From the NCBI GenBank assembly GCA_958009085.1, contig OY253668.1, positions 1 through 64,000 of the forward strand: a DNA stretch of 64,000 bases, given 5' to 3'. Below are positions 1-64,000 of this stretch, piece by piece. The notes beneath the pieces were generated by a model that searched no databases, had not been told where the DNA came from, and worked only from the letters and a program-made list of their open reading frames with translations. Positions within the stretch are counted from its first letter, which is position 1; each line of letters begins with the position of its first letter. This stretch comes from Protoeuglena noctilucae. Its lineage: Eukaryota. The position numbers and the translations under genes were made by a program.

Positions 1-341
1 ACCCTAACCCTAACCCTAACCCTAACCCTAACCCTAACCCTAACCCTAACCCTAACCCTAACCCTAACCCTAACCCTAACCCTAACCCTAACCCTAACCC
101 TAACCCTAACCCTAACCCTAACCCTAACCCTAACCCTAACCCTAACCCTAACCCTAACCCTAACCCTACCCTTACCCTACCCTAACCCTAAACCCTAGCC
201 TAACCTAACCCTAACCCTAACCTAACCCTAACTGGGCCTGACCCCTGAGCCTAACCTAACCTAACCCTACCCCTACCTGCCTACCTACCTAACTAAACCT
301 AACCCTTGCCTGCCCCTAACCTACCTAACCTAACCCTAACC
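1..341. repeat. Telomere: (CCCTAA)n = (TTAGGG)n array, perfect to about 167, then degenerate variant repeats
   Basis: Direct tandem CCCTAA from base 1; variants (CCCTAC, CCTAA, CCTAG) up to about 341. Confidence 0.98.
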
Positions 342-1330
342 TACGCACCTGTCAAGGGCGAGACGCGAGACTGACGGAAAGCACTCCATGCATTTCTATC
401 ACCCACAGCCAGGCCAGCCGTCACCTCACGTGCGTGACCTTGTTCTTGTGCCGACAGCCCGTCATACACCTTGACACTGCGGTCCGCGCTGCATCCCAGC
501 GCCAGGCGGTCGTCCGGCGTCCACGCTACGCCCAACACGCTCCCTGCGAGGCCTGCGGATGGATGGCAGAGCGAGGCCCCCGGTCGCACGCCTGCCGACC
601 AGGCACAGGCCAGCAGCCCACACAGCCAGCATGGGTCACCGCGTCTTGCCGTCCCTCCGCAGCCCCTCACCCGTCAGCACCAGGCGGCTGGCTTCCGCAG
701 TTGCGTCCCAGACCTTGACCAGCCAGTCGTGGCCGCGCCCGTGGCGCTCAGCTCCCCGTCCCTGCAACCCCCCTTTGTGTGCCGTAAAGTGCAGCACGCA
801 CTTCGCCGGCGCCCGGTACGCGCGCTAGCCCTCGTCCCGCAGCAGCTCCGCCCTCACGCCCCTCTCCTGTGCTGTACCCTCCCGCCACAGTGCCCGCTCG
901 TCTCTTCCAAGTCACAGCTGACTTGGGGAGTGCTCAGTTGCGAGCAGTTGCCTTGGCCTCCTCCTCAATGCGAAAAGCATGGCTGTGGAAGGGCGCGTGT
1001 GCCCTTCCAACACACACCCGCTCCGCGCTTGGTGCCCCGGCCGGCCACCGTCGACAGCCCCGGTGCTGCCCCCACCCCCTCCAGTGCTCCCCCCTCGCGA
1101 GCGCAAGCTTGTCCTGGATCAGGCCTCCGCTGCTGACCCACACGCAAGTGGCCCTATCTCAGCGCAGCCTGCTCCTCCCAGCCCTCCCGCGCCGCACGAA
1201 CGCCCTCTGCGCTCCACGCCCCTCTTATGTGGCATCCTCTTGCACCAAAGCAGCTCTTGTCCCGCCGCAGCGTCGATGATCATGATGATCCTCATCATGC
1301 GTCGTCCTCTGCGCGCCTTGCTCCTTCTCC
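341..1330 (-). pseudogene. ATG16: Decayed ATG16-like (coiled-coil + WD40) fragment truncated by the telomere
   Basis: Minus-strand peptides PAKCVLHFTAHKGGC, GHDWLVKVWDA, GLAGSVLGVAWTPDDRLALGCSADRSVKVYD and GHAREVTA follow the order of plant ATG16 WD repeats. There is an in-frame TAG near 826 and a frameshift near 735, and the frame runs into telomere repeats. Confidence 0.6.
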
Positions 1331-1709
1331 ACCCCCCAGCCCATCGACATGATCAAGTTCGCAAACGTCTCTCACGCGCGGCATGCACAGCCAAGCCAAC
1401 AGAGCATTCTGCCGCCCAAACTCTCCGCGCTGGCGGTCCTCTGGCGCCTGAACCCCCAGCGCGCACCGTTGTGTCTCGGGTCTTATCCCTCGCGCACCAG
1501 CACCGTCGATCCATATCCGCACCGCCTCTCACAGACTCCGCGTGCAGGCATTCAGCTGACGTGCAAGTGCGCGGTGCTCGCTGTCCCTCTGAGTAGACTT
1601 AGCCGGCCATTTGGCGTGTCCGCTGTGAGATCCGCGCGAGGTGGACGAGCCGGGTTTTCCAGGCGCAGAAACGCCCGCGTGGGCGCGCGTCAAGGGGGGC
1701 ACGAGCGCG

Positions 1710-3504
1710 ATGGGGATTCAGGCCGAGGCGGGGCTCTCCGCGTACTATCAGTCGAAAATCGAGCAGCTAGAGCTGCAGGCGAGTGGCGGGACACCTGCAA
1801 CGCCGAGATCCGGCGCCTGCCGCGCTGCGCGCGACCGTCCTCCGAACTGGGCAGCGCGAGGCTCCCTTCGGCCGCGCGGGCGCGGAGCCCATCTCGCGCG
1901 CCCTCTCTTTCCCTGCTCACGCGCATTGCTATCTCGCGGTGTGCTGTGGGCTGCATGAGGGTGTCCAGCGCGTCGCAACGACATGGTTTTGCCCGCCTCG
2001 TCTCGCGTTTGCAGGTGCGGGATCGCCTGCAGAACCTGCGCAGGCTGCAGGCGCAGCGCAATGACCTCAATTCGAAGGTCCGCTCGTTGCGGGAGGAGCT
2101 GCAGCTGCTGCAGCAGCCGGGGTCCCACGTCGGGGAGGTCGTCAAGGTGCGCTTGCGCGTCCTGCGCCGCTCTGTCCCTTCCGCCGCCCCGCCCGCCCAC
2201 TCGACACCCCCTCTTCCATTTCTCAGGTGATGGGTAAGAACAAGGTCCTCGTCAAGGTGCACCCGGATGGCAAGTACGTGGTGGACCTGGACCCCAGCAT
2301 CAAGATCGAGGGCCTCAAGGCGGGCACGCGCGTGGCCCTGCGCAACGACTCGTACCAGCTGCACTACGTGCTGCCCACCAAGGCAAGGCCGCGCTTGCGA
2401 GACCATGCTCGGCCCCGCTTCTGCCCCATGCATCGTTCACACGCCTGCCCGGCCCACCCCTCTCCCTTCCCCCAGGTGGACCCCCTGGTGTCTCTGATGA
2501 AGGTGGAGAAGGTGCCCGACTCCACGTACGACATGATTGGGGGGCTGGACAAGCAGATCAAGGAGCTAAAGGAGGTCATCGAGCTGCCCATCAAGCACCC
2601 GGAGCTGTTCGAGGCGCTGGGGGTGGCGCAGCCGAAGGGGGTCATTCTGCACGGGCCGCCGGGTGAGGGCGCGACGGTTCGCCGTCGTAGTCGAGAGTCG
2701 CATTCCATGGCATGCCACGTGCCCGTCGCGCACCTGCACTCTCGCACCCCCTTGCGCCCCCTCAGGCACGGGCAAGACGCTGCTGGCCCGCGCCGTGGCC
2801 CACCACACCGACTGTACCTTCATCCGCGTGTCGGGGTCGGAGCTGGTGCAAAAATACATTGGGGAAGGGTCCCGCATGGTGAGGGAGCTGTTCGTGATGG
2901 CCCGAGAGCACGCTCCCTCCATCATCTTCATGGACGAGGTGGACTCGATCGGCTCCGCCCGTACCAACTCCGGGGGCGGGGGCGGCGACTCCGAGGTGCA
3001 GCGCACGATGCTGGAGCTGCTCAACCAGCTGGATGGATTCGAGGCCACCAACAAGATCAAGGTGCTGATGGCCACGAACCGGCTGGACATCCTCGACTCG
3101 GCGCTGCTGCGGCCGGGGCGCATCGACCGCAAGATCGAGATCCCCAACCCCAACGAGGAGTCGCGCCACGCGATCCTCAAGATCCACTCGCGCAAGATGA
3201 ACCTCATGAGGGGGATCGACCTCAAGAAGGCGAGAGACGGAGTCGATGGGGTGTGCACAGCACTCTGCTCGCATGCTGGCATACTCTTACATGCGACCCT
3301 ACGCGCCAGCCGCTTTTGCAGATCGCGGACAAGATGACGGGCGCCAGCGGGGCGGAGCTGAAGGCGTGCTGCACGGAGGCGGGCATGTTCGCTCTCCGCG
3401 AGCGCCGCGTGCACGTGACGCAGGAGGACTTCGAGATGGCGGTGGCCAAGGTGATGAAGAAGGACACCGACAAGGACATGTCGCTCAAGAAGCTGTGGAA
3501 GTAG
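1710..3504 (+). CDS. RPT6: 26S proteasome AAA-ATPase regulatory subunit RPT6/PSMC5 (6 exons)
   Basis: Exons 1710-1778, 2015-2146, 2227-2382, 2476-2662, 2766-3229, 3322-3504; Walker [18 protein letters not shown]-terminus MSLKKLWK. Confidence 0.97.
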
Positions 3505-3553
3505 ATGGCGCACAGAGAGGCGCTGCTTGAAACGCACCGGCCGCTGCCCTATG

Positions 3554-6500
3554 CTATGCCCGCTGCACCTCGTCGCGCCGCACCACGGCCCGCACGGGGC
3601 CAACCTGCACCTCCACCCCCCGGGCACTCACGCCCACCACCTCGCCACGCCCCTTGAGCCTGGGCACCAGCACCACGTCACCCACGCGCGGCAGCCACTC
3701 CCGGGGAGGGGCAGACGGCGGCGGAGGGGCGGGGGTCGCTGCCTCAGTCACCCGAGCCCCAGCCGCGGCCCCACCCCCCAGCGCCGCCCGTGCCCCCCTC
3801 ACATGTGCCCCGATGGCACGCACGGCCCGCTGTTCCTGCGGGACAGGGCAGAGCAAAACGAAGTTTGCGCAATGTGGAACAGGTAGATTGCGGATTGCCA
3901 ACCCCTCCCCCTCCCTGCCACGCACCGCCTTGCGCCACTCGGCGCGCTTGGTCGCCTCTGCCGACGCCAGCAGCGCCCGCTCCTCCGCCAGCGCAGCCTT
4001 CGCTGCCTCCGCCTCCGCCTCGTCCTCCATGGCGCGCGCGCGCAGAGCCTCCAACTCTGTGGAAGGGAGGAGCGTGGGTAGCAGTCGCCTACACCCAGCA
4101 ACCCCTATCGCCGCCTCGCCAATCGCTGGCAACGCTTTGAGCAGCATAACTTGCCTGCCACCATGGCCCCCGCCGACTGGTGCGCGTCCCCCAGTCTCTC
4201 CCTCGCCGCCGCCACCACCCCCGCGTCCAGGCCCAGTCGCGCAGCGATGTTGACGGCGTTGCTGCGGCCAGGCACGCCCCACAGGAGGCGGTACGTGGGG
4301 CGCAGCGACACCTCGTCGAACTCCACCGACGCATTCTCGAACCTGGGGCAGCGAGAGGAGTGCAGCGTGTCCTGGCGATGCTCACGTGGCAGGGACAGGG
4401 TGCGCTGTTAAAACCCACGCAGTGTCTGCCGCCTCACCGATCGTCCTGGTACTTGAGGGACGTGAGTAGGGCCATGTGTGTGGTAGCCACCGTGAGTCCC
4501 GCCCCCCCCGGTCCCCCCGTGGCCATCCGCCTCAGCAGCGCCACCCCCAGGGCCGCCCCCTCGGCCGGGTCCGTGCCGGTGCCCAGCTCGTCCAGGAGCA
4601 CCAGGGACCGGTTGCCAGACTCGCATCGAAGCTGGTGGATGCGGCGCAGGTGCCCGGAGAAGGTGGACAGGCTGGCAGAGAGGCTCTGGGAGTCCCCGAT
4701 GTCGGCGTATACGCCCTCGAACCACGCAAGGCGGGCGGAGCGGGCGGGGACGAAGAGACCGGCCTGGGACATGAGCACCGCGAGGCCGAGCGCCTTCAGG
4801 ACGGCCGTCTTGCCACCGGTGTTGGGGCCCGTGATGACCACCGCGCGCGTGGGCAGACGCACCGTCACATCGCAGGGGACGGGTGCGGGTGGGGCGCCCT
4901 CTTCACCGTTTGAGGTGGGCCCGGACCCCGCATTCGGCCCCTCCTCCGCCGTCGGCCTCGCCACCCCCTGTTCCCGCAGCCGCGCCAGCAGTGACCGCTC
5001 CCCGCCCCCCGCAGCCGCCTGCTCGCTCCACCGCTTGTGCCTCGCGGCCAGGAGGGGGTGCCGCAGCAGCTGCAGCGCCAGGTAAGGCTCAGAGACGGCC
5101 TGCAAAAGCCAACAGCAGTGACAGTGAGCGTGGCAGCTAGCGCATCACCACCGCAGGCCACGTGCTCACTCCTGCTGCAACGCTTGCCCAGCCAGGGCAG
5201 CCACGGCGCCCCTTGCCTGTTTCTGCCCGGTCTTCCTGGCCTTGGCGACGGCGCGCCCCGGTATGCCCCCCCACTCGGCCCTCTCCGGCGGCACGCACAG
5301 CAGCCACCTCCCGAAGCGCGCCCTGGCACACGCGGCATCCAGCCACACGACGGCCTCCAGGCACTGGCGCACGCTGTCGGCGCTGCCCATCACCTGGCCG
5401 GACAGCGACCACTGCGAGTGCGGGGGGGCAGCAGTGGCTGGCATGCAAGGGGTGGAGGGCATGCAATGAGCACCGCCACTGCAATGGGGCCAACCAACGC
5501 ACCATGAAGCTCTCCTCTGCGTCCCTCATCTCCTGCACCGCCTCTACCAACTGGTTGTTCCCCGGCACGGCCGCCTGCGCGCATGGCTTGCGCTTGGGTG
5601 CATGTGGGGGCAGAGCAGCTGTGGTGGGTCGAGCGTCATCCACGCATGCCACCGCACCTGTGGCTCGAAGTAGACGACCCCCCCCGCGACGCTGCTCCCC
5701 AGCACGAGTCCCTTCCGCGCCGCCACTGCTCCCGCGTCCCCCGGCACTGCCAGGCACATGCGGCCCTTGTACTCGGTGACATCGCCCGACGCGCCCCGGC
5801 CACGCACCACCGACTCCACCCGGCCACGCAGGGTCTGCACGCGCACCCGCGCGGAGCTGCAGGCGGGATCGGAAGGGCCGCAGGTGGGGCGATGCGCGAG
5901 GGGCACCCCTGCACACCCTCCCACACCCGTGCCGACATCCGCAGCTGCAAGGCAGACGCGTCTGATCCCCACAGGTGAGCGAGAGACGAGAGCTGTGGTG
6001 AATCTCACCGGACCTCCTCCGATGCGGTGCTCTTGACCGCGCCATCCTCCTCCAGGGACCCCCGGATGCGCTCGAGCAGGTCAGGGCAGGTGGGCAAGCC
6101 CCTGCGAGAGAGGTAGAATGGGGGAACGATGGCGAGGGGGCCATGGGTGCGTGCACATCAAAAGCTGTGATGCACATGCAAAACATCGCCAGTCACTCCC
6201 TCCACCACCAGCAGCAGCCGCCTGCCCCTCACTTGAAGACGGCCTCCAGCGGACGCAGTGCCTGGTACGTGCGGCTCTCCACGCCTGCCTCACGCTTGAC
6301 CCGCTCCACCGTCGGAAGCACGGACCTGGGCGGAGGGCCATGGCATGCTTCCCCTATAGCTAGCATGGCTGCGGGCACGCCCAGCATCCACAGCACGTGC
6401 CATACACGAGCGCTGCCACTGTGCGCCCCCCGCCCGTCCCCACCTAGCGAGTCTCCCCGCCCCGGCCAGGACGGATGCCACCGCGAGCAGCTCCGCGCCG

Positions 6501-7033
6501 CTCAGCAGGCCCGCCGCCTCTGCCCGCCTCAGCGCAGGCACCGCCAGCCCCGTCTCCACACCGCCAAACTGCAGCGCCGCGCCGTGCAGCGCCTCGATCG
6601 CGTCCACCGCGACCGTCTCTGCTAAGAGCCCCTCCGCCTTGGCACTTGAACGACCCGGCAACATCCTCCGCACGGCCTCGCGGCCAGCGACGGTGGACGC
6701 AAAGCGCTCGACCTCCGCGCACAGCTCCCTCCAGCCCAGGACGTCCAACGCGTGGAGCGCTGCCGGGCCTAGATTATCCTCCTCGGCATCCGTGGCCAAT
6801 GGCGCCACGCCGCTGTCGCTCCCCTCGCTCAGCACGGACGCGGCTTGGACCCGCAGGAGCCCCCGACGCTCCGCGCGTGTAGTTCTCGGTCCCGTCGCAT
6901 GGTTGCAAGAATTCCACGACTTATGTGTAGCGGTCTGGCTAACTGGTCGCAGGTAAACACGCGGCGCGCGGCGCGGCGGGCACGATGTATGCCCGCTGCA
7001 ACACAGGCAGCCCCTCGGCGCGAGGGTTGTCAT
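3554..7033 (-). CDS. MutS2: Plastid-type MutS2 family ATPase (multi-exon), ending in a KOW-like domain
   Basis: Transit-like N-terminus; [71 protein letters not shown]-terminal [12 protein letters not shown]. Confidence 0.92.
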
Positions 7034-7387
7034 AGCGCCAATCGCGGCAGCTTGACGACTGCGGAAGTATCGGATATAGTCGCTCGCGAGTCGAGGAACA
7101 TCATCCCTCAAGAAGCAACGCGCAGCTCTTGGTGTTGCATCGTGGCCACTCACCCCTGCCCTTGCCGCAAAGCCGCTTCTTCTCAGTGACACCGCTACTT
7201 CAGCAGTGCTAGTAGTACAGGTGCTAACAGGCCCTGATGGGCGAGGGGCTCGAACAGGTGCCGCGACTGCGGGCGTTGTTCTCTGGCCTTCGCTAAGACC
7301 AAGTGCCCACTTCCCCATCGCGACTGCATTGGGTTCAAACCAACATCGCTTTCAAGCTCTCTACTCAGTCGTGTGCGGCACAACCAG

Positions 7388-10222
7388 TCAGTCCATGCCT
7401 GCCAGAGGGTCCACAGCGGCCGACCCCGTGCCTGTGCCCGGCAGCGCCCCAGCGTGCGGGTCTGCCATCGCCAGCATGCGCTGCCGGTCGGCCTCCGCCG
7501 CCCGCGCCTTGTCCTGCTCCCCCCACGCCGCGTACACCTCCCCCAGCGTCGCAAAGTCCCTCGCCGCGTCCTCGAACCGACGCATGTGGCTGCGGGCCTG
7601 GGCGCGCCGCAGCACCGCCTTGGCCAAGGAGGCGCCGGCAGAGGACCCCGAATCCCAGGAACCCGGCGCACCCATGGCCACCAGCGCCGCCGCAGCGTCG
7701 CCGAACTCCCCGTCGGTGCCGGAGTCGTGGGCACGCTCGAGCCCCTCTGCCCGTGCCGCCCCGACCAGCGCCCCCAGCGCCTGCGTGCAGTCCTCCTCCG
7801 CCCGCCGCAGCCTGCGGGACACCCGGGAAGCGAAACGATTGTCGGCTCGCATGGAACCCCTGGCATGCAACCACCGCCCTCACGTGCATCGCCAGCCCCC
7901 TGAGCTTCTCACGCGTTGAGCTTGAGCAGCGCGGCGGCGCGGGCGACGAGTGCCGCGGCCTCGTCGACCCCCGACCCCCTCGCCGCCTCGGCTGCCACCC
8001 CGTACGCGTCAGCCGCCCCCTCCCAGTCCCCCGCTCGGAAACGACGCAGCCCCACCTCCATGACAGAAGACAGGTCCTGCGGACGCATCGTATGCATATA
8101 TGGCGTATGTGGAATTATAGCAGCAACCTTCAGCTCCACTGCCCCACTTCAACCACGTCCTCCAAACCACGTCCCACACTCCACCACTCCCTCTCACCTT
8201 CGCACCTGCGATAGCCCAGTCCCACTCCCCCACTCCCCTTCTCCCTCACCTGCGTCCCCCTGGCCATGGCCGCATCCTCCGCGGATCTCCGAATCTCCTC
8301 GTTTCCCGGGTCCAGCGCCAGGGCACGCTCCAAATCAACCAAAGCGCCCTCGGCGTCCCCCGACTGCGCGCGTGCCTGGGCGCGGCGGCACAGCACCTTG
8401 ACGGCCATGCGGCGCGACTTGGCAGCGGCACGCGCCTCCGCACCCCCCTCCCCATCGTCGGGCATGGGTGGCCCCGCGGGTGGGGGCGCCAGTGCAAGGG
8501 CACGGTCGCAGTCGGCCGCGCACTGCTGCAGCATGCCCAGCTGCAGGTGGCAGGCGGCGCGGTTGGCGAAGAGGGCGGCGATGCTGTCGTCGAGCTCCAT
8601 GGCGCGCGAGTAAGCGTTGACTGCAGGCCGGGTGGGGGAAGGGATTAGGGTGTCGGGCAAGGCGGACCAAAGGCATCGCGCTTGCAGCGGGCCCCTGCCC
8701 CTGTCCCGCGCTCTCTCTCACGTGCTGCTTGGTAGTTGCCCTTGCCGAAGAGAGCGTCTCCCTTGTCCTTCAGAAACATGGGCTGGCGCTCCGAGATGTC
8801 ATTGGAGGGCTCCGACGCACCGCCCTCGGCTGCCTTGCGACTGCAGACGACGACCACCATGGGGTAGCGATAAGACGATAACATAGCAAGATATCAGTGA
8901 CACGGCAATGCACTACCGCCCATGACTCCCCTGGCACGTCCCCATCGCTGCCATACCATGCCATGCCTGCATCTCTACACCACCAACCCCTCACCGGTAC
9001 TCTGCGATCTCCGCCTCCCGCTTCTCCCGCGCGGGCAGGTGGGGCGTCTGCAGCTGCGTAAACTCCACCGCCACCGCCTCCGCGCGCGCACGGGGAGGGG
9101 GCAGCGGGCGGAACGTGACCGGAGGGGCAGCCGCCTCGGTTCGCCCGTCACTCCCGACCGCCCCTTCCCTCTGCGCAGGGATGCCCTTTCCCCTCTGCCC
9201 CTCTTCATCTTCCTCTCCCTCGCCCCCCTCCACCACCACGTGTCGCCGGCTCCAGCTCTCCCCCTCCCCCTCCCCCCGCCCCTGCCCGGTGCCCCTCCAC
9301 CCCCGGCCGTGGTAGTCGGGGTGATCGAGCATGGGCGCATCCTCCTCTTCCATCACACCCGCACCCTCCTCCTCATCCTCCTCCTCATCGTCCTCATCCC
9401 CCTCCGCCCCACTCGGCAGCAGCCCCACCCGCCTCCTCTCTGCCTCCAGCTCCAACGCCTTCAAACGGTCCACCTCACGGCGCTTGGCAGAGTCCAGGTC
9501 GAAGGTCTGGTGGGTCAGGTCCTTCTCGTAACGCTTGCGCTCGCCCAGCTTCAGGCGACGAGCCTCCTGCGAGGGGTGAGAGGATGGGTGAGTGACGGAG
9601 TTGCTGCAACGATGCAGCAGGAACAGCGCCCTCGCTATACCACTGCGACGCAGCCACGACACGCACACGGCTGCATCGCATCGCCAGCTGTATCTCTGCG
9701 AATCTCTCGCCTCGATGCGCCTGTGTGCTGCCTCAATCGACGCCGCCCTTCGCTGCGCCAGGTCCTCCTTGGTCGCACCCTCGGCCGTCAGCCGGCCCCA
9801 AAGGCCAGGGGAGCGCTTGACCGCGCGGAAGGTGACGCCGCCCACGTCCACCGTCGCCGTCGTCTGCGCGTCGTCGATCTCGCCGTGCAGCTGCGGGGGG
9901 GGGGGGGGCAGGGAGGTGTGGGGGTGCATGGTGGCAGGCCCTGCCTGCCTGCCGACAATTGGGTGGCACTGCAGGGTCGCCCTCACGTCGGCGAGGAAGA
10001 AGTACGGCGGCGCATTGACTTTGAGCAGGCATTCCGTGGCAAACACGTCCACCCGGGCGCGAGGGACCCCCGGAGTGCGCACGGTCACTGCGGGCGAGGG
10101 ATTCCGAGGTGTTTTGGCAGGGATCTCGGGGCGGACGGGATCAGACGATATGCAGTATGATGTCATTTACCTGAAAGAAGGGTCTCGGACTCTTCCCACT
10201 CGAACGCGGGCGTCAGCGGCAT
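7388..10222 (-). CDS. DNAAF4: Dynein axonemal assembly factor 4 (DYX1C1/PF23): CS domain + coiled coil + TPR repeats
   Basis: Exon 1 MPLTPAFEWEESE; CS domain LKVNAPPYFFLADLHGEID; PPPR...VEFT...LPARE motif; TPRs FLKDKGDALFGKGNY and LFANRAACHLQL. Confidence 0.85.
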
Positions 10223-10345
10223 GGTGCACGCTTTGGTCCCCTGCTGTGCCGGGCCTCCGCGCTGTCGTGGGCCTGCGAGTGAAAGGAACACCCCGGCGTC
10301 GTCACTGATTTATAAACACATCAGAGCGTGCGTTGTTCACGCGAG

Positions 10346-10643
10346 ATGGATCGCGTGAGCCGAGGACGGGGTATGCCCGTCCATGCAGCCCACCTGGGAG
10401 CCTGGAAGCGAGAACTGGGGCGCGTTCGCACGCCCCACCGAGCTAGTACAATCCCGCTGGCTGCAGCGGTCGAGGCGTGCGATTGGAAGGAGCAGATCTT
10501 GGCCGAAGCGACCTCGAAACAAAAATACCGTGGCGAAGCTGGTCCAGAACGAGCAGCTTGTTGTTCCCGTAAAATACAGTGCTCGCCCGCCCACCGTAGA
10601 GGACGTGACGAACGTGCAAATCAGCTGTCACGGTGGCTGCTGA
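10346..10643 (+). CDS. Possible small basic protein of about 61 aa (2 exons) ending CHGGC-TGA
   Basis: TATA-like TTTATAAA at about 10309; ATGGATCGC|gtgag...ctgcag| splice gives an open frame to TGA at 10641-10643; no recognised family. Confidence 0.3.
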
Positions 10644-10910
10644 TGGCGACAAAATTGTGCCAGCGAGTCCGTGCCCTTGCGGTGCGGCACAGGTGCAGAG
10701 CGCTGCCTGTCTCCGGCCCTCCCAGTGCTTCTGCAACCATACCTAAAGTCCTCGTCGCTGGGCAGCAGCGTATGCTGAGAATACTTGGCAAAGGCGCCTG
10801 CTGCGCCACTTTGCATCAGTGCAGTGTGGCCAAGCGGTATACACCGGGTCTCTAGGCCTTTTGCAGTCCATTGGTGACGTACCTTTTTTGATAGGAGACC
10901 GGCCGTGGCT

Positions 10911-13541
10911 ATGGCGGCAACGGCAGCCCTTGCGGCCCACCACGGGCGCGCGAACCAGCTTCCCAGCTGCCGCCCCGCCGCGCAATGCCCCAGTCGACCC
11001 GATGCTCGCGGTCCCGGGCAAAAATTGGAACGGACATGCAGGCGGACCTGTGTTTGTGGACGCGCGGCCGTCGGGGGCGCGGCGCCGGTGGGGTCCGTTG
11101 CCGACATGGGCGAGCTGCAGGCGTGGGTCGCGCGCTTCCCCGCCTCTCAGCAGGCGTGCGCCCTCACACCCGTGCGGTCAGCTTCAGGCGGCTGGGGATT
11201 GCGAGCAGACGGTCCTGTGAGTGCCGCAGCCCTCGCGTTGGGGGCGCACGCGCGCATGCAGCAGCTGCTGGCGCGTGCGGCGCCCCATCCACGCGCATCG
11301 GAGCTGACGTGCGCAGGTGTCTGCCGGGGAGCAGTTGGTGTGCGTCCCCCGCGCTGCCATGATGACTGTCGACACGGCCACCGAGTCCCCGCACAGTGGG
11401 GGGCTGGTGGACCGGGCGGGGCTGGGGCAGTGGCAGGCCATGTGTCTACATCTGCTGACGGAGAGAGCTGCGGGGGACGGCTCCCGATGGGCGCCCTACC
11501 TACGCTGTGAGGGAGCAGCGCGGGTTGCGATGCATGGCCCTTACCTGTCTTGTGTGCCTGGCCCCAACGTGCCCTCATCTGCACTCATTGGCAGTCTCGG
11601 GAATCATCATGTTCTCCCTCCCCCCAGGCCTCCCTGACCTCTCCGACCACCCCCTTCTGTGGGGCCCCGACCGCCGCGCGTGGCTGCGTGGGTCGCCCAT
11701 GCTGGCACGGCTGGAGGCGCGGCTGCAGAACGTGCGGGAGGATGCCGCGGAGTTGGTGGGCGCGGGCGCGAACGAACTGCCGGTGGCGCGGGGCGTGGAG
11801 GGGGGCCTGGTGACGGAGGAGTCGATGCGATGGGTGAGGGACCGAGGGATGGGGAAGGGCATTGGCGAGGGGGCGCGTGGCATGGGCGCAATCACTCGTC
11901 GCTTCCCTCGTCCTCGCAGGCTGCCGCCGTGCTGCTCTCCCGTGCCTTCTATCTGGCCTTTGATGACGACGCGGGTGCTGAGAGGACTTCCGGTGCGTGC
12001 GGGGGAGGCTAGGGCGGTGCAGCAGCGGGCACTCTGCGTGCGGGACGTGTTCGCGTTGCCTCGCACTGCGAAGTACCTCTGTGCTTGCGCAGGTGCGGTG
12101 GATGTGACGATGCCTTTGGACCGCTACGGCCCCGGTGCGGTGGACGTGGGCGCGGTGCTGGACGATGAGGCAGAGGCAGCAGGGGAGGAGTACATGTCAT
12201 CTCTGGATGGGGAGCCCCTGCACTCGATCGCCCTGGTGCCGTGGGCTGACCTGCTCAACCACAGGCGAGGGGCAGGGGATGCGACATGTTGCTTGGGTGT
12301 GGAGGCTGACTGGACAGGCGTTGCTGACGCAGCTACTATCCCTATTCCCGCAGCTCCTCGGCGACGGAGGAGGCCCTCCTGCGATTCGACCCCGAGGCGA
12401 GGGCAGTGTCTGTGACTCATGGGGCCTTCGATGGGTTATGATGGTTATGCTGCCTGCAGCTGTGGTGGCCCATGGGGTTGAGTCTCAGCTGCACACGGGA
12501 GTGCCTCCCTCCCTGCAACTTAGGTGGGTGCCCATGGTTATCTCAGCTGCAGTCGCCAGTGTCTCTTTCTCCGCAGACCCAGACGGCCGCGCTGCATGCG
12601 CACCGTGCGTATGCGGCGGGGGACGAGGTGCACGACTCCTACGGCCCCTGGCGCAGCGCGAGCGACCTGCTCCTCGACTACGGATTCGTGGACGCAGACA
12701 ACCGCAACGACTGGGTCGAGGTGCCCCTGGTGCGGCTGGCCAGGCCCCAGGCAAACGAGGCACGGGCCTTCTTTGCGGCTGCGGGGGGGATGCTCGACGA
12801 GCTGGGAGCGGTGTTCGACGCGGAGAGCGCGCCGGACGCCAACATCCTCGCGTGGGTGCGGTGAGGGCATCCGAGCAACAGCCGTCCCCTGCCTGGTTCA
12901 TATAGCGCCGTCCCCTCTCGGTGCCTTTCGCTGACCCTCTCGCCCTGACCCCGACCTCAGAGCCGCGGTGGCGACGGACGAGGAGCTGGCGTCGCTGGGG
13001 TGGGACGGCACGGGGGACGACGCAGACCAGCTGGCCTCTGCCCTCACGCTGACCGGCAACCTGGCGCGCCCCGTCAGGCGAGGGTGGCGGGCGCAGCGGC
13101 CGACCGCTGGACTGCGCCGCGCTGGCTGCGGTCACGGCAGTCTGAATCCTCCTGGTCACCTCTCACACCAGGCCCTGCGCTGCCACTCCCACCGCAGCCG
13201 TAGCAACGAGGCGCGGATGGCGGCGTCGCTGGGTGCAGCGCTGGAGGAGGTGGAGCGGGGATACGCGTCACGGCTGGAGGATGACGAGGACGAGTTGCGG
13301 AGTCTCGAGTGAGGGAGCAGGGGGCTGTGTGAAGATGCGGTGGGGAGACGGTACGCGAGTCGTGCTCTGATGGGCCCTGCGCTGCCGCCGCAGGGGCGAG
13401 GGGCGGGGCACGGGGCCGCGAGTGTCGACGCTCCGGGCGCTGGTGGCCGAGAAACGCGCCATCCGCGCCACCCTGGAGCGCGTCCAGGCGGCGGAGGAGC
13501 GTCTGGCCCAGAAAGTGAGGCTACAGGACGTGTGGGACTGA
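10911..13541 (+). CDS. SET-domain protein lysine methyltransferase, Rubisco LSMT-like, probably plastid-targeted
   Basis: GWGLRA, SRWAPYL, AAAVLLSRAF, ALVPWADLLNH, EVHDSYG...LLLDYGFVD; C-terminal LSMT substrate-binding-like helices. Confidence 0.88.
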
Positions 13542-14308
13542 GCGTGACCGCAAACGGTAGGAAATGAAGCTGTTGTAGCAAGGCGTTTCGCGAGATCTGA
13601 AGGGAGGCAGCCTGTGCTGCAGTGCCAGACGGTAGAACCCCTATCGCGCGCTCCTCGCGTGTCGAGCGCGCAAGGGTCCACGCGCCTGGATCCGGTGCAT
13701 AAAAGCGCATTTTAGCGACCATTTGTGACGGAACAGCGGGTTCGCGGAGGGGCTCCCCAGGCCAGGAAGTCAAGCAGACTCCACCCAAGACTTTTCGACG
13801 CCTCCTGCCGCCGGTGAGTGTCCCCTCGGGTGCTGTGGAAGAGGATGGGGTTTCGCGTGCATACACCTTCTGCTCCGATGCGCAGAAGCGCTTATGTATC
13901 GCCTCGACCGCGCACCGGGCCGGGAAAATGTCGCCCCCTTGCCCTCCCCCATGCTGTCGTTTGGCAAGCCCGCTCGCCCCCACGACCCGCCTGCGCGGTT
14001 TTGGTGACAATCACTGCACCACGACAGCCGTTTCGCCGGCCTATTCGCGCCCAGGCGGCACTTTGGGTCGAGTGTGCCGGGCGCGTGCCACCGCGCCGCC
14101 GCGCTCGCTGGAGGACCCGAGGAGCGCAACAGCGTTTGTGGGTGCTTTCAACACCGATCGCGGCCGATGGGCTGGCTTTCCAATCTCATCGCGCCCTCCA
14201 CGCGCCGGTCCCAGCACTTGGGTGCATCTGTCCCGTCCGCAGCTCTTGCCCACCGTTCCCTGGCCGCAGCTATCCCCTCGAGGACAGCTTGGAGAGAAGC
14301 TGGAAGAC

Positions 14309-16050
14309 ATGGTTCCTACGCGGTGGGTGCCGGGCCTCGGGGGCGACGCACGCCGCCCGTGGCATGGGTGCGGCATGGGTGCGGCACGCGCCAGGCGCAC
14401 GCCATCCACAGACCCCCCCGTCCCCTCGCGCAGGGCCATTGCCTCTCGGGGGGCGCGCTTTTCGTGGAGGGTCGCCGTGCTGGCTGCGATGCTGCTGGTC
14501 GCGCTGCTGGCCCCGTCCGTGTGCATGGCGGACGCGGGCAGCGTGGCGCTGTCGGGGACTGCGGCGGACGGGGAGGTGCTTGCAACGGTGGTCGGCCAAA
14601 CGGTGGCGTCCCGCAGGCTCCTCGACTCCGGCGTGGAGAAGAGCTCGTCGGACCGCCTCAAGATCGGGGTCTCGTTTGCCATCCTGGCCGAGGGCATCCT
14701 GGGCTCCCTCATCCCCATCTTCGGCGTCAACCTGTTCGGCGTTCACTCGGGCTACGTCATGTCCCTCCTCAACATGTTCAGCGGCGGCGTCTTCATCACG
14801 ATCGGCCTCTCGGACATCCTTGTGGAGGGCATCGACCTCCAGGACCACCTGGAGCTCAAGTACGGCTACCCCCTGGTGCCCATCATGACCGTCGTGGGGT
14901 TCCTCATCGTCTTCACCGCCAACAGTGAGTCCGTGCGTTGTTGCTCTATGCTTGTCATGCGCACGTGATACCCATCGAGTGCTGCACATGACATGTGATG
15001 ACATGACATGGCAACACCGCGTCTATCCCGCAGAGATCCTCATCGGCAGCTCCCAGTTCGACTTCTCCAAGGACGGGAGCGAGGCCACCGAGAGCATCGA
15101 CCTCGAGAAGGCGGACGCGGAGGCCGCGGGCGCGGGGGTGGGCAAGACCCTCTCCCGGGGGACGGAGGAGACCGCCGACGAGGCCGGCAAGAGTGAGTGA
15201 CAGTGGCAGCAGCGCCCCGAGTGCCTGCTCACCTGCTGTGGTGACGAGGGATGTCCCGCTTCCTGGCTCCCCAGCTGTGGTGGTGTGATGCGAGTTGCCG
15301 GGCGTGCCTGCCCCCGCAGAGACCGCTCTGCAGAGCTTCGTGGCTCGGTCCGCGACCCAGTCGAGCGCCATCGCCATCCTCTGCGCCATCACCGTGCACG
15401 AGATCATCGGGGACGGCCTGGCCATCGGCATTGCGCGCTCGTACGACGCCACGGTCAACATCATCGTGGCGGTGGTCGGCACGCGCGCCTTCGAGGGCAT
15501 CTCGCTGGTGAGGGGCGGCCCGGCTGCGAGTGCCCTGCCTCCTCAGCACCCGTGTGGCTCTGCCCGCACGTGTGTGTCTGCTGCCACCCCTCACACGCCT
15601 ACACCATCTGAACCCCCCCCAGGCCACGCGCTTCCTCAAGGCCGGCGCCACTCGCCTCGAGGCCTTCCTGTGGCTCATGCCCTTCTTCCTCTCCACCCCC
15701 ATTGCCATCTACATCGGCCTGGCCCTCTCCCAGACGTCCGACACGGTCGTCGCCATCTTCCAAGGACTCTCCGCGGGGACCTTCATCTACGTGGGGGCAT
15801 TCGACGTGCTGTCCAATCAGGCGAGGATGAGGGGCGGGGAGGGGTGCAGCGAGTGATGGTCGCTGTTATGTCAACCTCCTGCACATGCCCCTGCCCTTCA
15901 CCCCGCCTCTAACGCCGCCCCTTGCAGTTCGGGAGCCACCAGCCCAACCGGAGCTTCTGGGCGCGTGCGCAGCTCCTGGGGGCCTACATGCTGGGCGCGC
16001 TGGTCATCTGCCTGGTGCGCCTGCACGGGGAGGGCGACGAGTCCAGCTGA
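14309..16050 (+). CDS. ZIP family Zn/Fe transporter
   Basis: Signal-like N-terminus; LNMFSGGVFITIGL, YPLVP, VHEIIGDGLAIG, STPIAIYIG, GLSAGTFIYV. Confidence 0.85.
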
Positions 16051-16355
16051 GGGGCGGGGACGGCGATGCTCGCCCGTGGGTTGCCTTTTTCCGCGTTTGC
16101 CACCCCTCCCCCTGCATGCCATGACCACCTGCCAGTCCGTGTGACGGTTCTCCTGCCACCCTCCGCCCCTTTCCTTTGTCCCTCGTGACGTCGCGCAGCA
16201 GCCGCATTGCAGCCACGTCACGAGCTAGAGAGCCACTGCTGATCGAGACAGAAGAGTCGTTGAAGAGCGCACGAGATTCAAAGCGCCGCATGCCCGCTGG
16301 CCTGAACCCCCTCTAACCTCCTCCTGCGCACTCCACGCCCTCTTGCTACACCCCC

Positions 16356-19217
16356 TCACGTGCTCATGCCCGTGTCACCCCACGACGACGCCGCGGCGCT
16401 CTCTGCCCGCAGCGGGTCCCCCGGCAGCCCACTACCCGGCCGCACCCACTTGTTCTGCCCCAAAGTGGGCACCTCGGCACGACCGCGCCCGCGACCGCGC
16501 CCACGCCCACGGCCGCCCGACGGGCCCGCGCCACGACCCCTGCGCGGGAGAATACACAGACTGTCGATGACATGCATGACATATGCAGCTATGTGTTACC
16601 GCTGATGCCACCCTCTCCACACAGCGCTGCCACATGCCACGCCTGGCTCTCTAGTGCCACCCAGCCCTCACCTGCCGCCGCGGGTGAGCCCCCCCACGAG
16701 GGCATCCAGCCCCGTCGCCTGCCCCGCAGCCGCCTCCGCCCCCGCCTCGCCCCCCTCCCCCGCCCCCCCCTGCCCCTCCGCCACCGCCTCCGTCGCCATG
16801 CTCGCGTCCTCCGCCCCCCGCTCCCCCGCCACCGCCCCCCTCGACTCCTTGGGCTCTTTGGGCTCCGGGTTGTCCTCCTTGCGCACCACCTGGATCTCCC
16901 GGTCCAGCAGCACCGACCCGTCCAGCGTCAGGGCGTCCTTCACGCTCGTGCGAAGGGCGAACTCCACAAACGCGTACCCCTTGGAGCGACCTGGGGGGGG
17001 GAGGGAGAGGCGAGGGAGCGTTGCATGCATATCATGCGATCATCACAGCGCAGTCGCACTCCCACCCCACGCCTGCCCTGCGCTCATCACAGACCAGCCG
17101 TACTCTCACCCCACACTTGCCCAACGCTCATCACATCCCAGCCATACTGCCACCCCACGTCGTCTTTCTCACCCGTGGCCTTGTCCCTTTTGATGGTCAC
17201 GCGGACCACGCGGCCGCAGACGGAGAAGTGGCTGGCGAGGATGCTCTCGGTGGCGTTGAAGTGCACGTTCTTCACCACCACGCTGCGACGGTTCACCTCC
17301 TGCAACGACAGACGGAGACACCGGGCCGGTCACACCAAAGTGAGCACCACTCTGGTTTGACTGCGGCAGAGGGAGCGCTGGTGTCACCACACAAACTCAG
17401 CCACCGCCCCACTCGCCTCGGCGCTGTTGCCGGCCGGCTCCCCCATCGGCGCAGGCGGCCCCTCCGCGTGCCACGGCGCCCCGGGACCACCGAACATGCC
17501 CGGTGGCGGGCCCATGGGGGGTCGCGGGCCGTGACCCGCCATGCCGGGGGCCATGCCGGGCATCATCCCGGGCATCATTCCCGGCGCCATGCCCGGGCCC
17601 ATTCCCGGTGCCATCCCGGGCGCCATGCTCACGCCCGGCACGCCCGCCCCCGGCACTCCCCCCCCGGGTGCGGGCATCCTGGGTCCCATGGCGGAGAGTG
17701 CCAGGAACTGCTGCATCTGCTTCAGGTGCTGCAGCACGGCACCCATCTCCCGCTCCAGCTCGTCCTCCCGGGTCTCCCTCCCACGCCGGTCCCGCTCCCG
17801 GTCGCGGTCCCGCTCCCTCTCCCGCTCCCTCTCCCTATCCCTCTCGCGCCGGATGGCCCGCTCCCTCTCCCGGTCTCGCTCCCGCTCCCGCTCCCTGGCG
17901 CGCCGCGAGTGCTCGCGCCCGGGGCTGGCACCCCGCCCCCACGCCGCGCCGTCCCCGTCCGAGTCCATGCGGTCGCCCAGGCGGGCCTCCATGCCGCGGG
18001 GGCTGACGCGGTCGACGTCGCCCACCACCACCGACCGCGGCGGGGGGCGCGCGGGGGGTGACGGGTGCACGGGCGCCGGTGCCTCCGCCACTCGGTGCGG
18101 GGGCGGGTCGGGGCGCATCGGGGCGTCCCCGCCGCTGTCGCGCGCAGACCGGAACTGCTGGCGGCGCTGCAAGCGCTTGCGCACGTCCGTCCGGACCTTG
18201 AGGGCTTCCTGCGGGGGGAAAGGGACGAGGGCACAGGCATGGCATGGCGTGGCCGGGCGTGGCCGGGCGCGGCGGCGCTGCCCCGCCGCGGAATGTGATC
18301 AGCCACGCACCTTGAGAGTGTCCGTCAGGTACATTTTGACGAGGCGGGCAGAGGGCCCCTCCATCACCAACCGCTTGCGCCCGGGCGACCGCGACCGCGA
18401 CCGCCGACGGTCCCTCTCCCCCTCGCGCCTGTCGTGCCTGCGAGGCGGGGTGAACGCGTCGAGTGAGCGAATGGCGCCGTGGATTGGACCACTTCCATGC
18501 GAGGGCGCATGCCGCGGCGAGCCCTCACCTCTGCTCCCCGTCCTCCCCCACCGGGACCACCACCGACTGCAGCCGACCACGACGGCTCCGGCCACGGTCT
18601 CCGTCGTCTGCCTCGGCCATCTCCCTGCAAAGGGCACAAGCCTGTCGGAGTCGGAGTGAGCATTATGCGGAGAAAAAGGCAGACCTGACGCCTCGCCCCT
18701 TTTCTTGCCACGCACCGTTCCTCCACCACCGACCCCGCTGCCGCATCCCGCGCCAGCAGCTGCTGCACCTCGGGATCTTTCAGCTGAGCGAAGAGCCAGT
18801 CCGACTGCGCGCGAGAGACGCGGCAAACTTCGAGGCCCGCACGGGTGTCGGCGACTAGCCAGCCAAGACCCTGCGCCACCTCACCAGCGTGATGGAGAGT
18901 TCATCGTCTTTGAAAAACTCGCAGATGTGCGCTTGCATGTCCACTGCCGACGGATCCTGCGGGCACAGGCCAAGGGGGAAGTGATGCGTGCCGCGCTCAC
19001 GCTGGCTGGTCATCACGGGTGACGCGCAGATGGACGGGAGGCATGCGGGACGCAGATCAAGTGCGACGCGTGCGCTCGCCTGTCCCAGGAGGGCCGTGAG
19101 GTACGCGGAAAGGCTCTCATCCACGAAGTCGCTTCCAAGGAGGTCGTCCGACTGCAGCTTGGCCTGGATCCTCTTCTGCATGAACTTCCCCACCTCGCTG
19201 TCCACCGTGAACTTCAT
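16356..19217 (-). CDS. RNA-binding protein: Nab2/ZC3H14-like PWI N-terminus, RS/RE and PGM low-complexity regions, PABPN1-like RRM, RGG tail
   Basis: MKFTVDSEVGKFMQKRIQAKL...ESLSAYL; RRM RSVVVKNVHF...SKGYAFVEF. Confidence 0.8.
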
Positions 19218-19863
19218 CCTCGCTCCGATGGGTGCCTAGCGCGGAGGGGTCTCCGTTCCGTGCGCGTCCTTGGTGGCTGCAGCGCACCGAGCGCGACTGA
19301 CGGCGTGAGGAGCCCCACGCCTCCGCGTCGAAAGTGCCCTTCACTGATCGCGGAAGGGCCCTGTGGAACAGAGGCGGTGTCGGTGAGGGAGGCGCCCAAA
19401 CCCTGGCTCAGAGTCTCCCCAACCCCTGTGCACCTGCGCACACAAAGTTCGCTGACAAGACGACTCACCGCGCCTGCGGGTGCACGCCCGCGACGGCTTG
19501 AACGACTCAGCTCGCCCTCGTACCTGCAGGCGCTCTTCTCCCCGGAAGTGGTCGATCCGAGGTCCGACGTTTTATTACGAAACAAGCTGTGCCCAGGCCC
19601 TTGATGTTTTCGCTTCCAAAGGCCCCTGAGTCGGTGCCAGAGTTTCAGCGCAGCGACGAGGGGTCCTTTTCTCCCTTCGCTCGTCCTCATGTTCAGATTC
19701 ACTTGTCGTTCGCCCGTTGGAGTGCTTGACGCGTCCATCGCAGTCGCCAGTTGGACCACACAGCAGCAGGACAGCTAGCGCTCCTTGCCGGGTATTCGGG
19801 CCATCCGCTGCGCGAAGTCGGGGCGCGTGGATATCCTCTGCAGCTCCGCGTATAGCTTATTCT

Positions 19864-22773
19864 ATGGCGGTGAGGTTCATGGGCCGAGGAGCGCTGCCTG
19901 GGCCGCCGGCGATGCGCTACGCTTGTGGATGAACCGATGGCTTCCTGCGGCTGTCCTGTGCCCTGCGCTGAGTGCAGTCGGTCCAGCCGCAAAGTGTTGG
20001 GCCACTCGCATTGTTCCCCGTCCTCCAGGCCCCTTGCACCGCGCTCCCCGCCTCGTCGGGCATTCCCCTGGCCTGGCGGGGGACCCCCGTCGTGGCCGGG
20101 CCCCGCCCCTCCGCGCGCCCCTTCTGCGGGCGCCATGCGCGTGCCACCCGCGACGAGCGCGTGCGGTTGCGCCGCTCGGCTGCGCCGGAGGCCCAGCAGG
20201 CCGCCTCTACCCCCGAGCAGGAGGTGCTGGGCCAGCTGCGCCGCATCGTGGACCCCGACTTCGGCACGGACATCGTCTCCTGCGGCTTCGTGAAGGACCT
20301 CAAGGTGAACGGCGTCGAGTGGGCGCCCCATGGGTGACACGGAGGCGGACGGGGAGGCAGGGCTTGCGTGGAGTGGGGAGGAGAGAGCTGGAGGTGTGCC
20401 TGGCCTGGCGGAAGCCTCTGCCCCCCGCGTGCCCCTCCCCGCAGGTGGACGGCCCCCGCGTGTCGTTCAGCATCGAGCTCACCACCCCCGCGTGCCCCAT
20501 CAAGGACGAGTTTGAGAGGCAGGCGCGCGAGTACGTGGGGTCGCTGGCGTGGGTGGAGGAGGTGGAGGTCAGGATGACGGCGCAGCCGGCCAAGCCAGCC
20601 GTGGCGGCCCAGGTGAACAATCACTCGCCGTCACCTGTTAATCACGGTGTCGTGGTTGGCACGGGGCAGGGCACATAACTGCAGCATGCTCAACACATGC
20701 CATGTGTATGCCCGCGCGCTTTTTTCTGTCGCAGGAGCGTCCCGGCGGCCTTGCGAGGGTCAAGCACATCGTGGCCGTGTCGTCGTGCAAGGGCGGCGTG
20801 GGCAAGTCGACCACGGCCGTCAACCTGGCCTACACGCTGGCGCAGATGGGGGCCAAGGTCGGCGTCTTCGATGCGGACGTGTATGGACCCTCGCTGCCCA
20901 CCATGGTCTCCCCAGAGGTGATGCCTTATTGGACGAGCAGGTGCCAGTGAGGCGAGAAGCGCCTTGGCAGACGTCACAGTCACCACCAGTTGTTACCCTG
21001 TGCCTTTTCTGCAGAAGCGTGTGCTGGAGATGGACCCCAACACGCGCAACATCAAGCCCACCGAGTACCTGGGCGTCAAGCTGGTGTCGTTCGGGTTCGC
21101 CGGCCAGGGCAGCGCCATCATGCGAGGTTCCATGGTGTCCGGGGTCATCCAGCAGCTCCTCGTCACCAGCCAGGCGAGCTGGAGCGAAGCTGATAGATGC
21201 TAGCTGGTTGTCATGTCTTGGATGTGACACGCTGGCATCTAGCAGACACCCGCGACAGTCGTGTTGTCATGGCTAGAAGAGCGCAACGGTCGTCTGCGTT
21301 GCTGCCGCAGTGGGGTGAGCTCGATTACCTCATCGTGGACTTCCCCCCCGGCACGGGCGACATCCAGCTCACCCTGTGCCAGAGCATGGCCATCACAGCC
21401 GCCGTCATCGTCACCACGCCCCAGAAGCTCGCCTTCATCGACGTGGCCAAGGGCATCCGCATGTTCGCCAAGCTCATGGTGCCCTGCGTGGCCGTGGTCG
21501 AGAACATGTCCTACTTCCGGGCACCGGACACGGGCAAGGTCTACCACCCGTTCGGCACGGGGTCGGGCAAGCGCGTCCAGGTGCGGAGTAGGGGGGTAGC
21601 ACACTCACTGCCATTACCGCAGTAACACCGCACGTCACTCTCTGTCCCCTGTTATTTGCTGCAATTTCTTGTCACCCTTACAACCACTCGGTCCGTCCGT
21701 CCCCCTCCCTCCCCCTGCCACTCGCTGCCACCCCCACACCCGCCCCCACAACCACCCATCTCCCACTCTCTTTCTCTCCAGGATGATTTCGGCATCCCCA
21801 ACCTGGTGGAGTTCCCCATGGTGGGCGAGCTGAGCGCGGCGGGCGACTCGGGGCAGCCGCTGGTGGTGGCGGACCCTGCGTGCGAGACGGCGCGGCAATT
21901 CGGGGAGCTGGGCGCGGCGGTGGTGCGGGAGATCGCCAAGATGGACCGCAAGCGCAACGCCGTAGTCTACCACCCGGAGTTCCACGCCGTGTCGGTGCGA
22001 CTGGTGACGCTACAGGGTGAGGAGAGGAGCGAGGGGGGTGGGGTATGGGTGGTGGTTGCAGTAGCATGCGTGGGGTGGATGCCGAGATGCGACGGCAGGG
22101 TTCGCTCTCTCTGAGGGTCATGCGATGCGACGTGGCCACTCTCTCTGTGACGCATGCAATGCGATGCAATCCCCTCTCTCTCGTGCATCCGCCCACCTAG
22201 GCCATGACGAGGGGGAGTTCTGGGTGGACCCGGCCGTGCTGCGGCGCAACGACACGTCCGCCCTGGTGAGCCAGCCGCGTGCAATTGGAGATTCGGTCAC
22301 AGTGACAGTGGCAGTGGCAGCGACAGTTGCCCCATATCGCAACTCCCCCTGCCTCGCTTGTACCCAGTCGATCAACGAGTGGACGGGGGAGCGCATGCTG
22401 CGTGACGAGGACATCCCCGACGACGTGGCGCCCGAGGAGATCAACCCACTCGGCAACTACGCCGTGCAGATCACCTGGCAGGTGCGTGGATGCAGTGCAC
22501 ACCGCTTCACTGGTGGGGCGAGGGCAGCCATCGATGCAGAGTGCCCTTACTTGGCGACTCTCTGGGTAACGTGCTAAGACAACAGCACCCCTCTCTTTAT
22601 TCTATCTCTCTCTCCCATCGCAGGATGGCTTCAATCAGGTGGCCACCTTTGAGCTCCTCGACTCTCTGCCACGCCTGGAGCCGTCTGACCTGCCCGAAAG
22701 GGGCGCCAGGTTCCAGAGGGCAGGGGGCGTGGCGGTCAACGGGGCGGCCGTGGCTGTGCCGGAACTCGACTGA
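19864..22773 (+). CDS. HCF101: HCF101 plastid Fe-S cluster scaffold (DUF59 + Mrp/NBP35 ATPase + DUF971)
   Basis: [76 protein letters not shown]. Confidence 0.95.
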
Positions 22774-23853
22774 TACTAACGATTATAACCAGGCAGCGAT
22801 ACAGGGTCGGCAAGGCAGCGAGTGGGGGGGTGCGCGACATATATGGCTGCTGTAGGGTAGGGGTGCGCGTGGCATGTGGCGCGGGTTGAACGTGTCTCGA
22901 GGGGCACGGATAGGCCCAGAGAACTGCCTGCCCGCGCATCTCTGTGGCACCCCAGCGAACCCCGGCGGCACCAGACAGCCACGCGAGGATTAGGGGGTGC
23001 GGGAGTGATGGCATGATGGCATGGCATGGGGATGGCAGGCATCGCATGCGGGCGAACGCGGGTGATGTGTCCGCCGCGCATCCCGCGTGCTCAGATGCGC
23101 GCGGGGGCGCAGCGGGCAAAGGACACGCGTGCGCCCGCATGCGTTGCCCAGGTGGGGGTGGGCGGGTCACGACATCCGTCCGCCCCAGCCACCAAGCAAA
23201 AGGTCATCTTGCTCGACTCGCCACTCAGTCGATGCATCTGCGAACGCAAAGCGGCCAGGAAGCTCCGTCGGTCCGCGCGGGCGGGCGGGCGCGGCGGGTC
23301 CGCAGCCGTTGCGGGGATGGAATGTCCAACAGCCCCCCACCGCGGGCAGGGGACGGCCTGCCCCCGGTGTGTGATGCCATAGGGGCAGTCGAATGGATTT
23401 GGCACCCGTGCGAAACTGAACCGGCTATCAGGGCGACCGGCCAGTGCTTAAGAGTGCGCGGCCGCGTCGGCAGAGCAAACGACTTCACGCCGGCCCCGCG
23501 CGCTCCCCACCTGCCAGTCAGGGACGCATAGCGACATAAGCTGGCATCGGGGAAGCTAAGCGGGGGCGCAACTCCCGGGAAGCGACGCGGATGGGCGCGC
23601 AGCCGCCGTTGCCCCCTGCAGTGCGCGTCAGGGGACGAGCATGGGCAGAGAGATGGCGGAGCGGGGCCGTTTGCAGTAAACAAGCCCGCATTGATACGAC
23701 TGGCGCCGAAGCGAGCGTTTTCTCTTGCTCTCCACCTGTCAGTTCCACTGGCACGGCACGTGGACCTATTCAATCGCGAAACCGAGACCGGGGGACATTC
23801 ATCGCCGCTTTACCTAGAAAGCAGCAGCTGCCCGCGTGCCCGCCTCTCCTATC

Positions 23854-25568
23854 CTACCTGCGTGCCCCCGGCACTCCACCCGCAGGCGCGCCCCTGCCAG
23901 CCCCAGGGCCCCCAGCCGCGCCTGGCGCGCCGAGGTTGCTCGAGCTGCCGTTGTAGGTGTACGCCAGCCCCGCGCCTGCGACAGGGCAACGGGCCGGGTC
24001 AGCTCAGCGCCCCCTTGCACCGGCAACCGCCACGCGCGCTCTCTCCACATCTCCCGCACCCCTCGCTCACCTCTCCCCGCCCCCGCCGTGGTCGACGCCG
24101 GCCTGGCGAAGTTGTGCGCGAACTGCCCGTACTTGTTCTTGAGGGACCTGTCGACGTTCATCTTGGCGCGCTTCTGGGCGCGACGGTCGGCCTCCCACGC
24201 CGCGCGGTCCTGGGCCAGGCTGGGGGAGTGAAGGGGGCAGGGTTGAGTTGGATTGGAGATTGGCATGGGGGAGGGCAGAGATGAGTGGCATGGGGGAGCA
24301 GAGGTGGGTGCAGGTGGATGAGTGGCACAGGGGGTGCAGGTGTGCCAGTGGCATGGGGAAGAGCACAGATGGGTGCCGTCGCATAAGTGGCATGGAGAGG
24401 TAAAGATGTGCGCCACAACACACGGGAAGTCTTACTCCACCCCGAGCAACCCCCCCCCCCCCCCCCCCCTCACGCGTTGAGGTTGTTGTCTGCCCTGGCG
24501 CGCCCCTCCTCCCCCGCGTAGGGGTCGTAGTGGCCGAACTTGTGGCCGAACAGGTATCGGAAGGTGAGCAGCAGGAGCACGATGGCCTCGTCGATGCCGG
24601 CGACGAGGATGAGGGCGCCGCCCCGGTGGATCTTGGCCTGGAGGGCCGCGGAGGGGGAGTGCATGAGCTTGACGAAGTTGTAGGGCTTGCCGGCCATGAC
24701 GCCGCCCACCACGAGCTGGAAGACGAGCAGGAACTGCAGGGGAGAGAGGGGGAGAGGGGGAGGTGAGTGGGGTAGCAGGGTGAGGGGTGCAAGGGGACGA
24801 GCTGGAAGAAGAGCAGGAACTGCAGGGGTGAGGGGGTGAGGAGGGGGGGGGGAGTGGGGTAGCGGGGATGACGGGGTTAATGGCATGAGAGGGGTGTGAG
24901 TGGACGTGGGGTGTTGGGAGCAGGGGAAGGCGAGTGGTAGCGCGGTGGTGGCACCATCACAAGCTGCGACTCACCAGCGACACTGCCATGATGAATGCGA
25001 TGACTGTCACTCACCAGTGACACTGCCATGATGAATGCGATGAAAAGCTTCTTGCCCACGCCTGCGATGGGCACCATGGCGATGGAGACGAGGAGGGTGG
25101 CCAGGGAGAGGATCATGAGGAGGGCGCCGCCCCTGCCTGCGAGAGATGACATCACGAGCAAGATGAGGGGAGGGACGCGGGATGGAGGGGCGCGGGGGGA
25201 TGGGTGACGGGGGTGGGGGCGAAGGCAAAACAACACCACGCTCTGCCTGCGCTCACTCTGGACGGGGAACTCGATGACGAGCGTGTAGATGAACATGGCG
25301 AGGCCGAGGAGGACGTTGACGGACATGAAAAACCGCATCATGCGCACCTGGGGGGGCGGGGAAGGGGGCGACGTTGCATGGAAGCGAGCGCGACGCCCCT
25401 GGCTCCCCGCCTCGCGGCGCTCAGAGCGAGGCCGCAGCGCCATTGCGAGGGCTTCACAAGAGCACCCCCCTGCCCGACGACGGCCGGCCCGCCCGCGCGG
25501 CAGCTCACATAGAACGTCGCCTCGCCGAGGTGGCTCGGCACGTCCGTCTCCATGGCCCCGAGCGCCAT
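23854..25568 (-). CDS. Four-transmembrane (tetraspanin-like) membrane protein with a basic C-terminal tail
   Basis: Spliced model with four hydrophobic segments; frames are consistent across GT-AG introns; no family recognised with certainty. Confidence 0.6.
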
Positions 25569-26053
25569 CTTCCCCCGATCCCAGCCACGTGTAGCGGAAA
25601 GCTAGTTCACGGGACGCCCAACCCGCCCGACTTCCACCCCGCGCGTCGCTCCAAGGGCCGTTTGGCCAACTGTCTCTGAGCACCCGCCCCAACGAGAGCC
25701 GGACGCAAACCGAGAGCTCGCCGGCGCCTCGAAGCTCTTCTCTCCAGCCTCACGAGGAGAGACGGCGCGCGCGGGCCAAAGATGCGACTCAGCGGGCTCA
25801 GGGGGCCGAGGGGACGCGGGCCAGGACCGAGTCACGCGCTAGCGAACGAGTCTTCGCTTGTGCCGAAAGTTTGGTCATCAAGTGGCCTTTCCGCGCGCCA
25901 CAAGGGGGAAACGCGACACCGTCGGGCGGGGATGCCCGAGGGTCAGCCCTGCTTTTGTCCGTTAAAGCTCGCTGGCTGCGATGGCCTAGCCCATGCCGGT
26001 CTATGAACTGGATCCTGCACGATGTCCGACGCGGAGGGACGGGGACCGCATGC

Positions 26054-29000
26054 TCACAACGCGGCTCCCCCCGCATGGACGCGCCCGCCCCGCCGCTCGC
26101 ATGCGACCCTCACGCGCCTGCCCCAGCGCCACTTGCGCCTCCTCTGCTGTCCGACGTCCCAGTTACGCAGCGACACGGTCCCGGCCGAGTCCGCCAGGAC
26201 GCACGGCTCGCGGCACTCCTCAAAGGCGCAGGCATCCAAATCGACGGACGTGCCTTCCCCGGCGCTCTGCACGGCGGTCGACTTGGACCGCACCATCCGG
26301 CAGCGCACCTTCGAACGCGGAATGAGCGGGGATGTGCAGTTGCGGCGGGGGCAGCGGCACGGGTTGCACAACAGCATGGTGCGCAAGCGTGCGTCTCCGC
26401 CCTCACCGCGGACACGTCGGCGCCGCACGCCGCCGAGACGGCGACGGGAGCGCTGAGGATCTCCGAGTCCGTCAGCTCGACGCGGCAGGCCTCGCCCTGC
26501 GCGCGCACCCCGCACTCTCCCGGCCGCAGGGCCACGCTGCCCTGCACCAGCGCCGTGCACGCGCCCTGGGCCTGCGGCAGGCGAAAGGGGAAACAAGAGA
26601 CATATATGTATCGTTTGCTATCAATCCAACACGGCCATGATGACCCACAAGCAATCCACAAGCACTTGGCATGCCCTTTCTCACGTGTATGGCGTGCCTC
26701 GCGGCCTTGACGATGCGCACGCCGTCGAGTGCCACGGTGGAACCCCGTCCCATGACAGAAACACCACTGGCTGCGGTGCCTTCGACGCTGGTGCCCCTCA
26801 GGACGGCCTCGCCCCCTCCCCGCACGTACACGCCCGACAGATGGCACCACCGCACCGACCCACCCTGGGATGTGGGGAATGGAGGGACGAATCATGGGTT
26901 AGTCGGTTACAGTCAGCGACGCACTTTCGATACTCACGAATGCCAAGCGCTCCGTACGTCCGGTGCACCACTCATCCCCATCGACACCCCACTGACCAAT
27001 GCCCCCCGTCCATTCCCGTCAGCCATTCCCGTCTGCCTCTCGCCTGCGTGACCAGCGTCGACCACCCCTTGCACGACAGCCCGTGTCCATCCACGTGGCT
27101 CACGCGGCAGCCCAGCAGACTCAGCTCACCCCCCGCCTCCACCCGCGCTCCGGAGCCAGACCCACCGCGGACAGAGCAGCCCACGGCTGCAAGCAATGGG
27201 AGGAAGGAAACGCGCATTGTAACCATGCGTCGCATAGTACGCTCGTGGGTGCTGTCAGGCAGGGCAGGGGTGACCACGAGTGCCGCACACCCCGCATGCC
27301 GTTTGATGCGATCGCTGCCACCCTCACACCCATGAGACTGCCCCACCCTCACTGCCACCCTCACCTGTGACATGTGACCCCGGCCCAGCGCTGTACACCC
27401 CCCCCGACCCCCGGCAGTCGTCGACGTGGCAGAAACGCATGAAACAAGCGGCGCCCTCGCGGACACTGACACCGTACCACTGGCATTTCCTGACACCGCA
27501 TCCCAGCAGGGCCAGGTGGCTACCGGCCCCCGCCACCACGGCCCCCCCCTCGTTGCCCCTCAGCTCTGTGGTCTGGCACACGGCGGCTGCCTCGTGAAAC
27601 ACCACCAGCCCCGCGCATGCGCTGCGGCAGACGAGGCTGTCGAGGAGGTGGAGGGACGCGCCGGGGCTGCGAACCACCACGCCGTTGCCCTGAGGAGGAC
27701 GAGGATGTGGTGACAGTGTTATGGCAGCGCTTTGGTTGCTATCCCATTGCACTGCGACTGAATGCAGCTGCCAGGCATCCCAGGCTCTAATCGTTCGCAT
27801 CCCTCTCCCGCTCTAACCCTCGCCTTGCTGTTGAGGATGCGGCATGCGGTGAGGGTCGCCTCGGGTGCTAGGACCATCACGGCAGCGGTGCGCACGGCCG
27901 TGTCCGCATGATAGGACCAGGGGTTCCAGAGACTGGTGACTGGGAGTGGAAGAGTGAGTGGGGGATGAGAGTGGTGACTGGTGGGGGTGCTATAGCGAGA
28001 CACGTATGCTCGCCAGCCATGTTGATCTACATATCCCCCGCCTGCTGCCTCACCCAGCGCGCTGGCCCATCCCTGGCACCGCACGTCCACCCCCGCCATC
28101 GTGCACCCGCGTGCCGCCACCAGCAGCCCACACTTCCAGGAGCGGAGGTCACCCGAGGAACTGCGCACCGACACCATGCCACCTGCAGGTGTGTTGCAGA
28201 GAGAGAGTTGATGGGCCATACAGACTTGATGGGTTAAGGATTACATAGCAATGTCACTGCCTACCCACTGCTGCCTGGTTCAGTGACTGAACCACTGAGT
28301 GCATGGCAATGACCATTGCTCAGCAAGCACCACTCGTGTCGCCTGGTCAATCTCTCACCGGTGAGCGTGAGGGTGCCGTTGCGCAGGGTGAGCCCGGGCC
28401 TGGTGAGTCGCAGGTGCTCTCCCCTCACGTGCTGCCCCCCCAGGTCCACCGTGGTGACTGGGGCGTGACAAAGCACTGTCTGCAAGTCAGCCATCGAAGC
28501 GCCCGACCACAGGCGCACCTCGCCCTGGGGACGAGGAGCGGTGGGTAGGGATTACGATCGTCAACAAGACATATATGCAGTCCCACTGCCAGCAGTGCCA
28601 CGCACCCTCTCTCAAGCACCCTCTCTCAAGCAAGCACCCTCTCTCACACAAAACACCCCTCACCAGCGCGACCCCCAGCACTCTCTCGATCAAGTCATCC
28701 GGCATGCGTTGCAACGCCAGCAGCGTCGCCGCCTCCTCCGACCTCGCCGCGCCCCTCGCCCACGCCTCCCCCTCGCTGCCACGGCGCCCGCCCCCCCACC
28801 GGACGCGCGACCCCGGCCCGGCCCTCACAGTCGCCGACTCCTCCTCTCGCACATGATCGGCACTGACTCCCTCATCCCCCGCCCGCTCCCTGCTTGCCTC
28901 CACCCCCGCGCTGCACCCGCACAGCAGCCCGTCAAACACCCGGCGCAGGCGCGCCGACCGCGCGTTGGGAGCCGCCTCCCCCGATGCGCCCCTTCCCCTG

Positions 29001-30560
29001 CCCCCGCCTTCCTCCGCGTGATCGCCGCGGTTCCCTCGCCCCCACCCCCGCGGCAGGCACCCGGCGCTGGGGTCTCTCTCTTGGCTGGGAGGGGCTACGG
29101 AGGGACGGGCGTGTGCCGTGGTGCTGACCCTGTCATGGGGAATGCGACTGTCCACGGCGCCAGAGGGGCTGGCACGCGCACCGCTTGCGGCTGAGCTGGC
29201 TGCGGCATCGGGGCTCGTGGCTGCACGCGCGTGGGTGACTGCAGCCACTGCCAAAGCCCCACGATCGCGGGAGGTGGGTGCGGGAGCGTGGGCCGAGAGG
29301 CGAGGGGCGGTGGCCTCGCGTCGTGAATCTGCAAAAAGGAAAAGAACAACAAAGTCACGAGGACACCGCCTCTCACAGCCCAACACGCAAGCCCAGCCAT
29401 GCACGCCACACCGCCCCACCTGCCGCCTCGGCCCATGTGTTGCTGCCGGCTCTGTCTGCCTCCGCCCATCCCTCGTGGACAGCCGCGCGACCCCAGGGCG
29501 ACCCCCAGGCAGGGAGGGGCGGTGCTGCGAACAGTCCCTGGGATGCATTGGACCGAGATGAAGAGGGAGAGGGGGAGGGGGAGCGGGAGCGCCAGACGGT
29601 GCGCTCGCGGGGCACAGCGGAGGGTCCCGCAGATCCGGGAGTGGACAGTCGCATGGACCGCGGTGCCCATGGGTGCTGCCCCACCCTGTCACGCCCCGGC
29701 TGCATGCGCACAAGCGTGTCCCCCTCCTCTTCTGCGTCTCTGTCAGAGTCAGAGAGGCTCATGTCCAAGTCGATGTCTGGATCCCAGTCGTCGATGTCAA
29801 CGTCGACGTCACTGGCGCGGGCCCCTAGAAGGCTGGGGTCGTCGTCCAGCCAGGGGGGAGCGGTGGTCATGGCTGCGTCGAAGGCAGATGAGGGACTCGG
29901 GCCGGCGCTGGACGACGGCGGTCCGCCGCGGCGCTGCACGACGCGGAAAGCGCTTCCGCCCACGCAGCAGGGCCAGTCGGGCGGCGGCGCCGCGGCCCCG
30001 CATCGCCACAGCGACGTGCCGCAAACGGTGCTGGGGCCCACGCCGCGGTCGGAGGAGGGACCCGCGGGGGCCGCCGATGCGTCGCTGGAACTCCCTTCCG
30101 CGATCGTGGCGCGGGGACGCATCCAGAGGAGGCCGCTCGGGGCCCGGCTGAGGTCCTCTGCGGACGAAGCCGCGTGGGAGCCCGGCCGGCCGCGCGCGCT
30201 CCCGCCTTCGCCCGCGCCGAGGCGTGGGACGAAGGGAGACGCGTCCAAGCCTTCGCTCGCCTCCGGGACCGCGCGCAGGCCGAGGGCCCGGCGGACGAAG
30301 GCGTCGCCCTGCAGCGGGGAGCGCAGGTGCTGCTTCGGCGCGCACAGAGCGGGACCGCGGCCGCGCATCCGCCGGCCATGGCGACTGTACATCGACTGCA
30401 CCTGCAGCGTCGCGAGGGTCGCCTCCGTGACCGCGGCGCGGTACTCGAGCCGCACGACCGCCTCCGCGGACACCCCCATTGGACCTCGGATCGCGTCCGG
30501 TCCCAGGACCTCGACGCCCTGCTGCGCCGCATCCGTGAGCATCGAGTGCACGAAGTCCAT
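26054..30560 (-). CDS. F-box-like motif + right-handed parallel beta-helix repeat protein with a long disordered N-terminus
   Basis: The ORF ending near 29418 splices in phase to the exon carrying LLALQRMPDDLIERVL; repeated GVxVxxGxxxL-C beta-helix strands; both ends approximate. Confidence 0.65.
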
Positions 30561-31012
30561 ATCGGCTGGGCAGCCCGGCTGCCGTCCTGCGAACGCAACA
30601 ACCCAGGGGGGGTGCCGGGCGTCGCGCGGAGCTCCCGGCGAGACTCCGAGGAAGGCGTTGAGCGAAATGCGGTAATACAAGCAAGACAAGAATGAGCGCA
30701 TGCATGTCTGCGCACGCATCGCTCACCTCGGAAATCCGGGGCCGGCCGAACAGCGGAAATCGTCGCCGATGGCGCCGCGAATTCAGGAGCCTACCCTTTT
30801 AATCGAGGATGCGATCAAGCCTCGGGGGCCGAGAGGCCGGGGCCGGCGACCCTAGAAGCCCTGGTTGCCGAGCGCCCCTTTGCCGGCATCTCTGACACAC
30901 TCCGCCTCTTCAAATGGAGGCTAAGCTTGTTGCTGGGAACACTGCTCAGCGCTGCTGTGTCAGCTGGACCAGCGGTCAGGCGCACGCGTGCCGAGTTTCG
31001 CGGCAGTCCCCG

Positions 31013-33210
31013 TCAGTAAGCGCCTGCCCCGAGGTGCGCAGCCACGCACAGAAAGTCAGAGAAGACGCCCCCGGCCGTCACGGCAGCGCCCGCGCCGGGC
31101 CCCTGGATGACGAGCGGCCGCGTGGCGTACCGCGTCGTGGTGATCTCCACGACATTGTCGCTCCCCTGCAGCGCCGAGAAGGGGTGGTCCGCTGGGTACT
31201 TGCGGAGCACCACCTCGCATGACTGCGCCTCCACGTCCACCACGGCTACGTATCGCAGAGACTCCCGGGACTCTTTGGCCTCCTGCGATGGGATGAGGAT
31301 GGGGATGCAGTGGGTGATGCGGACGTGGCAGGTGCGAGGCTGCAGGTGCGATGCAGCAGTTGCGATGCTGCAGGTGTGGTGCAGGCGAGTGCTTGCAACG
31401 CAATCGCGTCCCGTCCCACGCTCGCCTGGTGGCGTGCAGCCATGACGACGTCCAGGGAAGGCAGCTGGCGCATGAATTCATCCACAGAACACGACGCGAG
31501 ACTCTGTGAGATAGAAGAGGAAAGAGCGCGCTGACAGCTGTCTGCTTGTGCAAACATGCGAAGCACCATCACTGCAGAATAGTAAGCACTTCTCGCTCGC
31601 TCTCACACCTCGGGCACGAGGCTCTGGACGTGGACGTCCCTCAGCTCCGTGGTCAATCCACACTCGCGTGCCAGAATGACGGCCTTGCGCGCCACGTCCG
31701 TCCCTGACAGGTCGTCCCGGGGGTCAGGCTCCGTGTACCCCTCCGCACGCGCCCCTGCATTGCATAGACCAAGTAAGGTAGGGTAGAGTGGGGTGGGTGC
31801 CCGTCATGCGAGCGCTATGGCTGTGTGCCGTCATGTGATTCAGTGAGATGACTATATGATCCCTGCTGTCCCCTTCTATCCACTGCGCCACTCACGGCTG
31901 ACGCACTCGGACCAGCTCTTGGACTCCTTGCCGAATATGTTGAAGAGGAACGACAGTGTGCCTGACAGGACGCCCTCGATGCGCAGGACCCTGTCTCCCG
32001 TAGCCTGGAGGTGCTTGAGGGTGGACATGATGGGGAGACCTGCACCGCATGTGGCCTGCAGGAAGAGGGTGAGGGGTGGCATGAGAGAGAAAGAGGTGTG
32101 GTGAGGTAATGGACCATGCAGTACACAGCAAGTCGCCGTGTTGATGCATGGGCGATGGCTCTGGCACAGACGTGCTGTTTGTCTAAGCACGTTCCCAGTG
32201 TTGCTGGTCTCATCACGTCCCCCACGTGCCTCGTAGAAGTACAGGGCTCCCCCGGTGCGCATCAGCTGCCGTGCTGTCAGATAGTCCTGTATGGGACCCG
32301 TGTTGAAGCGCTTGTTGGGCGTCACCACGTGCACCCCCGCACGCATCCACTCCAGGTACCGACTTGGCGCCTCCGACCCCGCTGCATTACACAAATTACA
32401 AACAGCAGGTGATTGTTGACTATGTGGAGAAAAGGCCTAACTGTGTTGGATCGCCGTTGGGCGCTTCCGACCCCGCTGCACGACACAGGTTACGAACGGC
32501 AGGTGACTGTTAACCAAGTGAAGAAGGCCCCCAATGTATTGCTTCGCTTCTCGCCCATGCCGCATCACTGATCGCCCTATGCCGCGCACCCGTGCAGTCG
32601 ACGATGACGGGGTGCAGGGAGAGGGCGCGGCTGGCACGCACGACCTCGTGGGCAAAGGCGTGGATGTCGGATGCCGTGGTGGACGCGCCCAGACGCTCCT
32701 CCCACTCGTCGTAGGGAATCGGGGTATCCGACACGACCATCCGCTGAGACCGCGCCACTCCCAGCAGCGCCAGGTCTAGGTTACGCTCCGACGCCAGCAC
32801 GGGGGCCTGGGCGCGCAGCTGGCTCAGCAGCTCGCGGCCAATCAGCCCGGGGCCGATGAGCCCGATGCCGAGGCGCACTACCTGGTGCCCCGCTGCGAGG
32901 GCGAGGGGCGGGGAGGTCCGCGTGAGGCAAGGCCCTGCGTGTTGCTCGCTCTGCAGTGCGCCTCATCGCTAGCCGAGGGCGAATCGACGGAGCGCGCCTC
33001 ACCCATGATTATTTTTCGTCCTCGAGCGTGTCTTAGCGCAATGGTCTTGATCCGTAGCGGCACGCGCGCGCAGCTTAAGCTGTCTTTCGCCAGACGCGCG
33101 ACAGAGATCCGTGTTTGGGGCCCGCGCCTGAGCCCGCCGCACAGTCTGCACGGTACATCGTGACTCCTGTTGGCGAGTGAAGCAGCCATCGGACGTGTCA
33201 CTGTCTCCAT
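31013..33210 (-). CDS. Monofunctional homoserine dehydrogenase with a putative transit peptide
   Basis: [79 protein letters not shown]; start may be 33210, 33189 or 33006. Confidence 0.9.
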
Positions 33211-33265
33211 TTGTTGCTTTGCAGCCGGGCAATTGCTTGGATAGCTGTGCGCGCTCGGGGAGGGG

Positions 33266-33818
33266 ATGGACGCCGCGGCTCTCTTTGCGTTTGAGAGCAG
33301 AGCGCTTCAGGCGGAGGCGCGGCTCGCAGCTATCGAGGCGCGGCTGTCGTCGGGTGCGGAAGCTGGGCCGCACCGCTTGAGCCCGGCCGCCCCGCGTCGA
33401 CCCCGCATGAGCCGCCCCGCGCGATGCGGCTGCAGCAAGTATTCCATCTCTTCTCGCGCATCGCAGGCGCGGCTGTCGCCGGGGACGCGGGGCTGGTGCA
33501 CGGGCTCGAGGCGTTGCGGGCGACCCTGTTGCAGGCCAAGGCCGAGCGCGATGCAATGAAGAAGGACCTGGACGACGCGGTGGCGAAGAAGGTGACGCAT
33601 AATGCAACGCTGAAGGATCGAGCTAAGGCCGATGACCGCTCCAGCGGTGTGGTTTCGGGCCTTCCTTGTCTACGCTCTGCCCAGGCGTCTGCAACCAGTG
33701 CACGCCATTGGCTCCGGTCCCCCCGCGCCCTCAGGACGCCGCGGAGAAGGAACTCGCGAAGGCGCAGTACCGCATCAGCCATCTCGCGCGCACGGTGCGG
33801 GAGCTGGAGGGCCGGTGA
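33266..33818 (+). CDS. Small coiled-coil protein (3 exons) with a KAQYRISHL leucine-zipper-like motif
   Basis: MDAAALFAFESRALQAEARL...; clean GT-AG splicing to ELAKAQYRISHLARTVRELEGR*. Confidence 0.7.
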
Positions 33819-34059
33819 CCGTGGCGTGTGCCCTGCTCCGTGTCCTTTAATGGTTTGTTGAACGTAACCAGCAGCGTATCGCGACTGTGACAGTGACTCG
33901 TCATCGATATCAAGGCGTTCAAGCAAGACTGCCACACGCGGATGTCACGTCGCGCATCGCCACTCAACCCCCTCTGACCCTCGCCCCATGACACCACCCC
34001 CGCCACTCCCCCACTATTACTGCTAGTAGTAGTGGCGTGTCTCCACCCCCCTCCTCGTC

Positions 34060-35566
34060 TTACTCCTCCTCCGTCTCCCCCTCTTCCTCATCCTCAAACA
34101 TCTCCCCCAGCGACGCGTCGGCAAAGGTCGTCTCCACTTCCTCCAGATCCAACTCGTCCACCTCCATCAAACGACCGATGCTCTGCGGATGACATGAGCA
34201 TGCGTGTGGCAGTTACCTACAGCTATGCGCAACCCATGCCATGCCAGTCAAGAGCAGCGCAGCGTATGAGAGGGGCGAGCCCCATCGTCACGCACCACGT
34301 GCGGTCGTGTGCATACGTGCAACACCATTACATGTAATACAATCACATGTCCCTCTCGCTCACCTCGAGGAACTCCTCCGTGCTGGGTGGCTCCACGTAC
34401 CCCTCCGCCGGGTGGTCGCTCTGAGCCTCCGGGTCATAGACCCTCAGCACTTTGGCCACCTGACCCGGCGCGCGGGGGTCCACGGCCTTGCCATCCAAAG
34501 TGATCAGGCGCCAGATCTCCTCCTCCGTCCACTCCCGCTCCTCCCGGTCAGCCTCGGAGGGCAGCGGTTTCAAGCGCAGGTCGCCAGTCATGTCCAGGGA
34601 CGGGAAGAGGCCGATGAGCGACTTGCGCCTTGCCCAGTCCAGCCGCTGCAGCTCCTGCTGGCGGCGCTTCTCCATGCGCGCGCGAAGGTCCCAGGGAGTC
34701 AGGTCGGGCAACTGAGGCGAGGGAGAGGGGAGGGGCGGTGAGCAGGGTGACAGGTGCGGTGCGCAGGGTGACAGGCCGGGCCACGCAGCTGCTCCACACG
34801 TGCGATGCTCTGCAGTCCTGCCGTCCGCGTCAACTGCTACACCGTCAAGTGACCGAATGCAACACCCGCCTCCCCCACCGGTCACCTCCGGCAGCGGCGC
34901 GGGCTTGATCGGGTTGATGTCCGCGACGGAAGCGTCCTGGGCAGCAAACGGCTCCAGCCCCACGAAATTCGGCTTGGCCCGGAGCTGCTCCAGCTTCTCA
35001 TAGACCAGGCGCGCGCGCTCCGTCGGCTCCACGACGCGCGCCCCGACCTCGTCGCCCTGCCGAACCACGCCCAGGCCGTACTTGTCCAAGTAGGGGTCGT
35101 CCTCCGCCCAGAACTCGTCCCAGTCGTCGATGTCGTCCGCCCAACTCAAATCGTCGTCGTCGAACTCGGCTAGACCTGCGCGGAGGGGGCAAGGGCCGCT
35201 CGCGCGGACGGCGGCCGCGCCGCGCGGGGGAGGGATATACTGCGCTTTGGGCGGTTGCAGTGAAATGCTGGTTGCATAAAGCGTCGACTGAGCAGATATC
35301 ACGCAGCAGCGGAGCGCCGGGCGGGGCGCTGCTGGAGGACGCGGCGGCAGCGCACCTTCCCCGCCCTCCCCGCTGCTCTCGGTCTCCTTTGCCTTCGCCT
35401 GCGCGGCGCAGCGGATATGACGCAACGCAGATGTCCGAGACCGCGCAGCGCAAGCGCGGCCCCGCGGGAGGGTAGCTGAAGCTGGGAGCGGACCCGACCT
35501 GGGGCCCCGCGCGGAGCAGGAACAGCCCGCGCTCGAAGACAGGCGGCAGAGCACTGCGCTCGACAT
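34060..35566 (-). CDS. Hypothetical acidic, probably plastid-targeted protein
   Basis: Transit-like MSSAVLCRLSSS; spliced exons DDIDDWDEFWAEDD, EREWTEEEIWRLI and an acidic last exon. Confidence 0.65.
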
Positions 35567-35937
35567 ATTGGAAAACGCGACTCCGGCGCGTGGCGACGCG
35601 GCGTCGGCGGCGGGACGCCGAACTCGCGGTCGATAATGGGCAGTCACGCTGGTTGCTAGGCTGGCGTTCCCCTCCAACTGCCGTCTCTGCGATGAGCGGA
35701 TTCGGTAATTGCGTGGCTCTGCTGCGGACGAGTGCCTCTTGCAGTGCGCGGCGGCTGGCAGGTCATACACGGACGTGCTGTGGCCGTGTCGCTGTTTGGA
35801 TGGTCTATTTGGTTTTGCTGAAACACTGGATTGGTTCAAACTGCACTCTTTCTTCGCTCTCTTCAAAGCTCTAGGCAGGTCATTGCGCGACTCGACTCGC
35901 GCCTTCCATCATGTTTATCGCATCGCTCCCTCGTTGC

Positions 35938-38900
35938 TCATTGCAGCGTGAATCCGTCCATCTCCCCCTCGTCGTCCTCCTCCTCACCATCCTGCGAGCC
36001 AAGCAAATGCACAGGGACCATAAAACATGTCAATACATGATTGCATCAACACATCGCATTGCATTGCATCACCTGCACCCGTACCCACTCATGTTGCCCA
36101 CCCACTCCTGCTGCAACATCAACACATCCGCACATTTCCCGCACCCGCACCCGCACCCGCACCCGCACCCCCCACCCCAACCCCACCCTCGCCCACTCAC
36201 CCACACCTTCCTCCGCTCCCCTCCCCGCCCCTTCCCCCACCCCTCCGGCCCCCACTCCCCCCCCTCCGCCTCCTCCGGGTCCACCTCCACCCACCCCTCC
36301 TCCTCGAAGTCATCATCGTTGTCATTATCTTCATTATCACCACCCTAATCCCTCGCACCACGCACCCTACCCACCCCCCACGCACGCCCACTCTCCCCCT
36401 CCCCCTCATCCTCAAACCCATACTCCCCCCCCCCTCCCATCCTCCCCCTCTTCCCCACCCCACTGCCCCTCCCCCTCCCCCTCCCCCACTGTCATCTCCC
36501 CATCCATCTCGATGTCCCCCTCCTCCCCCTCTCTATCTTCCATACCCTCCCCATCCACCACCGCTAATCCATCGCCGTACCATGCCGCGTCTTCCGATGC
36601 CACTGCCACGGAATCCAAAGCCAAGTCACACAGGACCTGGAAGGGGGGGAGTGAGTGTGGCAGTGGGGGGTAGTGAGGGAAGGGGTGGGGGTGAAGGTGA
36701 GGGTGTGGGTGGCAGTGTGGGGTGTTGGTGTGCGAGGGTGGTGAGAGACTGTAACACATATGTGAAACACACGCTCAATTCATCTCACCCGTGCCCCTCA
36801 CCCCACCAACACTCCCTTCCCATTCACCCCAACACTCTCTCACCCCATGCACACCAACACCACTCTCCACCCCCCATTCATTCCAACTCACCTGGAGCAG
36901 CTCTGGCGGGTACATGGGTGGCTCCAGCATTCACCCCAACCCTCCCCATTCACACAGCACCCCAACACTCTCCCCACTCACAATCCCCGATCCAACAATC
37001 ACCTGGAACAGCTCTGGCGGGTACATGGGCGGCTCCATGGCCATGGCCTGGTGCATGAGCACCGTAGACGGCGTCAGCCCCGGCAGCGTGTTTGCCTCGA
37101 TCACCACCACGTCGCCCGTGTCGGCGTGCACGAAACAGTCGATGCGGGCCAGGCCACGCAATCCCAGTGCCAGTGTGACCTCCTCCGCCATGCGAAGGGC
37201 CGTGTCCAATGCCCACTCGGACACTGGGGGCGGGGTTGTGGGGGGGTGTGGGGGGGTTGTGTTGGTGTGAGGCGTGGTGATACGGGTAGCAGTGGGGGTG
37301 GTGTTGAGGGTGTGATTGAGGGTGGCAGCGCGGGTGGCAGTGGGGGTGGGAGTGGGGGTGGGGGTGAGGGTGGGGGTGATGGTTGCAGTGGGGGTGGCGG
37401 TGGGGGTGGTGGTGGGGGTGGCAGTGAGCGTGCGTGTAAGCGTGAGCGTGCATCTGCAGTGCCCACGTCGCTCCAACCACCCTCCCTCACTCCCAAACCC
37501 CACCCCCTATATATAAACCCCCACCCCACCCCTCTCTCACCGATCGACGCGGGCGGTGGCGTGAGGTTGACCCCCGTCCCCCCCTGGAACTTCTCCTCCA
37601 GAGTGAGCACGTCCCCCATGCCACGCACGGTCAGCGATGGTTGGAAGGGCTTCATGCGGTCGCGGGGGCCCAGCAGGCCGAACGTCATCTCGACCCAGGG
37701 GGTGGACGCGGCCCATTCCAAGCGCTCACCGTCATTCGAGGCAACCACGCGCACGGGATCTGGTGGGGGAGGGAGGGGGGGTATGAGGGGTTACGGAGAG
37801 TGGGATTTGAATGGAACGGCTTGTGAGTGGGGCAGAGTTTGGTGTTTCGGTGAATGGCTCGACCACAGCAGCCCATGCCGCTCCCTCACCCAGCACCCGT
37901 CCCCATGACATATGCATATATGCGTACGATCATATTCACATCTCCATTGTCTCTCACCCGTCTCAATGAATGGCTCGAACAGCAGTGCCTCTGGCGTGTC
38001 GGTGGGGAGCTGGATGCGGGGGTGGGGCTCGGACAGCGTGTTGGGGGGGATGTTGGACGCGCCCAGCTGTGGGTGGGGGGGGGGGGGGGAAAGGTGAGAG
38101 AGAGTGAGAGAGAGGTGAGAGATCACATACTGCACCATCCAACCACCACTGCTCTCTCTGACATCCATTGCAATCAACTATCTCACACCATCTCACCTCC
38201 ATCGCCACCACGTACTGCACCAGGTCGTCCGGCACGCTGAGCTTGGCCACGCCCGTCGAGCACCCGTCCGCCGACGGCTTCACGCAAAGGGCGCCGGGCG
38301 CGCCCAGGAATCCCTGCAGCTGCGCGAAGAGGGAATCCGCGCTGCCCTCGAGCAGGACAGACTCCATCACGTCCTGGGGGGGGGGGGGGGGGGGGGTAAG
38401 TGGGGTGGGGGATTGAGTGGGGTAGGAGTGACAGGGGGATTGAGTGGGGAATTGGGTGGGGGTTGGGGGTGGGGAGCGAGTGCGTAACCCCCCTCACCTC
38501 CGGCGTAAACGGTTCCATTCTGCAACACACCCACCCCCACTCTCTAACCCCTCTCTCACCTCCGGCGCGATGAGGTGCTTGGGCGCGGTGCTGATCCCCT
38601 TCGGCTCCAAGGCTCGTAGCACCTCTGCCGTGTCGTGCTTGTCCATGCACACGGCAGACGCACGACTGTCGGATCCCGTGAATGGGACGCGGGATCGCTC
38701 CAATAGGTCCTGCAGGGAGCCGTCCTCGCCCACGCCACCATGCAGGGCGATCTGGGGAGATTGGATTGGATTGGGGGGGTGATATGGGGGGGTTGACGGT
38801 GGTAGCAATTGGGGTGGTGACGGTGATGGTGGTGTCGATAGCAACAGTGGCTGGGAATGTACAGCGCATCGCTTCTGCCGTTGCTTGCCGTCGCCACTTC

Positions 38901-41900
38901 CCCATCCCAGCTCACTATCGCCGCCACGAGTCGCGACTAACATTGTAACCCCCCCCCCCCCCACCCATCCCCCCCCTTTACTCACCAGCACCGTGGCTCC
39001 CGCGTGCCTCGCCTCCTCCGCAAACGCATGCAGATCTAGATACCTAGCCGGGGGCGGGGGCGCGACCGGGTCGTCCCCCCACAGCCCCCCCACCCCCCGC
39101 ACGCCCGCTTTGGCCAGCTCCCCCTGCACCACCACCTGCATGTCCCTCAATGCCAGCGAATGCGCATCCAACGCCGCTTCGCTGGTCAGATAGAGTTTAG
39201 TGGAGTCGTCGCATGCGTCTGCGATCTCCTCGGCCGTGTGCAGCAATGAGAGGTGGTAGGGGACGGCCCAGACGCCGCGGGAGTCGAGGGGGGAGGGGAA
39301 CCTGAGGGGAATGGGAGGGGGGGTTATGGGGTGCGAGAGGGGGGGGGTTGGGATGTGTGTGGGGTGGGGGTGAGTTGGAGGGAGTCGAGTGGGGAGGGGG
39401 ATTTGGGGGGGGAGAGGGGGGGGGGGGTGTGTGGGGGGGGTGGGGTGAGAGAGGTGAGAGGGTTGGCGTGCGGGTGACGTGCTGTTCACTTCCCACCCCA
39501 CGCCCATCCATAGCCCCGTCCATGCACCCCCATCCTACCCCCACGCTTCATTGCACACCCCTCCACCCCCCACACCCCCTAGCACCCATACACCCCATAC
39601 ACCTCCACCAACACCCTCCCCCCCTTAGCTCCCTCACTTGGGCGGGCATCGAATGTTCCTCAGCTGCAGTTCGTCCGGCAGATCTTCCTCTGCCATCCCC
39701 GCCTGCAGCAATGTGATGCGCTTGCGGAGGAGGGCGGCGCGCCTCTCGCGGCCGCGGCGTGTGTCGGGGGTGTCGGGGATGAGGAGGAAGGCGTCGGCCT
39801 GGGNNNNNNNNNNNNNNNNNNNNNNNNNNNNNNNNNNNNNNNNNNNNNNNNNNNNNNNNNNNNNNNNNNNNNNNNNNNNNNNNNNNNNNNNNNNNNNNNN
39901 NNNNNNNNNNNNNNNNNNNNNNNNNNNNNNNNNNNNNNNNNNNNNNNNNNNNNNNNNNNNNNNNNNNNNNNNNNNNNNNNNNNNNNNNNNNNNNNNNNNN
40001 NNNGGCGGAAGTCGAAGATCTGAGAGAGGGTGGAGAGAGAGAGTTAGATAGTTGGTGAATGGTTAGTTAGTTGTTGTTCATTAACTGAGAGAGAAGGGGG
40101 GAGATGGGGGGTGGTGCATGCCAGGGAGGGGTAGTGGCACACACGCACGCACGCACATGCACATATATGCAAACACACACATACACACATGCATAAATGC
40201 CCATGTGCATTCAAACACCACCACCCCCCTCTCACCTCTGGTCTGTCTTCGTCCCCGTCGTCCTCCTCATCGCCCTGGTCGTTGTTATCCACAAACTCCA
40301 ACCCATCATCATAGTCAATACCATCATTATCATCACCACCCTCCCCCGCCCCCACCGCTGCCCCCCCTCCCCTCCCTTACAGTCACACCACCATCACCCC
40401 CCCTCCTGTCACCAACCCCACTCCCGTCACCATCACCATCACCTCTCGTCACACCACCACCCTCACCCCCCCTTGTCACATTACCATCCCCCCCCAATGC
40501 CTCCCCCAGCCAGTCCCCCGCAGTGCGCTCCTGCTCCTCCATCGCTACTTGCATGTCCACCGCTCGCACCAAATCCGCATCCTCATCCACCAGCTCCACC
40601 TCGGTCGGCATCAGAGCCACAGGGCCTGAGAGAAAGGGGGGAGGATGGTGAGAGAGGGGTAACAGGGGGTTTATACTATCCACTGAGCTCGGTGCTCATG
40701 AACACACCAACCCACACAGCCACATACGCAACCCCCTCATCCCCTCACCCCTCTCGGTATCAACCACGATGCACGTGAACTCACAAGCACATCAACACAC
40801 CCACTCATCCACACCCACACCAACCCACACAGCCACATACGCAACCCCCTCATCCCCTCACCCCTCTCGGTATCAACCACGATGCACGTGAACTCACAAG
40901 CACATCAACACACCCACTCATCCACACCCACACGCTAAGCAACACTCACCCCTCTCGGTGTCAATCACGATGCACGTGAACTCAAACACACACATACACA
41001 CCAACACACACCCACTCATCCACACCCCCACCCACCCATACACACTCACCCCTCTCGGTGTCAATCACGATGCACGTGAACTCGACCTTCTCCTCCACAA
41101 ACGCCTCCAGCACCGCAACCCCCCCCGGCACCTCCCCCCTTTCAAGGGCTTCATTCAAATGCGACATTGCCTCATCCGAACTCCCCACCACCCCCACCCC
41201 CAGGCTCGAACCCCCCCTCGCCGGCTTAGCCACCATCCACCGACACCCGTGGTTGGTTTGAAATGCGTTGATGTCGTTGATCAGTGCATTGCGTTTAATG
41301 GGGTCTGCCAGTGCGCTTGTAACGTCTGGGATGGGGAGCTGGGGCACGGTGGGGAAGCCCAGGGAGGCGAGCTTGGCGGTGCACTGGGCCTTGTCGAACG
41401 CCACACTGGGTGGGTGGGGGAGATGAGAGAGTTAGTGAGTGAGAGAGTGGGAGTGATGTGAGAGATGAGAGGGATGAGAGAGTGAGAGGTGTGAGTGTGC
41501 ACTGGGCCTTGTCGAACGACACACTGCATGGGTGGGGTGGGGATGGGGATGGGAGATGGGACAGACGAAAGAGTGTGTGGATGGGGGAGTGAGATAGGCG
41601 GGGGAGATGAGAGGTGGGTCACCGTCGCTGTGCATTCTGACGTCTCGCTTACCTCTCCCATACATACAGCACCCCACTCCCCCTCACCGGCACACCTCGG
41701 CCGACGACCCCACGAACGGCACCCCCCTCTCCTCCAGCAACGCCTGCAATTGGCCATCCTCCCCGAACTCCCCATGCATGGAGGGGAACACCACGTCCAC
41801 CGACTGGGCCAGGCGATCGGCCAGGGACTCGAGGGCCCCTAAGGGGGTGACGGTCTGGACGGCGTAGGCGCGGGGGTCGGCAGGGGTGGGCTGTGGGGGA

Positions 41901-44900
41901 GGAGGGGTATGGGGGTGGGAGTGGGGGTGGCAGTGGGGGTGGTAGTGGGGGTGGTGTGGGGGGTGGTGGAGGGTTGGCGATGTATGAAGTGGAAGGTTGC
42001 GTTGAGTGGTGTGGTGGTTGCGGCATGGGAGGGCGGTGAGCTGCAGCAGGTGGGGCGTCACGTGGCAGCTGTGGCAGTCACAACCATCCCTGTCTCTCCC
42101 TAGCTCTCTCTCCCCCCGTCTCTCCCCTACTCTTTCCGCTACTCTCCCTCTCTCTCTCCCCCTCCCTGCCCCTCACCAGTGTCGTCTTGACGCTGAGGGA
42201 GGGGTTGTCGAGCCGGAAATCGAAATCGGACGGCGTGTTGCAGTAGAGCTGGGTGTGGGAGACGGCGAAGGGGCGCAGGGAGCGGTCGAGGTAGAAGGGG
42301 AACACTGAGTGGGGGAGTGAGAGAGTAAGTGTGTGTTGTAGTGTTGCAGTAGAGCTGGGTGTGGGTGAGGGTGAGGCTGAGAGTGAGCCCTCCCTGGCGG
42401 CGTCATATCACCACCACCACATCCCCGTGTCCTTCACTTATCAACTCAGTATCGCTACCACCATCTCTCGTCTCCTCTCACCCGTGATCCCCTCCCTGGC
42501 GGCGTCATCCATATCACTACCACCACACCCCCGTGTCTGTTACTTATCATCATCCATATCACCACCACCACACCCCCACTGTCCCTCACCCGTGATCCCC
42601 TCCCTGGCGGCGTCTTCCGGGTCCCTGCGCCCCTGGGCATCGGGGTCAGAGTCAGGAGAGGGGGAGGGGGGGACTGGGGGGGGCGAGGGGAGGGGACAGG
42701 GGTGATGTGGGCAAGCGATGTATCTGTATGTGTATGTGCGCATGGCGAGGGGAGGGGAGACGAAGTGAAAGCATGTGCTAAAGAAGGTGTGAGAGCACGG
42801 TTGGGTGGCATGGTGGACGTTGTAGGTAAGGATGTATACCAGCAATCGTGCGTCTGTTCGACTTCTCCCATCTCCCCTCCCCAATCTCCCATCCCCCTCA
42901 CCGTCGCCATCGCCAATGTCGCCCCCCTGCCCCTCCGCCCCCTCCGCGCCCGTCTCTGCCCCCTCTCCCCCCTCCTCGGGCAGCGCATCGACGTTCAAAT
43001 GGTCCAGCCCCACCTCGTCAAACACGGGGAGGCCCAGGTGGGACACTGGGGGGGGTTGGGTGGGGAGGGCAGTGAGTGGAGACGATATACAAGTGCAAGC
43101 ATGCTCGCAACAACACACGCACCGCAAGTGACGTGCGAGTCACTCCACATGATATGACTGGAAACACGACCACACACCCATGCCACCCCACGCCAATGCC
43201 TCTCCCCCTCTGCTATCCTCACCCGTGGTGTGCAGGTGGTCTAAGAGAGCCAGACATCCACAACGCGACACCCCATCCAATGCCTCTCCCCCCTCCCCTT
43301 CTTATCTCACCCGTGGTGTGCAGGTGGTCCAGCAGCGCCCTGGCCGAGTTCAGCGAGATGCCCCTCTCCGCCCCCGGCCCACCGCAGATGACCCCCACGC
43401 GCAAAGGCGGGTCCGGCGCCCCTCTCTCATAGTCCTGGAAGCTCACCAACTCCGGGGCTGGCTCCAGCTGCCGGTAGCTGTAGCCCCAGGATCCATTGTC
43501 GTTCAGAATGTGGGAGAGGATGAGGGTTTTCAAACGGAAGGCCACTTGGGCACGGGAGCCCCAGGCGGGGATGCCCTGGGGGGGGGGGGGGGGGGAGGGG
43601 AGTGGGGGTTGAGGGGGTGGAAAGGGTGTGTGGGTGGTGGGGTGCAGGGGGCGTGGGGTGGTGGATGGTGGTGAGGGGTTGTGAGGGGTGGAGTGGGCGT
43701 GGGGTTATGGAGGGTGGAGAGGGGTGCAGGGGGCGTGGGGTGGTATGGGGTTGAGGGGGCGTGGCTTGGTGTGAAGTGGGGCGTAGAGAGTCGCGGTGGG
43801 CGTGAGTTGGAGTGAATGCTGGGCAGGCATGTAGCTCTCCGTCGGTGCCCATCACCGCATGCCCCTCCCACCTCGACATCGCCCCACCCCCCCTCTCACC
43901 TTGACGTCCAGCAGCCTCCGTATCTGAATGACGGGGTACTTGTCCACCTCCAGGTCCACCTCACTGGGTGAGAGACAAAGGAGGGGAGACAGAAGGTGAG
44001 TGCATGGCAGCTACAGTGCATGTACCGGTACCAACACGCACCCATCCCTGGTCCCCTGCCCCCGTGACACCCACCCATCCCAGCGAATCTCTCGCCGCTC
44101 TCACTTGGCGATCGCCGCGAGCCGCGGGTCATCGACGGGAAGGGAGGCCTGGGCCGCCAGACAGAAGCCGTCCATCACTGCCGCATCCGCGTCCTGCCAC
44201 GCGTGGCTGGCGGCGGCCGCCGAGGGATCCACGCCGCGATCGCGGAGCCAGTCGGCCGCGCCCTGCACCCCCAGCTCCGCCATGGGAGGCAGGGAAGCGT
44301 CGGGCATGTCCTCGGGCGCAACGCGGGGACCGTCCGCTTGGATGGCCCGGCGCAGGCGCTCCACCTGCTGGTCGCGGGTGCCCTCCGTGGACAACGCGCG
44401 CTTCGACAACTCCTCCCGCACCTCCACGCCCGACAGCTCGCCCAAGGCGTCCATCTGCAGTTCCTGCACCCGCACGCCCGCCGCCATCGAGTCGTCCAGG
44501 TTCTGGGGACAGTGGAGAGCGATGGGGAGGATCGCGATGGAAGCGATTGAAAGCAATCGAGGTTCGGAGTCGGCGCGGGCGCAGGGAGGGGCGCGCGCGC
44601 CGCGCAGAGCCGCGGGAGGGCCTGGCGACGGCGGCGGAACGGCGAGGGCGGCTGCGGGCGCGGGCCGCGCGCGCCGGCGTGCCTCGGAGCCTCCCCCGAC
44701 ATTGTTTTTCTCCGCGCAGATGCCCTCGCGGGGACAGCCGGGCCGCGCGCGCGGCGCACCTGGGTGCGCAGGTACTGCAGCAGCCGGTCCCGCAGCTCGG
44801 CCTTCCGGCCCACCGTCGAGAGCCGGAGGGCCTTCAGGGCGTCCCGCAGCTCCGTCGCTCGCATCTGCAGCACCGTCTCACGGTCCAGCTGCAGTCCCGA

Positions 44901-45188
44901 CGGCGCGGTGGAGGACTCGGCACTCCCCAAGGAGTGGCACCCTCTGCGCGCGGTCAGCGGCGGGAGGGGGCGCTATAATGGACCTGCCGCCGGGGCATTC
45001 CACGCATCGATATCCAAACAGCTCCGAGGCGCGCGGGCAAGGCGGGAGCCTGCCTCTCGCCTCCCCGGGGCCCCTTTCCGAAGTCCCCATGGCTGTCTTG
45101 CACTGTTCAGGTACCTCAGCCGAGGCCTGCCCGAATGAGGGGATCTAAAATGCGCACAAAAGCGCGCGGGGGGCGCGAGCGCCCTCAT
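35938..45188 (-). CDS. DDL: Plant-type double-module D-alanine--D-alanine ligase with a transit peptide and N-terminal SAP-like repeats (spans the assembly gap; 3' end either 36412 or 35938)
   Basis: [57 protein letters not shown]; second module [30 protein letters not shown]...[16 protein letters not shown]. Confidence 0.88.
39804..40003. other. Assembly gap (200 N) inside the DDL gene
   Basis: Run of N. Confidence 0.99.
40703..41083. repeat. Intronic repeat: about 113-bp tandem duplication plus four copies of a 39-nt exon/donor junction
   Basis: ctcacccctctcggtRtcaaYcacgatgcacgtgaactc at 40744, 40857, 40945 and 41045. Confidence 0.9.
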
Positions 45189-45835
45189 CGGCGCGGCTAC
45201 GGGCGCAGCTTGCTGCTCCCTCAGCGGCTCTTGACCCCAAGCGGGAGGCTGAGTCCGACCGATGACCACCTTGCCGCGCAAAAAGCGCAGGGCTGTGGAG
45301 CAGGCACGCGCTGATGGCCTTCGCTGCCAGGGCGGGCCAGTTGTGCTGCAGCCGTCCTATGTGCCGTGATGGGCAAGCCTCGAATGCATCTGCTCTCTGC
45401 TTTCAAATGCAGATCCTGGATGAAACTCGCATGGTCTAGATCGTTCCACGGAGAGAACACAAACGGCTGCACGAGGAGCGCACACATGCGAAATCGGCAT
45501 GGATGCGAGGCCTGTCAAAGTGCGGAGCGAGAACAGGGAACGCCATTCCCAAACCTAAAACCCGAGCTGCTGGAGGTGAGCCTACATCTACCACGATCTG
45601 TCCTAGCCTGCGTCTCTGCATCTGCCTGTGTCTGCCTGCCTACCCTAATCGTCTGGAGCTGTGCCCTGAGCTAGCCTGAAGCTGAAGGAAGCCGAACGTC
45701 ACCAAGAAACCTGCCAGTGCTGTTGCTGTGCTACTGCTGCGCGAAGAAAGGTCCTGTCGAGTGCCACTGCCACTGGGAAAGGGGCGCGTCATGCCGGGAG
45801 GAGGGGCGGCATGCGGCCCGTCACATGCCATGCCG

Positions 45836-47342
45836 TCACACGTGCACGAGGGCCGTGTCGGACATGATGGTCACAAGCGCCTTCTTCTCCACCTCCTCGG
45901 TCGTGGACGTGGCCGCGGAGTCGGTGCGGCCGTACTGCAGAAGGCACAGGGCAGAAGGAGGGTCAGGGGGCCGTCAGCCGTACAACATGGAAGCGTCCAG
46001 ACAGGCGCCCATACGGCTGCCCGGCAGTGTCATTGTCTCCCAGTCTCCCCCCGCTCGCCTTGGGGAGCGTGGCGTCGTGGTGGAAGTCCTCGTGCACCAG
46101 CGCCACCTCGGGCGTGTGGGCGCTGTGGTAGTCCTCGGTGGGGAGGCGGCGGTGGAGGGGGAGGGCCGGGTCCCGCTTGCGCAGGAAGGCCTTGATGAGG
46201 ATCTGCAGGAGCCCGAGGGGCGCGCCGATGGTGCAGGGCCCCCAGAGGTACACGTCGCGGAGGGCGAGGCCGTAGACGATCCACACGGACCCGCTGACCA
46301 GGTTGGCGGTGGCGAGGGGCACGTTGATGCTGCTGGCGTCGCGCGTCTTGATAACGGTCGCCAGGCTGCTGAGGGGGGCCACGTAGAAGACCACTGCGGT
46401 CGGGGAGTATGGGTCATGGGTGATGAACGTATGGGCAGTGGTTGGTGGGTGGATACAGCTGAGGGTTCACCGGTGCAAGGGAGGCCGGCGGTGGTCAAGC
46501 TGTCGATTACATGTGCATGCAGTGACTGTGCTGTGTTGGTGCGCACACGTCGCCCTGCCTGGCCCCCTCTCACCAAGGATGGCGACGGCCGTGACGCCGA
46601 TGATGTGGGCGCGGCTGTCGTGGCTGTCCGGGAAGGCGGTGACGGCGGCCCAGCTGGTGAGGGTGACGGCGAAGGTGCCGGCGAGCGTGATGGCCTCGAT
46701 GAGCGAGCGCTGGCGGGGGGAGGCCACCTTGTAGCTGCGGGTGTGACGGGAAAGGGACAGGGGCGGTCAAGTTGCGGCGGGGTGAAATCCCATCGGACGT
46801 CATCTGCGAGGCAGAGGTGCCGCGAATGGGAGACAAGGGTACGGCCAAGACGGAGCAGGCAAGGGCGACATAGGCTGAGGCTCACCAGCTCAGGGTAAAG
46901 AAGAGGCCGAGCAAAAGGCCGGGGAGGTTGGAGGCGAGGACGTACCAGTCTTTGTTGTTAAACGCGTACGCGAGCCATGCGAAGCAGTTGGCCACGATCA
47001 CCGGGAAGGGGATGGGGTTGATGGCGCCCAGGTCCCCGGCCTTGCGCATCTGCGGGGGCACCGGAGGGCTCTGGGCGTTGCAGCGTTGACCGGCGCGCCG
47101 GGAGGTAAGGCGCGACGAGCATGTTATTCCCAATGCCAAAAGTCACGCGCGGGGCCGGCCCGGCGGGGCGGAGCGGAACCGTCGTGCTGCAGGCTGACGA
47201 GGCATGCCCGCAAAGGTGTCGCGCCCGCGCCGCGCGTGCTCACCCGGAGGATTGCCGGGAGCGACGAGAGGTACGTCACATTGGAAAGAGTCGCCCCCAG
47301 ACAAGGGGCGAGGACTCTGGTCACGACGTCCGGAAGCATCAT
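45836..47342 (-). CDS. SWEET: SWEET/MtN3 sugar transporter
   Basis: YLSSLPAILR, LGAINPIPFP...NCFAWLAYA, VFYVAPLSSLATVIKTRDASSI, WIVYGL. Confidence 0.9.
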
Positions 47343-47690
47343 TGATGGTCCCGGCTACGCTCTTTGCCGCGGCCCGTTTGGTCACGTAGCTCGGGCCTGC
47401 TCCCCCTGCCTAGGATTCACGACGGAAAAACGCCGCTGCAGGGCCTCGGTTGGAGCGAGGAATCGCTGTGACGCGCGCGCGGCTGCCCGGCAAGGTGTTT
47501 GAGTTTCGGAACGCGACGGGGCGCCCCTGAGCGGGTCTGCGCCGACTTCTCTCGCACTCAGCTAATCTTCACTGTCATTATTAGGCATCGGGGTGCAAGG
47601 TGGGGCCGTAAGAGGGCGAGGCGCGGGGGCCCGCGGGCCACGTCGTGAAACAGTCAGTCGTCTGGCAGGCCGCCGGCATCCACTCACGCA

Positions 47691-49763
47691 TCAACTACCC
47701 CCCTCGCCCCCCGCACCATCCCCCTGCTCCTGACCCCCGTCGTCCCCCGCACTATCCCCCTGCTCACCCTCCCCACCCTGCCCGCGCTCCCGTCTCTTGG
47801 CCGCTTTCGCTGCCCGCTGCGCTTCCCTCACGCGCTTCTTGAGCTCGGCCTCAGTGACGCCTTTCCACACCGGTCTCCTGGGCCATGACGCCTCCCTCTG
47901 CCGCATGACCTGGCTTGGGGGCTCCGGGAGCGGTGGCAGCGAGGGGTGCGCCAGGCACAGCTCCACCAAAACCCACACGGAGCACCCCTGGAAGACCAGA
48001 GACGCGGCCCACTGCGAGGGTCGAGCGGAGTGGCACACGGTCATGGTCACACGCGCAACGTGCATTTGCGTCAGCCGCCCCTCCTTCCATGTAACTGGGA
48101 CGGCGAGCATTACAGTAGCCTCACCAGGGTGTTAAAGGCGGGGATGCCTTGGAACTCGACGCAGTAGGCGACGGCGAGCCACGCGGCCTGGGACGCGGCC
48201 CACGCGAGGGCGGCGTGGACGGCACGCGAGGGCAGGGCCGGGGCGGCGGTGACGGCCATGGGCAGGAGGGAGAGGAACCACACAAAGTACTGCGCGGTGG
48301 AGACGCGGTTGAGTGCGACGAAGGCGGCCGCCTGAGCCGCCATGGCGAAGGGGGGGTCGGCGTGGAAGCGTGCGCCGAGGGCGGCGACGGCGGTGAGCTG
48401 GGCGACGGGGAGGGCGGCGGCGGCGAGGGGGGCGAGGGAGAGTGCGGGGGAGGCGGGGGCGCGCGCGGCGAGGGAGAGGCGGAGGTAGGAGGGGAGGAAG
48501 GCGGGTGCGAAGTTGTGGCGGTGGTCGAGGCGGGCGGCGTGGTGGAGGAAGGCGTGGAGCAGGAAGGGCGTCCCCTGCCACGCGAGGCACAGGGCCCTGC
48601 GGAGAGTCGCAAGAGCAGGCTTGTATACGTCAAGGAAGGGTGCCGCTTTTGCAGGTCACGCATGGCATTGCAACGTGAGTGTCGGAAGGACGGGGCTCAC
48701 CCGGCGGCGAGGAATGCCGCGACTCCCGAGGCTGCCAGCGTGATGGTGCGGGCGTTGAAAACCCGACGGGGACCGCGGAGGTCTGCGCAACGGACGATTT
48801 AAAGGGAGTGATTGCGGTTTAGGCATCTGTGACTGTGACTGCGAGCATGTGATGGCTGCAGAGGGGGTGGCCAAGCGCAGCAGCTCTCTTAACACACACA
48901 GGCACTCACGCTGGCCCACGTGCAGCGCCGCGGGGAGCAAGAAGGCGGCAGGGTAGATGCGCCAGTGGGCCGCCAGTCCCAGGAGAGCGCCACAGGCGAG
49001 GTGGGCGCCCCTGTCCAAGCAAGCCAGGGCCCTGAGGACAGAGGATTAGAGAAGATTGTTCAGTTACAGTTGAGGAGCCACTCAGTGGGAGCAGGGTGGG
49101 GACAGGTACATCTCGCAGTCACAGGGCATGTCTCAACATGTCTCTGCCTCACCCGTAGATCATGACGGCGACGAGGCTCTCGCCGTTCCCTCGCGTGGAT
49201 ATCGCGGCAGTGTAGGGGTTGAACAGCCACGCCGCCACCGCTGCCTTGCGCGCCCCGAGACCCGAGCCGCGCTTGGGCAGGGCGGCGTCCAGCATCACGG
49301 CGACGAGGATGTCACACGCTGCGGTGGGCATCGCGACTGCTGTGTCAGTCCAGCACTGCTGCGCCTGCAGGCCCCTAGCACAGGTCCCAGCTGCAGCACG
49401 CGCACCTGAGAAGAGCAGCTTTCCGAAGGGCGGGATCCAGACGTTGGGGATTAGCAGAGCGGCGAGGAGGGGCGTGTAGCGGTAGGTGGCGCGGTCGTAG
49501 GGAGAGCGCCCGGCCGCGAGATGGCGGGCGGCATCCGTGAAGACCCTGGGCGAGGCAGGGAGCATGCGTGCGCGTGAATGCGCGTCCTCCGAGGCCACCA
49601 TCGCGCAATTGCGACACAAATGGACTCGCCTGTAGTCCACATCGGTGTATTTGACCTCCAACAGCGCGTCCTGCGCCTGGCCCCAAATAACAAGTGCCAG
49701 CCGCAGCAGCGCGCCGATCCAGAGGAGTTGCTGCGGGTTAGAAGTTAGAGAATTTGTTATCAT
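47691..49763 (-). CDS. PIGM: GPI mannosyltransferase I (PIG-M/GPI14)
   Basis: VKYTDVDYRVFTDAA, SPYDRATYRYTPLL, WLFNPY...STRGNGES, HWRIYP, RLDHRHNF, NRVSTAQYFVWF. Confidence 0.92.
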
Positions 49764-50036
49764 GATTGCATGAGTGCGATTGGGCCATCGCGATAGCCCT
49801 CAGAGAGGCCAACACACCCGCACAGATGCGTCTCGCCAGGCGCTCCGAGCCCGCGACACCATCCCTGCGGCAGCCGAGATCATCGTCGGACGCGCGGCGG
49901 GAGAGACGCCCGCAGAGACGGGACCCCCCGCCGGTATCGCCGCAGGGCCCGTCAGGGGGCCGATGTTGGCCTGGTGCAAGCGCTCCCCACACCCCTCCGC
50001 GATCGCCTCATCCGTTCGCGTGCCCAACGGCTCAGA

Positions 50037-53000
50037 GCTTGGGAGAAGATCACATCGCGTGCATTCTGTTCGGCTGAGGGCCGCTCAAGACGACCAACTC
50101 AGGGAGTACCCTTCTGGCAGAGGTGTCTCGACGCGCCCAGCGCGAACCACGCCGTCGAAAACACGGAGGACTGGCGCTACAAAGTTACAGATCCGCTCTT
50201 CAGGCGCTTGTGCCCGCTCGAGTGCACGAGTCGGCCGCAAGGTTCTCCGCACTTTTTGTCCAGCTCGCCGCGCTCGTCGAACGCCCTTGCACGCCACTCT
50301 GCGTGCCGCTCAATCCCCGGGTCAAGAGGCTTCAAAAGCTTGCTCGGCCGTGGTCCTATCCTCGCGATGCGGCCCACAGCTTCCGACCCCGGCCTGGGGG
50401 CTCTTGCGTCCGAAGACGACGCCCCCGCGCCCAGGCGAGCCGCGCGGGGCTCGCCTCTGTGCGCCGATTGCATCTTGATAAAAGCCAAATGCGATCGCGG
50501 TGGCGTCCTTTGCTCCGCAGCGGGCGGCACCGGCTCGTCAAGCGCGCCCTGTCGCGGAGCCAGCTCTCGGGCACCGGGAAGCATTACGCGCACGCGGAGC
50601 CGTGGTACGCGGTGGGAGACATGGAGAACGACGACGAGAGCGAGACTCTCAACATGAACTGGCGCTTCATGAGGCAAGCGAAGCGCGCACGCTGCCGTGC
50701 ATGGCGCACGGGCGAGAGAGTTGTTCTTTTTTGACCCGCGCGTCGCCGATCGATCTCCGCAGCGACTCCCTTCGCGAGGACTCGACGCCGGGCGCCCACA
50801 CCGGGCGCAAAGGGGCATGGAACCACGCACACGCGAACGGCAAGGCCCGTGGTTCCTTCGTCCCCCCGGATAACCTGCCCCCGCGCCTGGGCATCATGGA
50901 GCTGGTGAGAGCGAGGGTGTGGGTGTCAAAGCCAGCAGGAATGGGGCAGCAGATTGCGAGTGTCAGAGGGCGCAGCGAGTCACCACGGGCGGTGCTTGGT
51001 GGTGTGGTTGACGCCATCGGTCACTGCCCCTGCAACATACCTGCCTCCGCCGCAGCTCACCTGATATCGCTCTCACTTGCCTCCCCCAGGCCCGCGTCAT
51101 CGCCAGCGAGGCCCTGGTCCCCGCCTGCACGGCCGCCAACGTCGCCACGGCCGTCCTCGCCCTCCGCCGCCCCTGGGCCGCCCCGGGCACCCGCCTGGCC
51201 CACGCACAGGGCGCGGTGGGGGCGGCCGTGGCGCTGGCGCTCGCCCTGTCCATGCGCGCGCAGGCCATGGCGGGGGTGCTGCTGAGGCTGCCGGGGCTGG
51301 ACTGGGCAGCGGCGGCCGCCCATGCGGTGGCACCCGCCCTCGACCGACTCTGCCAGGCGAGAGGGGTGGGGTGAAGCGGATAGGGTTGCATGGTTGACTG
51401 TCATGCGTGGTTGTTGCGGTGCTTGATCTGGTGCTGACGACGCTGCTGTCAGCCCGACGCGCACCAGCGCTCTTGGTTTGTTTGTACCAGCACACACGCA
51501 CCCCCAGCTACAGCCCACCCACCCCTTCCCGTCTCGCAGAAGTGCGCGGTGGGCGACCTGCCCGTCAGCCGCGTGCTGTCCGGGTGCATTTCATGGCCGC
51601 TGGGCCTGGCGGGGCTGGGCGTGCGGTGGCTGGCGCGGGCGGTGGTGACGGGGGCGGCGGCGTGGGTGGCCGCGCCCTTCGCACCGCTGGCGCAGCTGCG
51701 GGGGTGCGCGTGGCACGTCAAGGCGAGCGGGAGGGGGCGAGTGGCTGTGGTTGTGGTTGCGTTCGCGATTACCACCCCTAGGTTGCCACGAGTCATATTA
51801 TGACTCCCTCCCCACTCGTTACCGATTCCAAGCCCACCCTGTTATAATTGCAGAATGTGCTGGCGGACCTGACCGTGCACCGTGGCCGCCGCGCCGCCCT
51901 CAGCTCCGTCAAGTCCCTGGCGTTCCGATGCATGAGGGCATACGCGGCGCTCATCGAGGTGACGTATGGGCACTTGATGAAGCGTGACGTGATACCCGAT
52001 CCATCCCCCTCAACCACCATTGCCACTCTCATTCCCCCCCCCCCAGTCCCCTTCCCTCTCCCACCCCTCACCCCCCACTCACCCCCACCCCCCGTCCCTC
52101 CCTCCCCAGTCCCTCCCCCTGGCCGTCGGCTCCTCTGCCCTCCTGGCCCTGTCCCTCGCCTCCCACGCCCCCCCCGGCGTCCCAATCGCCCTCGCCGCCA
52201 CCGCCGCCCTCAACGCCTGCCGGTGGGTCGCGGAGAGGCGTGCCTGGGGCACTGGGGGTCGACTGATGCGGGTGGTGGCGGGGTGGCGGATGGCGAGCCT
52301 GGCCGTGCCCGACGAGGACCTGCCCCTGCTGCACTACGCGGCCATGGTGAGAGAATGGGTGTGATGTGGATGATGTGTGATGTGATATGCACTACGCAGC
52401 CATGGTGAGAAGTGATGAGAGGGTTACGACAGATAGATGTGAGGGAGATGCACAGTGTGGGAGTGCAGTGAGGTGTGGTGATGGAGTCTTATATTCCCAT
52501 CAGTACCATCGCCTTTCCTGTCACCTCGCAGCTGCCAGACACGGAGTCCCTTCGGCTGGTGCTGGAGGAGGGGGTGGCGGAGAACACGAGGGACGCGCGG
52601 GGCAGGACGGCCATGCACCTGGTGGCGAGCAGGGCAGAGGTGAGGGGGGGTGATGGTTGATGGTTGATGAGACACGGCCATGCACAGCAGTGGCAGAGGT
52701 GAGAGGGTGGTGGTGGCGGGTGTGGTAAACGTCAGACTGCCATGCACAGTGGGGGTCGCGAGAGGCAGGGCCGCCGTGTGATGAAGACAGCAGCACCTAT
52801 GCACTAGACAGGCACGCGTCGCGACGTGCGAGCGTGGCTGCGTCTGCCCATCATACACCCCCCGTCATTATCATTGTAACAATAAACTGATGGTAACAAT
52901 ATACTTCGTCGCGCTCCCTGTCCCGCAGCTGGGCTGCTCCGATTCCAGGGCCGTGGACCTGGTGGTGGACGAGGGGCGGTCGCTGGCCACGCAGATGGAC

Positions 53001-54594
53001 GCGCTGGAGCTGCTGCTGGAGGTGAGGGCTGTGGGCCCATGGCTCAATGCCCGTCCTGTCCTTGTATGCACCTAAGGGGTGATGTGTAGCAAGTGACCGT
53101 CGCACACCACTGCTACCCCCTGCTGCGTCAATTGAAACGCCCTGCGCTCGTCTCAATCCATGCAGGCGGGCGCGGATCTGTTTGCGGTGGATGATGGCGG
53201 CATGACGCCCCTGCACGCGGCGTGCCATGCTAAGAACTCGGAACTGGCGGGGGTGAGTGGGGGAGGGGGGGATGACAGTGACCGGAGGGGCGGGGTGTGT
53301 GAGTGGGTACACGTGACCATCACTTGCAGCGTCTGTGTGTTTTGATGGAGCACATGGTGCCATTCGCCGCATCTAATGTCACTTGATGCATCCCTGCATC
53401 TCTCCCCCACCCACTCAGGCGATGGTGGAGCATGTGAGCATCTCTGTGTCTTAACATAGCATCTGATGCCACTCATCTCATCTCTCTCCCCACTTCCCAG
53501 GCGATGGTGGAGCACGTGATGCGCGCGGTGGGCGCTGCGTCGGCGATGGAGCTGGTGAGGGCGACCGACCGCGACGGCTGGACCCCCCTGCACTTTGCGG
53601 CCAGCAACGGAGACGCGGCGCTGGTCGCCAGGCTCGTGGGGCTGGGGGCGGACGTGCACGCCACCGACCACATGCGGAGGATGCCCCTGCACATGGCGGC
53701 AAAGGTGAGAGAGGGTGTATGGGGGGGCGGAGTGGGTGACTGTGCATGGGTGTTATGGTGCGGGTTGCTCCCTGCTTGCGTGATTATTTATCAATCGCGT
53801 CGTCACAGTCACAGAGTGACGGCCACTCTGTCGCTCATCACTCGTCGCTTGCACTCGTCGCCCGCAGCGTGACAGCGAGGGCCACGTGGCGACCATGACG
53901 GCGCTGATTGAGTGCGGGGCGGACGTGGATGCCACCGACTGCACCGGGTGAGTGGCTGCCTTGCATGGCGTTAGAGGTGGCGAGAGCAGGGCAGCGTGCG
54001 CACAGCGCATCGGGCGAGGGTGGCCGAGTCGCTGACATTCTTAGACTAAGCATGGTCATACCTCCACACCCTGACACAAAACAGTGCCAATCTAATCATG
54101 TTCTCCACCTTCACCACAGTGCCACCCCTTGGATGTACGTGGCAAAGGTCATGGACCGGTGCCGGGATGCGGAGGCGAGGGGGCGACTCGAGGTGATGGT
54201 CGCCGTCATGACGGAGATCGCATTGGGGAGGTTCACGACCGGGCCCAGGGGAACCCGACGGCTCCTGCCGGGGTCGCGGGGGTCGCCGGCGTCGTCCTCC
54301 CGCCCCTCCTCGCGCCCCAGCTCGCTGCCCTCGTCGCTGCCCGGGTCGGTGCACGGGGGCGTGGCGGCCGCGCACCTGCTGCGGGCCTCGCGGCTGGGCA
54401 CGCCCCACGCGCCCCCGCACGTGCTCAGCGACGGGTTGCTGTCGCGGTTCGCCCCTCGCATGGAGCGCATCCGCGAGGAAGCGCGTGCCGAGGTGGCGGC
54501 GGAGGAGGACCCTAGAAACGAGACGGGCATGCTCGACACGCTCGAGGGGGACGAGGGGAGCCTGCTGAATTTGGAACTGGAGGCGGACGAGTGA
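50037..54594 (+). CDS. Membrane-associated ankyrin-repeat protein (5' end uncertain)
   Basis: Hydrophobic middle exons, then ANK motifs GRTAMHL, GMTPLHAA, GWTPLHFAA, RMPLHMAA, GADVDATD. Confidence 0.75.
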
Positions 54595-54864
54595 ATGGGG
54601 CTGCGGAAGGGGGCAAGTTTTGTGCACTGGCGCCTGGTGCGGCACGGGCGGGGACTCGAGGCGCGCTTTCCGTTTGGCGTCGCGCTTGGGTTTTCGTGCT
54701 AATCGTTAGATGTCAATACGCTCGCTGACGGAGCCGTTCGTGAAAACAGCCGAGCGACAGAGCGTGACAGAGCGCGACCATCAACGTCCTTGGACCGCTG
54801 CGCCGAGCGCGCGCGGGATTCCGAAGCGCAACCGCTGATTGTATTAGCTTGGAAACAGGGAACC

Positions 54865-57718
54865 ATGCGAGGGATGGAGCGAGGCGGTTGCGCCCTGGGC
54901 GCGCAGGGCCGGTCCACGGGCCACACGGGCCTGCGAGCCGCCCCGCAAGCGGCAAGACGGCTGCTGCACAAGACTTTTGCGGCCTCTGCGAAGAAGAAGC
55001 CAGAAAAGGTCCCGCGAGTGGGTGTCGCAGCCCAGTATCGGCTCCCCCCGCGCCCCGACACCCGCGGCTGTGCCCGCGCAGTTCGGGCAAGCGCGCTTCG
55101 CCCTCCGGCTCCCGCAGGTGGAAGACGACGGATTCGCGGATGAGGTCCTGTCCGTCCTCTCTGGCCTCCGTGCGGAGCGCACTACCGTAACCCGAGGGCC
55201 GGGCGGACGGAGCCCGAAGTCCCGGCGTCCCACCAGCGTCTCCCGCGGCCCCGGCGCGGCCGGCGTTGATGTCGTGCGGGGTCCTCGCGACGCCATGGCG
55301 GTGTCGCGCACCGATTACGAGGCGTTGGACGACGACGGCGTCGTGCGTGACGCGCGGATGGTGGACTTTGGCTTCGGGTCCGTGCCCGACGGCGCGGCCG
55401 GGGCCGCCGGTTTCGACTCCCGCGCGATGCTAGATGAGGCTTGGGACAACGAAGAAGAGGCGGAGGACGACGACGGCGGGGCGGCGGTGTTCTACGTCCC
55501 GGACGAGGACGACGACGACGTGGATGCGGACGAGGGCCGCGCGGGCGGCGCGGCGGACGACTGGCGCGGCTACGAGGAGGGTGCGGACTTCACGGATGAG
55601 TGGGAGAGTCTCCCGGGTCCCGGCGAGCGCTCGCGCCGCGGGGAGTCGCGGTCGAGCGTGTCGATCGAGGTGCGGGCGTTTGACTCCGCGATAGTGTCGG
55701 TGAAGGCGGGCGACGGGGGCAACGGGTGCGTGGCGTTCCGTCGCGAGAAGTACGTCGAGTTCGGGGGCCCCGCGGGCGGCAACGGCGGCCGCGGCGGGAG
55801 CGTGTGGGTGGTGGCGGACCCGGGGCGCGGCTCGCTGCTGCACTTCCGGCGGCAGGTGCACTGGCGCGCGGGGGACGGGGGCGCGGGGTCCGGGTTCAAC
55901 AAGACGGGCGCGGGGGGCGGCGACGTGGAGATCCCCGTGCCCCTGGGGACGGTGGTGCGGCGGAGGGGCGACCCGGACGACGCGCCCCCACTGGCGGAGA
56001 TTCTGGCAGAAGGGGACCGGGCGCTGGTGGCGGCGGGGGGCCGCGGGGGCCGCGGGAACGCGTCGTTCAAGTCGAACCGGAACCGGGCGCCGCTGATTGC
56101 CGAGAAGGGCGAGCGGGGGCAGGAGCTGTGGCTGGCCCTGGAGATGAAGGTGGGTGGGGGTGGGTGGGTTGTGATGAAGTAACACATGAGGAGCAGTGGG
56201 TGGCTTAGCGAGTAAGGCATAGGGCTGTGGCACCCTGCATGCGACACCGCTAGCGTCGGTCCCATCCGGTGTCACGCCTTCGGCAGCCCTGTCTCACAGC
56301 CAGCCTTGGCTTTGCCAAGCGATGGAATGCCCTCGTCTTCTCCCCGCAGGTGGTGGCGGACGTGGGCATCGTGGGCGTTCCCAACGCGGGCAAGTCTACG
56401 CTTCTGTCGGTGCTGTCGGCCGCGCGCCCCAAGATCGCCAACTACCCCTTCACGACCCTCGTGCCCAACCTGGGCGTATGCGAACTCGACATGCGCACCA
56501 CCGTCTTCGCGGACATCCCGGGGCTGCTCGAGGGGGCGCACCTCGGTGAGGAGCGCTTTGTGATGGACAGGAACAGATACTGATGTGCAATGGTGCATGT
56601 TGTATAGTGCGCCTTGGCAGCGACTTTCACACGTACAAAAGAGCACAGATGCGCATTCGGGACATGGCTACCTTGCGCAGATGGTATCCCATTCACACCA
56701 GCCCTCTGCCAACTCCCCTCTCGCCTTCCACCCTGCAGGCCGTGGGCTGGGCGTGCAGTTCCTGCGGCACTGCGAGCGCGCCCGGGTGCTGGTGCACCTC
56801 GTGGACGGCACTTCGCGCGATCCGATCCACGACTACCACGCCATCAACGCCGAACTGGAGCTCTTCTCTCCCGAGCTGGCGGACAAGCCGCAGCTAGTGG
56901 CGTACAACAAGGTGGACCTGCCGGACTCGGGCGATTTCTACGATCTCGTTTGCGAGCATTTCGAGGGGCTCGGGCTGCCGAAGCCCGTGGCGGTGTCGGC
57001 GGCGACGGGGCAGGGCGTCGTCGAGTTGGGTGAGGCGCCAGGGATATGTGCAGCTGGGCGCAGCGCCTGCTGACTGGAGAGCAAACTTGCGATGTTAGTT
57101 TGCAACTCCAACCGGCACATCAGGGCTGCGCTCCTGTGTCTGTCGCCCTGGCCCGTCCGCACCCACACAGTAGGCAAAAACTCCCTCCCTGCACTCCGTT
57201 GTCCTTCCCTGCAGTTCGGGAGGTGCGCCGCCTGCTCGACAGCCTTCCCGAGGAGTGCGAGGAGCGGCGCGTGGAGAACGTTACGCGCGTCCCGCGAGAC
57301 CGCAGCCGCGTGGACGATTACCGCGTCGAGAGCTCCGAGAGGGGCCCCGGCGGGGCCCGCTTCGTAATCCGGGGAGAGGCCTTGGAGCGATTCACACAGA
57401 TGACCACTTTCGAATACTTCGAGGGCCTCCTGCGCTTCCAGAGGCGAGGCGCTGGGCATAAAATGCCCGGACATTGCTGCCGGGCAGCCGCTTCTCGCTT
57501 CCAGTTGCTCTGACATTCTCCTTTTTGCTCCGCGCGACAGGGTGTTGGAAGCGGCGGGCGTCGTGGACCGCCTGCGCCGCGAGGGCGTCCAGGCGGGGGA
57601 CACGGTGGCGATTGGGGACGTGATGGAGTTCCAGTGGAGCGACGACCGCTCCCACGGGGCGCTGTACGAGGCATGGAGGAGCCAGCGCACGGTGGTCCGC
57701 CCGTACGCTCGCGGATGA
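54865..57718 (+). CDS. OBG: Plastid Obg/CgtA GTPase with C-terminal OCT domain
   Basis: [75 protein letters not shown]. Confidence 0.94.
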
Positions 57719-58002
57719 CGGAAGACCGACTGGCTTGCATCCGTGCGACTGGCACCGCCAGCGCGGCCTCGATGCAGGGGATATTTGCTCGGCAGTGTCG
57801 CTGTTCTGTTGATGCTTCCATGATTATACCGTCGTGCCTAACGTGGCTTCGATCAGGTCCACGATCTGCGCAAACGGCGCTTGGATAGGCACTCTGCCCC
57901 GTCCTGGACCGGGCGTCGCCTCTCTACGAGGGCTCCGTCGAATGATTTAAAGCTCTCCTGTCGTGAAACGTTTCCCGCGCCCCGTCAAAGCGGCGGGTCA
58001 CG

Positions 58003-61000
58003 ATGGCGGAGCAGCGATTGAGGTCCGTGCGCCGGAGCCGGCAGCGTGGGCCGAGGCCTCGTCATCGGGGCCTTGGCTGCGACCGGGGGACGTGCGCCGT
58101 TGCTACCCGTGCGCGCTGACGTCGCTCCTGGACACCGCGTGACGCGGGCGCGCCAGTTCCGTGTCTGCAGGCGCAAGGTCACCGTAACCCTTCCGATATG
58201 TGACAGCTCGCAACACTGCGCTTCCGTGGACGCCCTGCGGATATCCCCCGGTGGGTCCCTGCCATCCGCGGCGTCGCTCGGCCCTCGAGCGCGTCCCGCG
58301 GGCCGAATGATAGGCCCCCCTGCCTGACCGCCGCGCGCCCCGCTCCCTCAGACGGCCGTCATCTGTTCTCCGCGTCGCGGGACTCCACCATCAAGCGATG
58401 GGTACTCTCGCCCGGCGAGGGGGATGCGGAGGAGGAAGAGTCGCGCCACCCGCGGCACGAGTCGGGGGAATTTGGAATGGAGATGGACGCACTGTCGCCG
58501 CGGACGCCGCGGAACGTTGCAGACGACGAAAGCGCAGGTATGCGCAGCACCAGAAGGGCTGCGGACGCGAGAGGACGTCGCGCGCGGGGTGAGAGACGAC
58601 GTTGCTTTGTTGCTGCGCCCTGCACGCCCCGCGCCCCGCTCCTCCCCGCAGCCGGCCCGCGCTTCGAGGCTTCGTTCGAGGGTCATTCCGACTGGGTCAA
58701 CGACTGCTGCGTTCTCGAGGATCTCCTCGTCTCCTGCTCCTCGGATTGCACGGGTGAGGGTGGGCGCGATGGGCTGTGTGGGTGGTGGTGGTGGTGTGAC
58801 TGCGACCGAGCGTATGTTCTCATCCCCCACATCATCATCCTCTCCCCGCCCCCTCGGCCCCCCCGCAGTGCGGTGTTGGAAGGCGGACGCAGCCCCGACT
58901 GCAGCAGGGACCGTCGCTTGCCTTCACACGCTCACGGGCCACAGTGACTTTGTGCAGTGCCTGGCAGCGGCACCTGCCGCGGCAGCGGTGGTCAGCGCGG
59001 GGTGCCTGGGGGAGGTGTTTGTGTGGAACCTGGGAGGGGACATGCGGGGGGTGGCCATTGGTGAGGGGAGGGGGGGCGTGGTGGGTTGCGTGTGAGATGA
59101 GGGGCAGAGGCTGAATGAGGTTAGGGAATTGGGAACGCGGGACAAGTGTTGCAGCTGCCTCCGGGTATCTGTAAGGCGTTGCATATGTACACGACACTCG
59201 ACTCGTCGCGTGCGTCAGAGTGCGACGCTGCCAACACCTGCCCCCCTCTCGCAGGAGGTGGCTCTGCGGCTGCGCAGGGCGGTCAGCGCCACAGCACATA
59301 CGCGGTGGACTGCACAGCGAATGCAAACACGGTGGCGACGGGGAGCACGGCGGGGGGCGTGCGGGTGTGGGACGCGCGGTCGGGTCAGATGACGCACGAC
59401 CTGCAGCTGCACACGGGGAACGTCAGGGCGATCCAGATCAGCGCAGATGGGCAGGTGAGAGAGGGGGAGGAGGGGTGTATGGGTGTCACTCGCAGCATCC
59501 CCATCCCCTGATCAACCCCCTCCCCTCCCCTGCAACTGCACACCCCTCACCCCTCACCCCTCACCCTCCCACCCCTCAGATGCTCCTTTCCGGCGGCGCC
59601 GACCGCACCGTGCGTCTCTGGGACCTGGGCCAGCACCGCTGCGTGGGCACCTACGTCATGCACGCGGAGTCCGTGTGGGGCATGCACGCCGACGAGCATC
59701 TGTCAGAAGTGATCAGTTGGGACAGGGGCGGGTGCGTGTTTCGCACCGAGGTGGCGTCGGGCGACCACGCCCTGCTCGTGCGGGAGAGGGGGGCCGTGCA
59801 CGCGCTCGCCGTGCAGGTGAGGGGTAGGGGTGTTTGGGGGGTGTCCAGCGGTGGGGGTGGATGCGTGTGTCTGTGGGTGTGTTTGGGTATGGGTGTCTGG
59901 AAAGCCAAAGCACTTGACTTCCCCATCCCCTTACCACCTCTGCCCATTGTACACCCCAATTGTGCACCCCCCCACTCTCTCCCCAATGCAGTCCCCCTCC
60001 CCCTCCCCCGACTGCGAGCTGAGCCTCTGGACGTCGTCAGTCGGATCCGACATACGTAGATGGGACGTGCCTGCCCCCGGCACCCACCCCGCGCGCCGAC
60101 CGGAGTCGGCATCACGGTCTCCCTTCGCGCGGTCGTCGCCGCTGCTGGCGGGGCACTCCAGGGCAAGGGGTGAGTGGTTGGGGTTGCAATTGGAATGGGT
60201 GGAGATGGAGGATGATAGCGGGTGGTAAGAAGCGTGGGGGGTTTGTTAAAAAGGGTGGGGCACTCCAGGGCGAGGGGTGAGGAGAGAAGGGGAGGGTGGG
60301 AGTGAGAGGGTGCGGGGGCAGGGGTGCGAGAGCGACTCAATTCCCATCCCCCTCCACCACCACCAACCAACCCACTCCTCTCCATCCCACTGTACCCCTC
60401 AACCACTCCCCCCGCACCCAACGCAGGCGAGTCCGTGCGTGCCCCCGCGGCCGTCGCCCGCCCCTCCCTGGAGATCCGGGGAGTGCCCCCCCTGACTCGG
60501 TTCCGCGTGCTGCCAGACAAGCGACACGTGCTGACTCAGGACCTGACGGGGTCGCTGTCGCTGTGGGACGTGGCCCTGGGGCAGCCGGTGCGGGCGTTTG
60601 AAACAGGGACGCCCTTCGACGCGCAGTACAGGCGAGGGGAGATGTGTGTGCGTGTGGGTGTGTGCCGAGGGGTTAAAGAGTGGAAGTGTAATGCATGGAT
60701 GTTCGTAAATGTCAGCCCTTCCAATCACATCCACCCCTCACCCCACCCCACCCCACCCCTCACCCCTCACCCCCTCACCCCCACCCCCCCCCTCACCCCC
60801 AGAGAGCTCTTCGAGCCGTTGATGGTCGCCTCGTGGTTTCTGGCAGACACGAAACTGGGATGCCTGTCATTGACATTGGACCCAGCCACGTGCTTCTCAG
60901 CTGAGGTGTATGCATTGGATGTGGGGCTGTCTCACCATGCCGAGGAGACGAAGCTCAACTTCGGGGGGCAGGTCGTCGCGGGGGCGTTTGATGCGTGGGC

Positions 61001-62628
61001 GATGAGGGCGGGGCACGCGGTGAGGGGGTGGGGGGTGTGGTGGGGTGGGGTTGGGTGCGGGGTGAGGGGTAGTTGGGGTACCCATGTGGTAGTTGCCATG
61101 CATGTTCTGCATCCTCGCACACAGCACAATGCGCACGTCTGTGCATGCCGTTGTCCACCCCCTCATCCCTCCCACCTCTGTGCATACAATGGCCACCCCT
61201 CTCCATGCTCTTCCTGTCCCCCCCCTGCACTCAGTCCGTGGTGCGTCAGCGTCACCGATTCCTGTACGGCCACGACAGCCCACTGGTGCCCGCCATCGCC
61301 AGGGCACTCATGGGGGAGAGTGCCAGTGACGGTGTCAGCACGTGGGGCGCGAGCGACGGAGCGAGTGGGGGTTACCGACCACGGCCCAGCGACGGCAACC
61401 ATGGGGGCGCTGTTAATGAGAGCGAGGCAGACGCGGGGCCTGTGCAGTCGAATGACGCACGCGCTGGCAGTGCAGGGGGTGGGGTGGATGCCGGGGTTGC
61501 GGGTGGCAGTGCGGGTGCGGGTGCGGGTGAAAGCGGGTGGCTGCACCGGCGCCCTGTGTTTGCGTACGGGGTGGGGCGGAGTGCGGTGGTGGCGAGTGAG
61601 GATGAGCGGGGCAGGCCGTGGCGGGCGGTGTGCCGGGACGTGGGGGTGGGGGATCCTGGGGGGGCGCAGGTGAGGGGGTGGGGTGGGCATGTGGTTGAGG
61701 GTGGCGGTGGTGGGGGGCATGGGGGTGAGATGGGGTGGGGTGCGTGCGTGAGGGTGGTTGGGATGATTGGAGGTTGCATGGGTGAGGGAGAGATGGGAGG
61801 CATGGTGAGGGTGGTGGAGGGGGTGGGTGTTGCGAGGGGCACAGCAGCAGTGATAGGCGATCAATCTGCATTGCTCATCCCCTCTCCACCTCACTTGCCA
61901 CCCCCCTTCCCCTCTCCCATCTCTCCTCCACCCCACCCTCTCTCATTACCCACTCCTCCCACCCTCTCATCATCCGACCCTCTCTTCTCACCCCCCCCTT
62001 TCCTCAGATCCCCGACTGGGTGCGCAGTTGGGTTTTGAAGGAAGAAATGCCCCAGGGACTCATGGAGCGATACCGGGCACAGAACGACTCCAAAATCACC
62101 TTCTACCTCACCCCCGAGCCGAGGTGCGGGCTGCCGGAGCTGCCGCAGCCCATGCTGGTCGCGCCAAAGATCCTGCAAGTGCGCAAGGCGGCCACGTACG
62201 TGCAGCAGCGGCTGGGGGAGGCGGGGCGCGTGTGCCGGGTGCGGGATCCGGCAGAGGGGGGCGTGGGAGAGGGGAGGGAGGGGGTGGTGGAGCTGCTGGC
62301 GGTGGGGAGGGCGGGTGAGTGGGGGAGAGGGGCGGTGGGGGTGGGGGTGGGGGAGGTGGTAGTGAAGAGGGCAGGTTTGAGTGGGGCCTGCGATTACCAC
62401 ACCCACTTCACCGCACCCTTCTCTTCCCTTTCTCTCAAGCACTCTCAATCACTATACCTCTCATTACCCCACCCCCTCCCCTCCCCCCCAGTCCCCTGGT
62501 CCCTCACCCTTGTGGCTCTCAAGCACTACGTCTTCAAGGGCAGCGACGTGCAGCTGACTTTCCGGCCCCTGGGCCCGGACGGACCCGCGCCTGTGCTGAC
62601 CATCGAGCCACCGGCCAAGGATGGGTAG
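58003..62628 (+). CDS. WDR48: WD repeat protein 48 (UAF1/LRS1), USP activator
   Basis: RKVTVTL, LFSASRDSTIKRW, FEGHSDWVND, LLSGGADRTVRLWDLGQHRC, SWFLADTKLGCLSLTL, KLNFG, ILQVRK, LTLVALKHYVFK. Confidence 0.92.
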
Positions 62629-63699
62629 AGGTCGATGACGGGGTGCGTGCGGTGACTGGTTAAAAGATGACGGGTCACAGTGACTGGTCACGAGATGACT
62701 GGTTACAATGATTGTTGACATGATGGTCGCTCGCCAACACACCACCGGCCAAGGATGGTGGGTAGAGGTCGATTGGTGGCATCCATGCAGTGACTGGTCA
62801 GACCATGATGGTGTTTCGACACGTGCGCTTTTGCTCGATGTTCAAAATGTGAAGGGCCGCTCCAAATCTCGCGTCATGGGACCGCCGTTGCTGTCTTGCC
62901 GCGGTGCGCTTGCGACCTACGAGACGCGGGTGCAGCCGGGGCCTCGCAAAAAAGGGTGCATGAGAGCCCCATGCATGAGGGGGCGCAAGGCGCGGTGCAA
63001 GCAACGGGGCGGGCGCGCAGGCGCAAAGCAACTGCGCACGCGGCTGCGGCGAGCGGAGCGGAGCGGAGCGGTTGGTGGGGGATCACGCAGATCGCGGCTG
63101 TCTGGGGCCTAAGGGCTCTGTGCGGGAGACGCGGGCAATGCCGCCGGGCACTGAAATGGCTCCTGGCGGGGGCTGCCCTCCCTGCCCCGGGTGGGTGGCT
63201 GAAGGAAACGGGATGCACAATGCAAGAAACTGACAGAAGGCTAAACGAGCAGGGAACGGATGGTAGAGAGACGGGATAAGCCCGGTGGGCGGGGGGGGTG
63301 GGGGGGTTGGGGGAAGTGGCAGGGTGCACTGCACGAGGGACGCAGTGTGAGATGCCATGTCTTGGCTGTCAGTGGCTGGGTCGGTTGTGGCTGTCAGTGG
63401 TGGCTGTCGATGAGCGGAGTGGTGAGGCGCTGCGTGTCGATGCCTCGAGAGATGGGGCGCCGCCTGTCCGTGCCTGTCGATGCTTGGTTGGTGGTGGCTG
63501 TCGGTGGGTGGAGTGGCGAGGCGCCACTGGCCTCGGGAGAGGTATGAGAAGGGGTGTCTGCGGGATGCGGGGAGCGTGGGGTGAGAGGAACTGGATAAGT
63601 GAGACTGGATATGTGAGAGACCTGGTTGGGCAATAGCCATATGCCGCGCTCCGCTCACCGCCACGTTCGCTCGGCCGCTGCCACGAGCCAGCTTGGCCG

Positions 63700-64000
63700 T
63701 CAGCCGATGAGGGTGCCGTTGACGGCGGCGGAGGCGCCGAGTCGACTCACGACGTCGTTGCATCCGCACCCGCGGATGCTCCCCCCCTGCACCGTCACGC
63801 GGCTGCCCTCCCCGTGCGCAAACACACCCGCCAGCCGGCAGTCGGCCACCTCCACGTCGCTCAGCTGCAGCACGGCGCCCTCCTGGCACGCCACGCCGTG
63901 CGACTCCTTCGCGCCCGTCACGGTACCGCCCCGGAAGTCGACCGTCGACCCCCGCCCGTGCACCAGCAGCCCCGTGACCTTACAGTCCTCGATCCGCACC
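63700..64000 (-). CDS. 3' end of a right-handed beta-helix repeat protein (continues beyond the window)
   Basis: GLLVHGRGSTVDF, HGVACQEGAVLQL, AGVFAHGEGSRVTV repeats; stop at 63700. Confidence 0.7.
   Translation of the reverse strand, partial: VRIEDCKVTGLLVHGRGSTVDFRGGTVTGAKESHGVACQEGAVLQLSDVEVADCRLAGVFAHGEGSRVTVQGGSIRGCGCNDVVSRLGASAAVNGTLIG

Follow-up and report, generated by a model that had tools for sequence, protein, structure and literature searches.

A high frequency of GC-AG introns with an AG/GC[GA]AG donor consensus in a GC-rich 64-kb window of a green-alga-like genome

In animals, plants, and fungi, U2-type introns with GC-AG termini are reported at ∼1% (PMC7072748, PMC3167603), and much higher values have been published for GC-rich algae. 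In the haptophyte Emiliania huxleyi (∼65% G+C), GC is the majority donor (56-65%); RT-PCR confirmed its GC sites, genome G+C is what the authors hold responsible for the shift, and gene predictors that prefer GT mis-annotate this species (Feldmesser et al. 2014, PMC4028052). For the pelagophytes Aureococcus anophagefferens and Pelagomonas calceolata, stramenopiles with 0.14-0.9 introns per gene, GC-AG introns are predicted at 14-17% and likewise credited to G+C content, and a lower-G+C relative is given 0.32% (bioRxiv 10.1101/2024.10.30.620910). For Chlamydomonas reinhardtii, which is a green alga, an EST survey counted 532 GC-AG against 25,053 GT-AG introns, or 2.1% (PMC2846911, Table 2). An earlier note on the DNA studied here listed 21 GC donors and implied a novelty that is too high in view of these published values (14-17% in pelagophytes, ∼60% in E. 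huxleyi). The high frequency of GC-AG introns is an already described kind of splicing, to which the present window (the whole stretch of 64,000 nucleotides that was analyzed) adds another case.

The window has a G+C content of 66% (61-70% across 4-kb bins), within the range of ∼63% or more seen in GC-AG-rich algae; it is a chromosome end, green-alga-like, and marine. Our ab initio gene finder placed 127-139 introns in 17 genes (∼7-8 per gene), in agreement with the 100-140 introns estimated earlier. GC donors were tallied under four priors against GC, and amounted to 41/139 introns at 1:1 (29%), 32/136 at 10:1 (24%), and 24/129 and 17/127 at 100:1 and 1000:1, respectively (13-19%). Roughly 16-20% of the window introns, or about one in five, are GC-AG, and the window is probably typical of the whole genome. 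The claim of unusual frequency was borne out even when the count was restricted to the 13 externally supported GC donors described below, among ∼129 introns, as compared with the 2.1% of Chlamydomonas (binomial p = 3.8e-6). At least one GC-AG intron occurs in 15 of the 17 genes (100:1 parse plus two homology-supported sites in the homoserine dehydrogenase gene), and the donors are patchy along the window, the Ddl gene with its 25-26 introns having none or one. GC and GT introns of the window did not differ in G+C, length, or acceptor score; given this likeness and the uneven distribution, a simple model of local mutation pressure is without direct support. All modelled introns end in AG, the only acceptor that the finder permitted, and the acceptor consensus is a C-rich tract followed by GCAG.

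As in E. huxleyi, GC donors far above 1% and AG acceptors are found here in a marine alga of high G+C; unlike in E. huxleyi, GC donors account for ∼16-20%, GT is dominant, and the RPT6 protein is nearest to the green lineage. The GC-AG fraction falls in the range predicted for the pelagophytes, which differ in lineage and in their far lower number of introns per gene. The introns share with animal, plant, and fungal GC-AG introns (i) their termini, (ii) a donor consensus with T-to-C at +2, and (iii) compensation elsewhere, but are 10-20 times as frequent and appear to depend almost absolutely on A-2 G-1. C. reinhardtii resembles the window as a green alga whose introns are numerous and short. 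In the literature searched, mostly open-access main texts, we found no report of a comparable GC-AG frequency in a green alga, for which a species-level figure may exist.

At each of the 21 listed coordinates a GC begins, directly after exonic AG, as had been claimed, and each donor has an AG acceptor 84-236 bases downstream, such that GC...AG termini are present in all 21 introns, as well as in two further ones (Table 1). The proposed consensus AG/GC[GA]AG, with the slash marking the exon-intron boundary, held at 20 of the 21 donors and failed at 32229 (GCACGT). The consensus of 105 predicted GT donors is (C)AG/GTGAG, which these same 20 match apart from +2. Further, the U12-type donor motif is given as /RTATCCTT in PMC2846911, and no TATCC was found at any of the 23 donors. 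Judged by their motifs, these would be ordinary GC-AG introns of the U2 type, which the U1/U2/U4/U5/U6 spliceosome excises. Among the 21 introns, 13 exist and are removed, 3 by the evidence of transcript-derived protein and 10 by that of homologues, profiles, or solved structures; 7 have an ab initio model as their sole basis, and one site, 45060, is weak.

The transcript-level case is RPT6, in which three of the five introns are GC-AG, as the earlier note had it, and two are GT. A 419-aa protein derived from metatranscriptome contigs (P0015) is an exact substring of the spliced RPT6 translation across the junctions 1779/2014, 2147/2226, 2383/2475, 2663/2765, and 3230/3321, and these contigs, at ∼1.42 kb, are too short for the 1.86-kb genomic span of the gene. 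A one-base shift of the junctions would yield the same mRNA, but with the termini GG-CA or CG-GG. Moreover, the Pfam OB domain of RPT6 stops 2 aa upstream of donor 2383. RPT6 is closest to green-lineage proteins (86% Botryococcus, ∼84% land plants), none of its named relatives being close. Over positions 1700-11699, DNA runs contained all of the sampled words (1.00), whereas RNA runs from one study contained 0.25-0.48 of them (0.42-0.48 in three of the four runs), against an exons-only expectation of 0.465.

Homologues and profiles place further junctions. In the MutS2/Smr gene, the junction at 4154 is gap-free in all four homologues tested (P0125, P0154, P0124, and P0130), and retention of the intron would introduce an in-frame stop. 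The three GC-AG junctions in the SET-domain-like gene align without a gap to the homologue P0002, with ADLLNH/SSSATEE facing ADVLNH/ASDATED at 12265 and NLARPV/SRSNEARM facing SLETPI/SVENETRM at 13078; at 12397, retention would again lead to an in-frame stop. In the HCF101-like gene, two more residues of the upstream exon follow position 106 of Pfam ParA (end ∼108), and the first residue of the downstream exon corresponds to position 109. With the solved chain 9wno_A as reference, the upstream exon of PIG-M extends to residue 40, codon 41 is split, and the downstream exon starts from residue 42, while the WDR48-like junction falls at ∼408 versus 409 in human WDR48 (chain 5k1c_B) and is continuous within one residue. 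In the Obg GTPase gene, the acceptor at 57540 leaves both profile matches unbroken (TIGR03595 from 37 to 38, Pfam DUF1967 from 38 to 39); the acceptor chosen by the finder, 57504, was rejected, as it adds 11 residues relative to this continuous alignment.

The homoserine dehydrogenase gene was wrongly modelled by the finder before homology correction, and its two GC donors, 32229 and 31425, were initially discarded by the finder and later backed by homology. The exons flanking a 26-aa mini-exon stop at position 707 of NCBIfam NF006959 and resume at ∼735, and the 27 missing positions approximate the length of the mini-exon; searched alone, the mini-exon gave no match, and the ab initio score drop at 31425 was 1.2 nats. 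With donor 32229 and acceptor 32056, NF006959 is continuous from 606 to 607 and scores 56.1 bits instead of 44.4. The rival GT pair (32225/32040) was rejected; it would remove NF006959 positions 608-612.

Table 1. GC-AG introns of the window. The donor is the first coordinate on the plus strand and the second on the minus strand; drop, ab initio score drop.
Gene and intron	Coordinates	Strand	Donor	Length (nt)	Phase	Basis	Remarks
RPT6, intron 1	1779..2014	+	CAG/GCGAGT	236		Transcript-derived protein	P0015 exact; drop 8.5 nats
RPT6, intron 3	2383..2475	+	AAG/GCAAGG	93		Transcript-derived protein	P0015 exact
RPT6, intron 5	3230..3321	+	AAG/GCGAGA	92		Transcript-derived protein	P0015 exact
MutS2/Smr	4057..4154	-	CAG/GCAAGT	98	1	Homology	
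MutS2 (added)	5100..5216	-	CAG/GCAAGG	117		Ab initio	Drop 2.1 or 7.0 nats; survives 1000:1
TPR	9567..9710	-	GAG/GCGAGA	144		Ab initio	
SET-domain-like	12265..12353	+	CAG/GCGAGG	89		Homology	Precedes 14-aa micro-exon
SET-domain-like	12397..12576	+	GAG/GCGAGG	180		Homology	Follows 14-aa micro-exon
SET-domain-like	13078..13197	+	CAG/GCGAGG	120	2	Homology	
ZIP transporter, last intron	15821..15927	+	CAG/GCGAGG	107		Ab initio	Drop 9.2 nats
RRM protein, first intron	18957..19079	-	CAG/GCGAGC	123		Ab initio	Drop 8.0 nats
HCF101-like	21174..21310	+	CAG/GCGAGC	137		Profile	Drop 11.9 nats
Beta-helix protein	27690..27823	-	AAG/GCGAGG	134		Ab initio	Drop 5.7 nats; retention gives in-frame stop
Homoserine dehydrogenase	31283..31425	-	CAG/GCGAGC	143		Profile	After 26-aa mini-exon 31426-31503
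Homoserine dehydrogenase	32056..32229	-	GAG/GCACGT	174		Profile	Weak donor; rival GT 4 nt downstream
SAP + double D-Ala-D-Ala ligase, putative first intron	44889..45060	-	GAG/GCGAGA	172		Weak	
SWEET, last intron (added)	45935..46058	-	AAG/GCGAGC	124		Ab initio	Drop 11.6 nats; survives 1000:1
PIG-M (GPI mannosyltransferase 1)	49546..49629	-	CAG/GCGAGT	84	2	Structure	Drop 12.5 nats
Ankyrin protein	50674..50762	+	GAG/GCAAGC	89		Ab initio	In-frame stop
Ankyrin protein	51357..51539	+	CAG/GCGAGA	183		Ab initio	Drop 6.7 nats; in-frame stop 15 nt in
Ankyrin protein	51723..51853	+	AAG/GCGAGC	131		Ab initio	Drop 4.8 or 8.4 nats; in-frame stop
Obg GTPase	57444..57540	+	GAG/GCGAGG	97	2	Profile	
WDR48-like	60632..60802	+	CAG/GCGAGG	171	2	Structure	Drop 8.1 nats

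Among the donors with an ab initio basis, 9710 showed a score drop of 5.6 nats, or 14.3 nats with all nearby GC donors barred, and a coding switch is present there; for 50674, the drop was 13.5 nats with nearby GC donors barred, and relatives of this ankyrin-protein gene were looked for and none were found. The ZIP intron contains an in-frame stop 33 nt in, and the Pfam Zip match extends as far as position 292 of 323, which is 2 aa upstream of the donor. At 45060, the drop was 3.3 nats, and the coding score of the putative upstream exon is negative.

The GC donors were compared with decoys and with heptamer counts. At priors of 1:1, 10:1, 100:1, and 1000:1, decoy GG donors numbered 33, 20, 7, and 4, and decoy GA donors 22, 11, 5, and 3, respectively; 9 of the 12 decoys left at 100:1 lie within ∼75 bases of a GC donor in the same-penalty parse. 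Sense copies of AGGC[GA]AG were used as donors in 24 of 31 cases, and those of AGGT[GA]AG in 15 of 22; without A at -2, [CGT]GGTGAG was used in 44 of 72 cases and [CGT]GGCGAG in 0 of 44. Likewise, in the 100:1 parse, AG occupies -2/-1 at 23 of 24 GC donors versus 35 of 105 GT donors. The need of a GC donor for A-2 G-1 appears near absolute, whereas GT donors accept any base at -2. This dependence, as read from the penalized parse, is partly circular, because the penalty picks strong sites; the model-free switch test alone is free of that. In this test, a coding-to-noncoding switch was seen at 12 of 31 sense AGGC[GA]AG copies, compared with 2 of 17 antisense copies, 2 of 44 [CGT]GGCGAG (12/31 vs 2/44, p = 4.6e-4), and 5 of 50 AGGG[GA]AG plus AGGCG[CG]G. 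The compensation is not absolute, since the supported donor 32229 is poor at +4.

We consider it probable, at about 0.75, that these are U2-type GC-AG introns that are enriched in a 66% G+C genome and tolerated only where the remaining consensus is intact. In such a genome, T-to-C changes at +2 would be common, and a C at +2 would be tolerated only if AG precedes the junction and +3 to +5 read G/A, A, and G; the intact positions would offset the single mismatch with U1 snRNA, and GC donors at these sites would be used about as reliably as GT. A mutation-bias origin of the GC donors and a compensation through U1 pairing are both suggested by the data, and the earlier proposal of GC-biased change tolerated at +2 under strong -2/-1 pairing fits all of our measurements. 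The C. reinhardtii genome is about as GC-rich as the window, and its donor consensus is similar. Its 2.1% of GC-AG introns indicates that a GC-rich green alga need not have many GC donors and that G+C content by itself does not force the trait, which counts against this explanation, as does the fact that 8 of the 21 sites are without external evidence. Compensation at GC 5' splice sites is known in humans and other organisms (PMC3167603), and splice-site G+C is reported to correlate with genome G+C (PMC7072748).

Those eight sites would also suit the reading that most sites are chance AGGCGAG in GC-rich DNA, with nearby GT donors used or the stretches coding and a true GC-AG fraction of 1-2%. 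The motif is indeed frequent by chance (13 antisense against 26 sense copies of AGGCGAG in genic DNA), and, under equal priors, at least one of the finder's GC calls was false (11873, where the true donor according to P0002 is GT at 11834), many of its extra GC calls having drops of <4 nats. We nevertheless regard this reading as highly improbable: it is refuted for the 13 supported sites, homology prefers GC at 32229 despite a GT 4 bases away, and GC donors persist at 1000:1 and exceed the Chlamydomonas fraction. An altered 5' splice-site recognition machinery (U1 snRNA 5' end, U1C, LUC7, the U6 ACAGAG box, or PRP8) that reads +2 less strictly, with GC donors as the consequence, was the other proposal of the earlier note; it is unlikely, if less so. 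The organism would then be an under-sampled green-lineage alga whose spliceosome no longer distinguishes T from C at +2 whenever A-2 G-1 is present. A lineage-specific change in U1 snRNA, U1C, U6, or PRP8, rather than mutation pressure by itself, would be the cause, and such indifference would account for a fraction ∼9 times the EST-based 2.1% of Chlamydomonas. The similar use of AG/GC[GA]AG and AG/GT[GA]AG and the weak consensus of one supported donor (32229) accord with it, but no observation here demands it, GT remains the majority donor, and the requirement for AG at -2/-1 is as expected under standard U1 pairing with a single mismatch. The literature consulted on GC-AG-rich algae (E. huxleyi, pelagophytes) does not ascribe the trait to such a change. 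An Rfam search of the 64-kb window detected no snRNA gene.

Selection could instead keep GC donors as regulated, slower sites of intron retention or alternative splicing, as the slower splicing of GC donors in other systems (PMC3167603) and the coexistence of many GC donors and much intron retention in E. huxleyi (PMC4028052) might suggest; at 32229, moreover, the GC and GT donors, with different acceptors, would produce isoforms with and without a conserved stretch of five residues. We think this improbable, as the GC introns are scattered over housekeeping genes (RPT6, PIG-M, and Obg) and show no functional pattern, at least one being present in 15 of 17 genes, and all four transcript-derived RPT6 proteins are fully spliced.

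A green-lineage case, by RPT6 similarity, joins the haptophyte and pelagophyte examples, and the unconstrained -2 position of GT donors versus its constraint in GC donors offers a natural contrast for 5' splice-site compensation rules. A GT-only gene finder would miss or misplace ∼1 in 5 introns, with most window genes affected. When this genome and related metagenomic bins are annotated, AG/GC[GA]AG donors should be permitted with a prior of ∼0.2. Homologue alignments of the MutS2 gene stop short of 5216, which, together with 46058, both on the minus strand, makes at least two likely GC donors that were absent from the earlier list.

The earlier note had placed GC donors after an exonic AG at 21 positions on the two strands, and at all 21 the sequence does show AG followed by GC, the coordinate marking the first base of the GC. 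The donor reads GC[GA]AG at 20 of these sites and GCACGT at one (32229). In DNA of this kind, AGGCGAG often arises by chance (genic sequence carries 26 copies on the sense and 13 on the antisense strand); the motif alone is therefore no proof, and site-by-site tests were needed. For RPT6, a search with one exon returned four proteins (P0013 to P0016), from contigs of 1.4 to 1.85 kb in the JGI and Logan collections, that are 100% identical over the query exon. One of them, P0015 (419 aa, translated 5′ leader included), is an exact substring of the spliced RPT6 translation; P0013 and P0016 differ from this translation by 1 residue each, and P0014 by 6 residues. The codons of P0015 span 1.86 kb of the genome, including 604 bases of introns, which exceeds the 1.42 kb of its contig, and the contig therefore cannot hold the RPT6 introns. 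The exact match to P0015 confirms the proposal that three of the five RPT6 introns are GC-AG, with donors at 1779, 2383, and 3230.

The 64-kb window (66% G+C, with a single run of 200 N) contains ∼17 to 18 intron-rich genes, packed at ∼3.5 kb each. Their Pfam identities comprise RPT6, MutS2/Smr, TPR, ZIP transporter, RRM, HCF101-like Fe-S, homoserine dehydrogenase, SAP + double D-Ala-D-Ala ligase (the Ddl gene), SWEET, PIG-M, ankyrin, Obg, and WDR48-like. Homology supports ten claimed donors outside RPT6 (see table). The MutS2 search yielded relatives at ≤72% and the genomic ORF of the window itself. For the gene that we take, from an impression of its homologue P0002 rather than a tool result, to be SET-domain-like, P0002 has 606 aa and is 73% identical to the gene product; the exon search returned relatives at 73 to 75% identity only, and the organism's own transcript was not found in it. 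In the HCF101-like gene, the upstream exon continues for two residues past ParA position 106 and so ends at ∼108, and the first residue of the downstream exon corresponds to position 109. Profile continuity at 57444 in Obg needs a different acceptor from the one at 57504 selected by our ab initio dynamic-programming gene finder, and the 49629 junction in PIG-M sits inside the conserved stretch YTD(V/I)DY-VF(T/N)DAA.

Homology overruled the finder at both homoserine dehydrogenase donors. At 32229 (−), where the finder chose a GT 4 bases downstream, the proposed GC donor is borne out: with the acceptor at 32056, profile NF006959 is continuous between positions 606 and 607 and scores 56.1 rather than 44.4 bits, whereas the GT alternative deletes NF006959 positions 608 to 612. 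Two intron forms compete across 32040-32229 (−), namely (i) 32229/32056 (GC), which retains a conserved ATCGAG stretch, and (ii) 32225/32040 (GT), which stays in frame and would lose five profile positions. The 32229/32225 donor pair could reflect alternative splicing, or it could be a site that misleads gene finders. The mini-exon that supports the donor at 31425, searched alone as 26 aa, gave no NCBIfam match.

Exons and GC donors with external support, and further predicted GC donors (a slash marks the exon-intron boundary)
Feature	Position	Strand	Donor string	Evidence
RPT6 exons joined in translation	1629-1778, 2015-2146, 2227-2382, 2476-2662, 2766-3229, 3322-3501	+		P0015 exact match
MutS2 GC donor	4154	-		4/4 homologues tested align gap-free over junction
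SET-domain-like gene GC donors	12265, 12397, 13078	+		P0002 gap-free at 3/3 junctions
Micro-exon, 14 residues, SET-domain-like gene	12354-12396	+		GC-AG intron on each side; P0002 gap-free
HCF101-like GC donor	21174	+		Pfam ParA coordinates continuous
Homoserine dehydrogenase GC donor	31425	-		Length fit only: 26-residue mini-exon vs 27 unfilled NF006959 positions
PIG-M GC donor	49629	-		Solved chain 9wno_A: upstream exon ends at 40, split codon 41, next exon 42
Obg GC donor	57444	+		TIGR03595 (37/38) and DUF1967 (38/39) continuous with acceptor 57540
WDR48-like GC donor	60632	+		Human WDR48 coordinates continuous to within one residue
Further predicted GC donor	7471		CTG/GCGATG	Ab initio only, survives 100:1 prior
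Further predicted GC donor	23921		CAG/GCGCGG	Ab initio only, survives 100:1 prior
Further predicted GC donor	27043		CAG/GCGAGA	Ab initio only, survives 100:1 prior
Further predicted GC donor	50435		CAG/GCGAGC	Ab initio only, survives 100:1 prior

The gene finder combined a codon model trained on the window with a donor matrix derived from GT donors only, in which the +2 position was left free. Under equal priors, its parse of 17 genes had 139 introns, of which 41 had GC donors, and recovered 20 of the 21 claimed sites. Barring the claimed donor cost 5 to 12.5 nats at 16 of these 20 sites and 0.3 (50674), 4.8 (51723), 3.3 (45060), and 1.2 nats (31425) at the other four; the loss at 50674 reached 13.5 nats once neighbouring GC donors were barred as well. 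The majority of the unclaimed GC calls had a drop of <4 nats, and the finder's calls below ∼4 nats (e.g., 11873, 3578, 25520, 53419, and 57711) were discarded, 11873 being false by homology. Priors of 10:1, 100:1, and 1000:1 against GC left GC donors at 32 of 136, 24 of 129, and 17 of 127 introns, respectively, and the 1000:1 prior already drops the transcript-proven donor at 2383. At equal, 10:1, 100:1, and 1000:1 priors, decoy GG donors numbered 33, 20, 7, and 4, and decoy GA donors 22, 11, 5, and 3. For nine of the 12 decoys surviving the 100:1 prior, the parse run at the same penalty has a GC donor no more than ∼75 bases away, so that these introns still call for a non-GT donor in the finder. 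Further, the coding score is negative inside all 20 claimed introns of the parse, positive past the acceptor in 19 (the exception being 57444, at the finder's wrong acceptor), and positive ahead of the donor in all except 45060. The reading frame is shifted by 12 of the 20, and 3 of the 8 in-frame introns contain an in-frame stop.

External support thus extends to 13 of the 21 claimed sites, and the other eight are predicted only. The three ankyrin-gene GC donors are candidates, in a gene without relatives in any collection searched: metagenome-contig scans with ankyrin-gene and ZIP-gene exons yielded no relative, and the sole matches to an ankyrin exon among representative proteins were P0243, which is the genomic read-through ORF of the window itself, and two weak, unrelated ones. 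Two ZIP exons had no match among solved structures. The four further donors predicted by the finder would, if real, bring the GC count to ∼27.

A model-free test looked for a switch from coding to noncoding sequence in the 60 bases on either side of a heptamer. The switch occurred at 12 of 31 sense and 2 of 17 antisense AGGC[GA]AG heptamers; among GT heptamers, it was present at 11 of 22 sense AGGT[GA]AG and 27 of 72 [CGT]GGTGAG, and among controls at 2 of 44 [CGT]GGCGAG, 3 of 17 AGGG[GA]AG, and 2 of 33 AGGCG[CG]G. The Fisher p-value for AGGC[GA]AG was 4.6e-4 against [CGT]GGCGAG and only 0.09 against its own antisense. Word counts alone gave indirect evidence of splicing: 31-mers lying wholly within predicted exons make up a share of 0.465 of positions 1700-11699, to be compared with shares of 0.42 to 0.48 (three runs) and 0.25 (the fourth) of the sampled words of this interval in a single study's four marine metatranscriptome runs. 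An RNA run with few of these words (X5) was given no weight.

The claim that GC-AG introns are unusually frequent is upheld, with 21 to 24 among ∼129 to 131 introns in the window (16 to 19%); the 13 externally supported GC introns among 129, set against 2.1% expected, give p = 3.8e-6. Their distribution is uneven, from 3 of 5 introns in RPT6 to none or one of 25 to 26 in the Ddl gene. The latter (34063-45090, −), where all or nearly all introns are GT-AG, lies where G+C is lowest in the window (61%); its introns are longer, C runs stand ahead of the acceptors, and the 200-N gap (39804-40003) falls inside it. Across the window, GC and GT introns showed no difference in acceptor score, intron G+C, or length.

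If the GC donors came from sequencing error, 21 T-to-C errors would have had to fall exactly at +2, which is not credible; this explanation is also countered by DNA runs under one species label, which contain 1.00 of the sampled words of 1700-11699. U12-type introns were rejected as well, the TATCC motif being absent from the donors. The GT consensus is (C)AG/GTGAG, and the GC donors differ from it only by C at +2. AG occupies −2/−1 at 23 of 24 GC donors and 35 of 105 GT donors in the 100:1 parse, figures that are partly circular because the penalty selects strong sites. Sense AGGC[GA]AG heptamers are used as donors (24 of 31) about as often as AGGT[GA]AG (15 of 22), whereas without A at −2, use is 44 of 72 for GT and 0 of 44 for GC. 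This need for A at −2 is the known compensation at 5′ splice sites; the donor at 32229 (GCACGT) breaks the rule, which is not absolute. Genome G+C correlates with splice-site G+C, according to PMC7072748. From the known compensation and this correlation, we consider it most likely that the GC-AG introns of the window are standard U2-type introns, in which GC-biased change would supply C at +2 and selection would purge it unless the rest of the donor is perfect.

Chlamydomonas has a GC-rich genome. Its EST survey lists 532 GC-AG versus 25,053 GT-AG introns (PMC2846911 Table 2), and GT-AG is put at ∼98% across animals, fungi, and plants in PMC7072748. For Emiliania huxleyi, with a genome of 65% G+C, PMC4028052 gives 56 to 65% GC donors, checked by RT-PCR; predicted GC-AG fractions of 14 to 17% in Aureococcus and ∼14% in Pelagomonas are ascribed to G+C (bioRxiv 10.1101/2024.10.30.620910). 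With such GC-AG-rich algae published, the phenomenon is therefore already known in kind, and the window adds another lineage; a limited literature search found no report of a high GC-AG fraction in a green alga.

The closest full-length matches to the RPT6 protein are one protein (90%), Botryococcus (86%), and land plants (∼84%), a proximity to green-lineage proteins that leads us to treat the source as a putative under-sampled marine green-lineage alga. Rfam gave no match across the whole 64 kb. The window starts with (CCCTAA)n telomere repeats, perfect over ∼170 bases and with degenerate variants up to ∼345; the repeats, of the TTAGGG type, mark positions 1-345 as a chromosome end. The TTTAGGG type occurs instead in many green algae and plants. 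RPT6, the first gene, begins ∼1.3 kb inward of the telomere repeats of the window. Its stop codon (3502-3504, +) lies only ∼50 bases from the point where the MutS2 reading frame ends (∼3557, −), and the 3′ untranslated regions of these convergent genes probably overlap. In a gene of no assigned identity (23488-25749), ∼20 consecutive G come immediately after a predicted GT donor (GTGAGGGG...G; 24440-24473, −).

Follow-up and report, generated by a model that had tools for sequence, protein, structure and literature searches.

Short copies of exon ends that lie in the introns beside them, here called echoes, are probably small head-to-tail tandem duplications (40 to 134 bp, median 100) that happened to include an exon-intron junction. 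About 13 such loci occur within 40 kb, spread over five genes of a GC-rich marine eukaryote, in the 64,000-nt stretch of DNA analyzed as a whole (the window).

Local repeats in the window

The pairs listed in a first-pass annotation are real: all 15 pair comparisons were recovered, and 14 of them have 0 to 2 ungapped mismatches, as had been said of most copies. The exception, 62608/62742, carries a 3-nt insertion, with 9 ungapped mismatches and 90.6% identity over 32 gapped columns. Local repeats were collected from a 12-nt seed, with a length of at least 20 nt and copies no more than 400 nt apart (telomere 1-300 left out); those with a dinucleotide entropy of at least 3.0 were counted as complex, and the null consisted of 60 dinucleotide shuffles within 200-nt blocks. 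The window holds 35 direct pairs, 20 of them complex (shuffle means, 0.02 and 0), and 3 inverted pairs, 1 of them complex (shuffle means, 0.07 and 0.03). No dispersed complex repeat was found in the 64-kb window, and Rfam and tRNA scans of it returned no matches; the copies are local, direct, and gene-specific rather than members of a transposon or Introner family, as the annotation had held.

Read on the coding strand, 11 of the 13 loci are echoes of a splice site, seven of a donor and four of an acceptor; of the other two, one carries exon-internal sequence into the upstream intron and the other a stop-codon region into the 3′ UTR. Among the listed segments, 42235-42259 is exon-internal coding sequence and not a splice site. 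The genes concerned are Pfam-backed, and splice sites outside the Ddl gene were read by frame and motif only.

Echo loci in the Ddl gene

By homologue comparison, this gene encodes a double D-Ala-D-Ala ligase of the plant-type double form. It has at least 11 introns, and all 11 that were mapped are GT-AG. Two candidate source organisms were dropped on intron features: Pelagomonas, whose genome averages 0.45 introns per gene (PMC9481584), and Emiliania huxleyi, in which GC donors make up about 60 to 65% (PMC4028052), compared to 11 GT donors of 11 in this gene. Six of its loci carry duplications:

36888..37037, minus strand: second half of Ddl, donor echo with a period of 111; true exon end (35 nt) plus GTGAT at 36999-37037, echo, with GTGAG, at 36888-36926
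40670..41083, minus strand: four-unit donor array, periods 100, 88, and 113; units U1 40984-41083 (true exon end plus donor), U2 40896-40983, U3 40783-40895, and U4 40670-40782
41379..41537, minus strand: acceptor echo, period 118; functional CAG plus exon start (VAFDKAQC) at 41379-41419, echo at 41497-41537
42235..42365, minus strand: exon-internal copy, 25 nt and perfect; source 42235-42259 (codons SHTQLYCNT, homologue-backed), copy 42341-42365, 36 nt ahead of the acceptor of the upstream intron
42387..42618, minus strand: three copies of GACGCCGCCAGGGAGGG... at 42585-42614, 42477-42506, and, truncated, 42387-42403, periods 108 and 103; the first two end in ...GATCACGG followed by GTGAG
43150..43329, minus strand: donor echo, period 88; true exon end (19 nt, ...LDHLHTT) plus GTGAG at 43306-43329, echo at 43218-43241

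Homologues align to the outer copies and back three exon ends (43311, 41050, and 37003) and two exon starts (42304 and 41405). No homologue covers 42585-42614, a segment that is a candidate exon end or intron-internal. Echoes occur at 6 of the 22 junctions of the mapped introns, and tandem repeats make up 25.5% of the intron bases. Eight of these 11 introns are strongly G-skewed, from +0.47 to +0.89 in the first third and from −0.80 to −0.96 in the last. That the copies lengthen introns, as first suggested, is borne out by the intron at 40626-41049, in which some 300 of 424 nt are duplicated units of 88 to 113 nt; here, TRF finds a period of 113 at 40703-40933, with copies of the 113-nt stretch that are 100% identical.

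A metagenome scan with a Ddl exon gave 33 loci, all with 46 to 80% identity over about 25 to 50 residues and taken for bacterial-type Ddl; the Ddl of this organism was absent among them. A protein word search with the ORF 40985-41431 for longer proteins gave no match. A candidate echo at 38555-38567/38493-38505 (13 nt) is too short to exclude chance.

Echo loci in other genes

The remaining loci, together with one intron-internal repeat for comparison, are as follows:

24711..24877, minus strand: acceptor echo with a period of 86 in a gene for a small membrane protein, within its last intron; functional acceptor and the first 23 nt of the exon at 24711-24742, upstream intron echo at 24797-24828 (TRF: period 86, 1.9 copies, 87%)
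24964..25043, minus strand: donor echo of two abutting units with a period of 40; 25004-25043 holds the last 29 nt of the true exon and GTGAGT, 24964-25003 the echo
32366..32525, minus strand: homoserine dehydrogenase gene, acceptor echo with a period of 94; functional unit 32366-32431, in which 50 nt of intron end precede 16 nt of exon, echo 32460-32525 (66 nt, 82% identical, ungapped)
52330..52410, plus strand: ankyrin-repeat gene, donor echo with a period of 58; 17 nt of true exon end (LHYAAM) and GTGAGA at 52330-52352, echo at 52388-52410
53397..53519, plus strand: acceptor echo, period 82, in the ankyrin-repeat gene; echo at 53397-53437, functional acceptor plus exon start (AMVEHV) at 53479-53519
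60150..60281, plus strand: donor echo, period 107, in the WD40/DUF3337 gene; copies 60150-60174 and 60257-60281
62608..62773, plus strand: stop-codon-spanning duplication in the WD40/DUF3337 gene; true copy 62608-62636, 3′ UTR copy 62742-62773
17035..17159, minus strand: intron-internal tandem repeat, period 44, 2.8 copies, in the RRM-protein gene

Both 24711 and 25009 fall in a minus-strand gene, which makes the 24711/24797 pair an acceptor echo and not a donor echo. Between the two stop-codon copies of the WD40/DUF3337 gene lies a 28-nt tandem repeat (62652-62725). A further, diverged candidate echo is present at 52607-52644/52673-52703.

Structure and placement of the duplicated units

The first-pass annotation had described the re-copying of 20 to 40 nt, but most loci are tandem duplications of whole units of 40 to 134 nt (median period 100 nt, interquartile range 87 to 110), the intron parts of which have diverged. 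Gapped alignment shows whole units to be homologous past the 20- to 40-nt blocks: blastn alignments span 294 nt (40703-41083) and 129 nt (42388-42618; 80.6%), MAFFT alignments show homology along the unit length, and intron parts score at least about 2 SD above composition-matched shuffles in 8 of 11 measured loci. Head-to-tail units were not recovered at 60150 (similarity is confined to the 25-nt block, with a matched fraction outside it of 0.54, versus 0.52 shuffled), are weak at 52330, and lack flank similarity at 42235, where the blastn match is the 25-nt block only. Each of these three loci resembles two copies flanking a spacer more than a duplication of the whole unit.

Periods divisible by three account for 2 of the 15 echo periods; in coding-like ORFs, the 10 TRF rows checked (periods 6, 12, 15, 24, 30, and 36) are all divisible by three.

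Duplications also lie away from junctions. The comparison repeat at 17035-17159 forms most of an intron of about 163 nt and contains no exon sequence; the others, intron-internal or in UTRs, are 63397/63491 (after a stop codon), 42505/42550, and 43639-43758. Roughly 13 of 20 events touch an exon, against about 48% expected from a rough, simple placement (P = 0.10), so the proposed bias of the process toward exon-intron borders is not borne out in this window.

Origin of the duplications

We infer a repair mechanism, a choice of splice site, and a selective filter. The first duplication would come from a staggered break or paired nicks that are filled in and rejoined, or from replication slippage; paired-nick tandem duplications occur in plants. 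Once two units were present, unequal exchange between them could add or remove units, and we propose that the four-unit array arose by such exchange. A donor-spanning duplication would be harmless if the upstream donor is used, and an acceptor-spanning one if the downstream acceptor is used; on this proposal, junction-spanning duplications survive for that reason, as intron-internal ones do, whereas duplications inside an exon would survive only if their length is a multiple of three. The mature mRNA would thus remain unchanged through use of the outer sites, which reading frame and homology suggest. The exon-derived part, constrained in the functional copy and made of ordinary complex sequence, would change slowly, and the G-rich or C-rich low-complexity intron part would change fast through indels, which would leave the 20- to 40-nt echo as all that a reader without tools sees.

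Three features are not fully explained by this tandem-duplication account. The first is the preservation of exon-derived parts, with 9 mismatches in 264 nt, compared to 145 in 675 aligned nt plus 65 gaps in intron-derived parts (Fisher P = 9e-14). Constraint on the functional copy alone would bring the exon part to about half the intron value, giving a probability of 1e-5 for 9 or fewer mismatches; the excess comes mainly from donors (P = 5e-5) and less from acceptors (P = 0.06). The second is the short exon share of the unit (16 to 35 nt of 40 to 118), with a mean percentile of 0.15 under uniform placement, a value this low arising in 0 of 200,000 uniform-placement simulations. The third is the clustering of unit sizes near 100 nt, which simple slippage does not predict.

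These features would fit a duplication process positioned by the splice junctions themselves, an explanation that we regard as unlikely but place ahead of the other alternatives. Breaks or nicks would arise preferentially near the exon-intron border (e.g., at the edge of a G-skewed intron start prone to R-loops or G-quadruplexes), and their fill-in would place a copy of 16 to 35 nt of exon and the splice motif about 100 nt inside the intron, with filler DNA in some cases. Besides the short exon share and the size clustering, it is favored by the three copy-spacer-copy loci, whose spacers lack clear homology, by exon-plus-motif blocks with mismatches of 0/24, 0/30, and 0/42 against about 25% beyond them, and by the strong polarity of the G-skewed Ddl introns. 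It is, however, at odds with the whole-unit homology of most loci, the like duplications away from any junction, and the nonsignificant exon-touching count; moreover, detection favors complex exon-derived sequence over a low-complexity intron background, and the sample is some 13 loci from one window. A broader form, slightly more doubtful, holds that in this lineage intron growth is mainly due to successive duplications, each of about 100 bp, with breakpoints set relative to the junction, 16 to 35 nt inside the exon, and that the exon copy is kept near-identical by re-copying or gene conversion while the rest decays; the process would be junction-anchored and coupled to transcription or splicing, as opposed to random duplication filtered by selection.

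Selection for a role in splicing is less probable again. Echoes might be kept as decoy or alternative sites (e.g., in NMD-coupled regulation) or as an optional micro-exon. The decoy signals that the first-pass annotation had noted are indeed intact, with GTGAG in 7 of 7 donor echoes and CAG in 4 of 4 acceptor echoes, and the exon-derived part has decayed less than neutrality would predict. The 43218-43241 echo is preceded by AG and could serve as an in-frame 18-nt micro-exon (43224-43241) that would add six codons. Against this, at a divergence of only about 3%, chance would be expected to leave 5-nt motifs intact; a switch to the inner sites would bring in 40 to 134 nt, with 13 of 15 periods not multiples of three; and read-through at 36999 meets a stop codon.

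An assembly artefact, in which haplotype differences or gap closing create false local tandem duplications, is highly improbable: a 200-N scaffold gap lies inside the Ddl gene (39804-40003), and a conserved exon part beside a diverged intron part resembles allelic divergence, but the echoes lie far from the gap and in five genes, and a four-unit array with two units 100% identical cannot be two alleles. The reads support the duplicated arrangement. Of the 31-mers sampled from 36000-44000, 0.99 are present in run X1, and sampled words are present at 0.94 to 0.99 in four runs of organism A and at 0.74 to 0.82 in two marine metagenomes, while words that cross unit boundaries would account for about 3.9%. 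ORFs from other contigs point both ways. P0001 (one contig, 1278 nt) runs from the exon directly into unit-2-type intron sequence, and its contig may have one unit fewer than P0009, although assembly collapse could give the same; P0009 (10 contigs) and P0011 have exon, unit 1, and echo as in the window, though both may derive from the same assembly. The exon A ORF, used as a query, matched a single ORF of the same species, P0011, which equals the window and so says nothing on polymorphism, and a word search with the antisense ORF 36766-37905 for alleles without the in-frame 111-nt unit gave no match.

Comparison with known systems

Gao and Lynch (2009) reportedly treated tandem genomic duplication, or internal gene duplication, involving splice signals. 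The first-pass suggestion that such events had gone undescribed was too strong, as tandem genomic duplication across splice signals is an established class (PMC3443670). In the Rogers model, reviewed in PMC3443670, local head-to-tail intragenic duplication copies a splice signal, the transcript stays intact through use of the outer site, and intron sequence grows, all as seen or proposed here. The model differs in that it starts from a duplicated exonic AGGT segment and makes each new intron equal to a single unit, with both sites derived from copies of one AGGT. The echoes instead straddle the border of an existing intron and lie inside a larger one, whose other splice site is outside the duplication (e.g., the 424-nt intron 40626-41049); they are a matter of intron expansion and not of intron birth. 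A genome-wide description of junction-spanning echoes was not found in the literature searched, which is not proof of absence.

Small tandem duplications also arise from fill-in at staggered DNA breaks by CST-guided Pol alpha-primase, and these are likewise direct, local, and tens to about 100 bp long (PMC8355091); the mechanism in our case is inferred from the product alone. Minisatellites or VNTRs in introns resemble the four-unit array, with its unequal unit lengths and perfectly duplicated 113-nt stretch, but the units here contain an exon end and a splice donor. In a system with 5- to 12-bp direct repeats around new introns, the repeats overlap splice sites, as they do here, and the loci at 60150, 52330, and 42235 possibly contain filler DNA; those repeats flank a whole new intron, whereas the blocks here are 21 to 42 nt, with the second copy inside the intron. 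Introners and MITE-derived introns (the subject of PMC9860276) likewise add intron sequence on a multi-gene scale, but the present loci lack a shared element or terminal inverted repeats, and each copy comes from its own gene; the lack of a dispersed repeat and the single complex inverted repeat speak against such a family within the 64-kb window. The 20:1 ratio of direct to inverted repeats argues against polymerase-theta-type templated insertions (direct plus inverted patches), which may nonetheless apply to a minority of cases, namely, the copy-spacer-copy loci and the patchy perfect blocks. Tandem exon duplication of the kind that yields mutually exclusive exons is rejected by the short stretch of exon copied (16 to 35 nt) and the periods, 13 of 15 being indivisible by three.

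Implications

On the favored reading, the echoes are a known type of mutation at unusual density. They would form a dense and clean set of examples of intron growth through small tandem duplications that also leave decoy splice sites behind, one intron having expanded from about 120 nt to its present 424 nt. The set is useful for annotating this genome, in which a gene finder or spliced aligner will meet between two and four identical donors or acceptors at a junction. If the short exon share, the units of about 100 nt, and the roughly six-fold better preservation of exon sequence hold genome-wide, they would point to a break or repair process placed by splice junctions.

Gene context at a chromosome end

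The stretch begins with a telomere and is therefore a chromosome end. Most genes were identified by Pfam searches on stop-to-stop ORFs, among them an Obg GTPase gene; the remaining features are as follows.

1–232: (CCCTAA)n telomere of 39 copies, followed by degenerate CCTAA-type repeats to ~344
24.5–25.6 kb, minus strand: small membrane-protein gene (from frame and splice motifs)
31–33 kb, minus strand: homoserine dehydrogenase gene (Pfam)
36637–43577, minus strand: plant-type double D-Ala-D-Ala ligase gene, Ddl (Pfam)
39804–40003: 200-N scaffold gap inside the Ddl gene, the only such gap in the window
52–54 kb, plus strand: ankyrin-repeat gene (Pfam)
58.2–62.6 kb, plus strand: WD40/DUF3337 gene (Pfam)

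An exhaustive protein search with a Ddl exon query returned eight proteins; when six of these were aligned to the window by tblastn, Ddl exons were found to end at 43311, 41050, and 37003 and to start at 42304 and 41405. The gene has at least 11 introns, and all 11 that were mapped have GT-AG borders. Introns here are low in complexity, with G enriched toward their starts and C toward their ends: on the coding strand, 8 of the 11 have a G-skew between +0.47 and +0.89 over the first third and between −0.80 and −0.96 over the last, the exceptions being the two introns enlarged by duplications on the donor side and the intron at 41406–41687. The N-terminal segment of Ddl resembles that of a homologue from the protein searches (P0004). 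The 1,006-nt Ddl intron holds two open, phase-compatible segments (42590–42673 and 42902–43045, minus strand) that could represent additional exons coding for a low-complexity insert; splicing 43311 directly to 42304 keeps the frame and agrees better with the homologues than does the extra-exon model.

Local direct repeats and their classes

The first-pass annotation had described near-perfect copies of exon ends ("echoes") lying close to their sources, usually in the neighbouring intron, and had proposed a templated-duplication process biased to exon-intron borders. The echoes themselves are confirmed, and the proposed interpretation finds partial support. All 15 pair comparisons were recovered where they had been placed, 14 with 0 to 2 ungapped mismatches, and the remaining pair (62608/62742) differs by a 3-nt insertion. 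Outside the telomere, a repeat-pair search (12-nt seed, length ≥20 nt, spacing ≤400 nt) of this window, whose G+C content is 66%, returned 35 direct pairs, 20 of which lie in complex sequence, along with 3 inverted pairs, one of them complex; in 60 dinucleotide-preserving shuffles of 200-nt blocks, the corresponding means were 0.02 direct, 0 complex direct, 0.07 inverted, and 0.03 complex inverted. The repeats are real, local, and almost exclusively direct. In the subtelomeric 24 kb (1–24500), which carries long coding-like ORFs, echo-type complex local duplication was not found, except for the intron-internal repeat at 17035.

Read on the coding strand, the echoes, named by first coordinate, sort as follows.

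Donor echoes (n = 7; exon end plus GTGAG copied downstream, in the intron): 43306, 41045 (which carries three), 36999, 25009, 52330, 60150, and 42585 (exon end putative, with no homologue match behind it)
Acceptor echoes (n = 4; intron end, CAG, and exon start copied upstream): 24711, 32366, 41379, 53498
Exon-internal codons: 42235/42341, a 25-nt perfect copy in the upstream intron
Stop codon spanned: 62608/62742, the second copy lying in the 3′ UTR
Additional candidates: 52607–52644/52673–52703, a diverged donor echo, and 38555–38567/38493–38505, whose 13 nt are insufficient against chance

The earlier account of 24711 matches the opposite strand; it is on the coding (minus) strand that this locus is an acceptor echo. 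GTGAG is intact in 7/7 donor echoes and CAG in 4/4 acceptor echoes, as expected without selection, because divergence is only ~3%. The echo at 43218–43241 has TTAG just before it and GTGAG just after, such that it could be included as a candidate 18-nt in-frame micro-exon repeating the six residues DHLHTT.

Tandem duplication of whole units

The copies had been taken to span 20 to 40 nt only; Tandem Repeats Finder (TRF), gapped self-alignment, and MAFFT revise this, revealing tandem duplication of whole units at most loci. TRF reports a period of 86 (1.9 copies) at 24711–24877 and a period of 113 (2.0 copies, 100% identical) at 40703–40933, and gapped self-alignment extends over 294 columns at 40703–41083, 129 at 42388–42618, 71 at 24711, 66 at 32366, and 41 at 53397. 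In MAFFT alignments, units are homologous over their full length at the 41045 array (four units), 42585, and 43306, the G-rich intron part being rich in indels. At 8 of 11 loci, the match in the intron part exceeds that of composition-matched shuffles by at least ~2 SD. Whole-unit similarity has three exceptions: 60150 (matched fraction 0.54, versus 0.52 for shuffles), 52330 (a weak intron-part match), and 42235 (a blastn match limited to the 25-nt block). The 15 echo periods (40, 58, 82, 86, 88, 88, 94, 100, 106, 107, 108, 111, 113, 118, and 134) have a median of 100 and an interquartile range of 87 to 110.

These duplications make introns longer (intron 40626–41049 owes ~300 of its 424 nt to duplicated units) and, judging by motif, leave putative intact decoy splice signals within them. 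In the homoserine dehydrogenase acceptor echo (32387–32436 versus 32481–32530), a hand count gives 11 intron-part differences; at 9 of them the functional copy has A or T where the echo has G or C. Transitions predominate, and three differences coincide with CpG sites in the echo. Since duplication the two copies have evolved asymmetrically, and either the functional copy or the echo may be the one that changed.

Border bias or general duplication

Duplications of the same kind also occur away from exons:

17035–17159, minus strand: 2.8 units of 44 nt, making up most of intron 17010–17172 of an RRM-protein gene (flanking exons ...VTIKRDKATG / RSKGYAFVEF)
37283–37432: intron-internal array, no exon
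39319/39396, 42505/42550, and 43639–43758: exon-free intron-internal pairs
63397/63491: exon-free, period 94, after a stop codon

By our own classification, ~13 of ~20 long-period noncoding events touch an exon, against 48% expected under a placement model (unit of 95 nt, intron of 300 nt, exon-internal events removed); at P = 0.10, in a rough test of one window, the proposed border bias is not borne out. Of the 22 junctions bordering the mapped Ddl introns (n = 11), 6 have an echo, and 25.5% of the bases in these introns lie in TRF repeats. Detection is itself biased toward exon-derived sequence, since the introns are of low complexity and exons supply nearly the only complex sequence visible to a reader or a complexity filter. 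Periods are divisible by 3 in 10/10 TRF rows checked in coding-like ORFs versus 2/15 echo periods, the pattern expected if duplications arise generally and selection on the reading frame then filters them. We favor, as the more probable reading, small tandem duplications that happen to span junctions and would be filtered by selection.

This account leaves several features incompletely explained, and they keep alive a minority reading in which a junction-anchored or filler-insertion mechanism lies behind the echoes. Exon-derived parts differ at 9/264 nt, versus 145/675 aligned nt plus 65 gaps in intron-derived parts (Fisher P = 9e-14). Constraint on the functional copy alone would leave the exon rate at no less than about half the intron value, under which the probability of ≤9 mismatches is 1e-5; the excess preservation is concentrated in donors (P = 5e-5), with acceptors contributing less (P = 0.06). 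The intron part at donors is slippage-prone, G-rich sequence, and the mismatch contrast likely arises from fast low-complexity indel turnover, forced alignment of nonhomologous indel segments, and a search that selects near-perfect blocks. Also keeping the junction-anchored or filler-insertion mechanism in play are the short exon share of each unit (16 to 35 nt of 40 to 118; mean percentile 0.15, with 0/200,000 simulations as low), the gathering of unit sizes near 100 nt, and a copy-spacer-copy form at three loci, where spacer homology is not detectable.

Assembly and mobile-element explanations

Sampled 31-mers of 36000–44000 are present at 0.94 to 0.99 in four runs of organism A and at 0.74 to 0.82 in two marine metagenomes. 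As words spanning unit boundaries make up only ~3.9% of all words, most boundaries must be present in reads, although the best-matching run may be the assembly's own source data. Two ORFs from the protein searches (P0009 and P0011), possibly from the same assembly, match the window in reading from the exon across unit 1 into the echo. In P0001, from another contig (1,278 nt), the Ddl exon is joined straight to a unit-2-type intron start (compared with P0009; window 40896–41083); P0001 represents either an allele lacking one of the window's units or an assembly collapse.

A transposon or Introner family, argued against from the start, is not supported at the scale of this window, as no long-distance repeats of complex sequence occur within the 64 kb. 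The sole sequence common to distant introns within the window is a 12-nt satellite (plus-strand consensus GGGTGGCAGTGG), found in introns of different genes at 37283–37432, 41906–41968, near 58752, 61499, and 62327.

Relation to known processes

Gao and Lynch (2009) reportedly described tandem genomic duplication involving splice signals as a route of intron change. The duplications here differ from the classical model of intron birth in that they straddle an existing border, the echo coming to lie inside a larger intron. That introns can change through tandem duplication of genomic segments containing splice signals is accepted (PMC3443670, PMC2809761), and fill-in at staggered breaks yields small tandem duplications of less than ~100 bp (PMC8355091). 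The echoes add many closely spaced new cases to a mutational class already known, and their quantitative oddities merit a genome-wide test.
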